Virus record (IMG/VR): IMGVR_UViG_3300028840_007197
Span: 30,907-94,906 of that record
Origin: a virus
Reading direction: 5' to 3' (one strand)
DNA: 64,000 nucleotides
In this document: positions 1 through 64,000 of the stretch, piece by piece
Layout of the letters: each line of letters begins with the position of its first letter
How positions within the stretch are numbered: the first letter of the stretch is position 1
Made by a program: the position numbers and the translations under genes
The notes under the pieces: model-generated
The model's input: only the letters and a program-made list of their open reading frames with translations
Databases searched by the model: none
What the model was told of the DNA's origin: nothing

Positions 1-134
1 TCATCCTTCTCCGACGTTACCTTACCGGCACTATGGCCAAGGTCTGAAAGCTTGTGGCACTGTTCGCTATGCTCCAAACCTACTATTTTCGAGTCCCCAT
101 TCGGATAGATGGTAATCTCTGAATTTGGCAACAT
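1..134 (-). CDS. Partial small protein, DUF2997-like (runs off the window edge; not in the ORF track)
   Basis: ATG at 134 preceded by AAGGGGG; translates MLPNSEITIYPNGDSKIVGLEHSEQCHKLSDLGHSAGKVTSEKD..., resembling the I.I.P.G...G...C...L...G.V pattern of DUF2997. Confidence 0.45.
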   Translation of the reverse strand, partial: MLPNSEITIYPNGDSKIVGLEHSEQCHKLSDLGHSAGKVTSEKD

Positions 135-146
135 CGAAGCCCCCTT

Positions 147-863
147 TTATGGATGGATATTCAGTTTTTGAAAGAGTCGATGCGAGGTAAACTGACCATT
201 CTGCTCTAGAGATATGCCCCATTTATCCATGAACGCCTGCATATCCTTCTGATGCCACTCAGATACATTCTTTGAGGCGTTCAATCGATGGAGAACCTTC
301 GATTCAGGCTCATACCATACTTCCCAGCCTCGATATCTAGCCCAGAAGCAGTAATCGGAGTCCGAATAGACGAGATACATGTTCTCATCTAGGACCCCGA
401 TACGCTTAACCATCTCTCGGCGCAGCATCACACTGGCAAAGTTGACCCAGATAGACTTTTCCGGTATCCTGCAATGACCCATAGAGACTCTGCCACCCTT
501 ATGGACTCCTGATGGAAAAGCTCTCATGGTTCCGCCATGCCGGATAAGGTCCCTATCCTCGGGATCTAACTGCATGGACCCAGCAATTCCAACTTTCTCA
601 TGAGACTCTATCCTTCTTATAAGGGCATCCTGAGCTCCAGGGAGGACCACAGCGTCCTGATTTAGAAGCCAGATATAGGGGGAAGAGCTAGATAGTATGC
701 CCTCATTGACGGCCTTTGTGAATCCCCTATTCGTTTCATTATTATCAATAATAATGAGATTGTAGCTAGACTCCTCACAGTGGTCCTTGATTGAGCCTAT
801 GAGACGGTGCATGTCCCCAGGATCGCCATAGAGGACCACAATGATATCGGTGGTAATAGGCAT
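147..863 (-). CDS. Glycosyltransferase family 2 (WbbL/rhamnosyltransferase-like GT-A fold)
   Basis: IIVVLY, IIIDN, NRGFTKAVNEGI, WLLNQDA, LDENMYLVYSDSDYC, W.VWYEP..KVLH motifs; GAGG RBS favours ATG at 863 over the track start at 875. Confidence 0.9.
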   Translation of the reverse strand: MPITTDIIVVLYGDPGDMHRLIGSIKDHCEESSYNLIIIDNNETNRGFTKAVNEGILSSSSPYIWLLNQDAVVLPGAQDALIRRIESHEKVGIAGSMQLDPEDRDLIRHGGTMRAFPSGVHKGGRVSMGHCRIPEKSIWVNFASVMLRREMVKRIGVLDENMYLVYSDSDYCFWARYRGWEVWYEPESKVLHRLNASKNVSEWHQKDMQAFMDKWGISLEQNGQFTSHRLFQKLNIHP

Positions 864-937
864 TAAATACCTCAAGAGAATGAGCCGGAATCGAATTATC
901 CCGGCCTTACAAAATGATACCGAATCTGGAAGATATA

Positions 938-1630
938 TTAAAGTTTGCGGCGGATACGCTTTTTTCTTGGCTTCCTGGGAAAATCGAAGCCATACTCACG
1001 AAGAGCCTGTTCTATCTCCTTTTTAAGGAGACATATGAACATATCCGTGACACCGTACATCTTTGCTATCTCGCTGTTCTTGTATCCCTCTTTAATGTAG
1101 CAGTAGACATCATAGCGGGTGCAACGTTTGACCTGAACGTCCTTGAAGGACCGTTTCTTGAGAGGGATACGTTTAGATCCATACCCCTTCACGAATTTTC
1201 TCTCGAAGTCGCTCAGCTCAAGAGGAAGGCCCTCTGGGTCATCAGAAACTGCGTTTCGCCTGAGCATATCACGATACTCGTTGGCGATACGGTTGTAGCG
1301 TAGTATGAAATCGATATCTTCACTCGATTCCTGTCCTGAGAGGGCTTGAAAGGAAACAGTCTGCTTGTTTCTCCAGGTGCGGTTTTCCCTGGAGAAGACC
1401 TGATTGCAGATCATGTTTCTTACGATGCGGAAAAGATACGTCGAGACCTTAGAGCGTTGAGGATCGTAATGATCCTCCATAAGTCTACCGGAAATAATTC
1501 GCACACATAAATCATTGGTGACATCTCCTGCCGTATCGACCCCAAAAGCATGGCAGAGGGATGTTACCATGTGGCGAATCTCCTCATGATTCTGTCGAAC
1601 GAACTCCTTTGAATTGTTGATGTACACCAT
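938..1630 (-). CDS. Phage RNA polymerase sigma factor (sigma70 family, regions 2 and 4)
   Basis: Region 2-like YDPQRSKVSTYLFRIVRNMI; C-terminal HTH GYKNSEIAKMYGVTDMFICLLKKEI. Confidence 0.8.
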   Translation of the reverse strand: MVYINNSKEFVRQNHEEIRHMVTSLCHAFGVDTAGDVTNDLCVRIISGRLMEDHYDPQRSKVSTYLFRIVRNMICNQVFSRENRTWRNKQTVSFQALSGQESSEDIDFILRYNRIANEYRDMLRRNAVSDDPEGLPLELSDFERKFVKGYGSKRIPLKKRSFKDVQVKRCTRYDVYCYIKEGYKNSEIAKMYGVTDMFICLLKKEIEQALREYGFDFPRKPRKKRIRRKL

Positions 1631-1900
1631 TCAAGGGCCCCCTCGGAAACGTGGTATGATTGTTGCTGCTGATACTTTGTGTGTTTTTCTTCATTTTAGA
1701 ACCCCATTGATAAATGGGGTGGTATTTATGTATTGTATCATGGACTTATCAAAAGGAGCTACAGTAAAGAGAAAGGTTAGACTATCTTATGCCTTAAAAG
1801 ACAAAGGATAATCTAATGACGGCTATGACCGGAGCTCGATTTGATTTCATAAGTAAAGGGGATACAAAGAGTTATACGACCAAAAACCGCCTGAAATAAG

Positions 1901-1929
1901 AATATAAACCATAACCAAATGTAAGTCAA
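1901..1929 (-). promoter_or_regulatory. Host sigma70-type promoter upstream of the phage sigma gene
   Basis: Minus strand reads TTGACT-N17-TATATT (1929-1924, 1906-1901) with AT-rich upstream sequence, in a 370-bp intergenic gap. Confidence 0.65.
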
Positions 1930-2002
1930 GGCGAAAAAACTAACTATAACACTAATAAATTCAAGTGGTTATAAATATGCAGAAAAATAAAAAGTCTGGT
2001 GG

Positions 2003-2206
2003 TCATACGGGTCCCTTCAAAACATAATTCTTATGTATTAAGGCATCCATCCTTATAACCTTCTTACCCATTGCCACTAGTAACCGGGCCTGCTCCTCCA
2101 TCTGTTCTTTATACCCCTCCAACTTCTGAACTTTTCTTCTCAAAATTGTGACCTGCTTCTTCAGGTCATCTATTTCCTTCTCCAGGTCTCTCTGCTGCTT
2201 GTTCAT
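2003..2206 (-). CDS. Small coiled-coil protein
   Basis: 67 aa with heptad pattern; GAGG RBS; follows polA closely. Confidence 0.7.
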   Translation of the reverse strand: MNKQQRDLEKEIDDLKKQVTILRRKVQKLEGYKEQMEEQARLLVAMGKKVIRMDALIHKNYVLKGPV

Positions 2207-2214
2207 TACCTCTC

Positions 2215-4686
2215 CTAAAGGCCGAAAAAGCGTGCTAGAGCCAAAAAGCCATCTCTACTAACCTTCAAATCTGATACCATAAGATGATTACCCTTATTGT
2301 CCTTGATTCGAAGGACAGCCTTTTTACCGTTATAGACAGGCTTTTTCTGATCCTCAACTAGAAACGGTATGATTGTATTCAACATCCTCAAGGAACTCAT
2401 ATTGGTTCGCTTTATCGTATAGACGAGTTCCTCCTCTAAATTGGTATTTGTTTCACCCGAATTCAAGGAGAAATCGCTTTCAGGATTATTTTCAGCAGGA
2501 GACTCAGGAAGTTGAACTTCCTCTTTTTTAAGAATTTCAGGGGCGATATTCTCAGGAACGATTTCCGAAATCTTTAAATCATTCTCTTTATTTTGAGAAT
2601 CCGATTCTCGCTCTTGAGAGTTTTCAGCCGGGTTTTCAGTGCGGCCTTTACTCTCATCTACTACATCTGCAGCCTTATGAAAAGTCAGCGTTTCTATGTT
2701 TTCTAACTCAGGATGCTCCTCAAAGAAATTACTCGTAGCATACCATGAGTCACCGTACTTAGCCTCAATTACAAGAGGGACTGGCCACTTAAGGATACCC
2801 TGCAAAATATCCCTGAGCTTCATAATCTCGTTTAGCTTTGGAACATATTCCAACAGTTTCTCAGTCTTTATCTCGAAGACGAGCTCGTCATGCATCGTTA
2901 TCAAAACCCTGATCTCGTCCTGGAGATTATTGGACCGGATCCAGTTACTAACCCTTACCATGGCAGTCTTCATGATATCCGCTGACGTACCCTGAACAAG
3001 GGTGTTAACCGAACAGCGGTCTCCACGAGCCTGCATGACTCTATTATCAGAGTCATAGAAGATATTCAGGGGACGTACACGACCCATTGCCGTTTTTACG
3101 TGCTTTAGTTTCCTGGCTTTAGCTTTCTCAACCTCCATCCATCTCTTGAGTCTAGGCAGAGAAGCAAAAAAGGATACCAGTATCCTGCGAGCCTCCGGCT
3201 CGGATATTTTAGCCTGTTGTGCTATACCTACAGAACCAGCCCCGTACAGAGATTGGAAATTAACGGTTTTCCCCACTTGACGCTCGGCCTTCGATATCTC
3301 CTGCCTATTGAAGATAGACTGACCGGTCTGACGGTGAAGATCAGCTCCGTTAAGAAAAGCATTGACCCATTTGGGCTCCTGTGACAGATTAGCAGCTACC
3401 CGCAACTCCTCTCCGGAATAATCCATAGCCACCATGGTATAACCAGGGCGAGCTACTAGAGCCTTTCTGAGGTTCGGGTCATCTGGGGAATAGTTTTTAG
3501 GGAGACTCTGGATATTCATACCACAGTAGCCGTCTATATCTATTCCCTTACCACCTGGGGATGAAAAGCGGCCGGTATCCGTGCCCGACTGATTGAACTG
3601 GAGTTTTATACATCCGTCTTCATCTTTATTCTTGAGAAGATTCACTATATACGTAGAAAGGCATTTCTCAAGGCCCCTGTACTGGACTATCTTCTTAATG
3701 ACTGGATACTCATCCTGAATTTTTTCAAGGGTAGCATTATCTGTGGAGTATTGACCGGAGGCCAGTCTCTCCTTTTCAGGATAGCGATACTTCAAGAAAT
3801 CAAACAGTATCCGACCTAATTGCTGGGGACTCCCGAGATTGAACTTAGTACCGACCAGACCATAAATATCATCCTCTATGGACTTGATTTTCTGTTCTAT
3901 TTCAATCTTTAAATTTTCAAGGTATTCTACATCTATCTTAACGAGATTGGCCTCCATATCCATCACAACACTCGTGACACGCTTCTCAAGATTATAAATG
4001 GCCATCTGCTGTTTAATAATATCCTGGCTCATAAAAAAGTTATAGAGGTCCAGGGTACAGACAGCGTCCGATCCACCATAAATGTAGTTTATCTTCGGAG
4101 ACGTTAGGTCGAAGCGCTTATTCTTCGAGACATCGTCAAACTCCAGCATGGGCTGGTTCAAGAGTTTATTAGAGAGTACTTTTAATCCTATCTCCTTACT
4201 CCCTGCATCATATAATCTGGCTAGAATAAGGGTATCCTCAAACCGGTCATATTCCCGTATATCTAAGCCATAGTTCTTCAGAATAGCCCGGTCATATTTA
4301 GAATTATGATAGATAGTAACACAATGAGTGCAGAGCCTTTTTATCTCAGAAAAAACCTCATCCTCAGGGAGATTATACTCAGCTCCTTCTATATGTTTTA
4401 CCGGGACATAGATACCTACTTTAGGGTTATAGGAGAGACAGAAACCAACCAGCTTGGAAGCTGATTCTGTCTTATCTCCCACTCTCTTCGATCGTGTGTT
4501 TAAGCCGGTAGTTTCTAAGTCTAGGGCGCATTTCCCAAATTCTATCGCTTCATCAATAAACTGTCGAAGTTCATCAACAGATGAAATCAGCCGGAACTCC
4601 CTGTCCTTCATCCATGGCATCTTGGATGTGAGCTCTTTTACACTATCCTCAAGAAACTCCGAGAATGTAGCCCCGACTATTTTCAT
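2215..4686 (-). CDS. polA: DNA polymerase family A with 3'-5' exonuclease (no 5'-3' exo) and C-terminal extension
   Basis: ExoI LDLETTG, ExoII HNSKYD, ExoIII YGGSDA; TGRFSS; motif A DYSGEELR, motif B RQVGKTVNFQSLYG, motif C MHDELVFE. Confidence 0.97.
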   Translation of the reverse strand: MKIVGATFSEFLEDSVKELTSKMPWMKDREFRLISSVDELRQFIDEAIEFGKCALDLETTGLNTRSKRVGDKTESASKLVGFCLSYNPKVGIYVPVKHIEGAEYNLPEDEVFSEIKRLCTHCVTIYHNSKYDRAILKNYGLDIREYDRFEDTLILARLYDAGSKEIGLKVLSNKLLNQPMLEFDDVSKNKRFDLTSPKINYIYGGSDAVCTLDLYNFFMSQDIIKQQMAIYNLEKRVTSVVMDMEANLVKIDVEYLENLKIEIEQKIKSIEDDIYGLVGTKFNLGSPQQLGRILFDFLKYRYPEKERLASGQYSTDNATLEKIQDEYPVIKKIVQYRGLEKCLSTYIVNLLKNKDEDGCIKLQFNQSGTDTGRFSSPGGKGIDIDGYCGMNIQSLPKNYSPDDPNLRKALVARPGYTMVAMDYSGEELRVAANLSQEPKWVNAFLNGADLHRQTGQSIFNRQEISKAERQVGKTVNFQSLYGAGSVGIAQQAKISEPEARRILVSFFASLPRLKRWMEVEKAKARKLKHVKTAMGRVRPLNIFYDSDNRVMQARGDRCSVNTLVQGTSADIMKTAMVRVSNWIRSNNLQDEIRVLITMHDELVFEIKTEKLLEYVPKLNEIMKLRDILQGILKWPVPLVIEAKYGDSWYATSNFFEEHPELENIETLTFHKAADVVDESKGRTENPAENSQERESDSQNKENDLKISEIVPENIAPEILKKEEVQLPESPAENNPESDFSLNSGETNTNLEEELVYTIKRTNMSSLRMLNTIIPFLVEDQKKPVYNGKKAVLRIKDNKGNHLMVSDLKVSRDGFLALARFFGL

Positions 4687-5219
4687 ATAGCTATCTCCGA
4701 CAGCTTAGCTTTCATTGCATCGATATTCTTGCCCACATCATCACCCTTTGAATGTGAAAAAAGAGTCATGTAGTAGGCAGTACACAAGGCAGCATACTTA
4801 TTGAGGGGGAGTTTACCCCTGAAGTCCAAAATCTTGTTTCTGATAATTTTAAGATCCATCTCAGTAAAATCGACGGTCTGCTTTTTTATTGTGAAATCAG
4901 GACCATCAGGAACGCTTGAGACATCGACTTTATATTTATTTACGATAAAATTTATAGCTCTGACATATCCGAGCTTTTCTTTATCCATGATGAAATCTGT
5001 GACATCCCACCTCTTCTTACAAACCCAGCAATAGCAGGAGTTAGTGCCACGATAGAAACGGGAGCTCGGTTTGTTGTCTGCTCCATGGAATGGGCACCGA
5101 TATTGAACCTCATCAGCCAGCAATGGATCGAACGTGAACTGGACTCCATAATCCAGCATCACCTTAGCCAGGTCTATTTTTTCCTCTATTACTTCTCTGA
5201 CCTTATTTGGGTCTTTCAT
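4683..5219 (-). CDS. Stand-alone DnaG-type CHC2 zinc-finger protein (primase Zn-binding domain)
   Basis: CPFHG.DNKPS...CYCWVC..RWDV.DFIM; only 178 aa, no TOPRIM core. Confidence 0.85.
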   Translation of the reverse strand: MKDPNKVREVIEEKIDLAKVMLDYGVQFTFDPLLADEVQYRCPFHGADNKPSSRFYRGTNSCYCWVCKKRWDVTDFIMDKEKLGYVRAINFIVNKYKVDVSSVPDGPDFTIKKQTVDFTEMDLKIIRNKILDFRGKLPLNKYAALCTAYYMTLFSHSKGDDVGKNIDAMKAKLSEIAI

Positions 5220-6700
5220 GCATCAAGGGGTATTTCACTGATCAGGTTATCGTCATCCTGTGGCTTCTCAATGATATTACGCCAGTGCCTCGAAATAAAA
5301 TCCAGACGGGACTCAAATGCCTGGAAGCCCCCGCCACGACGATGTTTCAAGCATCCTATTTTCACGGTCCCGTTCCGCTTCATCTCATCGTTGAAATAAA
5401 TGGTAAACACAAGGTCTGATGTTCGCTCTGCCTCATTAGCACTAGAAAGAGCGGTCAGCTTGTAGATGCCATCATTCTTTTCGGCCTCTCGCCAGCCATC
5501 ACGGTTTACCTGAAACGGTGTAATGGTAATAAGTCTTCTACCGCCATCGAATGTCATGGCAGTATTCTTAAGCCTCTTAATAATGTTATTCAGATCTACA
5601 TTGAAATCCCCGTACTTATCATCCTTATCAGCTACCATAAGGCCTATGTAATCGACCACCACGAAATCGAGATTAAGACCGAGACTATCCTGAAGGGTAG
5701 AATTGTACTCTTCAAGCTTAGTATCAAGTGCAGAGGGAGTCAGCTTTTCATCTGGCTGCCATACGTAGAGATGACCATAATCAGGATTATTACAGAAATC
5801 ATGAGCAGCAGCCTTAAAAAACTCCTCTTCTATTTCCGAAAGCTCCCCATAAAGGATCTTCTCGAAAGAGATCTTTCCAACAAGATTCTTGAACTTCGGG
5901 TGAGAGAGCCACATCGGATTAGACGTATGAAGACAGTAAAAGATATTGGTCATGTCCTCATAGTTCATCTCCATGGCCACAAAAACACCGTTAAGCCCCT
6001 GCATAATCCCGTTGTACGCCAGATTCGAGCTTAAAGTCGTTTTTCCCTGCCCAACAAATCCCGCTACCATCACGAGGTCACCGGGTTTGAAACCTCTTAC
6101 TGAGTCATCAATTTTATCTATGAACGTATATAGGCCCTTAGTCGTGGATGGGTCCCTTTTAACCTTATCATAAGCCTCTGTGACCTCCATGCCGACTTCC
6201 GTGGACCGGATATCAGCCTCAGTTTTTGTCATAGATGCCCTGAACCTGAATTTCCTGGACTCAGATAGAAAGAAATCTATTGCTGAGGTCATTCCCTGAA
6301 TAGTCTTCTTTTTGACCTTTAACCCGGAGGAGACGACCTGCCACGTCTTAGTAAGAAGTGATTGAAATTTATCGCGGTTCTGCTCCTCGAACTTCTCCTT
6401 TATTATTGCCTGATAGTCAGAACCTATATAAGGAGTTTCTATGGCTATCTCTTTAAGAGAAGCCATTACATTTTCATCACCGTTTTTCTGGGCCCTCTCA
6501 AAGAGGAGCTCTATTGACGGTATCTCTTCATAGTCCCTGTAGTGGGCTTCTATCCACTGATAGATTTTTATGTGGGATGGATCTTCGGGTTCTATTTTAC
6601 TGGTCAGGAAAGACCGATAATTCTTCTTTAACTCGGAAGCCTCGATTGTGGGCGTTCCACTCTTACGAACATTTATGATAGACCTGAATACGCGTTTCAT
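5216..6700 (-). CDS. dnaB: DnaB-like (SF4) replicative helicase
   Basis: GFKPGDLVMVAGFVGQGKTT (Walker A), FVAMEM, VVVDYIGLM (Walker B), QVNRDG, CLKHRRG. Confidence 0.9.
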   Translation of the reverse strand: MKRVFRSIINVRKSGTPTIEASELKKNYRSFLTSKIEPEDPSHIKIYQWIEAHYRDYEEIPSIELLFERAQKNGDENVMASLKEIAIETPYIGSDYQAIIKEKFEEQNRDKFQSLLTKTWQVVSSGLKVKKKTIQGMTSAIDFFLSESRKFRFRASMTKTEADIRSTEVGMEVTEAYDKVKRDPSTTKGLYTFIDKIDDSVRGFKPGDLVMVAGFVGQGKTTLSSNLAYNGIMQGLNGVFVAMEMNYEDMTNIFYCLHTSNPMWLSHPKFKNLVGKISFEKILYGELSEIEEEFFKAAAHDFCNNPDYGHLYVWQPDEKLTPSALDTKLEEYNSTLQDSLGLNLDFVVVDYIGLMVADKDDKYGDFNVDLNNIIKRLKNTAMTFDGGRRLITITPFQVNRDGWREAEKNDGIYKLTALSSANEAERTSDLVFTIYFNDEMKRNGTVKIGCLKHRRGGGFQAFESRLDFISRHWRNIIEKPQDDDNLISEIPLDA

Positions 6701-7375
6701 TTATGGTCTCCCGAAATTAGCCGAATCCATCTGCTGCTTATTCGGGCCTTTTTCTCCGGAATTCTTATAACCCACATTTATCTGTGTGTAATGTTTTGAG
6801 ATAAGGTCTTCAAGCTCCGGGGAATAATCATAACGGCACTCGGACAGGTTTGCCTCAGGCAGGTAAATCCACGTGGGCCTGTAATTCTTACGAATATTTA
6901 CCACCTGAGCTATGCACGTCTTCAGAACGTCATTCTTCTCTTTGGTATCCAGTGTGAACACCAATAGGTCATATTTTTGTGTCTCTGAAAGATTAGGTGT
7001 ATGCCCATCGGGTTGTTTCACATAGAACTTCTGGAGCAGATCTATGGCCCTACAGCAATGAAACGATAGTGAAGGATACTCATACCTATAGAGCATAATA
7101 GTGGATTTAACGTTTAACAGAAAATCCCTTTCCGACCCTCTTATAAGTATGTTTGGGCTTCGCTCTAGATTATCGGGGTCGAACTTCAGGCCATCATAAA
7201 TTTTATCAAAGGGCAGATACTGGTCACCTAATTGTCGTAGAAGGTCGAAGCTCCTTGATATGAACTCGGATTTCTTACACAGGCAGTATTCACTGACAAT
7301 GACCCTTTGGCCCGTATACTTGTGCGTCCTTATATAAAGGCGCTCCCCCAGGCCATTACAAAGAGGGCAGGTCAT
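6701..7375 (-). CDS. DnaC/DnaI-like helicase loader with degenerate nucleotide-binding motifs
   Basis: N-terminal CPLCNG...YCLC Zn site; NILIRG at the Walker A position, YDLLVF at the Walker B position, R...RPTWI; lies directly upstream of dnaB. Confidence 0.6.
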   Translation of the reverse strand: MTCPLCNGLGERLYIRTHKYTGQRVIVSEYCLCKKSEFISRSFDLLRQLGDQYLPFDKIYDGLKFDPDNLERSPNILIRGSERDFLLNVKSTIMLYRYEYPSLSFHCCRAIDLLQKFYVKQPDGHTPNLSETQKYDLLVFTLDTKEKNDVLKTCIAQVVNIRKNYRPTWIYLPEANLSECRYDYSPELEDLISKHYTQINVGYKNSGEKGPNKQQMDSANFGRP

Positions 7376-9054
7376 TCTATATTCTCCGCGTCTTCCATGA
7401 GCTGAGTGAACAGGTCATCTATGACCCCGCTCTCCTGAGCCGTGAAGTCCAAGGCTCCTTCAGCTGTATCTCCAATAACTTCATCACTTAGTTCTTTCTT
7501 TCCTGAAACTTTATTAATGACCCTCACATCTATCGTGCCCTTATTTATCATGTGCAAAACGAGAATGTGCTCTTTAAGGCTACCAATTCGCTGGGCCCGG
7601 CCTATAGTCTGCACAAGGTCTCCGTAGCTCCAGGGTGTGTCATAAAAAATTATTACGCCAGCCGATTGAAGATTCAAAGAAGCCGAACCTGCGGTGGTAA
7701 TGAAAATAACCTTACACGTGGGGTCATTCTGGAACTTAAGACGGGCACTCTGGCGTTCCGAATCATTGAGGTCACCCGTTATTTTCGTGTAACTGATATG
7801 ATTACGCTCACAGGCTATTTCAAGAGCAGGTATACCCGTTTTAAAACGAGTGAAGAGAATTACTTTCTCTTCAACGAGTTCCTCGGTCATAAGACGAATA
7901 AACTCGTTTTCCTTACTCGACTCACCGGACTGACCTATTAAAGAGGGGCCATTGCTGATCATCTGACAGTAAGTCAGAGCCGCAAGCTTACCGCGCTTAC
8001 GGCCGTCCTCTGTCATGAATTTCTCGTATTTATCCTTACGCTCTTCATATAATTTCAGAAGCTTTTCATCACTGGCCCCATTACGTACCTTATCAGATAT
8101 CTCATAGTATTCTCTTTTTATCTTCTCCTCATACATGATACCGGAAAGAGCCTCTTTATATAGGCGCTTCTGATCCGGTTCCATCTCAAGGATGACCTTA
8201 CGAGAAATGAGTTTTGGAAGCTCCGATGCGACTTCCTCTTTTCGGCGGATTAGGAAATATGGATCTATGGCCTGTTTAAACTGCTGCAGGTTTTTATACC
8301 CGACTGTCTTAGGTATCCTGCGCTCTTTACCACCAATGCGGAGTTTCATGAGCTCTTGTTTGCAGTAATTTTTCCTGAACCTTGTTATGTTACCAAAGAG
8401 GCCAGGAACTACAACGGAATAGATGCAGTATACCTCTTCAAGACTGTTTTTTATAATGGTTGCTGATAGACCATATACCCGGTCAGCCATCTCTGAAATT
8501 AAGGTACACGCTAGATGTACCCTCGTTTTTCTATTCTTAAAGGTCTGGCACTCATCATAGATGACCATATAGTTGGGGCTCAAGGCCTGCCTAATAAACT
8601 CATACTCCTCTATCAGGGGGGCATAGTTTATGACCATTACGTGTTCTTTGAAACCGCTGTATTGCATTTTCCGTGCTTGTATTCCGGTAAAGCCCTGATA
8701 TTCGTTAGTGATGACTCTCACATCGATACCGGTAGTGAATTTATCAAACTCCTCAGCCCATTGGTACATGGCACTCTTTGGGCATACTACGAGCAGTTTA
8801 AGGTTAGGGTTATTTATAAGACTCCATGTATAAGCTGCGATAGTCTCAACGGTTTTTCCAAGGCCGGTCCCATCTCCCAGAACCATTCTCTGCAGCAGCA
8901 TCATATGAAGAGCACCAACAACCTGATAATACCGCAATACGGTGCTCTCTTTGAGATACTTATTAGGTTTGAAAGCCGCTGTAGTCGATTTCCTTAACTC
9001 TAAAAGTTTTGGATAAATCGAGGGTATTTCCACAAATTTCTGTGGCATGCACAT
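7372..9054 (-). CDS. SNF2-family helicase/ATPase
   Basis: LRYYQ, LGDGTGLGKT, LVVCPKS, YDECQ, GLSAT, SLNLQSA, YDTPWS, QTIGRAQRIG. Confidence 0.93.
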   Translation of the reverse strand: MCMPQKFVEIPSIYPKLLELRKSTTAAFKPNKYLKESTVLRYYQVVGALHMMLLQRMVLGDGTGLGKTVETIAAYTWSLINNPNLKLLVVCPKSAMYQWAEEFDKFTTGIDVRVITNEYQGFTGIQARKMQYSGFKEHVMVINYAPLIEEYEFIRQALSPNYMVIYDECQTFKNRKTRVHLACTLISEMADRVYGLSATIIKNSLEEVYCIYSVVVPGLFGNITRFRKNYCKQELMKLRIGGKERRIPKTVGYKNLQQFKQAIDPYFLIRRKEEVASELPKLISRKVILEMEPDQKRLYKEALSGIMYEEKIKREYYEISDKVRNGASDEKLLKLYEERKDKYEKFMTEDGRKRGKLAALTYCQMISNGPSLIGQSGESSKENEFIRLMTEELVEEKVILFTRFKTGIPALEIACERNHISYTKITGDLNDSERQSARLKFQNDPTCKVIFITTAGSASLNLQSAGVIIFYDTPWSYGDLVQTIGRAQRIGSLKEHILVLHMINKGTIDVRVINKVSGKKELSDEVIGDTAEGALDFTAQESGVIDDLFTQLMEDAENIE

Positions 9055-9128
9055 AGCTCCTTATGAAATGATAGCGAATTGAGGCGCAGACTTAAAGAAG
9101 GCTGCGTATATGGCGGGAATCAAAAGAT

Positions 9129-10040
9129 TTAGCCCTTGAAATGGGGCTTAAACCTCACCTGCATGGCATCAAAACCGTCAGATTCGGAGGAGGGCTGACC
9201 TTTTTGCCATCTTTGGAGAATATTAAAACCGCCGCTGTATCCCGTGTCTGATTTATGGCCCGTCTGAGATTCCTGAAACTTCTTCATTATATCGAAACCA
9301 CCAGAAAAGGGCTCAGAGAGGCTTCGTTCCTTAGCCATACGGACTATCTGTCGGTAGCGGAAAACACTATCATCCATAGCCCATTGATGCCCGTTAGAGC
9401 ATATCATACCATAATAAACACTCGACCACTTTGAGGCTATCTTCGATTTATCACAGCCACAGACAGGGCATCGTGTATCCGGAAGGGGTTCCCCTGCTAT
9501 AGAGGCGTACATCGTTCGACCCTGTTTTTCAGTCTCTTCAGCGGGAACACCTTTTTTTCCGACCATCTTTCCAAAAGGATTTTTCATCTGGCCCTTTTTC
9601 GAGACCACGACATAGAAATCTTTATCGAATATCTGCTTGAACTTCTCACTGGAATATGTGTTCCCTAGGTCAGATTTATAGGTGTTCCGATAGATTGTGG
9701 GTGCCTTGTGGCCAGGTGTAAGGTCAGGACGGTCACCGGTCTTAAACAGTTTTGGGAGGAACCTGTGGACGTCCTCAGGTATAATATCGATGTCTTTATC
9801 CTTGTACAGAACCCCCTCAGAATCTGATACCACCACCATCTCGGGTTCCTGTATCAAGCCATCAGAGCTCAAGTGGGCATTATAGGCGTAATACTCTTCT
9901 TCCCCCTTTTTTTTGAAGAGGATACCATACTCTACCCACTGAAAATTACCCTGACCTAACTCCTCGGTATTCAGTGTCTTATGGTCAGGATTGGCCCAGA
10001 AAGATATGGATACCTTAACGGGATCGTATTTCTCAGCCAC
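9129..10040 (-). CDS. Hypothetical protein with a CPVC...C-x3-H putative Zn site
   Basis: 303-aa ORF; GTG start overlaps the stop of the upstream gene; CPVCG...ICSNGHQW. Confidence 0.7.
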   Translation of the reverse strand: MAEKYDPVKVSISFWANPDHKTLNTEELGQGNFQWVEYGILFKKKGEEEYYAYNAHLSSDGLIQEPEMVVVSDSEGVLYKDKDIDIIPEDVHRFLPKLFKTGDRPDLTPGHKAPTIYRNTYKSDLGNTYSSEKFKQIFDKDFYVVVSKKGQMKNPFGKMVGKKGVPAEETEKQGRTMYASIAGEPLPDTRCPVCGCDKSKIASKWSSVYYGMICSNGHQWAMDDSVFRYRQIVRMAKERSLSEPFSGGFDIMKKFQESQTGHKSDTGYSGGFNILQRWQKGQPSSESDGFDAMQVRFKPHFKG

Positions 10041-13000
10041 TAGGACAGTCTCCTCATAGTTATAGGAATTCCAGGGAGCTCGAAAATATCTACAACATCG
10101 TTATTAGACCTGTGATCAAAATAATTGTGGAGAGAGGTGTTATCCACCTCGCTACCGGCAACCATCAGATACAGGCGTCCATCATTGTCCTTATCCAGAA
10201 TATACGATTGGAACGTCTTCTGATACTGGCCAGAGGAGTCAAGCTTCTCATATTTCAGGCCGAGGTTACCGCGACCCAGAGGTGCATCAGGAATATGAAT
10301 AGTAGACCGACCCCGGTCTGCAACATTCTGTCCAAGGATAACCGTATTCGCCGTCGTATCAGAAATATCCTGGACTCTATTCACGATGCGGGTCTCCAGA
10401 ACAGGATACTTGTCGGTAACAGCCGTAGATATTTCTTCATTCATCCCACTGGCATCAGCGGCGCTGTTGAGTGCCGGAAGCCTATCCAGAATATTAGCGG
10501 GTGAGAAGAACGGCTGGTCCTTAGCAACGATAGTATAAGCTGCATAAACAGTGGAATCTTTAGGTTTTTGCGAGAGAAACAGGGTACTATCATCATATAC
10601 TTCACTGATAACATATTCAGTCTCAGAATCCGAATTAAGCTTAATCAGATACCCACTCTTAACATTAGAAGCCCACTCAGTGTTTTGACCAAGGACTGAA
10701 GTGGTATCCTCGTCGAAAAGAGCCAGACCCTGAGCATAGGTATAATCGGTGATAGTACCGCTACCAGACGTGGTTACCAGAGCCGGTCCTATGGCCTCTA
10801 TACGACCGGTAACTGTAGAATCGAGCCAGCCCTGATAGGGCGTAGTCTCATAGAAGCAGGTATATCCTTCAGAATCACTTATAGCGCTTTTTCTTAATAC
10901 AGGGACTGATATGGCATTCCCTGCTGATGGCGCTGATGAGAACTCTATGACGAGCTCTGTTTTATGTGATGCATCAGAAAGTTTAAGATTATTGGTAACG
11001 AGGGGTTCTCTTGCTGACCCATTATAAGCGTAGCATGTACCATTCTCATTACTGTAGCTCGCTATTGCAATGAATCGCCCCGTGGTATCAACTTTAAACA
11101 CAGTACGGCCACTACCAGCGGGCTCACGGGGTGTCAGCTCAATCATCTCGTAAGTTTCAGTAATTGCTCTGCCCTGTTTATTTGTTTCAAAGAACTTAGT
11201 TCCGAGATACAAATCGAATTCAACATGCTGACTTGAGGAAGCTGTCGTATCAAGGGCCACGTTATACTGACTCGCAGTTCTGGTAATAGTACCAAGACTC
11301 CTTGTTGTTGAGTCTATCTTGGCGTCAGCTATCCCGAGCACACTATAGTCCTCAATGGACCGAGGAATGATATAGTTAGTAGACCCTGACCCCGGTACAT
11401 GATAAGTCATCCTATGGCCAAAATCATACAGCTCATCAAATCTTGCTCCTCTGTTCGAGAGCGTATTGAAATGAGTTGTATCACCAATAATAACGGGGGC
11501 AGCCGTTCTTACACGGATGTCACTATCCACAGAAGCTATAGGAGTTGTAGAGTCCTCTTTTCTGAACTCTAGAATCCTATTCGGAACATGAGTCAGCCCG
11601 TTTGGCCCTGCAGGCATACTAATCGTATACTCAACAGTAATGGGCAACGATGTTCCAATAATTGTTCCTGAGTTTATTGTAAATATGACGTCATCTGCGG
11701 GTAGTGCAGTATAAGAAATATTACCGGTCAGGCTCCCATGACTTGAGGTATATATAGCATCAACAGACGTTACCTGAGAACCTTCAGGGTAAGAGTCGGA
11801 GGGTAAATCTATCTCGAACTGATTCGTAGCAGCCCAGGCTGCTCCAGGAGTTCCCGTAATCTTGTCATTGACTGTTTTAGCTATAAGAGAGTCGGGCTGT
11901 GTGATTTCTGCATTGGAGAATATTCTGCGGACTCCATCACCCTCAGCAATCTTAGTTGACCCGACTTTATCTACGTTGCTCACTGCATCCGCTTGAACAA
12001 GGACCTTTCCATAATGGTCCTCACCAAGGGTAGACTTACCCATTTTTGTCTGAAGCTTACCGCTGATGAGCTTTTTAAACCCATCCTCACACAGCTCCTT
12101 ATAGTTATCCTGAACGGATACCCTACGACGAAGATCCAGAATGTCACTGGCCACAATCCAGTCATTATAGAGATTATCAGGCCTATCTGAAGCGTATCCT
12201 TCCAAATAATTCGCCAGGGTCTTTGCGGATCCGTTAGAACGGGTTTCAGGATTATAAATGCCCGTATTACGACGATGAATAGCAAACATAGGTATGGCAT
12301 AGGTATATCCATCTGCCGTCCCCAAGGTTTCCTGAGCAGCTGCATCACCGGAACCGGCTCTCCACAGACCAATATCTCCAGGAACTGGAGAGAAATAAGC
12401 CTGGACGCAGGTACTGAGAGGAGAGCTGAGGGGCCCTTGAACAAAAACCCTATTCGGATCAAAGCCGTCGGGGTAAGTTTCCAGGTCCGTATAAGCGACT
12501 CGAATCCTATACTGTATCTGTACTCTTAAAGAGGTCTCAATATTGATAGCTGGGTCGATAAGGTCATTGGACGGATTGATACCACCATAGAGAATATTGC
12601 CGTACTTATATACGGTATCTGAGGGCTCTAGTACCTTTTTCCATACCTCAAGGAATACGAAATCTATTCTTGAACCGATAGTAGGAGGTTCATCGAGAAT
12701 AATAACGTTATTCTCATCTGTTGAATTTGTCCCCTGAACTAGAATTCTCCAGCCGTTAACCCATGCCACAAGGGCCTGTGTCTCGACACCCTTATCGAGG
12801 GCTATGAGCTTGAATGTATTATGAACATACCCTGATGAAGAGAGTGTATCGCCAGCCCGGCATTGAGACTCTGTTACGCCCCCCTTTATCGAGCCGACAA
12901 GAGACCAGCCGCTCGGATTCAAGAAACGACTCATCAATCGGTCGTTCTCAGCAGAGACCATCCCGGTTAGATTGAGCTCTGAGGAGAGGGGCGGTTTTCT

Positions 13001-13081
13001 CTTCTGATAAACCACCTGCTCAAAACCACGGTTTGTCGGGTCCAGAACTCTGGTCTGGTTGGGACCTAGATAATCTGACAT
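10040..13081 (-). CDS. Putative tail fibre/baseplate-attached protein (paralogue of 19266-23279)
   Basis: Shares KPPL.SELNL, VFLEVW, IET..RVQ.QYRIRV, DGY.YAIPMF and DILD.RR with 19266-23279; beta-rich; AGGAG RBS favours ATG at 13081. Confidence 0.7.
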   Translation of the reverse strand: MSDYLGPNQTRVLDPTNRGFEQVVYQKRKPPLSSELNLTGMVSAENDRLMSRFLNPSGWSLVGSIKGGVTESQCRAGDTLSSSGYVHNTFKLIALDKGVETQALVAWVNGWRILVQGTNSTDENNVIILDEPPTIGSRIDFVFLEVWKKVLEPSDTVYKYGNILYGGINPSNDLIDPAINIETSLRVQIQYRIRVAYTDLETYPDGFDPNRVFVQGPLSSPLSTCVQAYFSPVPGDIGLWRAGSGDAAAQETLGTADGYTYAIPMFAIHRRNTGIYNPETRSNGSAKTLANYLEGYASDRPDNLYNDWIVASDILDLRRRVSVQDNYKELCEDGFKKLISGKLQTKMGKSTLGEDHYGKVLVQADAVSNVDKVGSTKIAEGDGVRRIFSNAEITQPDSLIAKTVNDKITGTPGAAWAATNQFEIDLPSDSYPEGSQVTSVDAIYTSSHGSLTGNISYTALPADDVIFTINSGTIIGTSLPITVEYTISMPAGPNGLTHVPNRILEFRKEDSTTPIASVDSDIRVRTAAPVIIGDTTHFNTLSNRGARFDELYDFGHRMTYHVPGSGSTNYIIPRSIEDYSVLGIADAKIDSTTRSLGTITRTASQYNVALDTTASSSQHVEFDLYLGTKFFETNKQGRAITETYEMIELTPREPAGSGRTVFKVDTTGRFIAIASYSNENGTCYAYNGSAREPLVTNNLKLSDASHKTELVIEFSSAPSAGNAISVPVLRKSAISDSEGYTCFYETTPYQGWLDSTVTGRIEAIGPALVTTSGSGTITDYTYAQGLALFDEDTTSVLGQNTEWASNVKSGYLIKLNSDSETEYVISEVYDDSTLFLSQKPKDSTVYAAYTIVAKDQPFFSPANILDRLPALNSAADASGMNEEISTAVTDKYPVLETRIVNRVQDISDTTANTVILGQNVADRGRSTIHIPDAPLGRGNLGLKYEKLDSSGQYQKTFQSYILDKDNDGRLYLMVAGSEVDNTSLHNYFDHRSNNDVVDIFELPGIPITMRRLS

Positions 13082-14043
13082 TTCGGATCTCCTATTGTTC
13101 TCACTTTCCACACAATCAGCGGCTCAATAACGTGCGGCTCAATGCGCGAACAGAGCATCAAATTTTTTATCAGTGTCTCGTAAGCATAGGTAAAATCGTA
13201 AAAAACGCTCGAATTAAAAAACCACGTTGTTGGGAAACCCGTACACTTCCTGAACATCCTGTCTATATCATAAAGTGGGTAAAGTTTAACAGAAAGGTCA
13301 GATAGTGCTGTTTTAATTTTATTATAGTCTTTAATGAATTCAGTAGGAACAGAGGAAGCTACTTCCTCAGGAAATATCTTAGGGTCCTTAATGATCTTTG
13401 CAATATGTCTGACCTTCTGAGGGACCCGCTCTAAAGACCCCTCCATATCTTCGATCGTATCAGCTGACCGGTCTAGGTCCGCTATTATTGATGATAGTAT
13501 AGACTTTATAGTCTTACTTCCACACATGGTATCAGGAAACACAGTTCTCAAGAGGCTACTCGACAGCGAACAAACTTCGTCCGTATTAGCTGAAAACGAC
13601 CTCATCAATTTATCATAATCGCTAAGGGTCGTCATGAATTCAGACTTCTTAGACCCGTTTACCTCTCTAGGAGTGTTCTCAGTCTGCTCGTCGGGCTTCA
13701 ATTCCAGCATCAATATTTCGACATCTTTATGGTTATCCCTGATAACCTTAAGAATTTCATCTACGGCACTATCTGAAGCTAGATGAGCATTAACCCCTTT
13801 GTTCTTCTTGGTCAGATTCCCTAGAATATGACTTATTACTGGCACTGCCCTGATGTATTCCTTATTGGTCATTGGACCGGCCAAAATTATTCCATTGAGA
13901 GAAGCAAATAGATATCTTCCCTCTTTCGTGACCGACAAAGAGTTCTTACCTACCTTAAAATCAGCGAGGAGCTTACCTTTTTTAGCAAACATCCCGGCCA
14001 TTTTTATATCATTCTTCGGATATTCCTTTGACACGCTCGTCAT
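13066..14043 (-). CDS. Hypothetical protein
   Basis: 325-aa ORF overlapping both neighbours in operon fashion. Confidence 0.65.
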   Translation of the reverse strand: MTSVSKEYPKNDIKMAGMFAKKGKLLADFKVGKNSLSVTKEGRYLFASLNGIILAGPMTNKEYIRAVPVISHILGNLTKKNKGVNAHLASDSAVDEILKVIRDNHKDVEILMLELKPDEQTENTPREVNGSKKSEFMTTLSDYDKLMRSFSANTDEVCSLSSSLLRTVFPDTMCGSKTIKSILSSIIADLDRSADTIEDMEGSLERVPQKVRHIAKIIKDPKIFPEEVASSVPTEFIKDYNKIKTALSDLSVKLYPLYDIDRMFRKCTGFPTTWFFNSSVFYDFTYAYETLIKNLMLCSRIEPHVIEPLIVWKVRTIGDPKCQII

Positions 14044-14362
14044 GTTTCTCTCTTAATCTATCTATATATTTACTTATGTGGACAATAAAAACATCAACAC
14101 TCTCTGCATCAGAAACTATTACGGTATTACCCGACCCCTTAAATTCGAGATCTGAAACGGATGTGCCACGAATCGACAGAGTAAATATTTCATTTCCTAG
14201 AGATATCAGCACAGAATGATTGTTTAAAAAATCGTTTTTACCCCACGTTTTTACATCAAATCCCGACTCGGATAGATAACTACGCAACTCTTTCCATAAT
14301 CTCTTATCGAGATTACGCAACGAGGATTTTCTGTGAGGATCATTGTGATAGTGGACCATCAC
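14009..14362 (-). CDS. Hypothetical protein
   Basis: 117-aa ORF, 4-bp overlap with the upstream gene. Confidence 0.6.
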   Translation of the reverse strand: MMVHYHNDPHRKSSLRNLDKRLWKELRSYLSESGFDVKTWGKNDFLNNHSVLISLGNEIFTLSIRGTSVSDLEFKGSGNTVIVSDAESVDVFIVHISKYIDRLREKHDERVKGISEE

Positions 14363-14679
14363 AATTTCTCTAAGAAAATCCTCTTTTTCAATACATCTAT
14401 ATAATTTTTACCTACTGAACAGATTCTATTATATATGTCATCAGCTACCTCTTTATAAATTTCCTGATTGTATTTAAGAAAGGTAGCCATATTGAAACAC
14501 CAGTCTCCAACATCTTTTGACGCTTTTTCAAACTCTTCCGGTTCTTCCGGAAACATCTCAAAGGGTCCATATGAGTGATTAGACTTCCTCCAAACCCCCA
14601 TCAACTCATTAGCGGCTTTTACCCTATTAGAAAAAGCATTGAGTCGCCTATTAAATCCAATCCATGAATCGTGAACCAT
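14359..14679 (-). CDS. Hypothetical protein
   Basis: 106-aa ORF, TAATG stop/start coupling to 14679-15266. Confidence 0.6.
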   Translation of the reverse strand: MVHDSWIGFNRRLNAFSNRVKAANELMGVWRKSNHSYGPFEMFPEEPEEFEKASKDVGDWCFNMATFLKYNQEIYKEVADDIYNRICSVGKNYIDVLKKRIFLEKL

Positions 14680-15266
14680 TAAGCTGTAATTCTAAATATT
14701 ATACTCATAGTCATGGAATTAGTCTTGTTAATAACAGGAAAAGTCCTGAAATTAACCATGGTCCCACTATCAGCAAGATCCGTAGCGTCTCCCCCGAACA
14801 TACCCATCTCAACCAGGGGTCCTACCGCCTCGGTTTCAGCGAACGTAGCCGTAAAATCTACCACGTTTGTGGGTACAGTCGTTGGGTCACCCGTATCGGG
14901 GTCAATGAAACTTACATCATTCGTTGTATAAGCCTTACGGGCAATTTCATTATTGAGCTCAGTCTGAGTAGCTACGGGCTGTGGAGGGTTCTGTAGGTTC
15001 CATCCAGATGCACCAGTCCCAACAGCCAAATATGAGATTCCTGCATCAGGCTCATGATTATCCTTGAGGAGTCGGGCAATAAGAATGGAAGCAGTATTTA
15101 CGATCAGGTTGTGATTATGGCGCTCTTCAATAATCTCACCCGTTGCCGAGTCTCTCAGAATAATCCAGTACTGACCATGAAGGGGCCGGGTCTTCTCCTC
15201 ATACTTTGCGCGGTATCCACCCATAAAGCCTTCATAGGCCCTCTTCAGATTCTCAATGAAGATCAT
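14679..15266 (-). CDS. Tail-collar/fibre N-terminal-like baseplate protein (DUF3751-like)
   Basis: NLIVN, ISYLAVGTG, QTELNNEIARK, EAVGPLVEMGMF, RTFPVINKT match the tail-fibre attachment domain pattern. Confidence 0.7.
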   Translation of the reverse strand: MIFIENLKRAYEGFMGGYRAKYEEKTRPLHGQYWIILRDSATGEIIEERHNHNLIVNTASILIARLLKDNHEPDAGISYLAVGTGASGWNLQNPPQPVATQTELNNEIARKAYTTNDVSFIDPDTGDPTTVPTNVVDFTATFAETEAVGPLVEMGMFGGDATDLADSGTMVNFRTFPVINKTNSMTMSIIFRITA

Positions 15267-15314
15267 AAAAAAGCTCCATATTGAATAAGTACAATACCCT
15301 TAAATGTCATTTGT

Positions 15315-15328
15315 ATTAAGAGATTATC
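15315..15328 (-). promoter_or_regulatory. Putative phage late promoter motif (GATAATCTCTTAAT)
   Basis: Identical 14-mer at 56007-56020; intergenic, about 50 nt upstream of the start at 15266. Confidence 0.6.
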
Positions 15329-15355
15329 GATGCTTATGAATCAACGACTTACGCA

Positions 15356-18300
15356 CTATAAAGGCATCATTTCCGTGACCTTTAGGACACGGTAACTCCT
15401 ATCCGGGAGCAACTCCTTAAATGTCTTTTTCCGGTAACGAACTACTTCATCATTCATGAATGAGTAATCTACCATGTACTTCAGAGGGTCCTTAGAATGA
15501 GAAGAGTTTAGAACCTTTACCAGAGCATTAGGGAACGTATCAGGTGAACTCAATTCATCTTGAGATGCTTCATAAGTCTCGAAAACAGGGCCAGAGAATA
15601 TATGCTCCTCAATCTGATAAGTCGTCTTATTGAAATAGACTATCTTTGTTCCCAACCCATAATCATCAAGATTATTCACGTACTCATTATACTGAGCATC
15701 GATTCTAATCTTAATTGGGTCCGGACAAGCAGATGCAAAGACATAGTCATCGTCCAATATTCTTGAATAATAAGGGTCTATCAGTTCTATTGTGGTGGTA
15801 TTAATGACTTTATAACTAAAAGTTACAGGGGGACTAATCTCATATATGAGCTCTATCTCATCCCCGGCATTAAGAAGTCCGTTTAGACTACTACCTCTCC
15901 AGATTAATTCGTTTCCATACACATAGAAATCATAACCATCCTGCTGAGAGGTTCCATTCACAATATTAAGAACTACATTTGTTTTCCTTCTCAGGTAATT
16001 TGAGAGGAAAACACCCCCGTTATCAGCCTGCTCCTGAGTCAGTATTATATGCTCAAAAACCAGATAAGATGGCATGTTCAACTGAATGACACCATTTACG
16101 GGATCAATCGATGAAATAATGCCCTCTAAGACCGTACCGCCTATTTTTACCACCACATCACCGGCATCTGCATAGGTGGTCTCATTTTTCATGAGCGGAA
16201 GAGTCGGAAAATCAATTATCCCCTGGTCTGAGGACATTTTCATAGTAGCTGGCAGATAATATGTCGGAGTATCCGTCTCAAGTTCAGATGCAGCCTCATA
16301 GGAAATGAGAGCCAGACCAGTACTCTCTGTTTCTCTTAGGATGAAATTATCCCTGAGCTTCTTTGAGGGCACTCTAAGATTAGGCGATCCAATTAATGAA
16401 CCTGGAATGGATGCGGTTACCTCATCATATTTAACAGTATCTGTAACTAGCCACGGGTCGCATTCTTTGAGCTTGGGAATATCTTCCTGATATCTAAACT
16501 GGAAAATCGGTGTCGCTGAATCACATAGGGAACTTAAATGGACACTCTCTCCATTATCCCTGAATTCCTTCAGAAGCAGGTCCGAATAGAGAAGAGGATG
16601 ACGATGCTGCCTGATATCCTGAAGTTTTCTCTGATATACGAGTCCCGGTTGATACGCGAAAGTCTTCTGGAATGGAGGCGTACCTTCTCTTAGCTTCAGG
16701 ACAGGATCCAGGCCATTATCCAGGTATTGGTCATCCAGAACGATGTTAGAACTAGTATCGTACAGAAACTCTGGGCTGAAGAAAAGATTAAGATGATTAA
16801 GAGAATCCTGTTGATTCGCTATAGAAGCCCTTGTAGCAGGCTTCTGATAATTATTGAGCCTGAGAGTATCGGGAGAGTTCAGAACGGACGTATGATGCAG
16901 GAGATATGTCCTGAACCGATATCCTATCTCAACCGGATTAGCTCTTGGTATGGACGCTGTACCTGAGGAATCATTTAGGGCATCATCAAGTAGGAAATTC
17001 TCGTAATCAAGATACCTTTCAATATCATCGAGAAGTGCAGGATACTGATAGTTCAAACCGGCATAATAACCAAATTCGAGACTATCACCTATGGCAGGAA
17101 CTCTACCCAGTTCGGAATCTACCCAGAATTGAGTAGTGTCATAAAGGGTTATATGACCAAAGAGGGGCCTTATTGACCTTACCGCATCTATGACCTGAGT
17201 ACCATCGACATAGATGCTTACATCAGATGTTCCTGCGAGAGTTCCGGACCCATCACCCGTGACCAAAGGCGTATGGGACATCTGCCAATGGGCTAATCCG
17301 AAGAGCAAATCTGTTGAAGAGCTATAGACCGTACCATCGGATAAATAGTTATAATCGAATCCAATTTCATCACAGATAGCGGGAGAATGACCTACTGTTG
17401 AGTCCCAGTATGTTGTGCTATCAGTCAGAGTAACGTTAGCATTACTAGCATCTACAGAAATAACGGAGTCACTAAGAGAGGTACCGTCAAAATTAACGAG
17501 TACATCAGAGATTGTTGCAGGATTACCAGAACTATCCGTAAGGGGAGCATGCGGCAGAGTTAATACATAACTATCCCCGTACCAGAAGGAGTCAAAGACT
17601 TCATCTCTTCCCCATGGAAGGCTTAACCTAGGTGAATCTAATCTCTGACCTATTTGGAAGGAAGTAGATGTAGTCTTTTCGCTGGTAGCATCACAATCCT
17701 TACGAAGGTCCTCATAATAAGGCTGTAAAAGGTCCTGCACCCATCTATCACAGATGGTAGTAGGGGTAGTTTTTATTTGAAGGGGGAATCGCCCATTCGG
17801 GTCCATCACCTTCTTCACGAACTCCTGGAAGGCCGGTTTCCTTATAGTATCGAGATAGAACCTGGAAACCGATGAAGGCAGGACCCCAGGAGGCATATAC
17901 CAGAACTGAAAATCGCCAGGAATCTGAATCCAGGATATCCTAACCCACTGACCAATCCTGAGTTGATCGAACCTTATTCTTTTTCCGAGGGAATTAAATA
18001 TTACAGTCCCATTTACACCTGGCTCTGTAATGACCCTCGTCCCATCAGTGAGAAACAGGGTCAGATAGTCATTATGGAGAGAATCAATCCTCCCCGTGGC
18101 CCCCTGTGAAGTAGTAAGTACTGATATTTGTCTTGCCAGATATGTTGGTTCACCTAAAGGGCTGTAATCGTATACAGGTACACATCCACCACCAGTATCA
18201 CCATAAATGAGGTCGTGTATTTTATTAACATCTATCTGCTCGGTCCAAATAAGCCTGGTATCATAAAGGACGTGAGCAGGCCTGATTAGATTTATAAAGA

Positions 18301-18883
18301 AATCAAGATTAGTAAGGATATCATTGATATTCTTACCTGAATTAAGGAGGTCGTCGACAAAAACGTCAACGACCATTTTATTAGTATCTATCACTGAATA
18401 AGCACTATTAGGCTTTCGTGCCTCAAGATAAAGCTCACGTATATTTATATCAATACCCGTGAACTTTTCAGCAGTGCTTTCGATATTATCTTTTTTACTT
18501 CCAATGAGATAGGCGTCTTTCAGAGATATCAGATAATCCCTGAAAGACTCATCATTGTAGTTTTGTGGTGCGATCTGTTCTTTAAGAAATAGACGGTCAC
18601 CAAGTATCTGCTGGAGATATTCTATACGAGTCTGGGTATAAACCTTATCATTATTTATTGCATCATTGCTATAATGCATCCTTGCAAATTCACGGGCAAG
18701 GACATTAAAAAGTATGGATACATTAGTATTGGTATCTTTCGGATAGTTACTTGGAAGGAGACCTATAAGCGCGGTTAGGATCTCAGAAGCCCGACCATAG
18801 AGGTCTGCCCTGTAAGACTGATTGTCCGGAAAGCGCTTTCTGCCCAGTTCTTCCGGATCAGGAATATAGGGTCCTATAGCCAC
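15356..18883 (-). CDS. Baseplate wedge protein (P2 gpI/Mu gp48-like N-terminus) with appended beta-modules
   Basis: LLPSNYP...DESFRDYL...GSKKDNIE...INIRE...FFINLIRPAHV pattern; position downstream of the baseplate J-like gene. Confidence 0.65.
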   Translation of the reverse strand: MAIGPYIPDPEELGRKRFPDNQSYRADLYGRASEILTALIGLLPSNYPKDTNTNVSILFNVLAREFARMHYSNDAINNDKVYTQTRIEYLQQILGDRLFLKEQIAPQNYNDESFRDYLISLKDAYLIGSKKDNIESTAEKFTGIDINIRELYLEARKPNSAYSVIDTNKMVVDVFVDDLLNSGKNINDILTNLDFFINLIRPAHVLYDTRLIWTEQIDVNKIHDLIYGDTGGGCVPVYDYSPLGEPTYLARQISVLTTSQGATGRIDSLHNDYLTLFLTDGTRVITEPGVNGTVIFNSLGKRIRFDQLRIGQWVRISWIQIPGDFQFWYMPPGVLPSSVSRFYLDTIRKPAFQEFVKKVMDPNGRFPLQIKTTPTTICDRWVQDLLQPYYEDLRKDCDATSEKTTSTSFQIGQRLDSPRLSLPWGRDEVFDSFWYGDSYVLTLPHAPLTDSSGNPATISDVLVNFDGTSLSDSVISVDASNANVTLTDSTTYWDSTVGHSPAICDEIGFDYNYLSDGTVYSSSTDLLFGLAHWQMSHTPLVTGDGSGTLAGTSDVSIYVDGTQVIDAVRSIRPLFGHITLYDTTQFWVDSELGRVPAIGDSLEFGYYAGLNYQYPALLDDIERYLDYENFLLDDALNDSSGTASIPRANPVEIGYRFRTYLLHHTSVLNSPDTLRLNNYQKPATRASIANQQDSLNHLNLFFSPEFLYDTSSNIVLDDQYLDNGLDPVLKLREGTPPFQKTFAYQPGLVYQRKLQDIRQHRHPLLYSDLLLKEFRDNGESVHLSSLCDSATPIFQFRYQEDIPKLKECDPWLVTDTVKYDEVTASIPGSLIGSPNLRVPSKKLRDNFILRETESTGLALISYEAASELETDTPTYYLPATMKMSSDQGIIDFPTLPLMKNETTYADAGDVVVKIGGTVLEGIISSIDPVNGVIQLNMPSYLVFEHIILTQEQADNGGVFLSNYLRRKTNVVLNIVNGTSQQDGYDFYVYGNELIWRGSSLNGLLNAGDEIELIYEISPPVTFSYKVINTTTIELIDPYYSRILDDDYVFASACPDPIKIRIDAQYNEYVNNLDDYGLGTKIVYFNKTTYQIEEHIFSGPVFETYEASQDELSSPDTFPNALVKVLNSSHSKDPLKYMVDYSFMNDEVVRYRKKTFKELLPDRSYRVLKVTEMMPL

Positions 18884-18891
18884 GGGCTCTC

Positions 18892-19272
18892 CTATTTAGA
18901 AGGGCTCATTGAGATCAGGTTTATTCCAGTTGCGTCTGGCGTATAGAACGTGAACAATCCTAGTTCATGCACGGGAGAGTAAGGATTTGTTGAATCAGTT
19001 GGAAACGTCGGATAATCAAGCTCTCTTACCGAACTTGCCGTAGCTGATGTTACGGCGGTTGCATCAGCAGCTCCATTGAAATTCTGCAGAAACAACATAG
19101 AGTACTGATATTTGCTGGAGTCTCCAGAAAAATCAGTCATCTGGGAGAACTGTATCTGACCGCCATTATACGGTATAAGCGTATTACCCAACCGCGCCAG
19201 ACCAGGCATGATGGATACAGTAGAATCAGATACTTCAAGCTGAAACTGTATATGATCTGATGTGGTCAGCAT
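18892..19272 (-). CDS. Small virion-associated hypothetical protein
   Basis: 126 aa, beta-rich, overlaps the upstream fibre gene. Confidence 0.6.
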   Translation of the reverse strand: MLTTSDHIQFQLEVSDSTVSIMPGLARLGNTLIPYNGGQIQFSQMTDFSGDSSKYQYSMLFLQNFNGAADATAVTSATASSVRELDYPTFPTDSTNPYSPVHELGLFTFYTPDATGINLISMSPSK

Positions 19273-22200
19273 AGTGTAATCCTGCTTAAGGGTTTATTCT
19301 GAATACGATACACCGCTAGGGCATCGGTCGAGCCCACTTGATACCCTACGGAATTATTCTTTTCAGTGATATATGTACGTGAGAAAATAACCATTAGATA
19401 TTCGCCGTTTTTGAAGATGTTATTGTTCTCATCACAGACTCTGGCAAGGACGGGCATATAAACTTTCCTAGGAACAGACAGCCCCATGCCCTCAGTAGAG
19501 AACTCGAATTCCCTTGAACAGATGCTATAGAATGTTCTTCCTAGGCTATCTACTGAGGGAGCCGAAAGAGTAAAAGATTCTCCAAAACTTCCGGGCACAT
19601 ACACGGGGAGAGAGACCATGCCCGTATCCACCGAGAGGTTATTAAAGCGTAGGGACTCATTGTTATATAGAAGATTTTCTTCCAACAAAATATCATTGAT
19701 AGGAATCTGCTCTATTGGTGTCGTGTAGGGTTGACCAGCCACCCCACCTGTAGAGCCATTGTTCGATACGTATATCCTGTCCCCACCATCAACAGTTGTG
19801 AGGGTAACAGTCGTAGGAAGAGATTGGACAGTTTGATAGGGAAGGAAATTATATGCTATCAGAAGAGCATCATTATTTGAATCGATCGGATAGGGTAGGA
19901 TAAGGTCTTGAACAAGAACCTGTATCCAGACTGTTCCGGGTGATGTCGCCGGATAAGTAACCGTGATGGTATCAGTACCAAAACCAGTTACGGTACATTG
20001 GGTCATTACGGCGTTACTTATATCTGACCCTATCCAGCAAACAGGACTATTCAAGGACTGCGTTGTTTCAACACTCGAAATTCCAAGAATAACCTTGTTA
20101 GGCATGTTTATTTGTGCTGATGTAGTAGAAACAGTAGTATCATCTTTAAAGATAGAACTGCAGAAAGTATTTATGCCCTTTGTGGAGGCAACAAAATTTA
20201 CCGATGCTCCGTTTCTGACGTTTATAACTATATCCTTGGTTACATAAGTAATTATTTCTATAGACTGGCCCTCAAGGAAAGAGAACCCGGTAGCCGGTGT
20301 TATCTTTATACCTGTCACATCAGAGCCGGATGTCGTAAACGATACTGAGCTTATTTTGTATGAGAACGATGAAATAACATTATTAATCTTAGACACAGTT
20401 AGGATATTGTATTTGGTGTCATCAGTATAGGGGCCTATTTCAGGGCTTAGAACAAGAGCAGTCCCATCCAAATCAGAGCTTGTTATTTTCATGAAATAAT
20501 GAAGCTCTACATTAGACGCTCTCGACTGCTGAGCTGTATCAGTATAAGCTTTTGCTGGATACACCAAAGCATAGTTGTTATACCCTGAAACTTCAGAGGC
20601 CCAGGACTCTATGACTCTCGATGTCTCTGAGCTCAGGACACCCTGATAGTAATAGGGAGCAGACCCTGACCCACTCACATTTTTTACCAGTTTCGGTGAA
20701 GACGGTATGTAACTCAGAGACACCGAACTCCCCGCCACATATTTTCCAGATAACAGATATCCGTTTACCGGTGAATCCGTTTTCACATCACTATCAAAAA
20801 CAAATGTAACCGTATCTGTTCCAAGACCTTCCCAGTATCCCGGAACAGGTTTCCCACTATATGAGGCATCCCCACTTACATAAGTGGCAGAATAATGGAC
20901 GGGATTGGTAGAGAAAATACCTGTAACAGGACCTAAAGACTGCTGAGTAGGTACCGGACTCGTTGAAAGAGATATTGACGATGTATTGAAAGATGCCTCG
21001 GAAGTAATAAGACCTGAAACGGCCCCCGTGAGGTCCGTATTTAACTCAGTACCACCCTCAGAACCAGAACCCGAAACTCTGTCTATATGCAGCAATTCGG
21101 TTCCATACCGGTCGCCACCATCAGATAGGCGTCCCATAACCGTTTTGAGTTCATTTTTCGACATCTTGTCGAAGGTTGAACTCAGGAGCTCTTTTGTAGA
21201 AGGAATAGTTATTATTCTTCTAACATCGAGGATATCCGAATCGACGACCTCTGTAGCAGTGAGAAGGTCGGGCCTGATAAAAGAAGTGTTCCTTTGGTTA
21301 GAGCCATTAGGATTAGTTGAGGCGTTATAGATCCCTGAATTTCTTCTGGCTACAAAAAACATGGGTATAGCATAACAGTACCCATCAACAGTATTTTCGC
21401 ATTTAGCTCTCCAGAGTCCGTAGTCACCATTTATCGGACCCATATTCTCGTAGGAGAATTTTGCCGTCGTATTCGGGCCCAAACCATATACCGTTGAGGA
21501 TAATCCCGCCTCAGGATTAAAATTGGGATCTGCCCCGCTTATTACTCTAATTCTGTACTGAACCTGTACCCTTTTTGTGGTCTCAATACGAGCATCAGGA
21601 TGTATAGAATTATCTTCTAGGAATACATCACTCTCGACATTCCCCTCGTAAAAAACCCTTTGAACCTGACGGATGAAGGTTTCAGTTTGCTGTTCCTCCC
21701 ATGTGATACCACTATCTTCGGTGTTCCGTATTACTGAATTAGCACCAACAAGCCAACCTTTATACTGGTCGAAGAAAGAAATGCCATATATGTCATATGC
21801 TGTTTGTGGGTCCTGAGGAACCCATTTAGCCCCTATATCATCGGTATAAAGTACTCGGCCTGAATCACCAACCGCCCATGCTTTTCCATTGAAGACGGCG
21901 CAGTCTCTCTTATACCAGTATGAAATTTTAACCGTATCATTTACCTTCGGAGCTAATGCAAGTACCACCGCTCCCGTTGTACCATTAATGCTATCAACAG
22001 CCACCTGGACATTATTTACCGTAACCGTTACCATACTCGGGTCATTGGTAACAGTTCCCCTTCCGTCTCCAACAGTTATAGGGGTATTCGCAACCGTGAA
22101 ATTCTTATTAGTTCCATCAAGCTGTGAGCTGACTTCCTCATTTAATACATGGGCATCAAGAGTAGGAGCCATTGAGACGGATCTGAGATTATCAGTAATG

Positions 22201-23279
22201 GAAGTATAAGTCGAATTTATGTATACATTACCGGACTGTGACACCCATGAAGCGCCACCATCTGAGGTCCTCAGAATAGTTCCATTATCTCCAACAGCAA
22301 ACCCATAACTGAGGTCATACATATGGATGCCATTGAGATTCTGGGTCGTATTACTAACCTGTGCAACCCAATGGTCACCACCATCAGTGGTCCTTATAAT
22401 TGTCCCTGAGTCTCCAACAGCCCACCCAACCTGATTATCATAAAAAAAGACCTTATTGAGATTAGCAGTAACCCCGCTAGTCTTCTCTACCCATGATACG
22501 CCGTTGCTGGTTTTTACGATAGTACCGGCATTACCAACGGCCCATGCCAGAAGCTGGCTGTAGGCGCATATTGAATTAAGATCTTCAGACACAACACTTG
22601 TAAGAGTGGTCCATTTCTGACCTCCAGAAGAGGACCGTGCAATGAAACCATCCTCCCCGACAACCCACCCTATGGATGCAGTAATAAAGTATATGCCTTT
22701 AAGTACTTTAGTAGTATCGATGAGCTGCGTTGACCATACCTGACCAGCATTCTCCGTTTTTAAAACGAGCCCGTTCTGACCACAAACCCACCCTATTGAG
22801 TCACTGTACATGTAGATGTCATAGAGCGAATCAATCACCGTGGCCGGATCAGGTTTGTTTGTACTCGTATCAGGATCAAGAAGAGCTCTCCAAACTTCAA
22901 GGAACACCCCATTAAGAATATTACCGCTCGATGGAGGAGTTTTGAGATCGATAAGATTAAGATTAGTGGCAGTCGTACCGGTATTGGTAACATGAACCAC
23001 CATCCCATTAACGTTGGCTATTTCAGGCTTTGGGTTAGTTGTACTCTGGGTATAGAATTTATTGGCCAAGGACCTATCCGTGTGGATAGGATACATTGAT
23101 ATCCACCCGGAGGGAAGAAATGATGCCTGTCTCCTATTGATGATTCCTTGAAGCTGTTGAACAAGATTCAGCTCGGAATCAAGAGGGGGCTTGCCCTTCT
23201 GGAAGACCACCGTATCATAGTTGTAGCCCTGGTCCTCATAAACGTAGGAGACATCAGGTCCCAAATTATCATGAGACAT
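19266..23279 (-). CDS. Putative tail fibre/receptor-binding protein with YCF48/BNR beta-propeller insertion
   Basis: Repeated GWAVG..GTI.RT.DGG..W blades (about 21690-22830) inside a scaffold paralogous to 10040-13081. Confidence 0.8.
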   Translation of the reverse strand: MSHDNLGPDVSYVYEDQGYNYDTVVFQKGKPPLDSELNLVQQLQGIINRRQASFLPSGWISMYPIHTDRSLANKFYTQSTTNPKPEIANVNGMVVHVTNTGTTATNLNLIDLKTPPSSGNILNGVFLEVWRALLDPDTSTNKPDPATVIDSLYDIYMYSDSIGWVCGQNGLVLKTENAGQVWSTQLIDTTKVLKGIYFITASIGWVVGEDGFIARSSSGGQKWTTLTSVVSEDLNSICAYSQLLAWAVGNAGTIVKTSNGVSWVEKTSGVTANLNKVFFYDNQVGWAVGDSGTIIRTTDGGDHWVAQVSNTTQNLNGIHMYDLSYGFAVGDNGTILRTSDGGASWVSQSGNVYINSTYTSITDNLRSVSMAPTLDAHVLNEEVSSQLDGTNKNFTVANTPITVGDGRGTVTNDPSMVTVTVNNVQVAVDSINGTTGAVVLALAPKVNDTVKISYWYKRDCAVFNGKAWAVGDSGRVLYTDDIGAKWVPQDPQTAYDIYGISFFDQYKGWLVGANSVIRNTEDSGITWEEQQTETFIRQVQRVFYEGNVESDVFLEDNSIHPDARIETTKRVQVQYRIRVISGADPNFNPEAGLSSTVYGLGPNTTAKFSYENMGPINGDYGLWRAKCENTVDGYCYAIPMFFVARRNSGIYNASTNPNGSNQRNTSFIRPDLLTATEVVDSDILDVRRIITIPSTKELLSSTFDKMSKNELKTVMGRLSDGGDRYGTELLHIDRVSGSGSEGGTELNTDLTGAVSGLITSEASFNTSSISLSTSPVPTQQSLGPVTGIFSTNPVHYSATYVSGDASYSGKPVPGYWEGLGTDTVTFVFDSDVKTDSPVNGYLLSGKYVAGSSVSLSYIPSSPKLVKNVSGSGSAPYYYQGVLSSETSRVIESWASEVSGYNNYALVYPAKAYTDTAQQSRASNVELHYFMKITSSDLDGTALVLSPEIGPYTDDTKYNILTVSKINNVISSFSYKISSVSFTTSGSDVTGIKITPATGFSFLEGQSIEIITYVTKDIVINVRNGASVNFVASTKGINTFCSSIFKDDTTVSTTSAQINMPNKVILGISSVETTQSLNSPVCWIGSDISNAVMTQCTVTGFGTDTITVTYPATSPGTVWIQVLVQDLILPYPIDSNNDALLIAYNFLPYQTVQSLPTTVTLTTVDGGDRIYVSNNGSTGGVAGQPYTTPIEQIPINDILLEENLLYNNESLRFNNLSVDTGMVSLPVYVPGSFGESFTLSAPSVDSLGRTFYSICSREFEFSTEGMGLSVPRKVYMPVLARVCDENNNIFKNGEYLMVIFSRTYITEKNNSVGYQVGSTDALAVYRIQNKPLSRITLC

Positions 23280-23289
23280 CTATCACTCC

Positions 23290-26200
23290 TTAGAATGCTT
23301 GTCTGCTAAGGTCTCTCGGAGTATCATAGCTTATCGAGAAGGACCCGACATTGAGATACTCTATGGAATTAACGTTGATGTCGTTGGATCCGGTCTCTCC
23401 ATACACGTAGTATGCTACTGAGTATTCCTTTTTCTCCGGTATATCACCGTCTTTGGTACTCACTATGATTTTACCATCTGACTGTATATAAGCACGTCCG
23501 GGCCCGTCTGATACTTCAAGGGGATCATCCTGAAGGACCAGAGGAAGATTATCTTCGAATACTCCCCTAAACATGTTCTCAGGACCGCCCTTATCAACGG
23601 TCTTATAGCTAAGGACGGAAACAGTAGATATATATGCCGTACTTGATCCTTCATTATAGATATCGAACTGTGTTTTTCCTACATCATCCCGTATTATCAT
23701 CGACCCATCTGCCTTGGTCATTCTCAAGAACGGAAGAACCACATAATCAACATCATCTATTCCCTTTATCACATGGTCTATATCACTCTGCGTAAGGGAC
23801 ACGCCTATTCCTAGCTGAGTGACAAAATTAGAGACTGCCGTTCGGATTTTAGAAGTAAGAAGGTTATAATTCGTCACCCCTGATTTAGGAACGACCGTTA
23901 TCACGAAGTCTACATCATTCTCGATAGCCTGTTTCACAATAGTATCAGCACAGGCATGCTTCATCTTATCTACTTGTTCTTGAACCGTTGAGAGCAGATA
24001 ATTGGTTGTATAAACCACAGCGAAGTTCTCTATGGCCGTATAGCTAATAAGTACGGTCTGACCATTCAGTATACTACCGCTCTCGATTAACCTAATATTT
24101 GTAGCCGATGTATCGGTTCCGGCAATGACCTGATAATCGACATTCTCTATAAATGTGACTGTCTTGGTACTATTCTTTATGACTATCGAAGTCGTATCTA
24201 CCCCATAATATGCGAGGGGTTCATCAGTCCCTATTATCATAACGTGGGACTCGTCAGTTATTTCCTGGAACTCGGTTAAGGGTAGATTATTAGCGAACTT
24301 AATCCTTATCCCATCCTGAGCTATAGTAGAGTTCCCATCTTCAAGAGGATCCTGTAACCTGACCAATTCATAGTTATCGGTTGTCAGAGGACCAGAAAGC
24401 TGACCTGTTACGGATACGATCTCCAGAACGGGCTGATTACTCAGTATGAATACATCTGAGCTCCTGTATTTATAATCGACTGTAATAATATCATTGGTGG
24501 CCAAACCTATTGAAACATTCACGGGTCTGGTTTCATCAAGGTCTATAACCTTTCCGTCACCAATTATCTGCAGATTCGTGAGGTCATAATCCGCCAACCG
24601 GGTAGCATTATGAACCTTTGATACCTCGAAAATTGGCGTATGCGCTGTCACTCTGGTATTCTGGGTCTGAAATTGGAATGATACTGCGTTTATGACCGTA
24701 AATCTCTCATCCTGCTGTGTGCCGCCATTGGCCTGAACGCTCTCAAAAGAAAAAGCTATCTGGTCGGTAATCTGTTTACTCCTGCTTCCCTCAACATATA
24801 CATCCACTTTTCCACCAACATGAGTCAGACGAAGGGGGTCCCAATCCCGCCTCATTAAAGGATCACCAGCCTTCTCTATTCTGACATTTCTGACGCCAGA
24901 TACGCCTATAGACGTTTTCGCATAGCCGCCTTCGGTACCAGTATCGGTGAAAAACGCCAGCTGTATTCTGCTGGCCATGTCATGGTTGGATTCTTCATCT
25001 GACCCAAAACTGATCGGATTACCGTTTTCAACAGAAAAATCTGAGTCTGCACCGCTTACTATGGTCCTAATAGTTTGAGAATCAGTATTACCACTTTCAC
25101 CCGCATCTTCAGATTCTACATCTAGTATCAACTCATATCTTTGAAGAGCTGCGTTATAGTAGATATCCCGATTAGAAAACTCAAGGATCCTGGATGTTGT
25201 TGTTCTATATGACTGTGCCGGGATTCCAGAATCCAGGTCACCTATAGTAGAGACAATACATCCTTCATAAACGTACATATCCCGGATAGGAGGAGTCTCA
25301 ACATAGAACGTAACCTGACCCGTAGCCCTCTCTGCATCTCTCCTGACTATGTTTACGTTAGATCCAAGTTTATCGAACTGTTCATCAATAAGGGTCTGTA
25401 CATCGTTAGGGTCACTAATATTCAGAGCTACTTGAAGGGCCCTCTTCTGTGTAGAAGATGTAACAGGGTCACTGATACCATCTCCGTCGGCGTCATCAAA
25501 ATCGAGCAGGGAGGTAACACCAAGAGACCGAGACATGAAATCCTGGATAACGTAGACCCTCGCTTGTTCTTCGGATATTGGGTCTAGTATGTCCCTCAAC
25601 GCCGTTCCGGGCTTGGTGTCTGCCCCAGCATTCCCGGTAAGGATTTCCCTTGAATAGGTCAGAATGATGTCAGTTTGAGTTCTGGAAGGAAGGTCCCTTA
25701 TTCCCGTTGTGATGGTAATAGGCGACCCCTCAAGCTCTGCGGAATACGAGCTCTCGGTCTGAACCCCCAATACCGAATCATATACAATGGCAGTAGCTAC
25801 GAAAAAGAAACTGTTGTCTTCGGTAAAAGGGACATTCTCGATAAGTCCCTCGGACACCAGTCGGTTATACGCTGTTTCATCAAAAAAAGTAGAATAGTAA
25901 TCTGTTACATTAACTTCCTCTATGGTTGTCGTAGTCCTTATATTTCCAACGGTATCAACACTTGTGCTTAACTGCCTTGTGTTTTCTTCTTGAGAGCTAG
26001 GTTCAGTCACGAGCTCAGTATTAATTTTTGCATAGGTTCTATTTATGCCGCCACTTTGTGTAGATACATAGAAGTTGTAACCAATAACCTGTTGTTCAGT
26101 ACTACCTGAACAGAGTATCTCGACTTTATCCTGGTATTGTTTTAGTTTAATACCGGTGGGCTGAGAAACAGTAGTAGATACCTGTGAATCTATAAGAGTT

Positions 26201-26460
26201 ACGACTATTATAGCGGGATTACTCGCTAAACCTGTCGTTTTATCGATAGCAGTAACCTGTAAGATATTCTGGCCAACTGTAAGAGTTCCAGTCCAAGCCC
26301 AGGCAATCTCCCCGGAAGTATAAGATACTCCAGATACAGACCCGTTCACCTTTATCTGGGCCGTGTCAGCAGAGGTGGTCCCTGAAATAGTCTGGACCTC
26401 TGTATCGGTCGTATAATCTACTCCACCCGAAGGCAGAAGTATAACGGGTGCTGGTATCAC
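23290..26460 (-). CDS. Baseplate J/gp47-like wedge protein with N-terminal Ig-like domain
   Basis: KPGTALRDIL, RRDAERATGQVTF, AGESGN, GSDEESNHDM..RI, GTEGGY, GGKVDVYV, LGIGVSLTQSDI...I.DVDYV. Confidence 0.85.
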   Translation of the reverse strand: MIPAPVILLPSGGVDYTTDTEVQTISGTTSADTAQIKVNGSVSGVSYTSGEIAWAWTGTLTVGQNILQVTAIDKTTGLASNPAIIVVTLIDSQVSTTVSQPTGIKLKQYQDKVEILCSGSTEQQVIGYNFYVSTQSGGINRTYAKINTELVTEPSSQEENTRQLSTSVDTVGNIRTTTTIEEVNVTDYYSTFFDETAYNRLVSEGLIENVPFTEDNSFFFVATAIVYDSVLGVQTESSYSAELEGSPITITTGIRDLPSRTQTDIILTYSREILTGNAGADTKPGTALRDILDPISEEQARVYVIQDFMSRSLGVTSLLDFDDADGDGISDPVTSSTQKRALQVALNISDPNDVQTLIDEQFDKLGSNVNIVRRDAERATGQVTFYVETPPIRDMYVYEGCIVSTIGDLDSGIPAQSYRTTTSRILEFSNRDIYYNAALQRYELILDVESEDAGESGNTDSQTIRTIVSGADSDFSVENGNPISFGSDEESNHDMASRIQLAFFTDTGTEGGYAKTSIGVSGVRNVRIEKAGDPLMRRDWDPLRLTHVGGKVDVYVEGSRSKQITDQIAFSFESVQANGGTQQDERFTVINAVSFQFQTQNTRVTAHTPIFEVSKVHNATRLADYDLTNLQIIGDGKVIDLDETRPVNVSIGLATNDIITVDYKYRSSDVFILSNQPVLEIVSVTGQLSGPLTTDNYELVRLQDPLEDGNSTIAQDGIRIKFANNLPLTEFQEITDESHVMIIGTDEPLAYYGVDTTSIVIKNSTKTVTFIENVDYQVIAGTDTSATNIRLIESGSILNGQTVLISYTAIENFAVVYTTNYLLSTVQEQVDKMKHACADTIVKQAIENDVDFVITVVPKSGVTNYNLLTSKIRTAVSNFVTQLGIGVSLTQSDIDHVIKGIDDVDYVVLPFLRMTKADGSMIIRDDVGKTQFDIYNEGSSTAYISTVSVLSYKTVDKGGPENMFRGVFEDNLPLVLQDDPLEVSDGPGRAYIQSDGKIIVSTKDGDIPEKKEYSVAYYVYGETGSNDINVNSIEYLNVGSFSISYDTPRDLSRQAF

Positions 26461-26463
26461 TGA

Positions 26464-27192
26464 CTAGGCCTCCGGTGTTTTCAAATACTGTTCGTACACT
26501 ATGGACTTACCCGACTTTGCCGTACATGAGACGGTACATCTTAAAATCGTCGGATCAGTCTCATCAGGCAGCACTTCGATGTTATCTACCGATGCCAGTA
26601 TCTCACCGTTAGTAAGAGCTCTTCCTGACTGCCTATGCTGGTCTTGCATGTCGGAGAATTTAGTAAGAGCACTACTGATTTCTTGTGTTATTTTAGTAGT
26701 CAGATAATCTAAATCAGCTATCTTTTCACCTAGAAGAGATACCAGTGATGTCCCTACAAATTGATGGAACACATTACTGAGAATCTCAGTAACCGTCCAT
26801 TTTTCAAGATTCTGAAGCAGAAGCTTCTCATCTCGTGCCAATACCAACTGACCCTTTATGTTATAGCTGTAATCATCTAAGACTTCCAATCCCACACACT
26901 TAGGGCAGAAACTCCTTAGGGTCACGTAGCTAATCTGGAAAAAATCCCTTGGTTGTTTCCATCTCTTATTGAGATAAACCATCCTCGGCTGATTCACATT
27001 CAACGTATTAGGGTCATAAATGACCGAATACATAGTCTTCGGTACAAGGTCGTCAGATGCGTATACCTGTATATCAACAGATGAGGCAAGAGGCTGCGCC
27101 ATTCTCAAGGATCTTAAGTCGCTCCCGATGGAGACTAACTCCTTGAAAATCTTATGATTACATACAGTAGGGAGACTGACGTCATAGGACAT
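26464..27192 (-). CDS. gp25/GPW-like baseplate (sheath initiator) protein
   Basis: C-terminal LLQNLEKWTVTEILSNVFHQFVGTSLVSLLG resembles the gp25 core; directly upstream of the J-like gene. Confidence 0.65.
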   Translation of the reverse strand: MSYDVSLPTVCNHKIFKELVSIGSDLRSLRMAQPLASSVDIQVYASDDLVPKTMYSVIYDPNTLNVNQPRMVYLNKRWKQPRDFFQISYVTLRSFCPKCVGLEVLDDYSYNIKGQLVLARDEKLLLQNLEKWTVTEILSNVFHQFVGTSLVSLLGEKIADLDYLTTKITQEISSALTKFSDMQDQHRQSGRALTNGEILASVDNIEVLPDETDPTILRCTVSCTAKSGKSIVYEQYLKTPEA

Positions 27193-27206
27193 ATAAAGGG
27201 TCAGCC

Positions 27207-27218
27207 ATTAGAAGATTA
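27207..27218 (-). promoter_or_regulatory. Putative late promoter motif (TAATCTTCTAAT)
   Basis: Variant of the 15315/56007 motif in the gap upstream of the start at 27192. Confidence 0.45.
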
Positions 27219-27244
27219 TTATTCCATTAAAATTAATGGAGTTA

Positions 27245-28747
27245 TCACAATCTATTTGACCAAACCTCATAATCTGTGATAATTTGGGAGGTGTAATCAT
27301 CATATTCTTGCTGATTAATTGAGCTTTGAAATAGGAGGATCAGCAGATAGCCAACATATTCATTAATGACAGATAGTATCTCATACGACTGACTATTCTT
27401 GAAACCAGATAGAGTCTTCAGCTCAGTAGACCCCTGGAGACTGCTATCAATTTTGACGCTGAAAACATATTCCTGAGCCGCAGGATCATACTGAAGTTGT
27501 AAAACGCTATCAGGAACAGCATATAGTTTTTTAAGAGTCTCGTCGTAAGTTGCTATTCTATCAGTAGGAGAGGTAGCAACAGCCTCAGAGGCCTTTCTCT
27601 GAAACTCTTCCTGAGCCTTTGCTTCTGCCGCCTTCTGCTGATTTATTGCAGCTTCACGAGCTTGTTCTTCATCTGTCTTAGAAGGATTATTACAATAGCT
27701 CTTATTCCCGTTAAGGAATGATATTTGTTTTTTAAACCATCTATTCTCGGCTTCTGCCGCTGATTTAAGAGCATTTGTCGTCCACCAGTTCGCCGCATTT
27801 CTGGTTCTATCCAAAAAACGAGATAAGGAACTTGTAGATCTTGCTGCGGAATCCTCTAACGATGGCTCGTCCTTTGGAGTCTTCTTCGAGCTTAATCTTA
27901 GTGATATATAGGGGTCGTTGATGTTCTTACTCATTTCCTCAACATACTTGGTTATAGAGGCTGGAAGCTTCGTATTGACCCCAAGGGACCTCAGACCTGA
28001 CATGAAACTCAGAAGAGCTGTAGAGTTAGTATCTGAACCGGGATTAGTCAGGTCCAGCACCAGGTCACCGTTAACCACATAGGGATTTCTCTCAGCAAAA
28101 GCAGTAAACTTAACGCTCAGCTTACTGAGCATATTAACTATTTTTGCATCTTCAGTATAAGCCTCATTTCCGCGCAAATCCCTAGAATTAGCCTTATAGA
28201 GACTGTGTAGTTCCCACAGCATATAGATATCAGCTACTTGTCTTTTTACTATGTTGTCTCTCTCAAGGTCTGCCTGCTCAGGGGCCCCCTTCTCTTGAAG
28301 CTGATTATTTATTTTATCTAGCTCATTTGAGTATGAAGTAATCCTACTTTGAACATCCTTTATCTGATATGCTATTTTGTTCTGCTCTTTTATAAGCTCT
28401 ATGGCATTAGGTGAAAGAAAAAGCAGCTTATTCTTGGTATACGTTACTCTTTCATGAGGGTCTGGAGTCCCAGAATCATAATAAGAATAGGACTGTATCG
28501 GATTTATCTTCTTGAAATGGTCAGCACTGTATTTTGCCTCTATCTCTGCCATCTCAAGGTCTCTATAAATACGCTGATTCAAAGCAGCTTCAGATGCCTT
28601 TAATTTCATCAAACGGCGTTCTAAGCTCATCAGAGCCTGTGTATAATACTCTTTTACAGAACGAAGACCATCAAGGGTGTTTTGAGTGACGATCTTCTCT
28701 ATGGATTTAAGGTCTTCTTTTCTAGTCTCGGTAGGATTAAGATTCAT
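27245..28747 (-). CDS. Hypothetical coiled-coil-rich protein in the baseplate cluster
   Basis: 500 aa, mostly helical; ATGA coupling with the upstream gene. Confidence 0.7.
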   Translation of the reverse strand: MNLNPTETRKEDLKSIEKIVTQNTLDGLRSVKEYYTQALMSLERRLMKLKASEAALNQRIYRDLEMAEIEAKYSADHFKKINPIQSYSYYDSGTPDPHERVTYTKNKLLFLSPNAIELIKEQNKIAYQIKDVQSRITSYSNELDKINNQLQEKGAPEQADLERDNIVKRQVADIYMLWELHSLYKANSRDLRGNEAYTEDAKIVNMLSKLSVKFTAFAERNPYVVNGDLVLDLTNPGSDTNSTALLSFMSGLRSLGVNTKLPASITKYVEEMSKNINDPYISLRLSSKKTPKDEPSLEDSAARSTSSLSRFLDRTRNAANWWTTNALKSAAEAENRWFKKQISFLNGNKSYCNNPSKTDEEQAREAAINQQKAAEAKAQEEFQRKASEAVATSPTDRIATYDETLKKLYAVPDSVLQLQYDPAAQEYVFSVKIDSSLQGSTELKTLSGFKNSQSYEILSVINEYVGYLLILLFQSSINQQEYDDYTSQIITDYEVWSNRL

Positions 28748-30468
28748 GAGCTTCCTCCAGTAAGGAGCGATACCAGGGTGCTGAACGCCTTACTGATTGC
28801 CTTTGACTGCTCAGCTATGGCCTTCTCATCAGTGTTTCCAAATGTGTCGAACCTTACCGCACCGTAGATAAAGACCAAGCCTCCCGTCATACCATTCTGA
28901 CCACTGAAACCGTCATCGGGTACTTTTGCCGATCGGACTCTCTGCATAAATCCGCTGATACCACCCTTTTCAGGAGGAACAACAAGAAAAGCTGCCGAAG
29001 GGCCCAGAATCATCTTCTGGACCTGTTCAACTATTGAAGTAAGCAAATCTATCATAAAGATATAGGTGTCTATCTTATCTTTTATACCCTTGATAAAGTC
29101 ACTGAAAGAGTCGCTATTGTTTTTCACCATACCCTTAAGCGTATCTAGAACCTTATTCATCTGCTCTATCAATAAGGGCATGAACGGAATGAGAAACTTC
29201 GTCTGGATAGATGACCACTGCCCGAGACCACCCCACCCAGCCGATATATACTCCTTATACCCCTTTGCATGCGTTACCACCGCCACCGAGTCCGGATCGA
29301 CACACTTTTTTTGAACGGTGACAGAAATCTCTCTAGAAGGAGGACCCCACAACCCTGGGAACCCGGACTCAACGGTATAATAGAATTGGTCGAACAGGGG
29401 TTCACCTGCTTCTAAGGGTATATCACGGTCCAGATATGATCCACTACCGTTTACTACATTGGCCTTTACGATGTGAGGCCCATTAAAGGTGGGGTCATCA
29501 TAGGCATAAACTGTCTTCGTAGGCCATGAACCTGCCGGACTTTTACCAGCTCTCTTATCTGAGAAATAAGTACTAAGCCGAGTTTTTATGGCACGAATAA
29601 ACCCATCCTTACCGCCAAGTTTGGTAGGTATATCATTTACTTCTTTTGGTATACCGCCCGGTACCACACTTCTGGATATACGATAGAATCCATTAGTGAA
29701 GGGTATTCCTGGGGCGTCCCATTTTAAATGTATCCCATAGCCATCCTCATCAGTATATACCGGATAACTTCTTATCGTTTTGGGTGGAGGAGGGCTAAGA
29801 TTTATAGGAACTAAATTAAGAATATCGAACAGGTTAGCCAGCTGGTTAAGTGTAGAGAAAAAGTCATCAGCACTTTCAGAATCTACCATTATAATAAGGC
29901 CCCCAACCTGTGCATCTCTACTGAAGCGGGGCCTATGATCATCAGCAGTGTTTCTAAGTGATACATCCAAGCGGCTTAAAAAGCCATCGAAACCTCCTGT
30001 CGATAGCTTCTGCCAGTTATTATTGTTTATCATGTTCTTATTCAGAGCTGGCGGGAATAACGGATTAAAGAAAATTCCCGCTCCAGCCAGGTCCTCAGAC
30101 CACTCATTCACTTCCTTCTGGACCCTGTCCAACAAAGACCCTATAAGGCTGGAAAAAGAATTGAATGAGCTCAAGAAAAACTCTAAAAAATTCAATATAG
30201 GAGTGAGGGCGTCAGTAACCTTTCCAAGAGTAGTTATAGCCTTATCAAACTTCTCTATGATATCTTCTGGGATCATTGAGGTATCGGGGCCGAAAACCTT
30301 CCATTTACCGGCATTAGCAGAGAGATTTTGTTGTGCTTCTTGAGCGGCCTCCTCTGACCTCTGGGCCTCTTCCTGTGCAGCCACAGCAGCAGCTTCGCCG
30401 GGAGGAGCGTAGGGTTCCGAAGACGAGACAGCAACGATTTTAGCTTTGATATCTATTGAATTAGACAT
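28744..30468 (-). CDS. Baseplate-cluster protein: duplicated helical domains flanking an FN3-like domain
   Basis: IHLKWDAP...FYRISRS...FYYTVES FN3-like pattern; GG..GF..R and GGL.. repeated near both ends. Confidence 0.65.
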   Translation of the reverse strand: MSNSIDIKAKIVAVSSSEPYAPPGEAAAVAAQEEAQRSEEAAQEAQQNLSANAGKWKVFGPDTSMIPEDIIEKFDKAITTLGKVTDALTPILNFLEFFLSSFNSFSSLIGSLLDRVQKEVNEWSEDLAGAGIFFNPLFPPALNKNMINNNNWQKLSTGGFDGFLSRLDVSLRNTADDHRPRFSRDAQVGGLIIMVDSESADDFFSTLNQLANLFDILNLVPINLSPPPPKTIRSYPVYTDEDGYGIHLKWDAPGIPFTNGFYRISRSVVPGGIPKEVNDIPTKLGGKDGFIRAIKTRLSTYFSDKRAGKSPAGSWPTKTVYAYDDPTFNGPHIVKANVVNGSGSYLDRDIPLEAGEPLFDQFYYTVESGFPGLWGPPSREISVTVQKKCVDPDSVAVVTHAKGYKEYISAGWGGLGQWSSIQTKFLIPFMPLLIEQMNKVLDTLKGMVKNNSDSFSDFIKGIKDKIDTYIFMIDLLTSIVEQVQKMILGPSAAFLVVPPEKGGISGFMQRVRSAKVPDDGFSGQNGMTGGLVFIYGAVRFDTFGNTDEKAIAEQSKAISKAFSTLVSLLTGGSS

Positions 30469-30691
30469 TTCGTATCTTCTTTGCTTCGATTACCTGCTTC
30501 TGGATATTCTTTATGTCTTTTCTTATAATCCCGGCAGTCAAAGACACCATACGCTCAAGATTCTTTATTACAGCCGGATTAGGACTGGCCCGTCTCCATT
30601 CAAGCTGAGTTACAACAGCCTCTTGTTTATCTTCAGATTTTCCTGTTTTAGGGCTATTTGCTTCTCTATCTGAGCCAGTCTCGCTTCGCAT
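30461..30691 (-). CDS. Small hypothetical protein (start uncertain)
   Basis: Fills the gap between the 1781-aa gene and 28744-30468; overlaps both. Confidence 0.5.
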   Translation of the reverse strand: MRSETGSDREANSPKTGKSEDKQEAVVTQLEWRRASPNPAVIKNLERMVSLTAGIIRKDIKNIQKQVIEAKKIRNV

Positions 30692-33600
30692 CCTATACTC
30701 CTGTTGAATCTGTTATCTGCCCAATTATACAGATTTCCGTCCGCTCCATCACTGGATCGTAGCAGTTCCTCAGATTTTATATGCTGTATAATCTGCTCGT
30801 CACGTGTCCCATCAAGATACAGATACCTGTCATTGACCTCAGAGCTCCTATCAGACACAAACGCAGTTCTGTCTGAAAGGATTTGGTCCGATATAGTCTG
30901 ATATGAGACATAATTAGACCGCAATCCAGGATAAACAGTAGCGTCAGGTACGATAGAACCAGATGCCAGCTTAAAGGAACATTTTGATGAATCATACAAG
31001 GAACTGCCGATAACTGCCAACTTCGGAACGGCATCTATGGCCGTCTTCATAGTACCTATAGTCGTGTAGGTACTATAGGGCAAATAAACGTTCTGTGTGG
31101 TGGTTCCATCATTATACTCTATGCTCAGTGCAGTCCCATCAATAGAATATTGATAGGTAAGGTTATATGGAGTAGAGTCCTGATATATTGAGAAATATGG
31201 CGTAGCGTCATTAAGATAAAACTGAATGATATTAGTCGAGCTATATTGGTCGGAAACAGAACCAAGCCACCCAGTCCATGACCCGTCAACAAGGGAGTTA
31301 TCGTCCTCGTTTCTAACTATTGGAGTCCTAAACGTTCCATCTACTGATGAAGTGTTCAATAACCTTGTATCATAACCGCCGTCATCCCTCATCTTGAAAG
31401 TGGTGAGCCCATTTATAGCCGTTATTCCGACTCCAGATGACGAAGGTACGCCGACTCCCGTGGAATCCACACCTCTGATATATTGAGTGTGACTCTCATA
31501 GTCGAGCACCCATTTTGTGGCATCTCCCTTACCCTGCCAGTTAGTCAGGATAGAATTACTGTAGGCAAGAGCAGTCTGTGTCTCTATACGATAGTCGGTT
31601 GCGTCACCATAAGCTATTAGGGTTTGGTTATAAGAAGGGAGTTCTGGTTCCTGAAGAATATCAGCCATGGCTGATATCTCGTCATCCAGCTTCTCAATCT
31701 CACCAGTCTGGTCTGCTGCCTGCTGTGTTATTTCATCATAAGCCAGATAAGCGTTGGTAATATTTGCAGGGCTGATTCTATTGAGCTTATTAGAGATACC
31801 GGCCGTTATGAGCGTAGATAGGTATCCGTACTCTAATCCAAGGTGATATCCCTCATCGATATCATAGTAGATTTCGGCACTTGAATCTGACCTATCAAGA
31901 TTTCCAATGGCACTATCTCCTGGGGTGAATCCGAGTTTTGTAACGGCACTCCCCGACCCAAGGATCATGGAATTATAGGTTTCATCTGTCCTGAGCACTA
32001 GAACGTCTTTAAACCCATATGATGCACTGCTGTCAAATGCCCATTCAGATGTTACATTCAAGCCCTCTATCTCTGAGGTGAGTATTCTTGCAATATCATC
32101 CCTGGTAAATCTGCTGACTCTAAACATCAGGTAAATAATCAGCGGTATAGGAGCTGGATCTTCGAAAGTATAAGACGAATAACTTCCGTCTATATAAATA
32201 TCGAATACGTCCCCGTCCTCAAGGTCAAAATTACCGCTTTTTGTCCCAACAATCTTAGCACCCATATGCCCGTCATCATCATACGGGGGGTACGACGAAG
32301 TTATAATGAATTCTTCTCCGGATGTTGGCGAGTCTGGGCCACCAAAAACTTGAGATAGAATAACCGTAGAATCGCTAACCACTGATGAAATCATATAATC
32401 ATCAGTACTGTCTGAAGGTCGAATATAATCACCTATAAGTAACTGTTGTGACCATATGGTACCACTGATGCCGGTTACGGTCTTATCTCCATTCTCGAAT
32501 ATGGCCGATCCGGGCCCCCTTGTCTGACCAGTCAGGGGAGTTATATGGTATGGCTCCAGATTAGTATAATCTGCATAGGGCCACATCCTATTAAAAGATT
32601 TAGTAGCCATGCTCTCGTCGTATTTTGAAAGCAGGCCATCATTATTGCATATTTTGACCCCCAGAGCAGCATATCTTTCATCCGCGAATGATTGAAGACG
32701 GTTATTGAAGAAATCAAAAATATTCTCAAAAATACGACACTCTATCTCGGTATCTTTCCTAGTATATTCATCATCTACGAGTCCGCCCTCTGAGTTACCT
32801 TGGGCGTCATCCCCCTGTATCTCTCCGCCCTGACCGACATTACCGGAATTTTGACGAGCCTCTTCAGCCATTCTGGGTTCAGTAACATTCTCAAGGAAAT
32901 ATCTCTGGCTCATTACCTGGAGATAGAACTGATCCAGATTATCGTATTCAAATGATGCGGAAATCTTCGATTTTGCCGGTAAATCTGTGAAATAACTTAC
33001 TGAGTATTCGACCTGTTGTTCAGGAATGAATCTACGACCCTGATAATTAAGGACATACCTCTGCCCCTCTACTAGACCGCTATCTAGAGTTATATATCCA
33101 GATGTTACTTCAAAAGATGTTGAGTCAGTCCCATCCAACTTGAGCTCGGGAGAGAGCCCCAGAATGACAGGGGACTCAGAACTTAAAGATGAACCTGATA
33201 ATGCAATGAATTTAGAACTCGACCAGGAACTTACAACTGCTTCAGCTGAAAAGCCCGGAAGACTCGAAACGGCGCTAGACATATCAGCAACAGTAGGATA
33301 GACCGAATAATAGAGCTGATAACTACTACTATCAGCATCAAGGGTTATTTTTGATGAATCGGCGTATACTACTACCTCTCCAGCATTTGAATATTGAAGT
33401 ATCAAACCGGGCTGTGCCGGGTCATCAACTATATACGATGAGGCACTTATGACTGTACCCCCCTCCGGATAAACGGGGCAATCTGATAGACCTATGCTAG
33501 ATAGTATCGAAGATGACGTGTAGTCCTTTAAGGACTCTGGCATTATTGATACATATGTCTTACTTGAGTCATAAGAGGAGCTTTGAACAGAATAGATATC

Positions 33601-35955
33601 TGCTTCTATCTTTAATAGTGACCCGGATCTGAATAGGTCAGATATATTACTTCCATCAAACACAACTTCATTAGAACCAGTCACGATTCCTGACGCGGAT
33701 AAACTAAGGACATTAAAACTTATGGATGAATCGCTGACCAGAATACCGGGATTCACGAGGTCTTCAATTATAGTTCCACCGAAAGTTACCTCAGTGTTCT
33801 CATTGGCATACGTAGAGGATTGAACAACAAAATAAAAGCTTTTCGTCGCGTTTGAGGGCGTAAGACTTACAACAGAGCCAGAAACGAAAGTAGAAGTACA
33901 ATCGATCCCAGAGATATAGAGTTTATCCGATCCCTGTGGCAGCGTTAAATTTATAGTAGATACAGGATAATATTCAGTGTTCTCACTCGCGAACTTATAA
34001 TCTATCAGAACTATATCTGTTTCTGAAAGACCTATGGCCTGATTCGTTGCGTTATTTTGGATTTTTATATAATTGGTCCCCTGATCGATCCCAGCCAGGT
34101 CATAATCTGCATTTCGGGTACTGTTATTTATTCTCAGAACCTCAAGGTCAGGAATAGAGAGAGTATAGTTAGAGATAGAGAATTCAAACCCTGATACATT
34201 AGTTATCCTAGCTCTAGACCCATATGATGTGCAATAAGATTGACCGTCATAACTAATGCCATTCCTCTGTTTAGATAGAGGCGTGTAACTAACCTCTATA
34301 CTCTCAGTACCGACCAGCGCCTCAGATAGTGTTATTATTCCAGTATGATAATCCACCCGATAATCGTCATATTCATCGAGTATGGCCCCACTCTTAACCA
34401 GGATTATCGAATCGTTCTTAACCGGATATTTTGATAACCTAAACGTTTGTAATGATGGAGAAACCGCGATCTCCTCAGTCACCGCAGCAGAATCTACGTA
34501 ATAATCAATTATATACTCCTCACCAGGACCGGGATGGTCCTTGCTCATCGGTTTCATCTTCCCAGTTGGAAGCACAAACCGAACATCATCGGTATCCCTC
34601 GGAGGTATGGAATATCTAAGGGCTTCTCCGCCTAAAGAAAAGGATATGCCGTAATCTATCAGAGAACTCTTATTAACGAGGACATATTTTACTATAGCCT
34701 CATCTGAGACAGGACTCGTTACGTTTGCAGTCCCCGTATCGCCGTCTACTACATAGTCGTAATAGGGTTGAAGAGCCGTACCATCGAGTGATATTACATC
34801 AGATCCGGGCATCACGCCAGGTATGTTATTACCCTGTGTATCGGTAAAAGTAATAAGTCCGGTTTCAGTATCAGAAATAGATGGAACCTGATTGCTTATA
34901 CGGCTCAGGAACATCAAATTAGCCACTTGTCTCAGTGACACCGGAGGCGGGGGTAAATAAACAGGGTCCTGATGATAACTTATCACATAATCCATGTTAC
35001 CATAAGGAAATCTGTCCTTTTTTATATCATTTATCCTCAGCTCGAATGAGCTTTCAGGATTCGGAACGACCGGTAAAGAGAACTGAGATAGGTCCCTTGG
35101 TGTCTCAAGAGACAGCACCTTATTAACGACAGCATTGCTGTCCATAATATCAGGGTCTGTGTCTTTGAGGGTAATAGTGAATTTTGCTTCGATACCGTCA
35201 GCGAGTGATGAAAATGTTGAAGTAGCTAAAATATTACTATCGGTTGTACTATCATCTACTTTCCAGAATCCGCCATCTTTTTCGTAAGAGAACAGGTCTT
35301 TAGTATATCGAACAGACATCCTATCGAGTTTTCTACGTTTTGCTATATATGTGCATGTCGTAGTATCACTGACATAAGGGGATGATAGTTCCAGATGCGT
35401 GTTATCATAGACCGTTTCTATTCTTAAATAACTCTGATAAGAATCTGACTTTATGAAATCACTGGTAGAGAGCTGACCTACCCAACTGGTCCCAACGCCA
35501 TAAACATCAGATGACCCTGATGTGAAAATAGCGGTACCATAAAACGTATTGTTTCCAACATCTGGTTCTACTAAATAATCTCTCGGTATGAGAGTGAGTT
35601 CTACTGTTTTAGTACCATCTATTCCGCTGTCTCGGTCTATATAAAAGCTATCAGCGCTTGCGAGTTCAGAAACAGTGAAAGCTGTCGTATCGTAGGTAAT
35701 TGTATCTGATACCTTCAACGATGATGCATCGAGGCCACTATAAGGGGCAGAAAAAGAAAAGTTTGTTACCAGGCTACTATCAGAGTCGAAGAATACAGTT
35801 GCATCCAGAAAATTACGCTCTGGTATATATGTCCCTTGAGCGTAGGCTGGACCTGTAGTGGATGCGTTGTTGATGCCGTATTTGAAACCCCTGATCTCAA
35901 AAGCCTCAAGGTCAACCGTATTAAGAGTCTTGATCGTCGAAAGTTCCATAGCCAT
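30610..35955 (-). CDS. Very large multi-domain virion structural protein (baseplate/fibre-associated)
   Basis: 1781 aa, S/T/D-rich beta-modules, two fibre-type G.A.F..G...V.G.GT.W domains; located after the spike. Confidence 0.75.
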   Translation of the reverse strand: MAMELSTIKTLNTVDLEAFEIRGFKYGINNASTTGPAYAQGTYIPERNFLDATVFFDSDSSLVTNFSFSAPYSGLDASSLKVSDTITYDTTAFTVSELASADSFYIDRDSGIDGTKTVELTLIPRDYLVEPDVGNNTFYGTAIFTSGSSDVYGVGTSWVGQLSTSDFIKSDSYQSYLRIETVYDNTHLELSSPYVSDTTTCTYIAKRRKLDRMSVRYTKDLFSYEKDGGFWKVDDSTTDSNILATSTFSSLADGIEAKFTITLKDTDPDIMDSNAVVNKVLSLETPRDLSQFSLPVVPNPESSFELRINDIKKDRFPYGNMDYVISYHQDPVYLPPPPVSLRQVANLMFLSRISNQVPSISDTETGLITFTDTQGNNIPGVMPGSDVISLDGTALQPYYDYVVDGDTGTANVTSPVSDEAIVKYVLVNKSSLIDYGISFSLGGEALRYSIPPRDTDDVRFVLPTGKMKPMSKDHPGPGEEYIIDYYVDSAAVTEEIAVSPSLQTFRLSKYPVKNDSIILVKSGAILDEYDDYRVDYHTGIITLSEALVGTESIEVSYTPLSKQRNGISYDGQSYCTSYGSRARITNVSGFEFSISNYTLSIPDLEVLRINNSTRNADYDLAGIDQGTNYIKIQNNATNQAIGLSETDIVLIDYKFASENTEYYPVSTINLTLPQGSDKLYISGIDCTSTFVSGSVVSLTPSNATKSFYFVVQSSTYANENTEVTFGGTIIEDLVNPGILVSDSSISFNVLSLSASGIVTGSNEVVFDGSNISDLFRSGSLLKIEADIYSVQSSSYDSSKTYVSIMPESLKDYTSSSILSSIGLSDCPVYPEGGTVISASSYIVDDPAQPGLILQYSNAGEVVVYADSSKITLDADSSSYQLYYSVYPTVADMSSAVSSLPGFSAEAVVSSWSSSKFIALSGSSLSSESPVILGLSPELKLDGTDSTSFEVTSGYITLDSGLVEGQRYVLNYQGRRFIPEQQVEYSVSYFTDLPAKSKISASFEYDNLDQFYLQVMSQRYFLENVTEPRMAEEARQNSGNVGQGGEIQGDDAQGNSEGGLVDDEYTRKDTEIECRIFENIFDFFNNRLQSFADERYAALGVKICNNDGLLSKYDESMATKSFNRMWPYADYTNLEPYHITPLTGQTRGPGSAIFENGDKTVTGISGTIWSQQLLIGDYIRPSDSTDDYMISSVVSDSTVILSQVFGGPDSPTSGEEFIITSSYPPYDDDGHMGAKIVGTKSGNFDLEDGDVFDIYIDGSYSSYTFEDPAPIPLIIYLMFRVSRFTRDDIARILTSEIEGLNVTSEWAFDSSASYGFKDVLVLRTDETYNSMILGSGSAVTKLGFTPGDSAIGNLDRSDSSAEIYYDIDEGYHLGLEYGYLSTLITAGISNKLNRISPANITNAYLAYDEITQQAADQTGEIEKLDDEISAMADILQEPELPSYNQTLIAYGDATDYRIETQTALAYSNSILTNWQGKGDATKWVLDYESHTQYIRGVDSTGVGVPSSSGVGITAINGLTTFKMRDDGGYDTRLLNTSSVDGTFRTPIVRNEDDNSLVDGSWTGWLGSVSDQYSSTNIIQFYLNDATPYFSIYQDSTPYNLTYQYSIDGTALSIEYNDGTTTQNVYLPYSTYTTIGTMKTAIDAVPKLAVIGSSLYDSSKCSFKLASGSIVPDATVYPGLRSNYVSYQTISDQILSDRTAFVSDRSSEVNDRYLYLDGTRDEQIIQHIKSEELLRSSDGADGNLYNWADNRFNRSIGCEARLAQIEKQIALKQENLKINKRLL

Positions 35956-35967
35956 GAGATGAGTACC

Positions 35968-36576
35968 TCAAATAAGCTTACCGTTTCCGGGTGCCGTGGG
36001 AATGGTAACGGGACCTACTGGAGGGCCCGCAGCGGCTCCTATGCAGGTCGTAGTTATCCTTCCCGATGTCATTATATGATTACATATTCCAGTAGCCATA
36101 GCAGAAGCAAGAGACTTGAGCTTTGTCCCACTTATGACTCTAGCTGATAACTGGGCCATTATTATAGCTTCAAGAGCCTTAGGAACAAGATTTAGTATTT
36201 TCCCATTTCCTGATCCGGGACCTGCGCCTATTACAACCCCCTGAGCTATCGCCGTTTTCAGGGCCTGAACCACGCCAAATGAAACAGAATTGAATAATTT
36301 TGAAAGGTCCCTCCCTGAGAGGCCTAAAGCGGAAGCTTTCAAAACCATCAGCTTACTCATGGTTGATGGGTTAAGTCCTGATATCCTCCCGGTAAATGTT
36401 CCGGAGCCGGGACCGAGAGCATTGTTTATAGACGTGATGAATGAAGCCGATAGGACATAAGACGCAACGGCGGACGATATTCCAGAAGTAAGAGAGTTTA
36501 GTTTCGTCCCACTCAGGGTGAGACTGGCTCCCTTAGCCATCATTAGCCCCGACATTGCCGTTGGAACTATAGGCAT
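35968..36576 (-). CDS. Putative spike-tip protein made of three tandem ~65-aa repeats
   Basis: Directly downstream of the spike (TGATG coupling); three repeats visible; only one Asp and one Glu in 202 aa. Confidence 0.55.
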   Translation of the reverse strand: MPIVPTAMSGLMMAKGASLTLSGTKLNSLTSGISSAVASYVLSASFITSINNALGPGSGTFTGRISGLNPSTMSKLMVLKASALGLSGRDLSKLFNSVSFGVVQALKTAIAQGVVIGAGPGSGNGKILNLVPKALEAIIMAQLSARVISGTKLKSLASAMATGICNHIMTSGRITTTCIGAAAGPPVGPVTIPTAPGNGKLI

Positions 36577-38522
36577 CAGGCACCTGCTTTAACCGTTATA
36601 CATCCCTTGAGAGGAGCACCTGTAACATAATCGTTATGCGACGGTGTTCCGGGAAGACCTGTAACTATACCGCCTCTCGGACCATTACCAATATCGACTT
36701 TAATAGCTTTCAATGAAGCTGATGCTGTGCCCTTAAGGTCTAGGGTTGTACCATTCACTTCCACGGACCCTGCACTCGTTTTTATAGTTATTTGACCGGC
36801 ACTGATCTTTAATTCATAGTTTCCTGCCGTTATAGATATCTTTTTATTACCGGCTGTAATGGTTTCCTCTATACTTCCACTGCCTTGAATAGATGTCTTT
36901 TTATTTCCAAAGACCTGTATGGTCTGAATAAGGTCACCTTTTGTTATCGTAAGTTCGTCATCTCCACTGATAGATGTTTTTCTTTTACCGAACTGGCACT
37001 GTTTTTCTTTGGTTACTTGTTCATTATAGATACCTAAGACGTTCACCGATTTATCTACGGAAATGACCTCACTAGCAGACCCGGCAATTGTTTCAGTTTT
37101 TATACCTGTGATGACGGCATTGTAACCCCCAGAAATTTCTATAAATTTAGTACCGCCGACGTATTCAAGGGTATCCCCAAACGACTTATCCTGTCTTGCA
37201 TATCCGTCATCATCTTCATCACCGGCCTCTATATATACTCCGCTATCCGTCCTTATATCGATGCTTCTATTTTTCTCAATATTGTTATGAGACCCGACAT
37301 CCCACCGCAGGCCACCTTTTAGAGTAAGGTCCCAGGAATTTCCATCGTCGGAAGATCGCCCCCAGATCTCTTTTTTATTCCCGTCTGCAAGAACAGACAT
37401 GGATCTACCGGCACCGAGGGGGTTATTAGTGGATGCCGGTAAATAGAGGTGATAATGCCCCTGTTTATCGAACCCCATGAAGGCACCGGATTTGAGGAAA
37501 TGAAGGGCATAGGCCAAACCTAGATTGCTTACTTCATCTACCCCTTTTAACTGGGAGCATTGAATAAGGTCAAAGCTACCGTCTTTATCTAACCTTGATG
37601 AAAACATTACTGGTCTTAATATTAGACCGTACCTGCTATCTGAATCATTTGCCCCGACATAGTTTCCCATTGCCATTGTAACAATGGGGTCTCTCGTTGA
37701 GGTTGATGTATAACCGGTAATATCATTTTCATCGATTACTCTATCACATATTTCATCTACATCTACACGATATTCACTATAAAATTTTGTGTCATATTCT
37801 ATGGGATTCCCAAAGGGTACTATAAAAATTGCATCCCTTCCCTCAGGAAAAGACATTTCTCTTCCATTGGTATTTTCGAGTCTCTTACCATCCTGGTCAA
37901 ATATAGAAAGCTGATTTCTTATAATAGGACCAGCACATACTGAGGCTCCATCCGCGAAAAGGAAGTTATTAAGGGAGTTTTGGATTATAGACTGGTCTGA
38001 ACTCCTCAAGAGGATATAATCCTGGGAATTATCTGTTATCTCTATATGCTTATTTACGAACAGCTGGCCACCGAGAGGTGAGGCCATTATCATGTCACCA
38101 GCTAGGAGAGGTCTGAATCTAAAGTTGAGTATATTATCATCTTCATTAGAGACAGAATCGGGGTCTATTTTTACGCTGTTGAATTCAAGACCGGCCGATA
38201 ATGATGCGGGCAGAAAAGCACATGCCAGGGGGGAACCTTTTCCATCACCTTCATCATAAAATGAAAAAATTCCGATAGCACCTTCCTCTGGGATCATTCC
38301 CAGGCACCCACCAGGACCGGCATATGCAAAGGATATAGGCATCCACGCGGGTGACCCTGAACCCTGAGTCCATTCTATTCTCATGCGATATCGGTCGTAG
38401 TCGAGCTCTAAAACTCTACCTATTCTGACATAGAAATACCTGTTGAACTTGTTAGGGCCATGATACTGGCTAAAGACATTATGAGGTTTTTCACCCCTGT
38501 TGTATATCCTTCCGGTATTCAT
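36576..38522 (-). CDS. Baseplate central spike (gp5/gpV/VgrG-like)
   Basis: N-terminal OB-fold pattern (IGRVLELDY...WMPI...MIPEEGA), C-terminal beta-helix repeats, apex GGIVTG...HNDYVTGAPLKGCITVKAG. Confidence 0.8.
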   Translation of the reverse strand: MNTGRIYNRGEKPHNVFSQYHGPNKFNRYFYVRIGRVLELDYDRYRMRIEWTQGSGSPAWMPISFAYAGPGGCLGMIPEEGAIGIFSFYDEGDGKGSPLACAFLPASLSAGLEFNSVKIDPDSVSNEDDNILNFRFRPLLAGDMIMASPLGGQLFVNKHIEITDNSQDYILLRSSDQSIIQNSLNNFLFADGASVCAGPIIRNQLSIFDQDGKRLENTNGREMSFPEGRDAIFIVPFGNPIEYDTKFYSEYRVDVDEICDRVIDENDITGYTSTSTRDPIVTMAMGNYVGANDSDSRYGLILRPVMFSSRLDKDGSFDLIQCSQLKGVDEVSNLGLAYALHFLKSGAFMGFDKQGHYHLYLPASTNNPLGAGRSMSVLADGNKKEIWGRSSDDGNSWDLTLKGGLRWDVGSHNNIEKNRSIDIRTDSGVYIEAGDEDDDGYARQDKSFGDTLEYVGGTKFIEISGGYNAVITGIKTETIAGSASEVISVDKSVNVLGIYNEQVTKEKQCQFGKRKTSISGDDELTITKGDLIQTIQVFGNKKTSIQGSGSIEETITAGNKKISITAGNYELKISAGQITIKTSAGSVEVNGTTLDLKGTASASLKAIKVDIGNGPRGGIVTGLPGTPSHNDYVTGAPLKGCITVKAGA

Positions 38523-38524
38523 GA

Positions 38525-40741
38525 CTACTCCCTATAATTCACCAGTTTTGACGATGGCTCATTGATATATCCAGAAGGAATTATGAAGGTGGTCTGAGCA
38601 GGATTTTCGAGATTACCCATCTCTTCGTTATAAGATAATCTGAAATTTTTAGTGTCCAAATAACTTGGAACAATGTTTTCTTCATTGCTTTTTATCTGAT
38701 TAAAGAATGCCCCCATTTTCTGTGACTCTTCAGCAGCAGACCTGGGGGCCTCAAATGTTAGTTCCTGATATTTTTGCTGAGTTAATGATGCCGAGCTGTC
38801 CGATATTGTTCCAATAATCTCTGTTAGAGATCTTGAACCTGACATAGCAATACCGCGTCCGTATTTAAAAGATCCTATTAATCTATACCCATCTGCGTCT
38901 GTAAAAGGTACTGTCGAACTCGTAACTGTAGTTTCTATGTCTTGTAACTGATCATGAATTACCCCTTTACCTGCTCTGTCTGATACCTCATATCTGCCCT
39001 GTTTTATAGAACTGATATCTCCCGTGCTCTGTTTTAGTTTTCTTTTTCTTTCATCGTTTTCAGTTAGCTCAACAGAAGTCGGGTCAATTTCACCTTTAAA
39101 CCTATAAACTTTATCTTTCAAGACTTCACCTGTATCAAAATCAATAACCTTCTTTCTTTCTGCCTCAAGAGAAAGACTCGTAGTAAAACTTCCGCCATAA
39201 TCGAAAGAATGGTTTATTGATTTAACATAATAAAAAGCATCTTTATAATCTATATATACTGGATAGCCAAGCCTTAATTCCGGCCTTCCCGGTAATGATA
39301 CTGATCCCGTATAACATTTTGCATTTATAACGCTTAAATGGCCCAGGGCTAGTTGATTGCCTAAATCAGCCCTTGTTGTTATATACTCTACATGTAATTC
39401 TTTTTGCCTAATGCCGTATCTTTTAGCAAGGTCTATATCCATATGATATCCACGAGCTGGCACAGTTTTAGGGTCTCTTATAGCACCATGGAATGGTGTA
39501 GTAATTTGAAGTACTGTAACAATACCTTCTGAGTCTAATTGAAACGAGGAATTTATAATATCATACGATCTGATATTATAGGGTTCAACGCCTTTGGTAT
39601 TCATATTAAAGAAGGGTGGTTTGAATATGAAATTACCATCGACATCCTGAAAAAATTCATACTCTATTCTATTTTTTATTTCAGTAGCTATCTCCAACTT
39701 ACTTAGATATTCAGCCTCACTGAACTCGCCCATCTTATCAAACTCAAAGAAAACAGCGAATTTATTAAGGTCCTTATTCACATCGAATTCATCAACAATC
39801 TGTGAATGGGAGGCCCTTTTTTTTCTAGATGTATCAGGAACATCTACCTTTCTTGTAGTGTTCGGTCTAAGTATATCTACTTTATTACCAGCTGAATTTA
39901 TTGTTAATCTTTTACTATCGTTAGCCCCATACATTTTAAGAAGAGAACCTAAGCTCTCAAATCTTTGTTTCCAATAAGACATAATGCCTATAGCTGCAGA
40001 CCTTAGAACATTAGACGGTATTATCTGAGAACGAGGCGTTTTTTGAGCAACCCAAGTAGGGCTTATAAATCTATGAGCAGCCGCTTGCTCTATCTGTTCA
40101 TTTTGTGTACTTTTTGGTACATACATATCTGTCGCCAGCCGCCACATAATAGTAAATGGATTAGCGTCCCTAAATATTGTTTTAAAAGCGGTCATAGTTT
40201 GACCGCCACCAAAAGCAATATTAGATTCTGGCACTGGATGAATATTAACCTGACTGTAAGCCCACCAATGAAGCATGTCTACGCATTGGATATTTATTTT
40301 ATAAACTCCACCAGAATAGTTCTCTTCAACACTAGATATAAATCCCCAAAAGGACGGATAGTACTTTGGTTCTCCATTAACAAGATATCTACCTTTAAAG
40401 AAAATTTTAACTTCCATCATTGGAACAAAAACTGGAGCACGAATGATCTTTCCATCTACCTTGTAAGGTAGCCAGTATTTAGAATGTTCTCCATAGATAG
40501 GAGTTGTAACTTCGATAGATGCGGATGACGAACCCGGTGGATCAACGTTATTTTGAACACTTACTGCTGTTATGCCATCATTGAAATCAACTTTCTGATC
40601 CTTACCACTAGCGGGGGACACGACAACGGAACCGACATCCCCTGCTATATAAACAAGGACATCAGGGGCGAGTTTTATTATACCCCTGTTTCTGAACTCG
40701 GGTATCGTGAATAATCCTGAGTCTCTATTTAATCGTGCCAT
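38525..40741 (-). CDS. Baseplate hub protein (gp27/Mu gp44-like)
   Basis: EVKIFFKG, FWGFISSVEENY, IQCVD, EFFQDVDGNFIFKPP, GSVSLPGRPELRLGYPVYI, YYVKSINHSF, FTTSLSL. Confidence 0.8.
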   Translation of the reverse strand: MARLNRDSGLFTIPEFRNRGIIKLAPDVLVYIAGDVGSVVVSPASGKDQKVDFNDGITAVSVQNNVDPPGSSSASIEVTTPIYGEHSKYWLPYKVDGKIIRAPVFVPMMEVKIFFKGRYLVNGEPKYYPSFWGFISSVEENYSGGVYKINIQCVDMLHWWAYSQVNIHPVPESNIAFGGGQTMTAFKTIFRDANPFTIMWRLATDMYVPKSTQNEQIEQAAAHRFISPTWVAQKTPRSQIIPSNVLRSAAIGIMSYWKQRFESLGSLLKMYGANDSKRLTINSAGNKVDILRPNTTRKVDVPDTSRKKRASHSQIVDEFDVNKDLNKFAVFFEFDKMGEFSEAEYLSKLEIATEIKNRIEYEFFQDVDGNFIFKPPFFNMNTKGVEPYNIRSYDIINSSFQLDSEGIVTVLQITTPFHGAIRDPKTVPARGYHMDIDLAKRYGIRQKELHVEYITTRADLGNQLALGHLSVINAKCYTGSVSLPGRPELRLGYPVYIDYKDAFYYVKSINHSFDYGGSFTTSLSLEAERKKVIDFDTGEVLKDKVYRFKGEIDPTSVELTENDERKRKLKQSTGDISSIKQGRYEVSDRAGKGVIHDQLQDIETTVTSSTVPFTDADGYRLIGSFKYGRGIAMSGSRSLTEIIGTISDSSASLTQQKYQELTFEAPRSAAEESQKMGAFFNQIKSNEENIVPSYLDTKNFRLSYNEEMGNLENPAQTTFIIPSGYINEPSSKLVNYRE

Positions 40742-40751
40742 TATCCAGACC

Positions 40752-41705
40752 TCACGGTGAGAATGGCCATGTTTCAGAAATGAGTCTACGTTTCAATTTC
40801 ATATTTCCCCTAGTGCTCCCATCCGTATACCCCTCCGTGAAAGCACTAGACCATAGCTGACCAGTTATACTTTGCCATAGGACATAAAGGGAAGATTCAT
40901 CGATTGCCGTGAGTTCTTGCAACGGTGTATCTGGACCCATACTCTGCACATCTGAAACAACCCTTATACTTTTTCCGGAGGCTATGGAGTCCTGATCCGA
41001 GAGTGGCTCTTGGTTACTGTACACATTGGTGACTTGTCGGTTTTCCGGTATTGGTATAAAATGTCCCCGTATCTCATCATATCGGGCACTGTTAGAACTG
41101 ATAACAAACTCAAAATTGTAACTAAGAATAAAAGGATTATCAGCGGTCTCATCCATGGTAAAAGTATTAAAATGACCTAGATATATCTGACCGTCATAAT
41201 AGATCTCTACGCCCTGTATGACACTTATTACTCGTATTTCGTCTATAAGAGGATTCGATGGGTCAATGAGTCTGTATCCGTTATTCCTATAGGCATTAAA
41301 AAGGGCCATGAAATTAAGGAACCCAAAAGACTTTTTAGCATAAATAGTGGCTAAGCCCTCTTCAGGAGACAGGAACATCGCCGTTTTACCCGTCGCTGTA
41401 AGTGTATCCTGTCCCGGTCCCCATAACTGTGTTACATACCCTCTTCTGGTATAGGAGAAATTAGCCGTGTTAGTCTTCCCATGGTTCATACTCTCTGGAT
41501 TTATAAGCATGGTGAATTCAATACGATCACCATCTTTTCCAGCCATAGCGATTACCATTGGAAGGTATGACTCACCGGCTGTAGTCAATTTTAGATGATC
41601 TGTTGTTCCTACTTCCTCTGATTCAAACCTATAAGATGAGCTTTGAGAGCTGTTATTGAGAAAGTCATCTGTTTGAGTTCTTATGAGTTCTCTAGATGAC
41701 ATCAT
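40752..41705 (-). CDS. Tube-initiator/baseplate protein (tube-like fold), paralogue A
   Basis: INPESM...T..G.V...WG...DTL...G.T and YLGHF..F...E...PF...Y.FEF; located between tape measure and hub. Confidence 0.65.
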   Translation of the reverse strand: MMSSRELIRTQTDDFLNNSSQSSSYRFESEEVGTTDHLKLTTAGESYLPMVIAMAGKDGDRIEFTMLINPESMNHGKTNTANFSYTRRGYVTQLWGPGQDTLTATGKTAMFLSPEEGLATIYAKKSFGFLNFMALFNAYRNNGYRLIDPSNPLIDEIRVISVIQGVEIYYDGQIYLGHFNTFTMDETADNPFILSYNFEFVISSNSARYDEIRGHFIPIPENRQVTNVYSNQEPLSDQDSIASGKSIRVVSDVQSMGPDTPLQELTAIDESSLYVLWQSITGQLWSSAFTEGYTDGSTRGNMKLKRRLISETWPFSP

Positions 41706-42502
41706 GACCTCACGACATTTTTACGATTCGTGAATCTATAGAGAGTCTTCTCTGACTTGAAAGTTATTGTATAGTTGAATCTAAAGGGAGTTGTAGCATC
41801 TTCAATAATATCTATACTTTCGAAATACCCGATATATGATGAATAATCATAAGTAATCCTGATAAATTTCCGGTCAGAAACGAAGCCATTATCATCGAAA
41901 ATGCACCCATTTGTACTAAACATCTGGACTATCTTCTTCATCTCTTTATAGGATACGCAATCTCTCCTGTTACTAACGGTTAGGCCAAAATTACTCAGGT
42001 TTCTAGTTACTGATTGTGTCTGAACGGAATAGTCTCCTAATCCAAGATACGAATAATAATCTGCTATGGCTGCCTCTTTATTAGCAGATTCGTTTACCAT
42101 TGGGCTATAAATACTTCTTACTGATGTATCACCAACAACGAATGCTTTTGTATTACCCGATAGTGTTATGGTGTCTATTTCTTCTCCCCAATGTTCTTCC
42201 ACCCACCCAACCATTGTCTGAGTCCTATTTATTATCTTAGCCATATTTAGGCTTAAGGTTGATGGATTTACCATCATTTTAATACCTAAGATCCTTCTTG
42301 AACTCACCGTTGTAGTAGATATAGGCGGCCATGGAATACTAACAGGTTTCTGATTACCGTCTACAATTTCTATAATAAGGGGTTTCAGCTCATTATTTCT
42401 GCTTATTACTCTATAACCTTGAAGGTAATCAGAATAATTCAGCAAATACTGATCATTCTCAGCGGCATATTGCTCTCTTGCTTCGTCTCGATAGAGGGCC
42501 AT
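41702..42502 (-). CDS. Tube-initiator/baseplate protein, paralogue B
   Basis: VNPSTL...T..GWVEEHWGEEIDTITLSGNT and YIGYFE..D..ED...PFRFNYTITF align with 40752-41705. Confidence 0.65.
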   Translation of the reverse strand: MALYRDEAREQYAAENDQYLLNYSDYLQGYRVISRNNELKPLIIEIVDGNQKPVSIPWPPISTTTVSSRRILGIKMMVNPSTLSLNMAKIINRTQTMVGWVEEHWGEEIDTITLSGNTKAFVVGDTSVRSIYSPMVNESANKEAAIADYYSYLGLGDYSVQTQSVTRNLSNFGLTVSNRRDCVSYKEMKKIVQMFSTNGCIFDDNGFVSDRKFIRITYDYSSYIGYFESIDIIEDATTPFRFNYTITFKSEKTLYRFTNRKNVVRS

Positions 42503-42505
42503 ATT

Positions 42506-45500
42506 TTATGACATCCCCGTGAGTTGTTCCTGATACATTGCAGACCTTATCTGATTAGCTATTTTTTGAGCTAAATCCTTCTCAGTAGCATTAACATTTA
42601 TATTTATAGTTTTGCTGGAAGAAATTGGTCCTTCTCCAACTCCGCCTTTTATTGTAGGTATTGTTGGAACGGCGTCACTTCCTGCTCCACCGGCCATTGT
42701 AGGTATTGTTGGAACAACATCAAATCCTGATACGGGCAGTACTTTTTCTCCCTTGTGCGCCAAAATCATTTCAGACGGGTCAGTAATCTCATAAGGGCTT
42801 TTCAGGCCCTGCATAACTTTAACATATTTTATTTTATTAGATTCTACATCTTTAAGCATTTCATATAACTGTTTTGAGTCTATTCCATAATCTTCCATCA
42901 CTTTTTGTGCGTCCTCTTCAGAATTAATCATCTCTGCAAAACTTCTAGCCGCCTCACCTCGGGCATCCTTATTACCCATGAGAAGGCCCTTCATATAGAA
43001 AGCCATGATTTCATTTGATTTATTTAATTCTCCAAGATTAGTTAAATTATTTTCTAAAATGGTTGTTTGACCCTCTGCCTCTTTGACCATATTATGAGCA
43101 TCTTTTTTAGCTTGGTCTGTACCTTTTTTTGTCGCTTTTTCTAATAGTTTATATCTTTGTAATATCAATATTATACCAGACATATCTTTCTCTGAGGACC
43201 CAATTAGCTTTTCATACTTATCCATTAGCTCTTTAACGGTATTTTTCTGAGCATCTATAACTTCTTGACTATTATTAGTACCTGATGCAGTTAGTGCAGA
43301 AAGGCTATTTTTCTCTTCATCAAGTTTTTTACTTATTTCAATAAGAGCTCTAGTATTTTCATCTGAAAATTTAGAAAGATTCTCAATACGCTTCTTATCA
43401 GCTTCTGCCATAGCGGCCAGGTCTTTACCCTCTTTAGCCGCACCTGTGAATTGTTCCGCTGCTTTTATCGAAGCATTTAAGGCGTCTAGCCTTTTTACTG
43501 TTTGTTTAGTTATATATTTTTGTTCTTTTTCTGTTATGTTCCCACCAAGATTTATTCCTAATTTTGAAGAAGCAAAAGTCTTAATTTTTTCTTGAGACTC
43601 TTTTTGAGAAGTAGAAAGATAACCGGGCTTATCTTTAACAAGCCATCCATATATATCTAATACCTTCTTATTTAATATAGTGGCCGCTTTCAGACTACTT
43701 AATCTCCATTTCCATTCATCTTTTGCTATTTTAATCATTTCTTCAAATGAGAGGGTCTGATCACGAATCTCCTGAAAGGTATCTTCAGCCTGTTTTTCTT
43801 GATTATCACTTGATACTTTGGATGCTCTCTCGGTTTTAGCTACCATTTTATCAGCTGCTTTTTGATCTTTAATGAGTTTTAAAAAATTATTGACTTCCTC
43901 CTCTGACGTATTTTCATTTGTTCTGATTAAATCATAGATAGATTTTGCTATTTTAGGATCAACACTTGAAATATCAGCTAAAAATTTTGATGTTTGTTCA
44001 GAAAATTTTAAATCCTTTTGAAAATGGTCAGCCAAGTTCTGCTGAGCATCAGCAATCTTTTTAGGATCTTGACTTTTATACGCATCTATCAAATTATCAA
44101 ATTTTGTTTTTTGAAGTTGCTTTGTATTTATATTGGCAATTTGACCAAGAAAAGATATTTTTTTCTGTTCGGCTGAACCAGTAATACCGACCTCTTTTTC
44201 TATCATATTATTTTGATGTGTAGCTAGTTGTTTTAATTGCATAGCAAAATCTGTACTAAGACCCATGGTTTCAAGTATTTTCTTTGAAGTCCAAATCTCT
44301 TCTCCGCTCATATCAACTAATGATTTATTAGTACCTCTCAATTGTAATAAACGCGTAATAAGTTCCGCTGCTCTATCAGCAATAAGGGGGAGATAGGGCG
44401 CTTGTTCTATTTCATTTTTTCCTTGAGCATCAGTTGCCATTTTAATTTTACCTAAAATATTAGACTGTTCGTTCAACAGCCGGTTATATTCGGCATTTGT
44501 ATCTTCATCTCTGTCCTTTATACTAAGATTAGCTTCAATCTGTGAATTTATATCTGAAAGTTTACCTCTCCATTCGGATTCAAAACTCTTGAAAGCAGCA
44601 TTCACTGCCTCCCTTCCCCCTTGTGTAGCTTTTACCAATCCCAAAAAAGATGCTCGTTGAGTATCCGACATATTCTTGAACGATTGAGTCAGGTCTTCTA
44701 CTGTCTTTGAAGTCTCTTCAACCCCCATTACACCAGTTTTAGAAAACTTTTCTAATTGTTTTGTGGCCTGTTCAACATATATACCATAAAAAGCAAGTGA
44801 GGCACTCGCGTTCTGAACAGCATTCCAAAACCTATCAGAGCTCATACCAGACTTTTTAGCACTGAAAGCAACTTGAATGAATGACTTGTCTATAGTCCGC
44901 ATATCCATTCTAAAATTATTCATTAGATCTGAAATAATGCTTCCGACCTGTGGCATGTCCATTGCAAGAACTTTACTCGCTCTAGCCGCTATATGTATAG
45001 AATCCCTATAACCCAAAAGCCCCTCATTTAATCTTCCAATATTAGTCCCAGCCTGATATACTGAATTCATGAACTCACGTATCTGATCAGCATTTAGTCC
45101 AACCTCTAAATTCTTACCAGCATCATATACCATCTTGTTAAATGACTTAAACTGGCCCTTAATGTCTTTTGTAATGATGTCTGGACCTCTAATCTCTGCG
45201 AACCTCTTATTAGCATCTTTCACAAATGAATCTGCCGCCATTCCCATGTCCCAAATCTTCTTACCCACAACCGCCAGAACACCCACCCACCCACCAAACA
45301 GCTTTCCTATGCCACCAACCGCAGACCCAACCTTTTTAGTCACTGATCCTAACACCCCCATCTTTTTACCAGCGGCCCCTAAAGATCCTGACCATCCAGT
45401 GATATAATCACCTAGTTGCTTTGCAGAGGAAGATTGATGCCTTAAACCCTTCAGACTCCCAAATGACTTGAATACATTTACTACCTGACCTAAACCTTCA

Positions 45501-45919
45501 CCCATATCTTCAAAAGCGTCGATCCGGCTTTTAGAAGATGCAACGATTTGATTAGTAAGGCTTGTTACTTCCTTCTTATACTCATTTATGAGATTTACCT
45601 GTTCCTCAAGACCCTCTACCCCATCCTTAAAGTCCATCTTCTTAAGGTCTTTGAGTTTATTCGACAGCTGGTCTATCCTATTTATATAATCAGATGCTTG
45701 TTTCAAATTAAAAGTATCAGCTACAGCTAAGCTTTTGACCTCTTTCATCGTCTTTCGTAACGACGATCCAAGGTCTTCAACCTCATCCTCAAAATTATGG
45801 ATGGACTTGCTCCACTCCTCAATAGCTTTTTTAGATTTTTTACTGGCTTCCTCAGTAGTATCCCCGAGACTTTTCATTTTTTTATTTATACTATCAAGGT
45901 TCTGATCAGTCTGATTCAT
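42506..45919 (-). CDS. Tail tape measure protein
   Basis: 1137 aa, helical/coiled-coil with a Gly/Ala-rich hydrophobic segment, C-terminal HKGEKVLP and ININVN...LAQKI motifs; canonical position after tube and chaperones. Confidence 0.85.
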   Translation of the reverse strand: MNQTDQNLDSINKKMKSLGDTTEEASKKSKKAIEEWSKSIHNFEDEVEDLGSSLRKTMKEVKSLAVADTFNLKQASDYINRIDQLSNKLKDLKKMDFKDGVEGLEEQVNLINEYKKEVTSLTNQIVASSKSRIDAFEDMGEGLGQVVNVFKSFGSLKGLRHQSSSAKQLGDYITGWSGSLGAAGKKMGVLGSVTKKVGSAVGGIGKLFGGWVGVLAVVGKKIWDMGMAADSFVKDANKRFAEIRGPDIITKDIKGQFKSFNKMVYDAGKNLEVGLNADQIREFMNSVYQAGTNIGRLNEGLLGYRDSIHIAARASKVLAMDMPQVGSIISDLMNNFRMDMRTIDKSFIQVAFSAKKSGMSSDRFWNAVQNASASLAFYGIYVEQATKQLEKFSKTGVMGVEETSKTVEDLTQSFKNMSDTQRASFLGLVKATQGGREAVNAAFKSFESEWRGKLSDINSQIEANLSIKDRDEDTNAEYNRLLNEQSNILGKIKMATDAQGKNEIEQAPYLPLIADRAAELITRLLQLRGTNKSLVDMSGEEIWTSKKILETMGLSTDFAMQLKQLATHQNNMIEKEVGITGSAEQKKISFLGQIANINTKQLQKTKFDNLIDAYKSQDPKKIADAQQNLADHFQKDLKFSEQTSKFLADISSVDPKIAKSIYDLIRTNENTSEEEVNNFLKLIKDQKAADKMVAKTERASKVSSDNQEKQAEDTFQEIRDQTLSFEEMIKIAKDEWKWRLSSLKAATILNKKVLDIYGWLVKDKPGYLSTSQKESQEKIKTFASSKLGINLGGNITEKEQKYITKQTVKRLDALNASIKAAEQFTGAAKEGKDLAAMAEADKKRIENLSKFSDENTRALIEISKKLDEEKNSLSALTASGTNNSQEVIDAQKNTVKELMDKYEKLIGSSEKDMSGIILILQRYKLLEKATKKGTDQAKKDAHNMVKEAEGQTTILENNLTNLGELNKSNEIMAFYMKGLLMGNKDARGEAARSFAEMINSEEDAQKVMEDYGIDSKQLYEMLKDVESNKIKYVKVMQGLKSPYEITDPSEMILAHKGEKVLPVSGFDVVPTIPTMAGGAGSDAVPTIPTIKGGVGEGPISSSKTININVNATEKDLAQKIANQIRSAMYQEQLTGMS

Positions 45920-45925
45920 CAGTCT

Positions 45926-46981
45926 CTATCTCCTGGAAGTAAGAACCCTGTTACCAACCTTTTTTATGAATTTATCCTTCGCCTCTCGACCCTCAGCTTC
46001 ATCAGACCGAACCATTATGGTCTTCGGAGACGTCTTTTTAATAAACTTTTCGGTCTCTTCAGAAGTCAGAGGTCTCGAAATACCAGAGAAGAGTTCATTC
46101 TCAGTGCCACTCTCCTCTCGTACCTTTCGTATCCTCTTTTTCGCATCTTCTGCCTTCTTCTCTGCATTTTCTCTTATCTTTTTCATATACTCTTCTATAA
46201 AGAGATCATGCCTATCTTTGAATCCCTTCATTTGCCGGTCGAGCTCGGCTACAATTCCCTCAACCGTATCTACAGGTGCTGCCCATCTCTCTGGAGACCA
46301 TTTATCTACATCTACATACCCCACTTCAGCAAGCTTATTTCTTCTTTCCTCAGTATTACTAATATTTGTATCATGTTGTCCTTTTACTCTCTTAGACCCT
46401 TTAGGATTTGAAGCGGAAGAAATCATAAGCGCCATAGAGAATCTCTGATTATAGCGCTCCTCTTCATCCAGCATTCTATTTATTGTTATCCACACCTCTT
46501 GATGAACATTAAGTCCAATAGTTCCAGTACCTTGTATTCCTGTGAACTCATCACAACTGGGAAATTTATCCCCCAATACCTTCCATTTTTTCCTTGAACC
46601 TGAGGTATAACTGAAACCCTCAAGGTATTTTACTGTCTCATATGATAAAGTCCTCAACGAATTTAGCTCAGTAATAATGCTTTTGAATAAATTCTCAGGA
46701 ATTTTCTTGAAAAAATCACATAGCTCATTAAATCGGTCTGACCGCCTTGTAAGGTAATTATAACCGTCTACTGATAAAAGGCTCATTGCCAAATAATTAA
46801 CATTGAAGCGGGCATTATGATCGGCCCTATCCGGACTTCCAGAGAGCATCTTTGCCATCTCGAATTCGCGCTCATTTATAGTCTTGAATATGAATAGGTT
46901 ATCTCCAAACTCCAATTCCATAAGGAGGAATCCCTTATAGATTAGGTCTGAGAGCAAATTATAGGCTTCGTCCCGTTCCAT
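45926..46981 (-). CDS. Tail assembly chaperone-like protein (long form)
   Basis: Between the short chaperone and the TMP; N-terminal ~120 aa resemble 46983-47543. Confidence 0.55.
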   Translation of the reverse strand: MERDEAYNLLSDLIYKGFLLMELEFGDNLFIFKTINEREFEMAKMLSGSPDRADHNARFNVNYLAMSLLSVDGYNYLTRRSDRFNELCDFFKKIPENLFKSIITELNSLRTLSYETVKYLEGFSYTSGSRKKWKVLGDKFPSCDEFTGIQGTGTIGLNVHQEVWITINRMLDEEERYNQRFSMALMISSASNPKGSKRVKGQHDTNISNTEERRNKLAEVGYVDVDKWSPERWAAPVDTVEGIVAELDRQMKGFKDRHDLFIEEYMKKIRENAEKKAEDAKKRIRKVREESGTENELFSGISRPLTSEETEKFIKKTSPKTIMVRSDEAEGREAKDKFIKKVGNRVLTSRR

Positions 46982-46982
46982 A

Positions 46983-47543
46983 CTATTTATTAAGGTCTAC
47001 TTCAGCCTGTTCTAATTCTTTCTCTACCTGCTTGTTCAATTTATCCGTCTCAGTAAGACCTTCCTCATCTTCTTGGTTCTCTATTCTTTTATAGGTATTT
47101 TTAACGTTCTTTTCAGGTTTTGTAACAACAAACCTCTTGAATTTAGCCATACCCTTAACCTTATCATCCATCTCATCCTGCATATTGGTGAATGCTTCAA
47201 ATAGAGTATCCCTTATCGGTGGAGGCCAGCTTCCGACCATTTTCTTAAGATAAAGATATTTCGATAGTTTCGATTTATCCCCATTATCATCCGTGTATTC
47301 ATATTCTTTATTATCTTCCAGCTTGAACTCGTTTATGGATTTTATTGCATATGCAAGAGAACAAACCTTGATACCATTGATGTATTCATGACCTTCAAGG
47401 TCCACACAACCACTTAAAATTTTAATTTCTTCATCAGATGTTGGTGGTTCTAGTCTAATTCTTATTCCTATTTCTGAAAATTCCACATCCCTAAAAATGT
47501 TAAGGTCATTACTCATCTTTTTACACAGACTGTTCAAGTCCAT
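46983..47543 (-). CDS. Tail assembly chaperone-like protein (short form)
   Basis: Directly after the tube; IRLEPPTSDEE...SLAYAIKSIN...SWPPPIRDTLF pattern; AGGAGG RBS. Confidence 0.6.
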   Translation of the reverse strand: MDLNSLCKKMSNDLNIFRDVEFSEIGIRIRLEPPTSDEEIKILSGCVDLEGHEYINGIKVCSLAYAIKSINEFKLEDNKEYEYTDDNGDKSKLSKYLYLKKMVGSWPPPIRDTLFEAFTNMQDEMDDKVKGMAKFKRFVVTKPEKNVKNTYKRIENQEDEEGLTETDKLNKQVEKELEQAEVDLNK

Positions 47544-47728
47544 ACGGAAAGCCTCCTATGCGGATTTTGATCTGAAAAATTATAATAGAGACAGGGGAAA
47601 ACCCGAAGGTAATCGTAGCAGATAGGATATTTGAATCTTATTTTTATTTTTATTTCGCCAGAAGGCGAGAATATTATGTGTTATTTGAAATTTTATTTTA
47701 TTTAACTTCGAGGTAAACCCCGAGAAAC

Positions 47729-48415
47729 TTATTCAGGTGTCGAAAGTCTATTCGACAGGAAAGCCAGTGACGAATAAGGCTCTGCCTCTGAATATTCATC
47801 ATCACCAAGAGCAGGACCGGCCATGATATCAGATACCTGAATCGTAACGGTTTCCTGCACCAGCGCGGTATCAGAAGCAAAAGACACCGAGAAATCAGAA
47901 ATCCAGCAAGCTTCGTAGAACGTCAGAAGAGCCTGATAGTTCTCCAGGTTCCCGCTACCGTCCCTGACGAGCTCAGTTGCACTGGTGCTCAGTGTCGTCT
48001 CAGTGTTATCAGTACCACCATACTGCGAGGCAGCAAGGGCACTGAAAACGATTTCCTGACGGATATCAAACGGCCACCTGTGCTGCTTCAGTGACCGTAC
48101 AATTCCATCAATGCCGGACTTGTACCCGAACACCTGATAGATATTCGAAAGGTACAGGGCCGTTCTCGTCACCGAGATGGACATAGGATCTGTGACACCA
48201 GGTACCAACTCAGCTATATGATCCCCAAAACCGATCCCTCGAATGGGCTCTATAGTCCTTGCTTCAGAGGGGTCGAACGTCGCGATAACGCCAATCTGTT
48301 TGAGGTCCCCATTAGCGTTCGTGGCGTAAATACGGTTTTTGGAGCTAATAACTGAGAGGGTATTAGGCGAGACACCACGCCGAAAGATATAACTGTCGTG
48401 ATCTCTGGTTGCCAT
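47729..48415 (-). CDS. Tail tube protein
   Basis: IGVI..F..SE.R.IEPIRGIG...ELVPG...ISV.R..LY, PFDI, YEACWISDFS..F..D...V.E.VTI; follows the sheath; AGGAGG RBS. Confidence 0.85.
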   Translation of the reverse strand: MATRDHDSYIFRRGVSPNTLSVISSKNRIYATNANGDLKQIGVIATFDPSEARTIEPIRGIGFGDHIAELVPGVTDPMSISVTRTALYLSNIYQVFGYKSGIDGIVRSLKQHRWPFDIRQEIVFSALAASQYGGTDNTETTLSTSATELVRDGSGNLENYQALLTFYEACWISDFSVSFASDTALVQETVTIQVSDIMAGPALGDDEYSEAEPYSSLAFLSNRLSTPE

Positions 48416-48444
48416 TATAACCCTCCTGTTTTCAACTCATTTAT

Positions 48445-49500
48445 TTAGATAGACAGATTGAGCTTTTCAAGATCATCCTTCGAGAGTCCATCGAACTCCG
48501 AAGCCCTAAAGAGCTGAGCCAAAACCTGCTGCTCAGACTCGGACATCTCGGGCATGTCCACGGAAGATATCGAACCGGTAAGCTCGATTTCACCACTTTC
48601 ATTAGCCAGAATTTCGGTGTCAACAATGTTAGCTTCCTCAGCATTTTTCTCCGTATCTTTTTCTTCCGGCTGCTGAGCCTCTGCTGCCTTAGCAGGCTTC
48701 TCAGCAGGCTTCTCAGCAGGCTTCTCAGCAGGCTTCTCAGCAGGCTTCTCAGCAGGCTTCTCAGGCTTCTCAGCAGGCTTCTCAGCAGGCTTCTCTTCAG
48801 CCTTTTTACCCTTGTTATAAGGACACGAGGGGTCATCCTTCATACGACCCGTGCCAGGTCCTAGAATCTTACCAGCAGTTCTATTATCATCGTCATCATC
48901 ATCGTCATCATCGTCATCATCGTCATCATCGTCATCATCATCGTCATCATCTGAACCGATGACATCGCTGATGAGATTACGAGCGATCAACGAAGAGGCC
49001 TCTTTAGACCAGAAATCTGACACTTCTTCAGAGGCATTAACCCCATCGTCTTTCTCTTCCTCTGCAGCATCTACCGGCTTCTTATCTTCGTCTTCTGGGC
49101 ATGGCAAAGTCTTCGCCTTTGCTTCTACGGTCTCCTGAGCGAGTATCCTTTTCGCAAACTCATCATCACTCATCTTTGAAATCACGTACGCCATGGTCCT
49201 GAGGTCCTTGGCCATGGGGTCGCTTTCATCATGAAAAGACTGCGAAAGAATATCGAAACTGGCTATAAGTGTTCTCCGGTCCATCCCGAAAACCTCCGTT
49301 TTAGGTTTAGCTCTCTCTGGATACATATCCGAATTATGCCCCTGCGTCCCGTACATCTGGTCCGCTTGAGCCCTCGCCACCTCGTACGACCTATTATCAA
49401 GATTCTCCTCGGACCTGAAATACAAACGATCCTTCGGAGGTACGACCGTTGGATCGACCAGGAACTCAAGGATGTTATTGGCTACTTTCTTTATATCCAT
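48445..49500 (-). CDS. Acidic low-complexity protein (poly-Asp and EKPA repeats)
   Basis: 351 aa; 22-Asp run; EKPA tandem array. Confidence 0.75.
   Translation of the reverse strand: MDIKKVANNILEFLVDPTVVPPKDRLYFRSEENLDNRSYEVARAQADQMYGTQGHNSDMYPERAKPKTEVFGMDRRTLIASFDILSQSFHDESDPMAKDLRTMAYVISKMSDDEFAKRILAQETVEAKAKTLPCPEDEDKKPVDAAEEEKDDGVNASEEVSDFWSKEASSLIARNLISDVIGSDDDDDDDDDDDDDDDDDDDDDDNRTAGKILGPGTGRMKDDPSCPYNKGKKAEEKPAEKPAEKPEKPAEKPAEKPAEKPAEKPAEKPAKAAEAQQPEEKDTEKNAEEANIVDTEILANESGEIELTGSISSVDMPEMSESEQQVLAQLFRASEFDGLSKDDLEKLNLSI
48691..48795. repeat. 12-bp tandem repeat AGCAGGCTTCTC (8 full copies plus one 9-bp copy) encoding (EKPA)n
   Basis: Read directly from the sequence. Confidence 0.95.
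48886..48951. repeat. (ATC/GTC)22 trinucleotide tract encoding poly-Asp
   Basis: Read directly from the sequence. Confidence 0.95.
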
Positions 49501-49518
49501 AACTTATCCTTATTGAGG

Positions 49519-49542
49519 TGGGGTCCTCTTTCGAGGACCCCA
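49519..49542 (-). other. Stable hairpin with GAAA tetraloop after the sheath gene
   Basis: TGGGGTCCTC-GAAA-GAGGACCCCA perfect 10-bp stem; no following U-tract. Confidence 0.7.
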
Positions 49543-49552
49543 TCCCATCCCC

Positions 49553-52336
49553 TTACAGAGAGGACCTCAGATTATAGGTGATAATAATCCAGAGCAGAGG
49601 CAGAACAGGACTGTAGAATCCCTGGACATTGACCGTGGTCGGATCATTGGGATCTACGGTAGCCTTTATACCCTGGTACGCCTTGATAATCTGAGCCTGT
49701 TTCAGCGCCCTCATATAAGAACCAAGCGTGGTCTCTATCTCAGACAGGCGCTCATTGAGGAACTTCGAGCCAATATAAGGCTGAAGAACCGCACGAGAAC
49801 CCTTCTGAACAAAGTCCTTAATTCTGATAACGCTCGGGGTCCTAGTCAGAACAGAACTGGTATCCGTTGTGAGTGCAATCTTCACATAGATACCGGCAGC
49901 CTGTTCCTCAAGGAGCGTGAGACCCGAGTTGGCAGTCTGAGCGGCTGTAACAGAATCCAACCTGCGATACAGTCTCGTGAATCCAACGATGGGCTTCCTG
50001 GTAAGAGGCGTAGCCACGTCGAACGCTGGAGATGTATCTCTACCAGAGATAGCGGCACCCAACACTGACCCATCCATCAGATACTCAATGTCATTTCCGA
50101 GCTCGTCGGAAATAGTCATTATAGCACCATCAGGATAGATACCTATCATACGCTCAGAGTTCATGGAACGAGCATATGTCTGGGCAGTCGTAGGACTGGT
50201 GTTGAGCGGGAATCCGAAGTAGGTCATACGCTCGTTTCCGTAGCGTATACCAGCCTGGATAATGTTAGAGGTTTTCAGATAATTCAGGACACCCGTCGAA
50301 GTAGACATGGGCTGCAAGAGAGACGGGCGAACGCCACCCTCCATAGGCTCATCGAAATAGTTGATAGCACTTATATAAGAGCTATCCGGAGCATCCTCGG
50401 AGCCAGTAGACTTCTGGATCTGAAGAAGTGCTATGGCTGGGGCACCATTCAAGAATGCTAGATGAGCGGCGACTCCCAGCTTATTAGTGATAGAAAGAGG
50501 ACCGGTCCAATCCAGTGCATCCTGTTCTTCAGTGAAGAACCGAGCATTGTTGAAGTCAGTTTTGGACTCTTCAAACGTCACATAGTAGAAGTCCCCGATG
50601 TTAGGCTCATTACCGCTCTTGTTATAGGTCTTCACGGTAGCCGTATCATTTACGGCTATATCAACCGTGTCGGTTACAGTGGTCCTGATACCAGGTATCG
50701 CCCTTGTGGGCTGAGCAGCTGTAACCAGAGTCGGAGATACCGTGTAACCGATTACGTCTCCAAGAGTGTAAAGTACTAGATTACCAGCGAGGACTGTAAC
50801 TCTGAACCCTGTCTTCGCATCGATGTAGGTCTGGTTCAGATAACCCGTGTTATCACCCCCAGTACCAGTACCCGATGAGTCACTGGATGTCACTACATAA
50901 CTGCTACTGTCCTGGAACGTAAGAGATACGGTCTCAGCAACGGCATAACCAGGAAGAACCTGGGCGTCACTGTTACCAGCTCCAGTACCCGCAGGATAAG
51001 TAACATTCTCAGTGGAGAAATCAGAGTCACTCACCGTAGTATCAGCAGCAGACCAAGTCACTCCCATAGCATCCCCAGAATTAGTTCCGGAGATGGTATA
51101 GGTACCAACACCCGATGCCCCAGCAAGGGTATTGGTCAGCGTCCATGTGTCATCAGGAAGGTTGTTGTAGTACTGCGTGATAAAGACGGTAGCATCAGAG
51201 GCAGGAGCAGTCTGAAGAGTTACCGTCTTTGCAGAGGCACTCATCGAAGCAATCGTTACCGAAGTGGCATCTACCGGTGACGTACCGACATAGGCCACAA
51301 CCTTAGAAATGTCATCGGTAGACTTTCCAAGGCCCTGACCCGTCATGGGGGTCGCTTCCATGGTAAACGTCTTATTGGTACCATCAGTCGTCCCAGTAGT
51401 GGCCCTCTTGTAGGAGCGATTATCATAGAGCGTGGCCGAAATCTGGGAATCATCGAAATACTCGGTACCAATGGTGTGCTGACCAGACGCTATCTTATAG
51501 GAATGACCCCAATTCAGTGTGTGGAAGCTACCAGTACTATCAAGAACAAAATCAGTATCAATAATGAAATCTGATGTACCGGGACTGTATCCAACCTTAG
51601 TCACACTTGTCACATTGGGTGAGGGAAGGATATCCATCGTATCCTGGAGCTCGTTCGAATAGTAGGTAACCGTTACAGTTGCTCCAAGAGCAGGGGCGGA
51701 AGCCAGGGTAATAATACCCGTGTCTCCATCAACTGCTGACACCGTGGCAGCGCTTCCATTAACCAGCACTGAAACCTTAGTGGTGTCAGTGGTCGTTATA
51801 CCACCATTATCTCCCTGTACTATAGGAACATGCTGGACTTTGAAATTGGTGTTCGAACCGGTAGCCTGGACACTCAGATCCTCATTCGTATAAAGAGTGT
51901 CAGTCTTCTTGAAATAATACGTAACCAAAATGGTATCGGTTGAAGCTGGTATCGATACCAGATATATCTCACCAGTAGTGCCATTAACCGATGCTACGGG
52001 CACCCGGCTATTGTTGACTGTAACGGTGACATTGTTCGGGTTGTTCGTTACCGTACCGGTACCATTACCACTCACGATGGGGTAATAGGAAACGGTAAAG
52101 TTACGATTTGCACCGGTCAACTGGCTGGATACATCCTCTTTGGATATGAGGTTGTCAGCCATCGAACTCGACCCGCGAATCATTTCATAGTTGTTGACGG
52201 GAATAGTCTCGTCAGCAACACCGATGAAAGCCGGGAAACGAAGAGCACCCGCAGCCGTTACACGGGGGGCCTCATTCAAAGTCTTAGTGTAGACACCTGG
52301 GAAGGAGAATGATTCGAATGGCCCGATACTAGCCAT
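49553..52336 (-). CDS. Contractile tail sheath protein with inserted beta-modules
   Basis: N-terminal FPGVYT; C-terminal sheath core PLTRKPIVGF...IRIKDFV...YIGSK...VDPNDPTTVNV...PVLPLLWI. Confidence 0.92.
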   Translation of the reverse strand: MASIGPFESFSFPGVYTKTLNEAPRVTAAGALRFPAFIGVADETIPVNNYEMIRGSSSMADNLISKEDVSSQLTGANRNFTVSYYPIVSGNGTGTVTNNPNNVTVTVNNSRVPVASVNGTTGEIYLVSIPASTDTILVTYYFKKTDTLYTNEDLSVQATGSNTNFKVQHVPIVQGDNGGITTTDTTKVSVLVNGSAATVSAVDGDTGIITLASAPALGATVTVTYYSNELQDTMDILPSPNVTSVTKVGYSPGTSDFIIDTDFVLDSTGSFHTLNWGHSYKIASGQHTIGTEYFDDSQISATLYDNRSYKRATTGTTDGTNKTFTMEATPMTGQGLGKSTDDISKVVAYVGTSPVDATSVTIASMSASAKTVTLQTAPASDATVFITQYYNNLPDDTWTLTNTLAGASGVGTYTISGTNSGDAMGVTWSAADTTVSDSDFSTENVTYPAGTGAGNSDAQVLPGYAVAETVSLTFQDSSSYVVTSSDSSGTGTGGDNTGYLNQTYIDAKTGFRVTVLAGNLVLYTLGDVIGYTVSPTLVTAAQPTRAIPGIRTTVTDTVDIAVNDTATVKTYNKSGNEPNIGDFYYVTFEESKTDFNNARFFTEEQDALDWTGPLSITNKLGVAAHLAFLNGAPAIALLQIQKSTGSEDAPDSSYISAINYFDEPMEGGVRPSLLQPMSTSTGVLNYLKTSNIIQAGIRYGNERMTYFGFPLNTSPTTAQTYARSMNSERMIGIYPDGAIMTISDELGNDIEYLMDGSVLGAAISGRDTSPAFDVATPLTRKPIVGFTRLYRRLDSVTAAQTANSGLTLLEEQAAGIYVKIALTTDTSSVLTRTPSVIRIKDFVQKGSRAVLQPYIGSKFLNERLSEIETTLGSYMRALKQAQIIKAYQGIKATVDPNDPTTVNVQGFYSPVLPLLWIIITYNLRSSL

Positions 52337-52458
52337 TTTAGACCTCCATAGGTAGTTGATGACAAAGATTTTTGATCGGTGATGTCATCTGGATCTTTTT
52401 AGTCTTATCTATTATCTCATATTTGATGTCAGACCATAAATGGTCACTACCCATAAGG

Positions 52459-52884
52459 TCAAAACTCACCAGGACCGCTGAACTGAGGGATACCTTTTTC
52501 TTCCCTCTTTTTACGATGGTCCTGAAGCGCACTGACGTACTCAGTCCTTTTTTCCCTATCAGTTTTGCTTCCAAGTCCCATCACAGGCATGTACTTTCCA
52601 TCTTTTGTCTTTGGAAGAGATATGGTATTTATGTTTTTTCCTGAACGCCTTTTATTCTGTCTATCGTTAATATGCTGCCATCTCTTCTCCGCTTCCCTTC
52701 CGATGGTCATGTCTATCGTCTCGTTTGGACTCCCACCGGAAACTACCGAGGAAAAAACACTCATTTTCCTCTCAGAGGCATCACCACACTTCTTACAGGC
52801 CATCGTCTGAGGAGTCGATTTGCTGCTCATTAACTCCTCAAAAATGTACCCACAACTTCTGCACTTGTACTCATATAACGGCAT
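52459..52884 (-). CDS. FmdB-family zinc-ribbon protein
   Basis: MPLYEYKCRSCG.IFEEL...CKKCG...RKMSVFS. Confidence 0.88.
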   Translation of the reverse strand: MPLYEYKCRSCGYIFEELMSSKSTPQTMACKKCGDASERKMSVFSSVVSGGSPNETIDMTIGREAEKRWQHINDRQNKRRSGKNINTISLPKTKDGKYMPVMGLGSKTDREKRTEYVSALQDHRKKREEKGIPQFSGPGEF

Positions 52885-52924
52885 AGCTTATCCTTATCTA
52901 GATCTTGCCTTATTAGGGCTTTGT

Positions 52925-52936
52925 ATTAATAGATAA
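52925..52936 (-). promoter_or_regulatory. Putative late promoter motif (TTATCTATTAAT)
   Basis: Intergenic variant; shares downstream ACAA with the 15315 copy; about 40 nt upstream of 52884. Confidence 0.55.
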
Positions 52937-52949
52937 TTATTTCAATATG

Positions 52950-54365
52950 TTAGGACACTCTCTCGTAACCTATTGAGGAATATTTAATAACATGCCTGTC
53001 ATCCGGTTGAATACTTGACTCTACCAAAGACCCATTAATTAATTCATATACCACGGCATCACCGGCCACCCTTACTCTAGGGCTGACCAACAGATGCTTA
53101 ATCGTAATGAGGTACGGAACAAACTCCTGCCATTCCGTCATCACATTAACATCTACCGAGCTCTCATAATAAAGGTCACCCGTCGTATCAATATAGGTCT
53201 CTTCAGTCTCCCCCGTAGGCTCTACCGAATTAAGAGTTATACCCTCGAATTCAAGAACGTTCTTCCTTATACCCCAAAGCTCATTCACCAAATGGTCCGT
53301 CATCTCTTCCATCTGAATGGGGTCTTTTGCTATTACTCCAAGGTTTAACCCCATTTGCCAGTGACCACCATAAATACGTGCCTGGGGCTCCCTGTGTTTG
53401 GATATTATCACGACCTGTCGGTCATCTTTTTTTGCCCTTCTACCAATACAGATTATTGCCCCAGGTATAGCCTCATGAATCTCCTGATAAGGGACAAAGG
53501 TGTATGGCCCTCTAGAGATACCATTTTGATAGCGATAATCGGCATACAACACCCAACCACTTGGAAGAGCATTAAGAAAGGTTATCTCTCCTGTGTTGTA
53601 ATCGATGCTATAATCAGTATCCCTCGTTAATATATTTGGAAGACCCCCATTTTTTGATTTAAGGTATACCGTATCCGTTGACGGGTATACTGTCCCGTGA
53701 TCAAGATTGGCACTGGTCTCAAGACCAGTCGTGCTCTCTATTACTACCTCTCCATCTATGATAAATATGGGAGCTACTAAGAGCTGGTTATCCTCAATGA
53801 AATCAATAACATATATGCCAGGATCATCAATTACGCGATAGTAATACGAGATAAGTACGGTGGAAGCGGCATCGGGAGCATTTTGCAGCATTACAATTCC
53901 GTGCTCACCATTCACATACTCAGGAATAACTTCTGTACCATCAACCGTTACAATTACCTGTCCGGGATTATCAGAATAGTCTGTCTCACCGCGTCCCTTA
54001 GTGATAGGATGCAATGTAGTGAACTGGCGTTGAGTAGGACCGAGCTGCGATGAAACATCCTCATTCATCGCGTATTTGGTGATATAATTGGAGTTTTCTC
54101 GAACCCACTCGATAGACAGACCGGGATAATTCGAATCCCTGGCAAGTCTTACATGAGATATGTAGTCACCGAGATAATTATCAGCAGACATGCGTGTCTG
54201 AGAACCAGAGGCGTTTCTTAGAACGACACCATATTGAATGCGCTGTTCATAAGGGAACTTATTATAAATATCGACCTTTGCGGAGTACGCAGGATGCTTG
54301 TTGAATGCATCACGTACCTCATCAAGAATCCTGCGTTTTACCCCGAAAAGTAGGTTGTTGAACAT
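52950..54365 (-). CDS. Putative tail terminator/neck protein with inserted beta-modules
   Basis: LNLGVIAKDPIQMEEMTDHLVNELW...YYESSVDVNV terminator-like pattern; upstream of the sheath. Confidence 0.55.
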   Translation of the reverse strand: MFNNLLFGVKRRILDEVRDAFNKHPAYSAKVDIYNKFPYEQRIQYGVVLRNASGSQTRMSADNYLGDYISHVRLARDSNYPGLSIEWVRENSNYITKYAMNEDVSSQLGPTQRQFTTLHPITKGRGETDYSDNPGQVIVTVDGTEVIPEYVNGEHGIVMLQNAPDAASTVLISYYYRVIDDPGIYVIDFIEDNQLLVAPIFIIDGEVVIESTTGLETSANLDHGTVYPSTDTVYLKSKNGGLPNILTRDTDYSIDYNTGEITFLNALPSGWVLYADYRYQNGISRGPYTFVPYQEIHEAIPGAIICIGRRAKKDDRQVVIISKHREPQARIYGGHWQMGLNLGVIAKDPIQMEEMTDHLVNELWGIRKNVLEFEGITLNSVEPTGETEETYIDTTGDLYYESSVDVNVMTEWQEFVPYLITIKHLLVSPRVRVAGDAVVYELINGSLVESSIQPDDRHVIKYSSIGYERVS

Positions 54366-54374
54366 GACAGTTTC

Positions 54375-55385
54375 TCAACCCTCATCATAGTTCATGGCCG
54401 CAACCAATAGACCCTCAGCAACAGCATTCAAGGGGTCATTCGCCATCCGGATCTCTGAAACCGGTATAGGGAACTTTTCCTTAGTGGAATTGAAAGCAGT
54501 CTCAAAGAACTCCCTGAAATTAGTGGCCTTAGACGTACCACCGGACAGAATAATAGGAACCGAAGAAGGTAGGTCAATAGACCCCTGTTTCTTAAGGAAT
54601 TCGTTTTTGACCGTATCCAAGGCATACATGATAAGACTCTTGTAATAAACCTGAATGGCTTCTCGCTCACGAAGGAGCTTGGGGTCACCCTTCTCAGCAT
54701 CCATCAGGTCCACGCCCTTTTCCTTAATAGCCATAATCCTACTGGCAGTGGTACCCGTAACCCTGGCCGCACTCTCATCGATCCAGTCGCCCGATCTGGA
54801 AATGGAAAATGCCATTCCTATCATGGTCTGAAACATGAGGCAAACGTTGACCATACCAGCCCCGAACGACAGCGCTAGAGCAGAAAAGTTCTCTTTTGCT
54901 GCGTTACTGTATACGATTGCCGCCGCCTCATTCAAAGGCACAGCCTTATAGCCCATATTGGAAATAATCTTGGAGAACATGGCCTGGTGATAGATAACGT
55001 CCATGGTCTTATCTACAGCTGCAGCAGGAACTGAAAAGAAACAGGTCTCTCCAGGCACTGTCGCCTTTCCAAGTACATTATCCAGAAGAACAGCTAGAAC
55101 TCTTTCAGCCTCAAGTTCTCCAGGAGATATAACACCTTGGGAAAGAGGCCTTCTAACCTCCCTCCTGAATATATTGGCCAGGACTAAGGCCGGGTCGCCA
55201 ATGATATAGATCTTCTCTCCGGACTCGATAAAATCAGTCTTAGAGAGCTTAAGCATGTTTTTAACCTGGGCCTCGTTATCAAGGTCCAGGAAGCTATCAC
55301 GAATACTTTTTATCTGAATCTGACCATTATCATCACGCCTTGAAGAAACCAAAAAACAGGTACCAATATCGATTGATGCACTCAC
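54375..55385 (-). CDS. Actin-fold ATPase, volactin-like
   Basis: Phosphate-1 IDIGT, connect-1 PLNEAAAI, phosphate-2 LSFGAGMVN, adenosine ILSGGTS, connect-2 DPLNAVAEG; AGGAGG RBS favours GTG at 55385. Confidence 0.9.
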   Translation of the reverse strand: MSASIDIGTCFLVSSRRDDNGQIQIKSIRDSFLDLDNEAQVKNMLKLSKTDFIESGEKIYIIGDPALVLANIFRREVRRPLSQGVISPGELEAERVLAVLLDNVLGKATVPGETCFFSVPAAAVDKTMDVIYHQAMFSKIISNMGYKAVPLNEAAAIVYSNAAKENFSALALSFGAGMVNVCLMFQTMIGMAFSISRSGDWIDESAARVTGTTASRIMAIKEKGVDLMDAEKGDPKLLREREAIQVYYKSLIMYALDTVKNEFLKKQGSIDLPSSVPIILSGGTSKATNFREFFETAFNSTKEKFPIPVSEIRMANDPLNAVAEGLLVAAMNYDEG

Positions 55386-55407
55386 AGAAACCTCCTTTTT
55401 AAGAATC

Positions 55408-55977
55408 TTATCCGATTTTATCGTTCTTTTTCTTGAGGCCCTTAAGAGCTTTAAGAGCCTCAAGATTAGAATTAACGTTATCCCCAGAAACTTCTCTAGC
55501 TTCAGTCTTAATATTGCTCACCATCCCCTGAGTAGATACCGTTGGTACATATGATTCATCTATAAAGTCAGAAGCCTGCTTCCTTTGGTATTCCGGTGCA
55601 GGGACACCTTGAATAACCCTGTCCGAAAGTATGCTCGATACTTCCTGCTTAATCGAATTAAGAAGGAGAGGAAGAAGGTCATTTATCGAGCTGCTATTAT
55701 TAGACTTAGGTTCAGAGTCCCTACTATTTCCACTCAACTCTTCCCTTACAGCTCTCTTAATATCCTCTATAGCGATCTGTGCCGAAGAAGCCTCAGTATT
55801 CCTTGAATTCACAAATCTTTCAAGGACCGTTATTGTGCCCTTTTTAACCTCTCTTTGTAGGTCTTGAGACCCCTCATATTCCTGATCGGTGTAAACCTTC
55901 TGCTGCTTATAGTAGATAGTGTCCTGTAAGTCGTTTATTTTCAGTCTCTCATATGAATTTCCCAACACTCGTACCAT
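55408..55977 (-). CDS. Hypothetical protein, candidate partner of the actin-like ATPase
   Basis: 189 aa; first gene after a putative late promoter, immediately upstream of the actin gene. Confidence 0.7.
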   Translation of the reverse strand: MVRVLGNSYERLKINDLQDTIYYKQQKVYTDQEYEGSQDLQREVKKGTITVLERFVNSRNTEASSAQIAIEDIKRAVREELSGNSRDSEPKSNNSSSINDLLPLLLNSIKQEVSSILSDRVIQGVPAPEYQRKQASDFIDESYVPTVSTQGMVSNIKTEAREVSGDNVNSNLEALKALKGLKKKNDKIG

Positions 55978-56006
55978 TGGGTGTACCTCTACATATAGCC
56001 TTATTC

Positions 56007-56020
56007 ATTAAGAGATTATC
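56007..56020 (-). promoter_or_regulatory. Putative late promoter motif (GATAATCTCTTAAT)
   Basis: Exact copy of 15315-15328, immediately downstream of a terminator. Confidence 0.6.
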
Positions 56021-56021
56021 A

Positions 56022-56065
56022 GAAATAAAAAGGGGGCGGTCTTTTTATGTTTCGACCGCCCCCTT
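56022..56065 (-). terminator. Rho-independent terminator
   Basis: AAGGGGGCGGTC/GACCGCCCCCTT 12-bp stem (56030-56041 / 56054-56065) ending in a U-rich tract (TTTTTATTT) on the minus strand. Confidence 0.85.
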
Positions 56066-56108
56066 CCAAGGAGGACCCAATGGTATCAAACCAAAAGGGT
56101 TACCTGTA

Positions 56109-56504
56109 TTATTCGGCTGAGCTGTACCTCATGAGTGAATCATAATCAATGGGTTCGCTGGCAGCCCTATCCTCTTCATCATCTTTCTCATCGTCATCCT
56201 GAGCAGGGGCCTCTTCAGCAGCAGCCTTCTCGGGGTCGAAGTAGTAGGCTTCGCTCTCTTCGCTGGCTACATAGCTCATATTGTCACCGCAAGCTGGACA
56301 CAGGACCTTGTCATTAACGGTGATTCTGGCAACATGAACATTCTCACCGGCTTCCTTAGCAGCTGCATCACGACGATCATTGATGAGACTGAGCGTAGCC
56401 GTATGATTGCAGCCCTCACAAACGAATTTCGTGACGGCTTCGGCTTCCTTCTCAATCTCGTCAGCAATTTTCAGAAGCTCTTCGGCAGTCTTCTTCAGAG
56501 ACAT
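56109..56504 (-). CDS. Small acidic Zn-finger protein
   Basis: CEGCNH...CPACG; acidic tail; AGGAGG RBS. Confidence 0.75.
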   Translation of the reverse strand: MSLKKTAEELLKIADEIEKEAEAVTKFVCEGCNHTATLSLINDRRDAAAKEAGENVHVARITVNDKVLCPACGDNMSYVASEESEAYYFDPEKAAAEEAPAQDDDEKDDEEDRAASEPIDYDSLMRYSSAE

Positions 56505-56563
56505 ATGGACCTCCTGCTACAGATTATTTCTAGTGATAAGGTGTAACACCTAACCACCACGTT

Positions 56564-56575
56564 ATTAATAGAATA
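56564..56575 (-). promoter_or_regulatory. Putative late promoter motif (TATTCTATTAAT)
   Basis: Intergenic variant of the recurring motif upstream of 56504. Confidence 0.45.
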
Positions 56576-56583
56576 TTAGTGTA

Positions 56584-57480
56584 TTACTCACTCTCAAGCA
56601 TCTTCTCAACCACACGCGCTGCCACCCTGGTAGCCATGATTTTTTTCTTCTTGAGCTCAGCCGGGTCCAGACCAACCTTTTTAAGGTCACTCTGAATATT
56701 AGGGGGCAAGTTGTGGAAGAGCTCCTGGTAATGGTTAGAGTCGAGGTGCTTGGTAAGATCTTCCATAGACCCCGGAGTCTGTTGTTCTTTTACCTCAATG
56801 ACCTCTTCTTCCTCAAGGTCCTGTTTCGGTTCTTCCTTAACAGGACCTTTTTCCTTTGCCGGGGCCTTCTTTTTAGCAGGACCTTTAGTTTTTTTGACAG
56901 ACTTCCATTCCAGTTTAGAACGCCTCTCCAACTCGTCACTCAAAGCTTTCACATGTGGCAGTATAGCCTTCGGTATATCCTTCTCGTGTTTGGTCATCCA
57001 TGATTTAAGAAACTTATCGAGTTCCTTCTCAGCCCCAGTCTGACTGTAGGCAAATTTGAACACATCTGCATCCATGTACTTCTTCAGAGTGCGATAGACA
57101 TTTTTAGGGAGCATTCTATCAGCGTTCTTGTTCTCATCAAGAAAACTCTTAAAAATCTTAGAGAGTGCCATTACTTTAGAGGCACTTCCAGGCTTACCCA
57201 TGAGCGTCTTGATCTCATCAGAAAGAGATGCCTTAATCATTTTAGAATACCTCTTTTCAAGTGACTCATACATCATCTCCGCCATGTCACCCTCGTCCTT
57301 TACGGATCGATGGGACGGCCCTGGCTTAAAATCAGAAGTAGAAAGAATACTATAGAGGTCTGACCACTGACCGCCATGGTAGTCATTAGCAAACCACCAA
57401 ATTGCAGCTTCTATATCAAAGTCGTCAGCCTCTCCTCTGAATTCTTTCTTGAGAAAATCCACCATTTCTTTCTTTTCCAC
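56584..57480 (-). CDS. Hypothetical protein
   Basis: GGAGG RBS favours GTG at 57480; N-terminal EAAIWWFANDYHGGQWSDLYSIL segment, charged C-terminus. Confidence 0.7.
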   Translation of the reverse strand: MEKKEMVDFLKKEFRGEADDFDIEAAIWWFANDYHGGQWSDLYSILSTSDFKPGPSHRSVKDEGDMAEMMYESLEKRYSKMIKASLSDEIKTLMGKPGSASKVMALSKIFKSFLDENKNADRMLPKNVYRTLKKYMDADVFKFAYSQTGAEKELDKFLKSWMTKHEKDIPKAILPHVKALSDELERRSKLEWKSVKKTKGPAKKKAPAKEKGPVKEEPKQDLEEEEVIEVKEQQTPGSMEDLTKHLDSNHYQELFHNLPPNIQSDLKKVGLDPAELKKKKIMATRVAARVVEKMLESE

Positions 57481-57490
57481 AGTATCCTCC

Positions 57491-58861
57491 CTACCACGTA
57501 ATGTTTTCAAAGGTGACTGTACGACCCCGTATAATCCTTGGCTCTGGTATCTCAGGCTTCGCGTTTATAACAGGACTGGCTGGAGACTTCAAAGCCTCTC
57601 TGTAAACATCGGATGAAGCAGGAACAGAAGTCTCACCACCCGTAATCGACAGTTTATATCTGATATCCTTCTCATCGATATGACTGATGGTGAAATGCTG
57701 CTGGTATATAGCTCCACGAGACCCCTGATAGTTTACCGGTCCGACAATATACCGCTCATTGTTCTGACGAACTATGACATCCCTCTCATTAAGAAGAGGA
57801 TAATCAGATGTCCATGTAAGCCAGTCATATCTTATATGAAGGCCCATGTCCGATAATTCTATAGACCGCTCAGTTTCTGGAGGAGCTATGACAATATCAT
57901 AAGGACCATCAAATCCGCCCTTATAATTAGTCCCCATACAATTTGGACAATCATGGTGACTCTGACCATACTGATACTCATAGGAGTCACATGTCTCACC
58001 CATCCACTTCCTTATAAACACCTTGACCCGCTCGCCACCCTGTTCAAGCATCCACCTGTTCCTGTTTATAGCCTCTCTCCAAATCCAATCCACCTCCTCA
58101 ATATCAAAAGTGCTTCTTGCAGACACCTCATCAAGAGGAGTCTCTATATAAGACCCCGGATTCGAGGGGTCATGAGCTACGGTCGTTACTTTATAGTATA
58201 TCCTTTGATTTAGAGCGGATACGACAGCATGTTTCAAATAACGATAAGACAATCGAATCTTACCATTTGGGGGCTTTGGTAACCGAGGGGGTATAGTTTG
58301 CTCCAGGGTATGATTATAGGTGAAACCACTTATAAGAGTTATTTCACCTGTCCTGCCATTAAGGGCGAATGCCGGTACCTGAAGCCACTGACCGTCCCCA
58401 TCATCTATCTCTACTAAAACATCTTGAGACCTGAACGAGCTATCGCCGTTTGATCCAGGCTTTACCACTGGTTTATATCTGGTCCAAACCACCCATTTAT
58501 TATCAGGTTCTTCATAGAACTTCAGCGTTGGAGTTGCATCTTCCCTCTCAACCAGATACTCCTGAGTCTGATCCCTGAAAAACAGTGCGGTCACTATGGT
58601 ATCATTGATCTTTTCGTAGGGCCCATAAGGGTTATCTGTTGACCTGTAGACATTCACTCCAGCGATGCATAAACCGTTATTCTCAGGAATAAGAGTAGGA
58701 TTATCCCAACGTATATCAGCAATCCCTATCAAATAGGGACTGGTCACCATAAGGTTCCGGGGAGCCATAGGAAGCGTAAGGTCCGGAGTCTGAGGACGCA
58801 GGGGATAATTATAATCCGGCCTCTGAGTCTGACTCAACCGACCAGAATGATAGACGGGCAT
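57491..58861 (-). CDS. Putative neck/head-closure protein with FN3-like N-terminus
   Basis: APRNLMV...IRWD...GVNVYRS FN3-like pattern; GERVKVFIRKW.G..C...CPNC.GT..GGF and WT..YP.L..RDVIV...RYIV closure-like pattern. Confidence 0.55.
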   Translation of the reverse strand: MPVYHSGRLSQTQRPDYNYPLRPQTPDLTLPMAPRNLMVTSPYLIGIADIRWDNPTLIPENNGLCIAGVNVYRSTDNPYGPYEKINDTIVTALFFRDQTQEYLVEREDATPTLKFYEEPDNKWVVWTRYKPVVKPGSNGDSSFRSQDVLVEIDDGDGQWLQVPAFALNGRTGEITLISGFTYNHTLEQTIPPRLPKPPNGKIRLSYRYLKHAVVSALNQRIYYKVTTVAHDPSNPGSYIETPLDEVSARSTFDIEEVDWIWREAINRNRWMLEQGGERVKVFIRKWMGETCDSYEYQYGQSHHDCPNCMGTNYKGGFDGPYDIVIAPPETERSIELSDMGLHIRYDWLTWTSDYPLLNERDVIVRQNNERYIVGPVNYQGSRGAIYQQHFTISHIDEKDIRYKLSITGGETSVPASSDVYREALKSPASPVINAKPEIPEPRIIRGRTVTFENITW

Positions 58862-61800
58862 TACGGTGTCCCCTCTTTATACAGTATCAGCGGTTTCCTC
58901 TGAGTCATAATCTTATGTGACCTGGACTGACTAGTACCTTCAATACTATCCGCTATCATTGAATAATTAAAAGCATACCCCTTACCGACCTTACACCCAT
59001 GAGTCTCACCTGACGTGGCCTGGTTCATGTAGAATGCAGCTGACCAGGTCCCGTCCGTCGTGAAACTTCTCTTGTTTATCGTGTACCACGAATCGAAGTT
59101 ATAAGCCTTAACCTCAAACATTCCATTGGTTAAGCTCATCCTAAACCTTACAGGATCGGAGAGTCCAAGGCCTCTGTATATTACTCTCATCACATCCCCT
59201 ACCCCCACTTCACCATCCATTGCATAACCATCCCAGACAATCTTCTCTCCCAGTACCGTATAATCTACACCAAACTCCTGAGCTACACCTCCAATCGCAT
59301 TCAAAACAACGGTGCAGTCTTCTGCCATCATGCTCAGATGGGTATACTTGTGGCGCACATCATCCGAATCAATGCATATATACTCTGTGAGATACTGGTT
59401 CCTCGTAATCTCATTGACTGGAAGCACATAAGTACAGTTATAGTTCTTGCCATCCAAAAGGATACCACCGGAACAAGTACCATCATTATAACTGATAGTT
59501 GCGGTATTATCAGCATTTGTGATATTAAAAAATACGGGGTCTATTGCATTTCTGAAATCGACCTCAATACTGAAATCCCCAGAGAAAGTGAAAGTCGAGT
59601 CAGCTCTGGCCTCATTAATCCCATCATAGGTCATCTCAAGGAAACCACTGCCCGTCTCCACTGTGGAGTCCCCAGAATATGTCATATCCCATAACCCAGC
59701 ATCATACTCTACATGGTTCCAGGCTCTGAAATCCCTGGGAATGAAATAATCTTCCAGTATATACCTTCCAGTCGGAACCGATGTCCGGTCCTCGACCGGT
59801 ATGAGAACCTTACCACTGCTGCCGTCGAACATAGGATAGGCACCAGAAAGAACCACAATGTTCGAGGAAGTATCCTGAAGAGCTCTGGATATCGTATGGT
59901 AAGGATGATCCAGTGTTCCGTTACCCCACCCATACGTGCCATCACCGGTAATTTCTGTACCATCACTGCCACTCTCTGAAACGAACACGGCACTCCCGAA
60001 GTTGATGTCACTATAATGGGAATGCAGAGTAATGGTATCAAGAGGGCTCTTGTTGAGGTTACAGATAACCCTAAGAGTATCACCCTCGGAGAGGATACCA
60101 TCCATCCCGAGACCATCCCAGAGTACGGTGTACTTAGCCACCGTGAAATCAGTGCCTAAATATTGAGCAGGTCCATCCACTGGGTTTACGGCTATATCTG
60201 AATAATCTACCCCGAAGAAATCGGGTATTCCTACTGATTTCCGGGTCATATCACTATCGGTAAGTTTTATATATGATACGAAAGCCTCTCTAAAAGAGTC
60301 GTATACATAAAATCTGTTAAGCTCTACCGTCTGATCAGTAAGACCTAGATAGTATGAGTCGTAATGGCCACCATCAATAGAAATTGTTGAATCGGCCACC
60401 GACATGGCCTTATCCAATGTTCTGAAGGGATCTTGCTGACCCCCAAAGTTCACATAGTCATCACCAGCGCTAGAGACATACCATGTACCGCTATGAGAAC
60501 CTTCAATATATTCATGAGCTCCAATATCTATGGAACCAAGACTAGCACGGTTTTTACGGTCTATATCAAGATAGTACCGGTCGTAGTCTCCAGTGCCAGC
60601 TCCGATATCGGGTGACCCGGAGGTCAACGAGTAGTCTCTACCCGCCTCGTTAGCATAAAGAGGGTCAGATGTGATATTAGCTGCGTCTACATCAGGGGTT
60701 CCAACGGGGTAAACAGTTACTGTCCCGTAGAAATTATTATTCAGAGAATAAACAGGGGAAGAATCATTGGATATTACCAGGCCATAGGTGCTATTGGTAA
60801 TATTGTTGGAGGCTACAACGCCAGAAGAGCTGCTATCAAGAATAATACCCCCGATGTTATCATCAAGAGTATTGGAAGATATTTCAATACTGCTCGTATC
60901 AAGGCACCTGATAGCTTCAGACGTGTCGTATATAACTGTACTATATACATAAGGATTAAACGATGAAGAAAAATCAACACCTATCTGTACGCCATGGATA
61001 ACAGTACTTCTTATAACCTGGTCGGAGTCGGTTCCCAAGAACTTAATACCTGTCGTTGCATCTCTGATTATACACTCAAAAACTTCTACATTTCTAGTAT
61101 TATTCGCAAGTATGTCTGCTTCCGGGGCACTTAGGGTCAGATTATGTATGCGTGCCTGGCAAGACTCGAAGGAGAGAGCGTTTTTCTCCCACCCTGACCC
61201 AGTAGTATCCTGAACATTATCTGAAGAAATAAGGGGGCGGCAACCGTTTGCTCCCCTAATGGTAAGATCTTTTCCAATTATTTCGGAAGGATTATGGGTA
61301 CCATCATAAAGAACAATGGTCCCACCCCTCTTTGCCCATGCTGTTGCTACAAACAGATTCTGAAGAGGCGTTAGAACTCGACCATCATTCGAATCAGACC
61401 CATATGATGCATCAACGTATAATACGGGCTCTGAAGTTTCTATATCAAAGAGTATCCCATCAAAAACCTTGAAGGTGTCAAAGCCAAAAGATACCTCGTT
61501 ATCTGACGTATCTGTATAATACTCAGCCCGTACTATGTCCCCGCTTACAAGAATATTTTCTAGGGGGATCGATGTCCCATCACCAGATACAGAGCTCTGG
61601 TCCCATATAAGCCTTTCGTTCTGAACCACAAAATCGGAACCGATATACTGTGGGGTCCCCTGAATAACACTGAAAGATACAGAGCTCGAATCATTCGGTC
61701 TTGCTGAAAGTGTAATGTACTTATTGGCTATATCCTGATCGGTTAGTCTGAGTTGATCGATGAAAGGATCGGCCGATTCGAACTTATTAAGCCCTATCCT

Positions 61801-63132
61801 AATTTTGAAGCGCTTGTTGGAGAGACCAGGAACGAACTCGGTCAGAATGGTCTGTGGGGTGCTTGTAGCATCGTAATATTGGAATGAAAATGCCTCTTCA
61901 TCCTTATAGAGTCTCCACGTAACAGATGAATTATCAACAGTTACGGCAGTCTGACTCTTTATGCCATCTACAGAGAATACTCCAAACGTGTTACCGTGTT
62001 TCCTTGAAAGCCCTACCCAGTTTGATGCATCACTATAAAGGAGGAAATAAGCATCATAGACACTAGCATCTGTCCCATATGGAATGTAGTCAATATCTGT
62101 GATGATACTCTTACCAGAAAGGCTGAACAGAGATTGTACAGACGGATTCCTGAAGTCTCCCTGAGAGGAATCAAAACGAACGAGATTGTTTAGGGTAACC
62201 GGTTCCTGAAGAGTCTCCCACCATTTTGTATTCCAGATAGTGCCCGTGAATTTTTCCTGAAAGAATGGCTCTATCTTCTTTTTAAAGATGATACCATCCT
62301 CAGCTCCTTCCACGCCATCTGCTGAAAGAGACCCACTGAATGTATATCCTTTTTCATACCACTGAGATATATACCCGCCAGCACCGCCACCACCATAAGC
62401 ATAATCTGTAGTACCACCATCAACAGAAATAGATCCAGTACCGTCTATATTCCAGGCTAGTATCCACACACTCCCGCCGGAACCTCCACCTGTCTCGACG
62501 GAAGCATCACCTGATTCTCCATTCATGGAAATGGTACCGTTTATGGTAACAGTACCACTTCTGGCTTCTAATTTTATCCCAGAGCCCCCTGAAGTAGCAT
62601 ATGAACCGCTTCCCAGCGATATTGGGGCCTCATAACTACCATAGGGCTCTTTTGGAGCTGGTACTATCTCGGAAGATGAACCCTCATAAATTACACGTAT
62701 CTGGTCTCCAACACCTATAAGGCCCTCAAGGGGTGTCCCGGCCCAGTTGAGAAGGTTCTCAAACACCACATAATAATCATCTGGATAGTACTGTGCAGAT
62801 GCTCCTAAAATATTCAGAGCAACATCAGTAGGATCATCAGGTAAACCACTAAGGCGTACATATCTGTTATCGATGTCATCCTGAGTAAGCGTAAACTCGT
62901 CTACTATAACTCCTGTGACTCCTGGGTCCGGAGTCTTATACCCCCTACCGGCATGGGTTGCCCCATAACCTTTGGTATAGTGACCGAGCTGATTAGTAAG
63001 GGTGCTATTAGCTCCGGGTCCCAGATTTGGACCAAATCCGTAGTCACTCCCATTTATGGATCCATCAATGAGGATATCACCGGAGACCGATTTTATAAGT
63101 CTGCTCTTACCGCTGGCAAATTTATAAGTCAC
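58861..63132 (-). CDS. Large accessory virion protein with DUF1565-like/right-handed beta-helix and repeated beta-modules
   Basis: YVDASYGSDSNDG...P, WYVSSAGDD...G...PFRTL.KA, FVSESGSD...GT...PYHTISRA; pectin-lyase-like NNITN repeats; Gly-rich GGGSGGSVWI segment. Confidence 0.75.
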   Translation of the reverse strand: MTYKFASGKSRLIKSVSGDILIDGSINGSDYGFGPNLGPGANSTLTNQLGHYTKGYGATHAGRGYKTPDPGVTGVIVDEFTLTQDDIDNRYVRLSGLPDDPTDVALNILGASAQYYPDDYYVVFENLLNWAGTPLEGLIGVGDQIRVIYEGSSSEIVPAPKEPYGSYEAPISLGSGSYATSGGSGIKLEARSGTVTINGTISMNGESGDASVETGGGSGGSVWILAWNIDGTGSISVDGGTTDYAYGGGGAGGYISQWYEKGYTFSGSLSADGVEGAEDGIIFKKKIEPFFQEKFTGTIWNTKWWETLQEPVTLNNLVRFDSSQGDFRNPSVQSLFSLSGKSIITDIDYIPYGTDASVYDAYFLLYSDASNWVGLSRKHGNTFGVFSVDGIKSQTAVTVDNSSVTWRLYKDEEAFSFQYYDATSTPQTILTEFVPGLSNKRFKIRIGLNKFESADPFIDQLRLTDQDIANKYITLSARPNDSSSVSFSVIQGTPQYIGSDFVVQNERLIWDQSSVSGDGTSIPLENILVSGDIVRAEYYTDTSDNEVSFGFDTFKVFDGILFDIETSEPVLYVDASYGSDSNDGRVLTPLQNLFVATAWAKRGGTIVLYDGTHNPSEIIGKDLTIRGANGCRPLISSDNVQDTTGSGWEKNALSFESCQARIHNLTLSAPEADILANNTRNVEVFECIIRDATTGIKFLGTDSDQVIRSTVIHGVQIGVDFSSSFNPYVYSTVIYDTSEAIRCLDTSSIEISSNTLDDNIGGIILDSSSSGVVASNNITNSTYGLVISNDSSPVYSLNNNFYGTVTVYPVGTPDVDAANITSDPLYANEAGRDYSLTSGSPDIGAGTGDYDRYYLDIDRKNRASLGSIDIGAHEYIEGSHSGTWYVSSAGDDYVNFGGQQDPFRTLDKAMSVADSTISIDGGHYDSYYLGLTDQTVELNRFYVYDSFREAFVSYIKLTDSDMTRKSVGIPDFFGVDYSDIAVNPVDGPAQYLGTDFTVAKYTVLWDGLGMDGILSEGDTLRVICNLNKSPLDTITLHSHYSDINFGSAVFVSESGSDGTEITGDGTYGWGNGTLDHPYHTISRALQDTSSNIVVLSGAYPMFDGSSGKVLIPVEDRTSVPTGRYILEDYFIPRDFRAWNHVEYDAGLWDMTYSGDSTVETGSGFLEMTYDGINEARADSTFTFSGDFSIEVDFRNAIDPVFFNITNADNTATISYNDGTCSGGILLDGKNYNCTYVLPVNEITRNQYLTEYICIDSDDVRHKYTHLSMMAEDCTVVLNAIGGVAQEFGVDYTVLGEKIVWDGYAMDGEVGVGDVMRVIYRGLGLSDPVRFRMSLTNGMFEVKAYNFDSWYTINKRSFTTDGTWSAAFYMNQATSGETHGCKVGKGYAFNYSMIADSIEGTSQSRSHKIMTQRKPLILYKEGTP

Positions 63133-63902
63133 TCTTCTTCATCCTCTGTGCGTTCGTTGTATGATTCCATCAACTCATCTGGTACCGGTATTATTAAACC
63201 TTTGGAGGTTAAATTTATACCACCCTCACAGATAAGATTCCCATTAAGTATTAAAGTTCCCCCTATGGTGGCGCTAATGATGCCAGTTCCGGTGATGTCA
63301 GGTATAGCGTCTCGGACAAGACGGATCGAATAGCCGCATGTTTTGGGGTCATCATCACTGTCAACATCTTCGCCATTGTATCGCAAATAATGATAATAGG
63401 AACTGCTGGCGTCATATTCTGTCTGTGTCCACAACAAGCACCGCTTTGTGATGTTAGAAAACGCCCCAGCAACAGATCGGCCACCGCCGGGCAAAGCAGT
63501 AAAACCAGATGAATTCGTGGCTCCCGAGTTAGGATACAACCAGTGCGTCGTACCCGTTTCCTTTAGTGGCCCACCGCCAACGGATATGCCACCGAAAAAA
63601 TCTGCAAGGTCCAGCAATTCTTGATGTGATGGAATGTGCCATCCGTCTATCGCAAGTTTTCCAGTATTTACAGTGTGCCAATTGTAAAGGGCTCCGTAAA
63701 CGGCCCAGTATGTCGCATAGTCGTTGTTGTACCAGCAGCGCCCAGGAGTAGACAACGCCGCCCATTCTGAATTTCCAGTTACATCCGGGATTTCCGTCCC
63801 ATCGTTCAACTTCGTGCATCTGAAATTCTCGACAGTCCACTCCTGGGTGCCGATAATCACCGTGTTGTAGACGTTCCCGTCAATGTCGGTGCAGGTTCCC
63901 AT
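63129..63902 (-). CDS. FISUMP (Fib_succ_major) domain protein with a C-terminal tail shared with the upstream gene
   Basis: TDIDGNVYNTV.IGTQEW..ENF, YGALYNW, GWHIPS, ATNSSGFTALPGG, GYSIRLVRD. Confidence 0.9.
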   Translation of the reverse strand: MGTCTDIDGNVYNTVIIGTQEWTVENFRCTKLNDGTEIPDVTGNSEWAALSTPGRCWYNNDYATYWAVYGALYNWHTVNTGKLAIDGWHIPSHQELLDLADFFGGISVGGGPLKETGTTHWLYPNSGATNSSGFTALPGGGRSVAGAFSNITKRCLLWTQTEYDASSSYYHYLRYNGEDVDSDDDPKTCGYSIRLVRDAIPDITGTGIISATIGGTLILNGNLICEGGINLTSKGLIIPVPDELMESYNERTEDEEE

Positions 63903-63968
63903 TGCGTCACTCTTCCATCATCTGGTCATAGTACCGCTTAATCTTGTTCTCGCGGTTGCCCTTCCAAT

Positions 63969-64000
63969 TCACTCTTCTTCATCCTCTGTGCGTTCGTTGT
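63969..64000. repeat. Exact 32-bp direct repeat of 63129-63160 (3' end of an upstream gene, NERTEDEEE*), running off the window edge
   Basis: TCACTCTTCTTCATCCTCTGTGCGTTCGTTGT occurs at both positions, 840 bp apart. Confidence 0.95.

Follow-up and report, generated by a model that had tools for sequence, protein, structure and literature searches.

To our knowledge, very few cases of virion glycosylation have been reported in phages, and none with a defined sequon on tail proteins. In mycobacteriophages (Freeman et al. 2023, summarised in PMC12619734), glycosyltransferases (GTs) are phage encoded and glycans sit on the C-terminal ends of the subunits that form the capsid and tail tube. Among bacterial enzymes, the BAHT heptosyltransferases Aah and TibC hyper-glycosylate Ser/Thr residues of the beta-rich, adhesin-like proteins AIDA-I, TibA and Ag43 in the cytoplasm. 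They recognize a strand-loop-strand structure in which the loop begins with the acceptor (PMC3835316, PMC4358343) and follow no sequence consensus (PMC3835316). The Bacteroidota sequon, D-[ST]-[AILVMT(SCGF)], has its acceptor directly after Asp and a mostly aliphatic third residue, and its use requires export to the periplasm (PMC8550257).

We analysed a 64,000-nucleotide stretch of viral DNA (hereafter the window, meaning the whole stretch) and confirmed that the tripeptide D-(G/A/S/T)-(T/S) is about three times too frequent in its outer tail, baseplate and fibre proteins. An earlier note on this sequence had pointed to the excess and proposed a virion glycosylation sequon; its hand counts were reproduced exactly by our recount, with 32, 27, 13 and 5 copies in proteins of 1781, 1423, 1023 and 126 amino acids, none in PolA or DnaB and one each in SNF2 and the tape measure. 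Pooled over six proteins of the window, D-[SATG]-[ST] occurs 102 times compared to 33-34 expected from composition shuffles. Local shuffles in windows of 20, 40 or 100 residues left the expectation unchanged (102 vs 34.1, z = 12.5). Under a first-order Markov model, 50 sites are expected. The excess thus persists under global shuffles, local shuffles and the Markov control, and the enrichment described earlier does not vanish once composition is held constant.

When exact tripeptides in the six proteins were ranked without bias, the top four were DGT, DST, DSS and DTT; DGY, SGS, [ST]GS and [AP]SG showed no specific enrichment. Only Asp is enriched at the first position of X-small-S/T (3.08×, compared to 1.07× for Asn and 0.74× for Glu). 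At the middle position of D-X-T, Ala, Gly, Ser, Thr and Cys are each enriched three- to fivefold, with beta-branched Thr and Ala as enriched as Gly, and at the third position Thr reaches 3.97× and Ser 2.25×, with every other residue at 1.4× or less. The reversed motif is flat. Flanking residues show an alternation of hydrophobic positions typical of strands, and no metal-binding pattern extending around the sites was found in these flanks. Several trivial causes were ruled out: a DNA-level word, because codons at motif sites are diverse; local composition patches, by the local shuffles; and selection against deamidation-prone Asn-Gly, as NG[ST] is not depleted (2.1× in the window, 1.37× pooled). 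One repeated domain carrying the motif was likewise ruled out, since the tail proteins share small mosaic modules only; the module common to the 1175- and 1423-aa proteins is free of sites in the former.

The pattern resembles the N-x-S/T sequon of OST and HMW1C-type enzymes in spanning three residues with the hydroxyl side chain at +2, in favouring Thr over Ser and in allowing an Asx-turn, but has Asp rather than Asn in first position. The N-x-S/T sequon itself was ruled out, with N-{P}-[ST] found 426 times compared to 409 expected (1.04×). With the Bacteroidota sequon it shares a length of three residues, Asp in first place and the inclusion of Ser/Thr; here, however, Ser/Thr comes third and the middle residue is small, Gly and Ala included.

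The longest carrier is a 1781-aa fibre-like tail protein (positions 30610-35955, minus strand; 32 sites vs 10.8 expected, z = 6.8), whose orthologues at 37-46% identity have 16-35 sites each (pooled 148 vs 49.3). A 1423-aa beta-helix protein (58861-63132, minus strand; 27 vs 7.9, z = 7.3) has a NosD/Beta_helix domain at residues 656-813 and nine orthologues of 40-50% identity with 23-32 sites each, giving 265 vs 73.6 for the pooled family. All 13 sites of a 1175-aa baseplate wedge-like protein with a phrog_1160 N-terminal domain (15356-18883, minus strand; 4.0 expected, z = 4.7) lie within residues 251-720. In the 1023-aa tail fibre (10040-13111, minus strand; 13 vs 4.4, z = 4.3), the recount agreed with the earlier description that every site is C-terminal: the distal half, residues 520-1023, has 13 compared to 2.8 expected, and residues 1-519 have none compared to 1.8. 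Two fibre orthologues have 11 sites (z = 3.0) and 7 sites (z = 1.7). Enrichment is marginal in the 927-aa tail sheath (49553-52336, minus strand; 12 vs 5.3, z = 3.1), where the conserved C-terminal domain holds none of the 12 sites; the sheath orthologue in clade fragment G002 is not enriched (6 vs 4.5) and sheaths of distant relatives are at about 1×.

The sixth carrier, a 126-aa all-beta accessory protein (18892-19272, minus strand), has 5 sites compared to 0.7 expected (z = 5.5), accounting for five of its eight Asp residues. Its seven orthologues (30-45% identity, pooled 29 vs 4.9) conserve the site positions, with T18, D70 and T72 invariant, and it is the best small candidate substrate. 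D70-x-T72 is placed within a strand, and most orthologues fill its middle position with Leu or Met; this invariant D70-[L/M]-T72 looks structural.

Overall, at least five largely non-homologous proteins of one virion share the excess, and the sites shun conserved anchor and core domains, clustering in distal or insertion parts. Pfam and PHROGs searches gave no family for most virion genes. Compared to the C-terminal glycans of mycobacteriophages, the candidate sites here are short internal tripeptides spread across tail, baseplate and fibre, and in five of the six carriers each protein has 5 to 32 of them; no gene in the window was recognized as encoding the capsid.

The excess extends to a clade that is one lineage of uncultured huge myoviruses. 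Across 37 family members with 30-60% identity, we counted 597 sites compared to 181 expected. The motif was kept as a unit in 48% of orthologue pairs, compared to 4-20% for N/S/T/E/A-small-S/T and 27-29% for D-small-nonS/T and D-big-S/T. Retention was only 10% among orthologues of p1337, a 1337-aa BNR-repeat tail protein (19266-23279, minus strand) that serves as a neutral, all-beta control from the same virion (6 vs 5.6; family pooled 54 vs 49.3, 1.09×). Gly is kept in 79% of D-G-S/T sites and the middle residue swaps freely at D-[SAT]-S/T sites, so these two backbone classes have one frame in common. Where an orthologue lacks a site, other turn-like triplets take its place.

Beyond the clade, the motif fades. 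Clade orthologues of the 1175-aa protein are enriched 3.34×, and at the same turn columns where they have DGT, DAS or DST the distant homologues have NGV, NGA, DGL, DGV or DPW. Because those distant homologues reach only 1.2× and place other residues at the turns, the excess is a trait of the lineage rather than intrinsic to the fold. The counterpart of the 1781-aa protein in relative L050 has 9 sites compared to 6.4 expected, 152 control proteins from T4, phage G, Tunturi_5 and LR745208 pool to 1.11×, and the baseplate module of LR745208 is at about 1×, as are the sheath, baseplate and fibre proteins of LR745208 and Tunturi_5. The earlier suggestion to compare homologues from phages without the GT thus yields unequal values, at 1.2× vs 3.3× for the 1175-aa protein and about 1× in Tunturi_5 and LR745208.

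The motif is also patchy within the virion, as had been remarked for the J-like protein: in the baseplate J/gp47-like protein (1056 aa; 23290-26460, minus strand) it is under-represented, with 3 sites compared to 5.5 expected. Across the clade (n = 96) this protein has 179 vs 429 (0.42×), compared to 0.88× and 1.13× in two outgroup tiers. In a calibration, D-small-T ranked only tenth lowest of 211 tripeptide classes, and for that reason we downgraded the apparent avoidance in baseplate J to suggestive only. Clear avoidance of the motif was not found in the replication proteins, and a 228-aa protein at 47729-48415 has 1 site compared to 1.05 expected.

To place the sites in three dimensions, we used AF2 models of the 126-aa protein (pLDDT 84) and of residues 1150-1781 of the 1781-aa protein (pLDDT 64, moderate). 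In confident regions, 8 of 17 motif Asp residues are predicted directly after the last residue of a strand, compared to 1 of 23 other Asp residues and 8.4% of all residues, and for six of those eight the next strand is at most four residues away, forming a tight hairpin. Sites in residues 1150-1781 are modelled at strand-end turns. The predicted contexts are mixed, including two-residue hairpins, longer loops, a strand and a helix; mapping onto models, as proposed earlier for surface exposure, places the sites mostly at strand-to-turn transitions and loops, with a minority in strand or helix. Used as a fold-search query, the 126-aa model matched phage fibre modules weakly, and no useful match came from the 632-residue model.

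This predicted geometry recalls the targets of BAHT enzymes, which would be its precedent: about half of the modelled sites would have a strand-turn-strand arrangement, and one carrier is a beta-helix protein. The BAHT acceptor sits at the loop start; in the AF2 models (one at pLDDT 64), 8 of 17 motif Asp come first after the strand, and the Ser/Thr is two residues on. Unlike in BAHT systems, the sequence pattern here is sharp and the candidate enzyme is a GT2. Neither a GT9/BAHT-type enzyme (PF01075) nor a GT41 enzyme (PF13844) was found in clade fragments G000, G001 and G002 (16-26% completeness).

Our preferred reading, to which we assign a probability of roughly 45%, is that the tripeptide is a surface tag specific to the clade, which a modifying enzyme would read, probably for O-glycosylation. 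An exclusively structural role comes close to this reading in likelihood. The sequences establish the excess, its sharp pattern, the proteins and lineage in which it occurs, its conservation and its predicted structural position; the existence of a reader, its identity as a glycosyltransferase and the role of Ser/Thr as acceptor are inferred. Under this proposal, D-(G/A/S/T/C)-(T>S) would be selected as a unit on distal, outward-facing parts of tail, baseplate and fibre. Because about half of the copies are predicted at the junction of a strand end and a tight turn, the Ser/Thr would be presented at or beside the start of the returning strand. A phage enzyme in the host cytoplasm would then read Asp at -2 and the small residue at -1 and modify the hydroxyl group of Ser/Thr, with O-glycosylation the most plausible modification. 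The glycan would be started by a 242-aa GT2 (GT2-242) and might be extended by accessory GTs such as the 516-aa GT2-516, leaving the periphery of the tail coated with glycan. A fuller picture, in which a huge-phage lineage has its own cytoplasmic O-glycosylation with a D-small-S/T sequon on beta-hairpin turns, a glycan-coated tail, baseplate and fibres, and proteins needing bare interfaces (baseplate J) that avoid the sequon, is somewhat less probable.

GT2-242 (147-875, minus strand; Pfam GT2 E-value 1.2e-9) has orthologues with 66-67% identity in clade fragments G001 and G002, and contigs with its orthologues agree in length with the contigs carrying the clade's baseplate J. By this distribution, GT2-242 is a core gene of the clade. 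GT2-516, a second, two-domain GT2, is on contigs whose lengths do not agree with those of the baseplate J contigs. Fragment G000 has a GT cluster upstream, at 11799-15399. Using tblastn, we found no homologue of either GT2 in Tunturi_5 or LR745208, two non-enriched complete relatives. As in mycobacteriophages, phage-encoded GTs are proposed to decorate virion structural proteins in the host cytoplasm, and the GT genes are conserved in the trait-bearing lineage. We regard GT2-242 as a candidate tag reader. Its sequence is that of a generic, soluble enzyme of the GT-A type and does not reveal the acceptor. Its neighbours are sigma-factor and replication genes, and no GT was found in the virion module. 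GT2 genes are common in huge phages, where they usually have other roles, among them DNA or cell-surface modification. DNA hypermodification may be an alternative role for the GT2; in the roughly 20% of the genome that is visible, its conserved neighbours are ThyX, GH5, VWA and AAA+, and neither a hydroxymethylase nor a kinase set was found among them. Co-occurrence of GT2-242 with the trait goes back to one evolutionary origin and counts as a single data point. The earlier proposal that a virion tag is glycosylated, possibly via the GT2, is partly supported; the link to the enzyme is a candidate one, given by phylogenetic co-occurrence of single origin.

Several observations count against the preferred reading: GT2-242 lies outside the virion module and its co-occurrence has a single origin, about half of the sites are where Asp and Ser/Thr are structurally favoured, D70-x-T72 looks structural, the avoidance in baseplate J is matched by many unrelated tripeptide classes, and the replication proteins show no clear avoidance. 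If the tripeptide is modified, then huge phages of an entire clade, widespread in sediments and with contigs up to 590 kb, wear a self-made coat on their host-recognition apparatus. Such a coat would affect host range, protection from proteases and adsorption traps, and how long particles last, and the compact pair of sequon and enzyme would be usable for glyco-engineering in the bacterial cytoplasm. With five conserved sites and a confident predicted fold, the 126-aa protein makes the question directly testable under either reading.

The foremost alternative is an unmodified, Asx-turn-like capping motif, the lineage's preferred way of closing hairpins in distal tail modules that evolve fast, from which it would have spread as modules were duplicated and shuffled among tail proteins. 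In Asx-turns and hairpin caps, Asp at the first turn residue and a nearby Ser/Thr stabilize the hairpin; such caps are bound to the fold, and Asn can replace Asp in them. A conserved hairpin motif with both D and T is also known as the Asp-box of BNR repeats. Most sites in confident model regions resemble these motifs in being predicted at strand ends, turns and loops, and the models favour capping further, through the excess of motif Asp right after a strand (8 of 17) and the six that open a tight hairpin. The hydrophobic alternation of the flanks, the turn-like triplets at missing sites, the retention of Gly at D-G-S/T sites, the mosaic modules common to some tail proteins and the invariant, in-strand D70-[L/M]-T72 of the 126-aa protein all fit as well. 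However, distant homologues with the same fold do without the motif, which here is lineage specific, and Asn, the other classical former of Asx-turns, is excluded (N-small-S/T 1.07× vs 3.08× for Asp; NG[ST] 1.37×). At the middle position Thr and Ala match Gly in enrichment, this virion's own all-beta BNR-repeat protein is neutral, values near 1.1× were obtained for fibres of T4, phage G and other relatives, and the predicted geometries are mixed. The earlier caveat that these tripeptides are common beta-turn motifs is thus real for the half of sites at hairpin starts, but leaves the clade specificity and the preference for Asp over Asn unexplained. We consider capping without modification quite possible, though below even odds; a purely structural motif would still be an unusually clean, lineage-specific way of building turns, imposed on unrelated proteins together, and would itself need an explanation.

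Alternatively, a tag could have a reader other than a GT, such as a kinase with Asp at -2, an acyl- or ADP-ribosyltransferase or a phage factor for assembly or decoration; cations or host-surface ligands could also be held by numerous Asp/Thr turns, each binding weakly. Unit-wise selection specific to the clade fits such a reader equally, as it does not specify the chemistry, and the virion module is without a GT. On the other side, the extended metal-binding pattern is absent around the sites, and in the roughly 20% of the genome that is visible the annotated conserved genes include no kinase or other candidate enzyme. We regard this alternative as unlikely.

A host-encoded general O-glycosylation of the Bacteroidota type, with sequon D-[ST]-[AILVMT...], is very improbable. 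DST, DTT, DSS and DTS fit its broadened motif (PMC8550257). A neighbouring gene has a Fib_succ_major domain, which is typical of the FCB group. Against it, the part of the sequon not shared with our motif, D-[ST]-[AILVMCGF], is at 0.71× (165 vs 233.8), whereas D-[GA]-[ST], which lies outside the sequon, is at 3.34× (260 vs 77.8), so the D-[ST]-x sequon cited earlier as a parallel is not what is enriched. Tailed-phage virion proteins assemble in the cytoplasm. Substrates of the Bacteroidota system are modified only on export to the periplasm (PMC8550257). Finally, although Ser/Thr make up 19-25% of the carrier proteins, it is hardly credible that statistics or composition alone produce the excess, be it through patches rich in Ser, Thr and Asp, through repeats or through a DNA word, given that the excess survives local shuffles and the Markov control, that site codons are diverse and no common repeat accounts for it, and that it recurs in dozens of orthologues with control proteins at 1.11×.

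The source record, an IMG/VR fragment of 94.9 kb, covers ~20% of the genome of an uncultured huge myovirus; the window spans its bases 30907-94906 and has nearly all of its genes on the minus strand. Its sheath is ~36% identical to those of LR745208.1 (a 485-kb uncultured phage) and Tunturiibacter phage Tunturi_5. The clade-defining family is that of the baseplate J/gp47-like wedge protein (1056 aa, 23290-26460, minus strand), which comprises ~96 clusters at 56-68% identity, mostly from sediment-type metagenomes; some of these lie on 470-590-kb contigs, and two outgroup tiers stand at 37-42% and 28-34% identity. Membership in this family places the window within a large uncultured clade. Clade comparisons used two syntenic relatives (G001, 120.8 kb, and G002, 75.8 kb, both at 45-65% identity) and 22 metagenome loci.

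Six virion proteins carry more D-[SATG]-[ST] tripeptides (D-small-S/T) than shuffled sequence predicts: the 1781-aa protein (30610-35955; 32 observed versus 10.8 expected, z = 6.8), the 1423-aa protein (58861-63132, minus strand; 27 versus 7.9, z = 7.3), the 1175-aa protein (15356-18883, minus strand; 13 versus 4.0, z = 4.7), the 1023-aa fibre (10040-13111; 13 versus 4.4, z = 4.3), the 126-aa protein (18892-19272, minus strand; 5 versus 0.7, z = 5.5) and the sheath (49553-52336; 12 versus 5.3, z = 3.1). The hand counts in the earlier note proved exact on recount, and the enrichment it reported persisted under composition control: local shuffles in 20-, 40- and 100-residue windows left the excess unchanged (pooled, 102 versus 34.1, z = 12.5), and a first-order Markov model expects only 50. 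PolA and DnaB are free of sites, there is a single one in SNF2 and another in the tape measure, and the remaining 28 virion-module proteins pool at 27 versus 34. Only a few small mosaic modules are common to the six carriers. A DNA-level word was ruled out as the source because codons at the sites are diverse. A control set of 152 proteins, each 150 aa or longer, came from T4 (late region), phage G, Tunturi_5 and LR745208 and gave 167 versus 150.7 (1.11x), with no large protein above ~2x, T4 gp34 (6 versus 4.6) and gp37 (5 versus 3.8) among them; the sheaths of the latter two phages gave 6 versus 5.5 and 8 versus 7.5 between them, and the LR745208 baseplate and fibre module was flat.

Position-by-position enrichment across the pooled families (27 kaa) indicates that the motif was essentially right as first defined. 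The first position is enriched for Asp alone (3.08x; Asn 1.07x, Glu 0.74x, Ser 1.41x), and the third for Thr (3.97x) and Ser (2.25x), all others being at or below 1.4x. The middle position of D-X-T favors Ala (4.4x), Gly (4.8x), Ser (3.9x), Thr (3.1x) and Cys (5.5x), with bulky, charged and Pro residues at ~1x or below. No excess was found for the reversed motif, D-big-[ST] or D-small-other, and an unbiased ranking of exact tripeptides placed DGT, DST, DSS and DTT as the top four. The tripeptides DGY, SGS, [ST]GS and [AP]SG show no specific excess in these proteins.

The gene-by-gene pattern is the same in G001, G002 and the 22 metagenome loci. Summed over 37 family members, the count is 597 versus 181. 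Enrichment is highest in the 126-aa family (29 versus 4.9, 5.9x), followed by the 1175-aa (38 versus 11.4, 3.3x) and 1781-aa (148 versus 49.3, 3.0x) families, and nine orthologues of the 1423-aa protein at 40-50% identity have 23-32 sites apiece. The 1337-aa BNR-repeat family is near neutral (54 versus 49.3, 1.09x) and the baseplate J family is depleted (40 versus 79.8, 0.5x). The sites stay out of the conserved anchor and core domains of their proteins: all 13 in the fibre lie beyond residue 519, with none in residues 1-519; the 13 in the 1175-aa protein fall in residues 251-720, with none in 1-250 or 721-1175; and the sheath C-terminal domain has none. The motif-poorest family, over 14 orthologues, is that of a 500-aa virion-module protein with no family assigned (27245-28747, minus strand; 4 versus 18.1, 0.22x), for which a search for outgroup homologues as a comparison found none. 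The 1423-aa beta-helix protein contains four copies of a ~100-aa module (residues 75-152, 459-517, 978-1075 and 1222-1336), and the 1175-aa baseplate protein has one copy, free of sites (residues 915-1073). Adjoining the 1423-aa protein is a 257-aa protein with a Fib_succ_major (FISUMP) domain (63129-63902, minus strand), whose C-terminus matches the N-terminus of one 1423-aa orthologue (P0140), which suggests domain exchange.

Across 96 clade sequences of baseplate J, the motif occurs 179 times versus 429 expected (0.42x; DA[ST] 7 versus 86, DS[ST] 16 versus 111), compared with 0.88x and 1.13x in the two outgroup tiers and 1.08x for N-small-S/T. When calibrated over all X-small-Z classes, D-small-T ranks only 10th lowest of 211, because kinship among the sequences over-disperses every class, and we therefore regard avoidance in clade baseplate J as suggestive only.

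Our key result, drawn from homologue alignments, is that the trait is tied to lineage and not to fold. Pooled full-length homologues with 32-42% identity to the 1175-aa protein stand at 1.2x, compared with 3.34x in clade members. Alignment columns that hold DGT, DAS/DAT or DST in all clade members hold NGV, NGA, DGL, DGV, DPI or DPW in distant homologues; by this comparison the turn is conserved, and Asp over Asn together with Ser/Thr at +2 are clade innovations. The relative L050, whose baseplate J is 37% identical, has 9 versus 6.4 in its counterpart of the 1781-aa protein. Two divergent homologues of the 1175-aa protein carry a strong excess, P0012 (35% BLAST identity; 26 versus 6.0) and P0034 (28%; 12 versus 4.4). 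Other homologues at similar identity are not enriched, so identity in the 1175-aa protein does not by itself mark the boundary of the trait.

The motif is also conserved as a unit. Across orthologue alignments, 48% of sequence pairs retain D-small-S/T in the same columns, versus 14%, 17%, 16%, 4% and 7% for N-, S-, T-, E- and A-small-S/T, 27-29% for D-small-nonS/T and D-big-S/T, and only 10% for D-small-S/T in the neutral 1337-aa family. Members of the 126-aa family keep their sites in place at 31-48% identity, T18, D70 and T72 being invariant, and the 1781-aa family also shows turnover (85 site instances on 58 columns in three orthologues).

The AF2 model of the all-beta 126-aa protein was confident (pLDDT 84), and the 1781-aa protein, modelled over residues 1150-1781, reached moderate confidence (pLDDT 64; beta domains 70-90). 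Where the models are confident, a beta-strand ends immediately before 8 of 17 motif Asp, and six of these eight open a tight hairpin; the corresponding shares are 1 of 23 for other Asp and 8.4% for residues overall. The other modelled sites lie in longer loops, a strand (D70-A-T72) or a helix. Because Gly is retained at 79% of D-G-S/T sites while D-[SAT]-S/T sites swap their central residue freely, one frame is common to at least two backbone situations. The small 126-aa module weakly resembles the cyanophage A-1(L) tail fibre (8kec), SPP1 gp22 (2xc8) and the Mtd N-terminal domain.

Selection that is lineage-specific, falls on several unrelated proteins and treats the motif as one unit, at exposed and distal positions, is the outcome to be expected of a trans-acting reader of the tripeptide. 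The most economical candidate is a phage glycosyltransferase, which would read the tripeptide and modify its Ser/Thr; we give D-small-S/T as a candidate sequon a probability of roughly 0.45. Precedents are mycobacteriophage virion glycosylation, as outlined in PMC12619734, and Aah/TibC, which recognise strand-loop-strand elements (PMC3835316, PMC4358343). Against the sequon, half of the sites are classic hairpin starts and GT2 co-occurrence amounts to one phylogenetic event, and an unmodified structural turn motif is a plausible, somewhat less probable explanation. A reader other than a glycosyltransferase would leave the same three features but is less economical and, we think, unlikely. Glycosylation by a Bacteroidota host is highly improbable, since the sequon cited in the earlier note is excluded on its own definition (PMC8550257): the part unshared with D-small-S/T stands at 0.71x while D-[GA]-[ST] stands at 3.34x. 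A statistical artefact is just as improbable given the shuffles and control phages.

The source record encodes two GT2 glycosyltransferases. GT2-242, a 242-aa protein (147-875, minus strand) adjoining PolA and a sigma-factor-like gene, is a soluble GT-A enzyme of generic type; its rhamnosyltransferase and MftF-like matches fall below threshold, and no close relative has a solved structure. Its orthologues in G001 and G002 are 66-67% identical, and orthologue contigs match clade baseplate J contigs in size (512,380, 469,617, 589,645, 474,422, 496,551 and others). The two-domain, 516-aa GT2-516 lies upstream of the window in a cluster of GT-like genes (G000:C1:11799-15399). A tblastn search of the Tunturi_5 and LR745208 records in the phage collection detected a homologue of neither enzyme, and no GT9 or GT41 enzyme was found in the clade fragments searched. 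The conserved neighbours ThyX, GH5, VWA and AAA+ gave no sign of a DNA-hypermodification pathway in this fragment of ~20% of the genome. Upstream of the window, G000:C1:20373-30380 encodes an N-terminally extended ThyX, a 450-aa GH5 cellulase-like protein and a pair formed by a 459-aa VWA protein and a 533-aa AAA+ protein; this pair is kept in G001 and G002 immediately upstream of the GT2 and sigma-factor genes. GT2-516 fuses an unassigned N-terminal domain of ~270 aa to its GT2 domain, and neighbours an AAA_33 kinase-like gene; its orthologues form ~60 clusters, which lie on further very large contigs (466, 398 and 246 kb).
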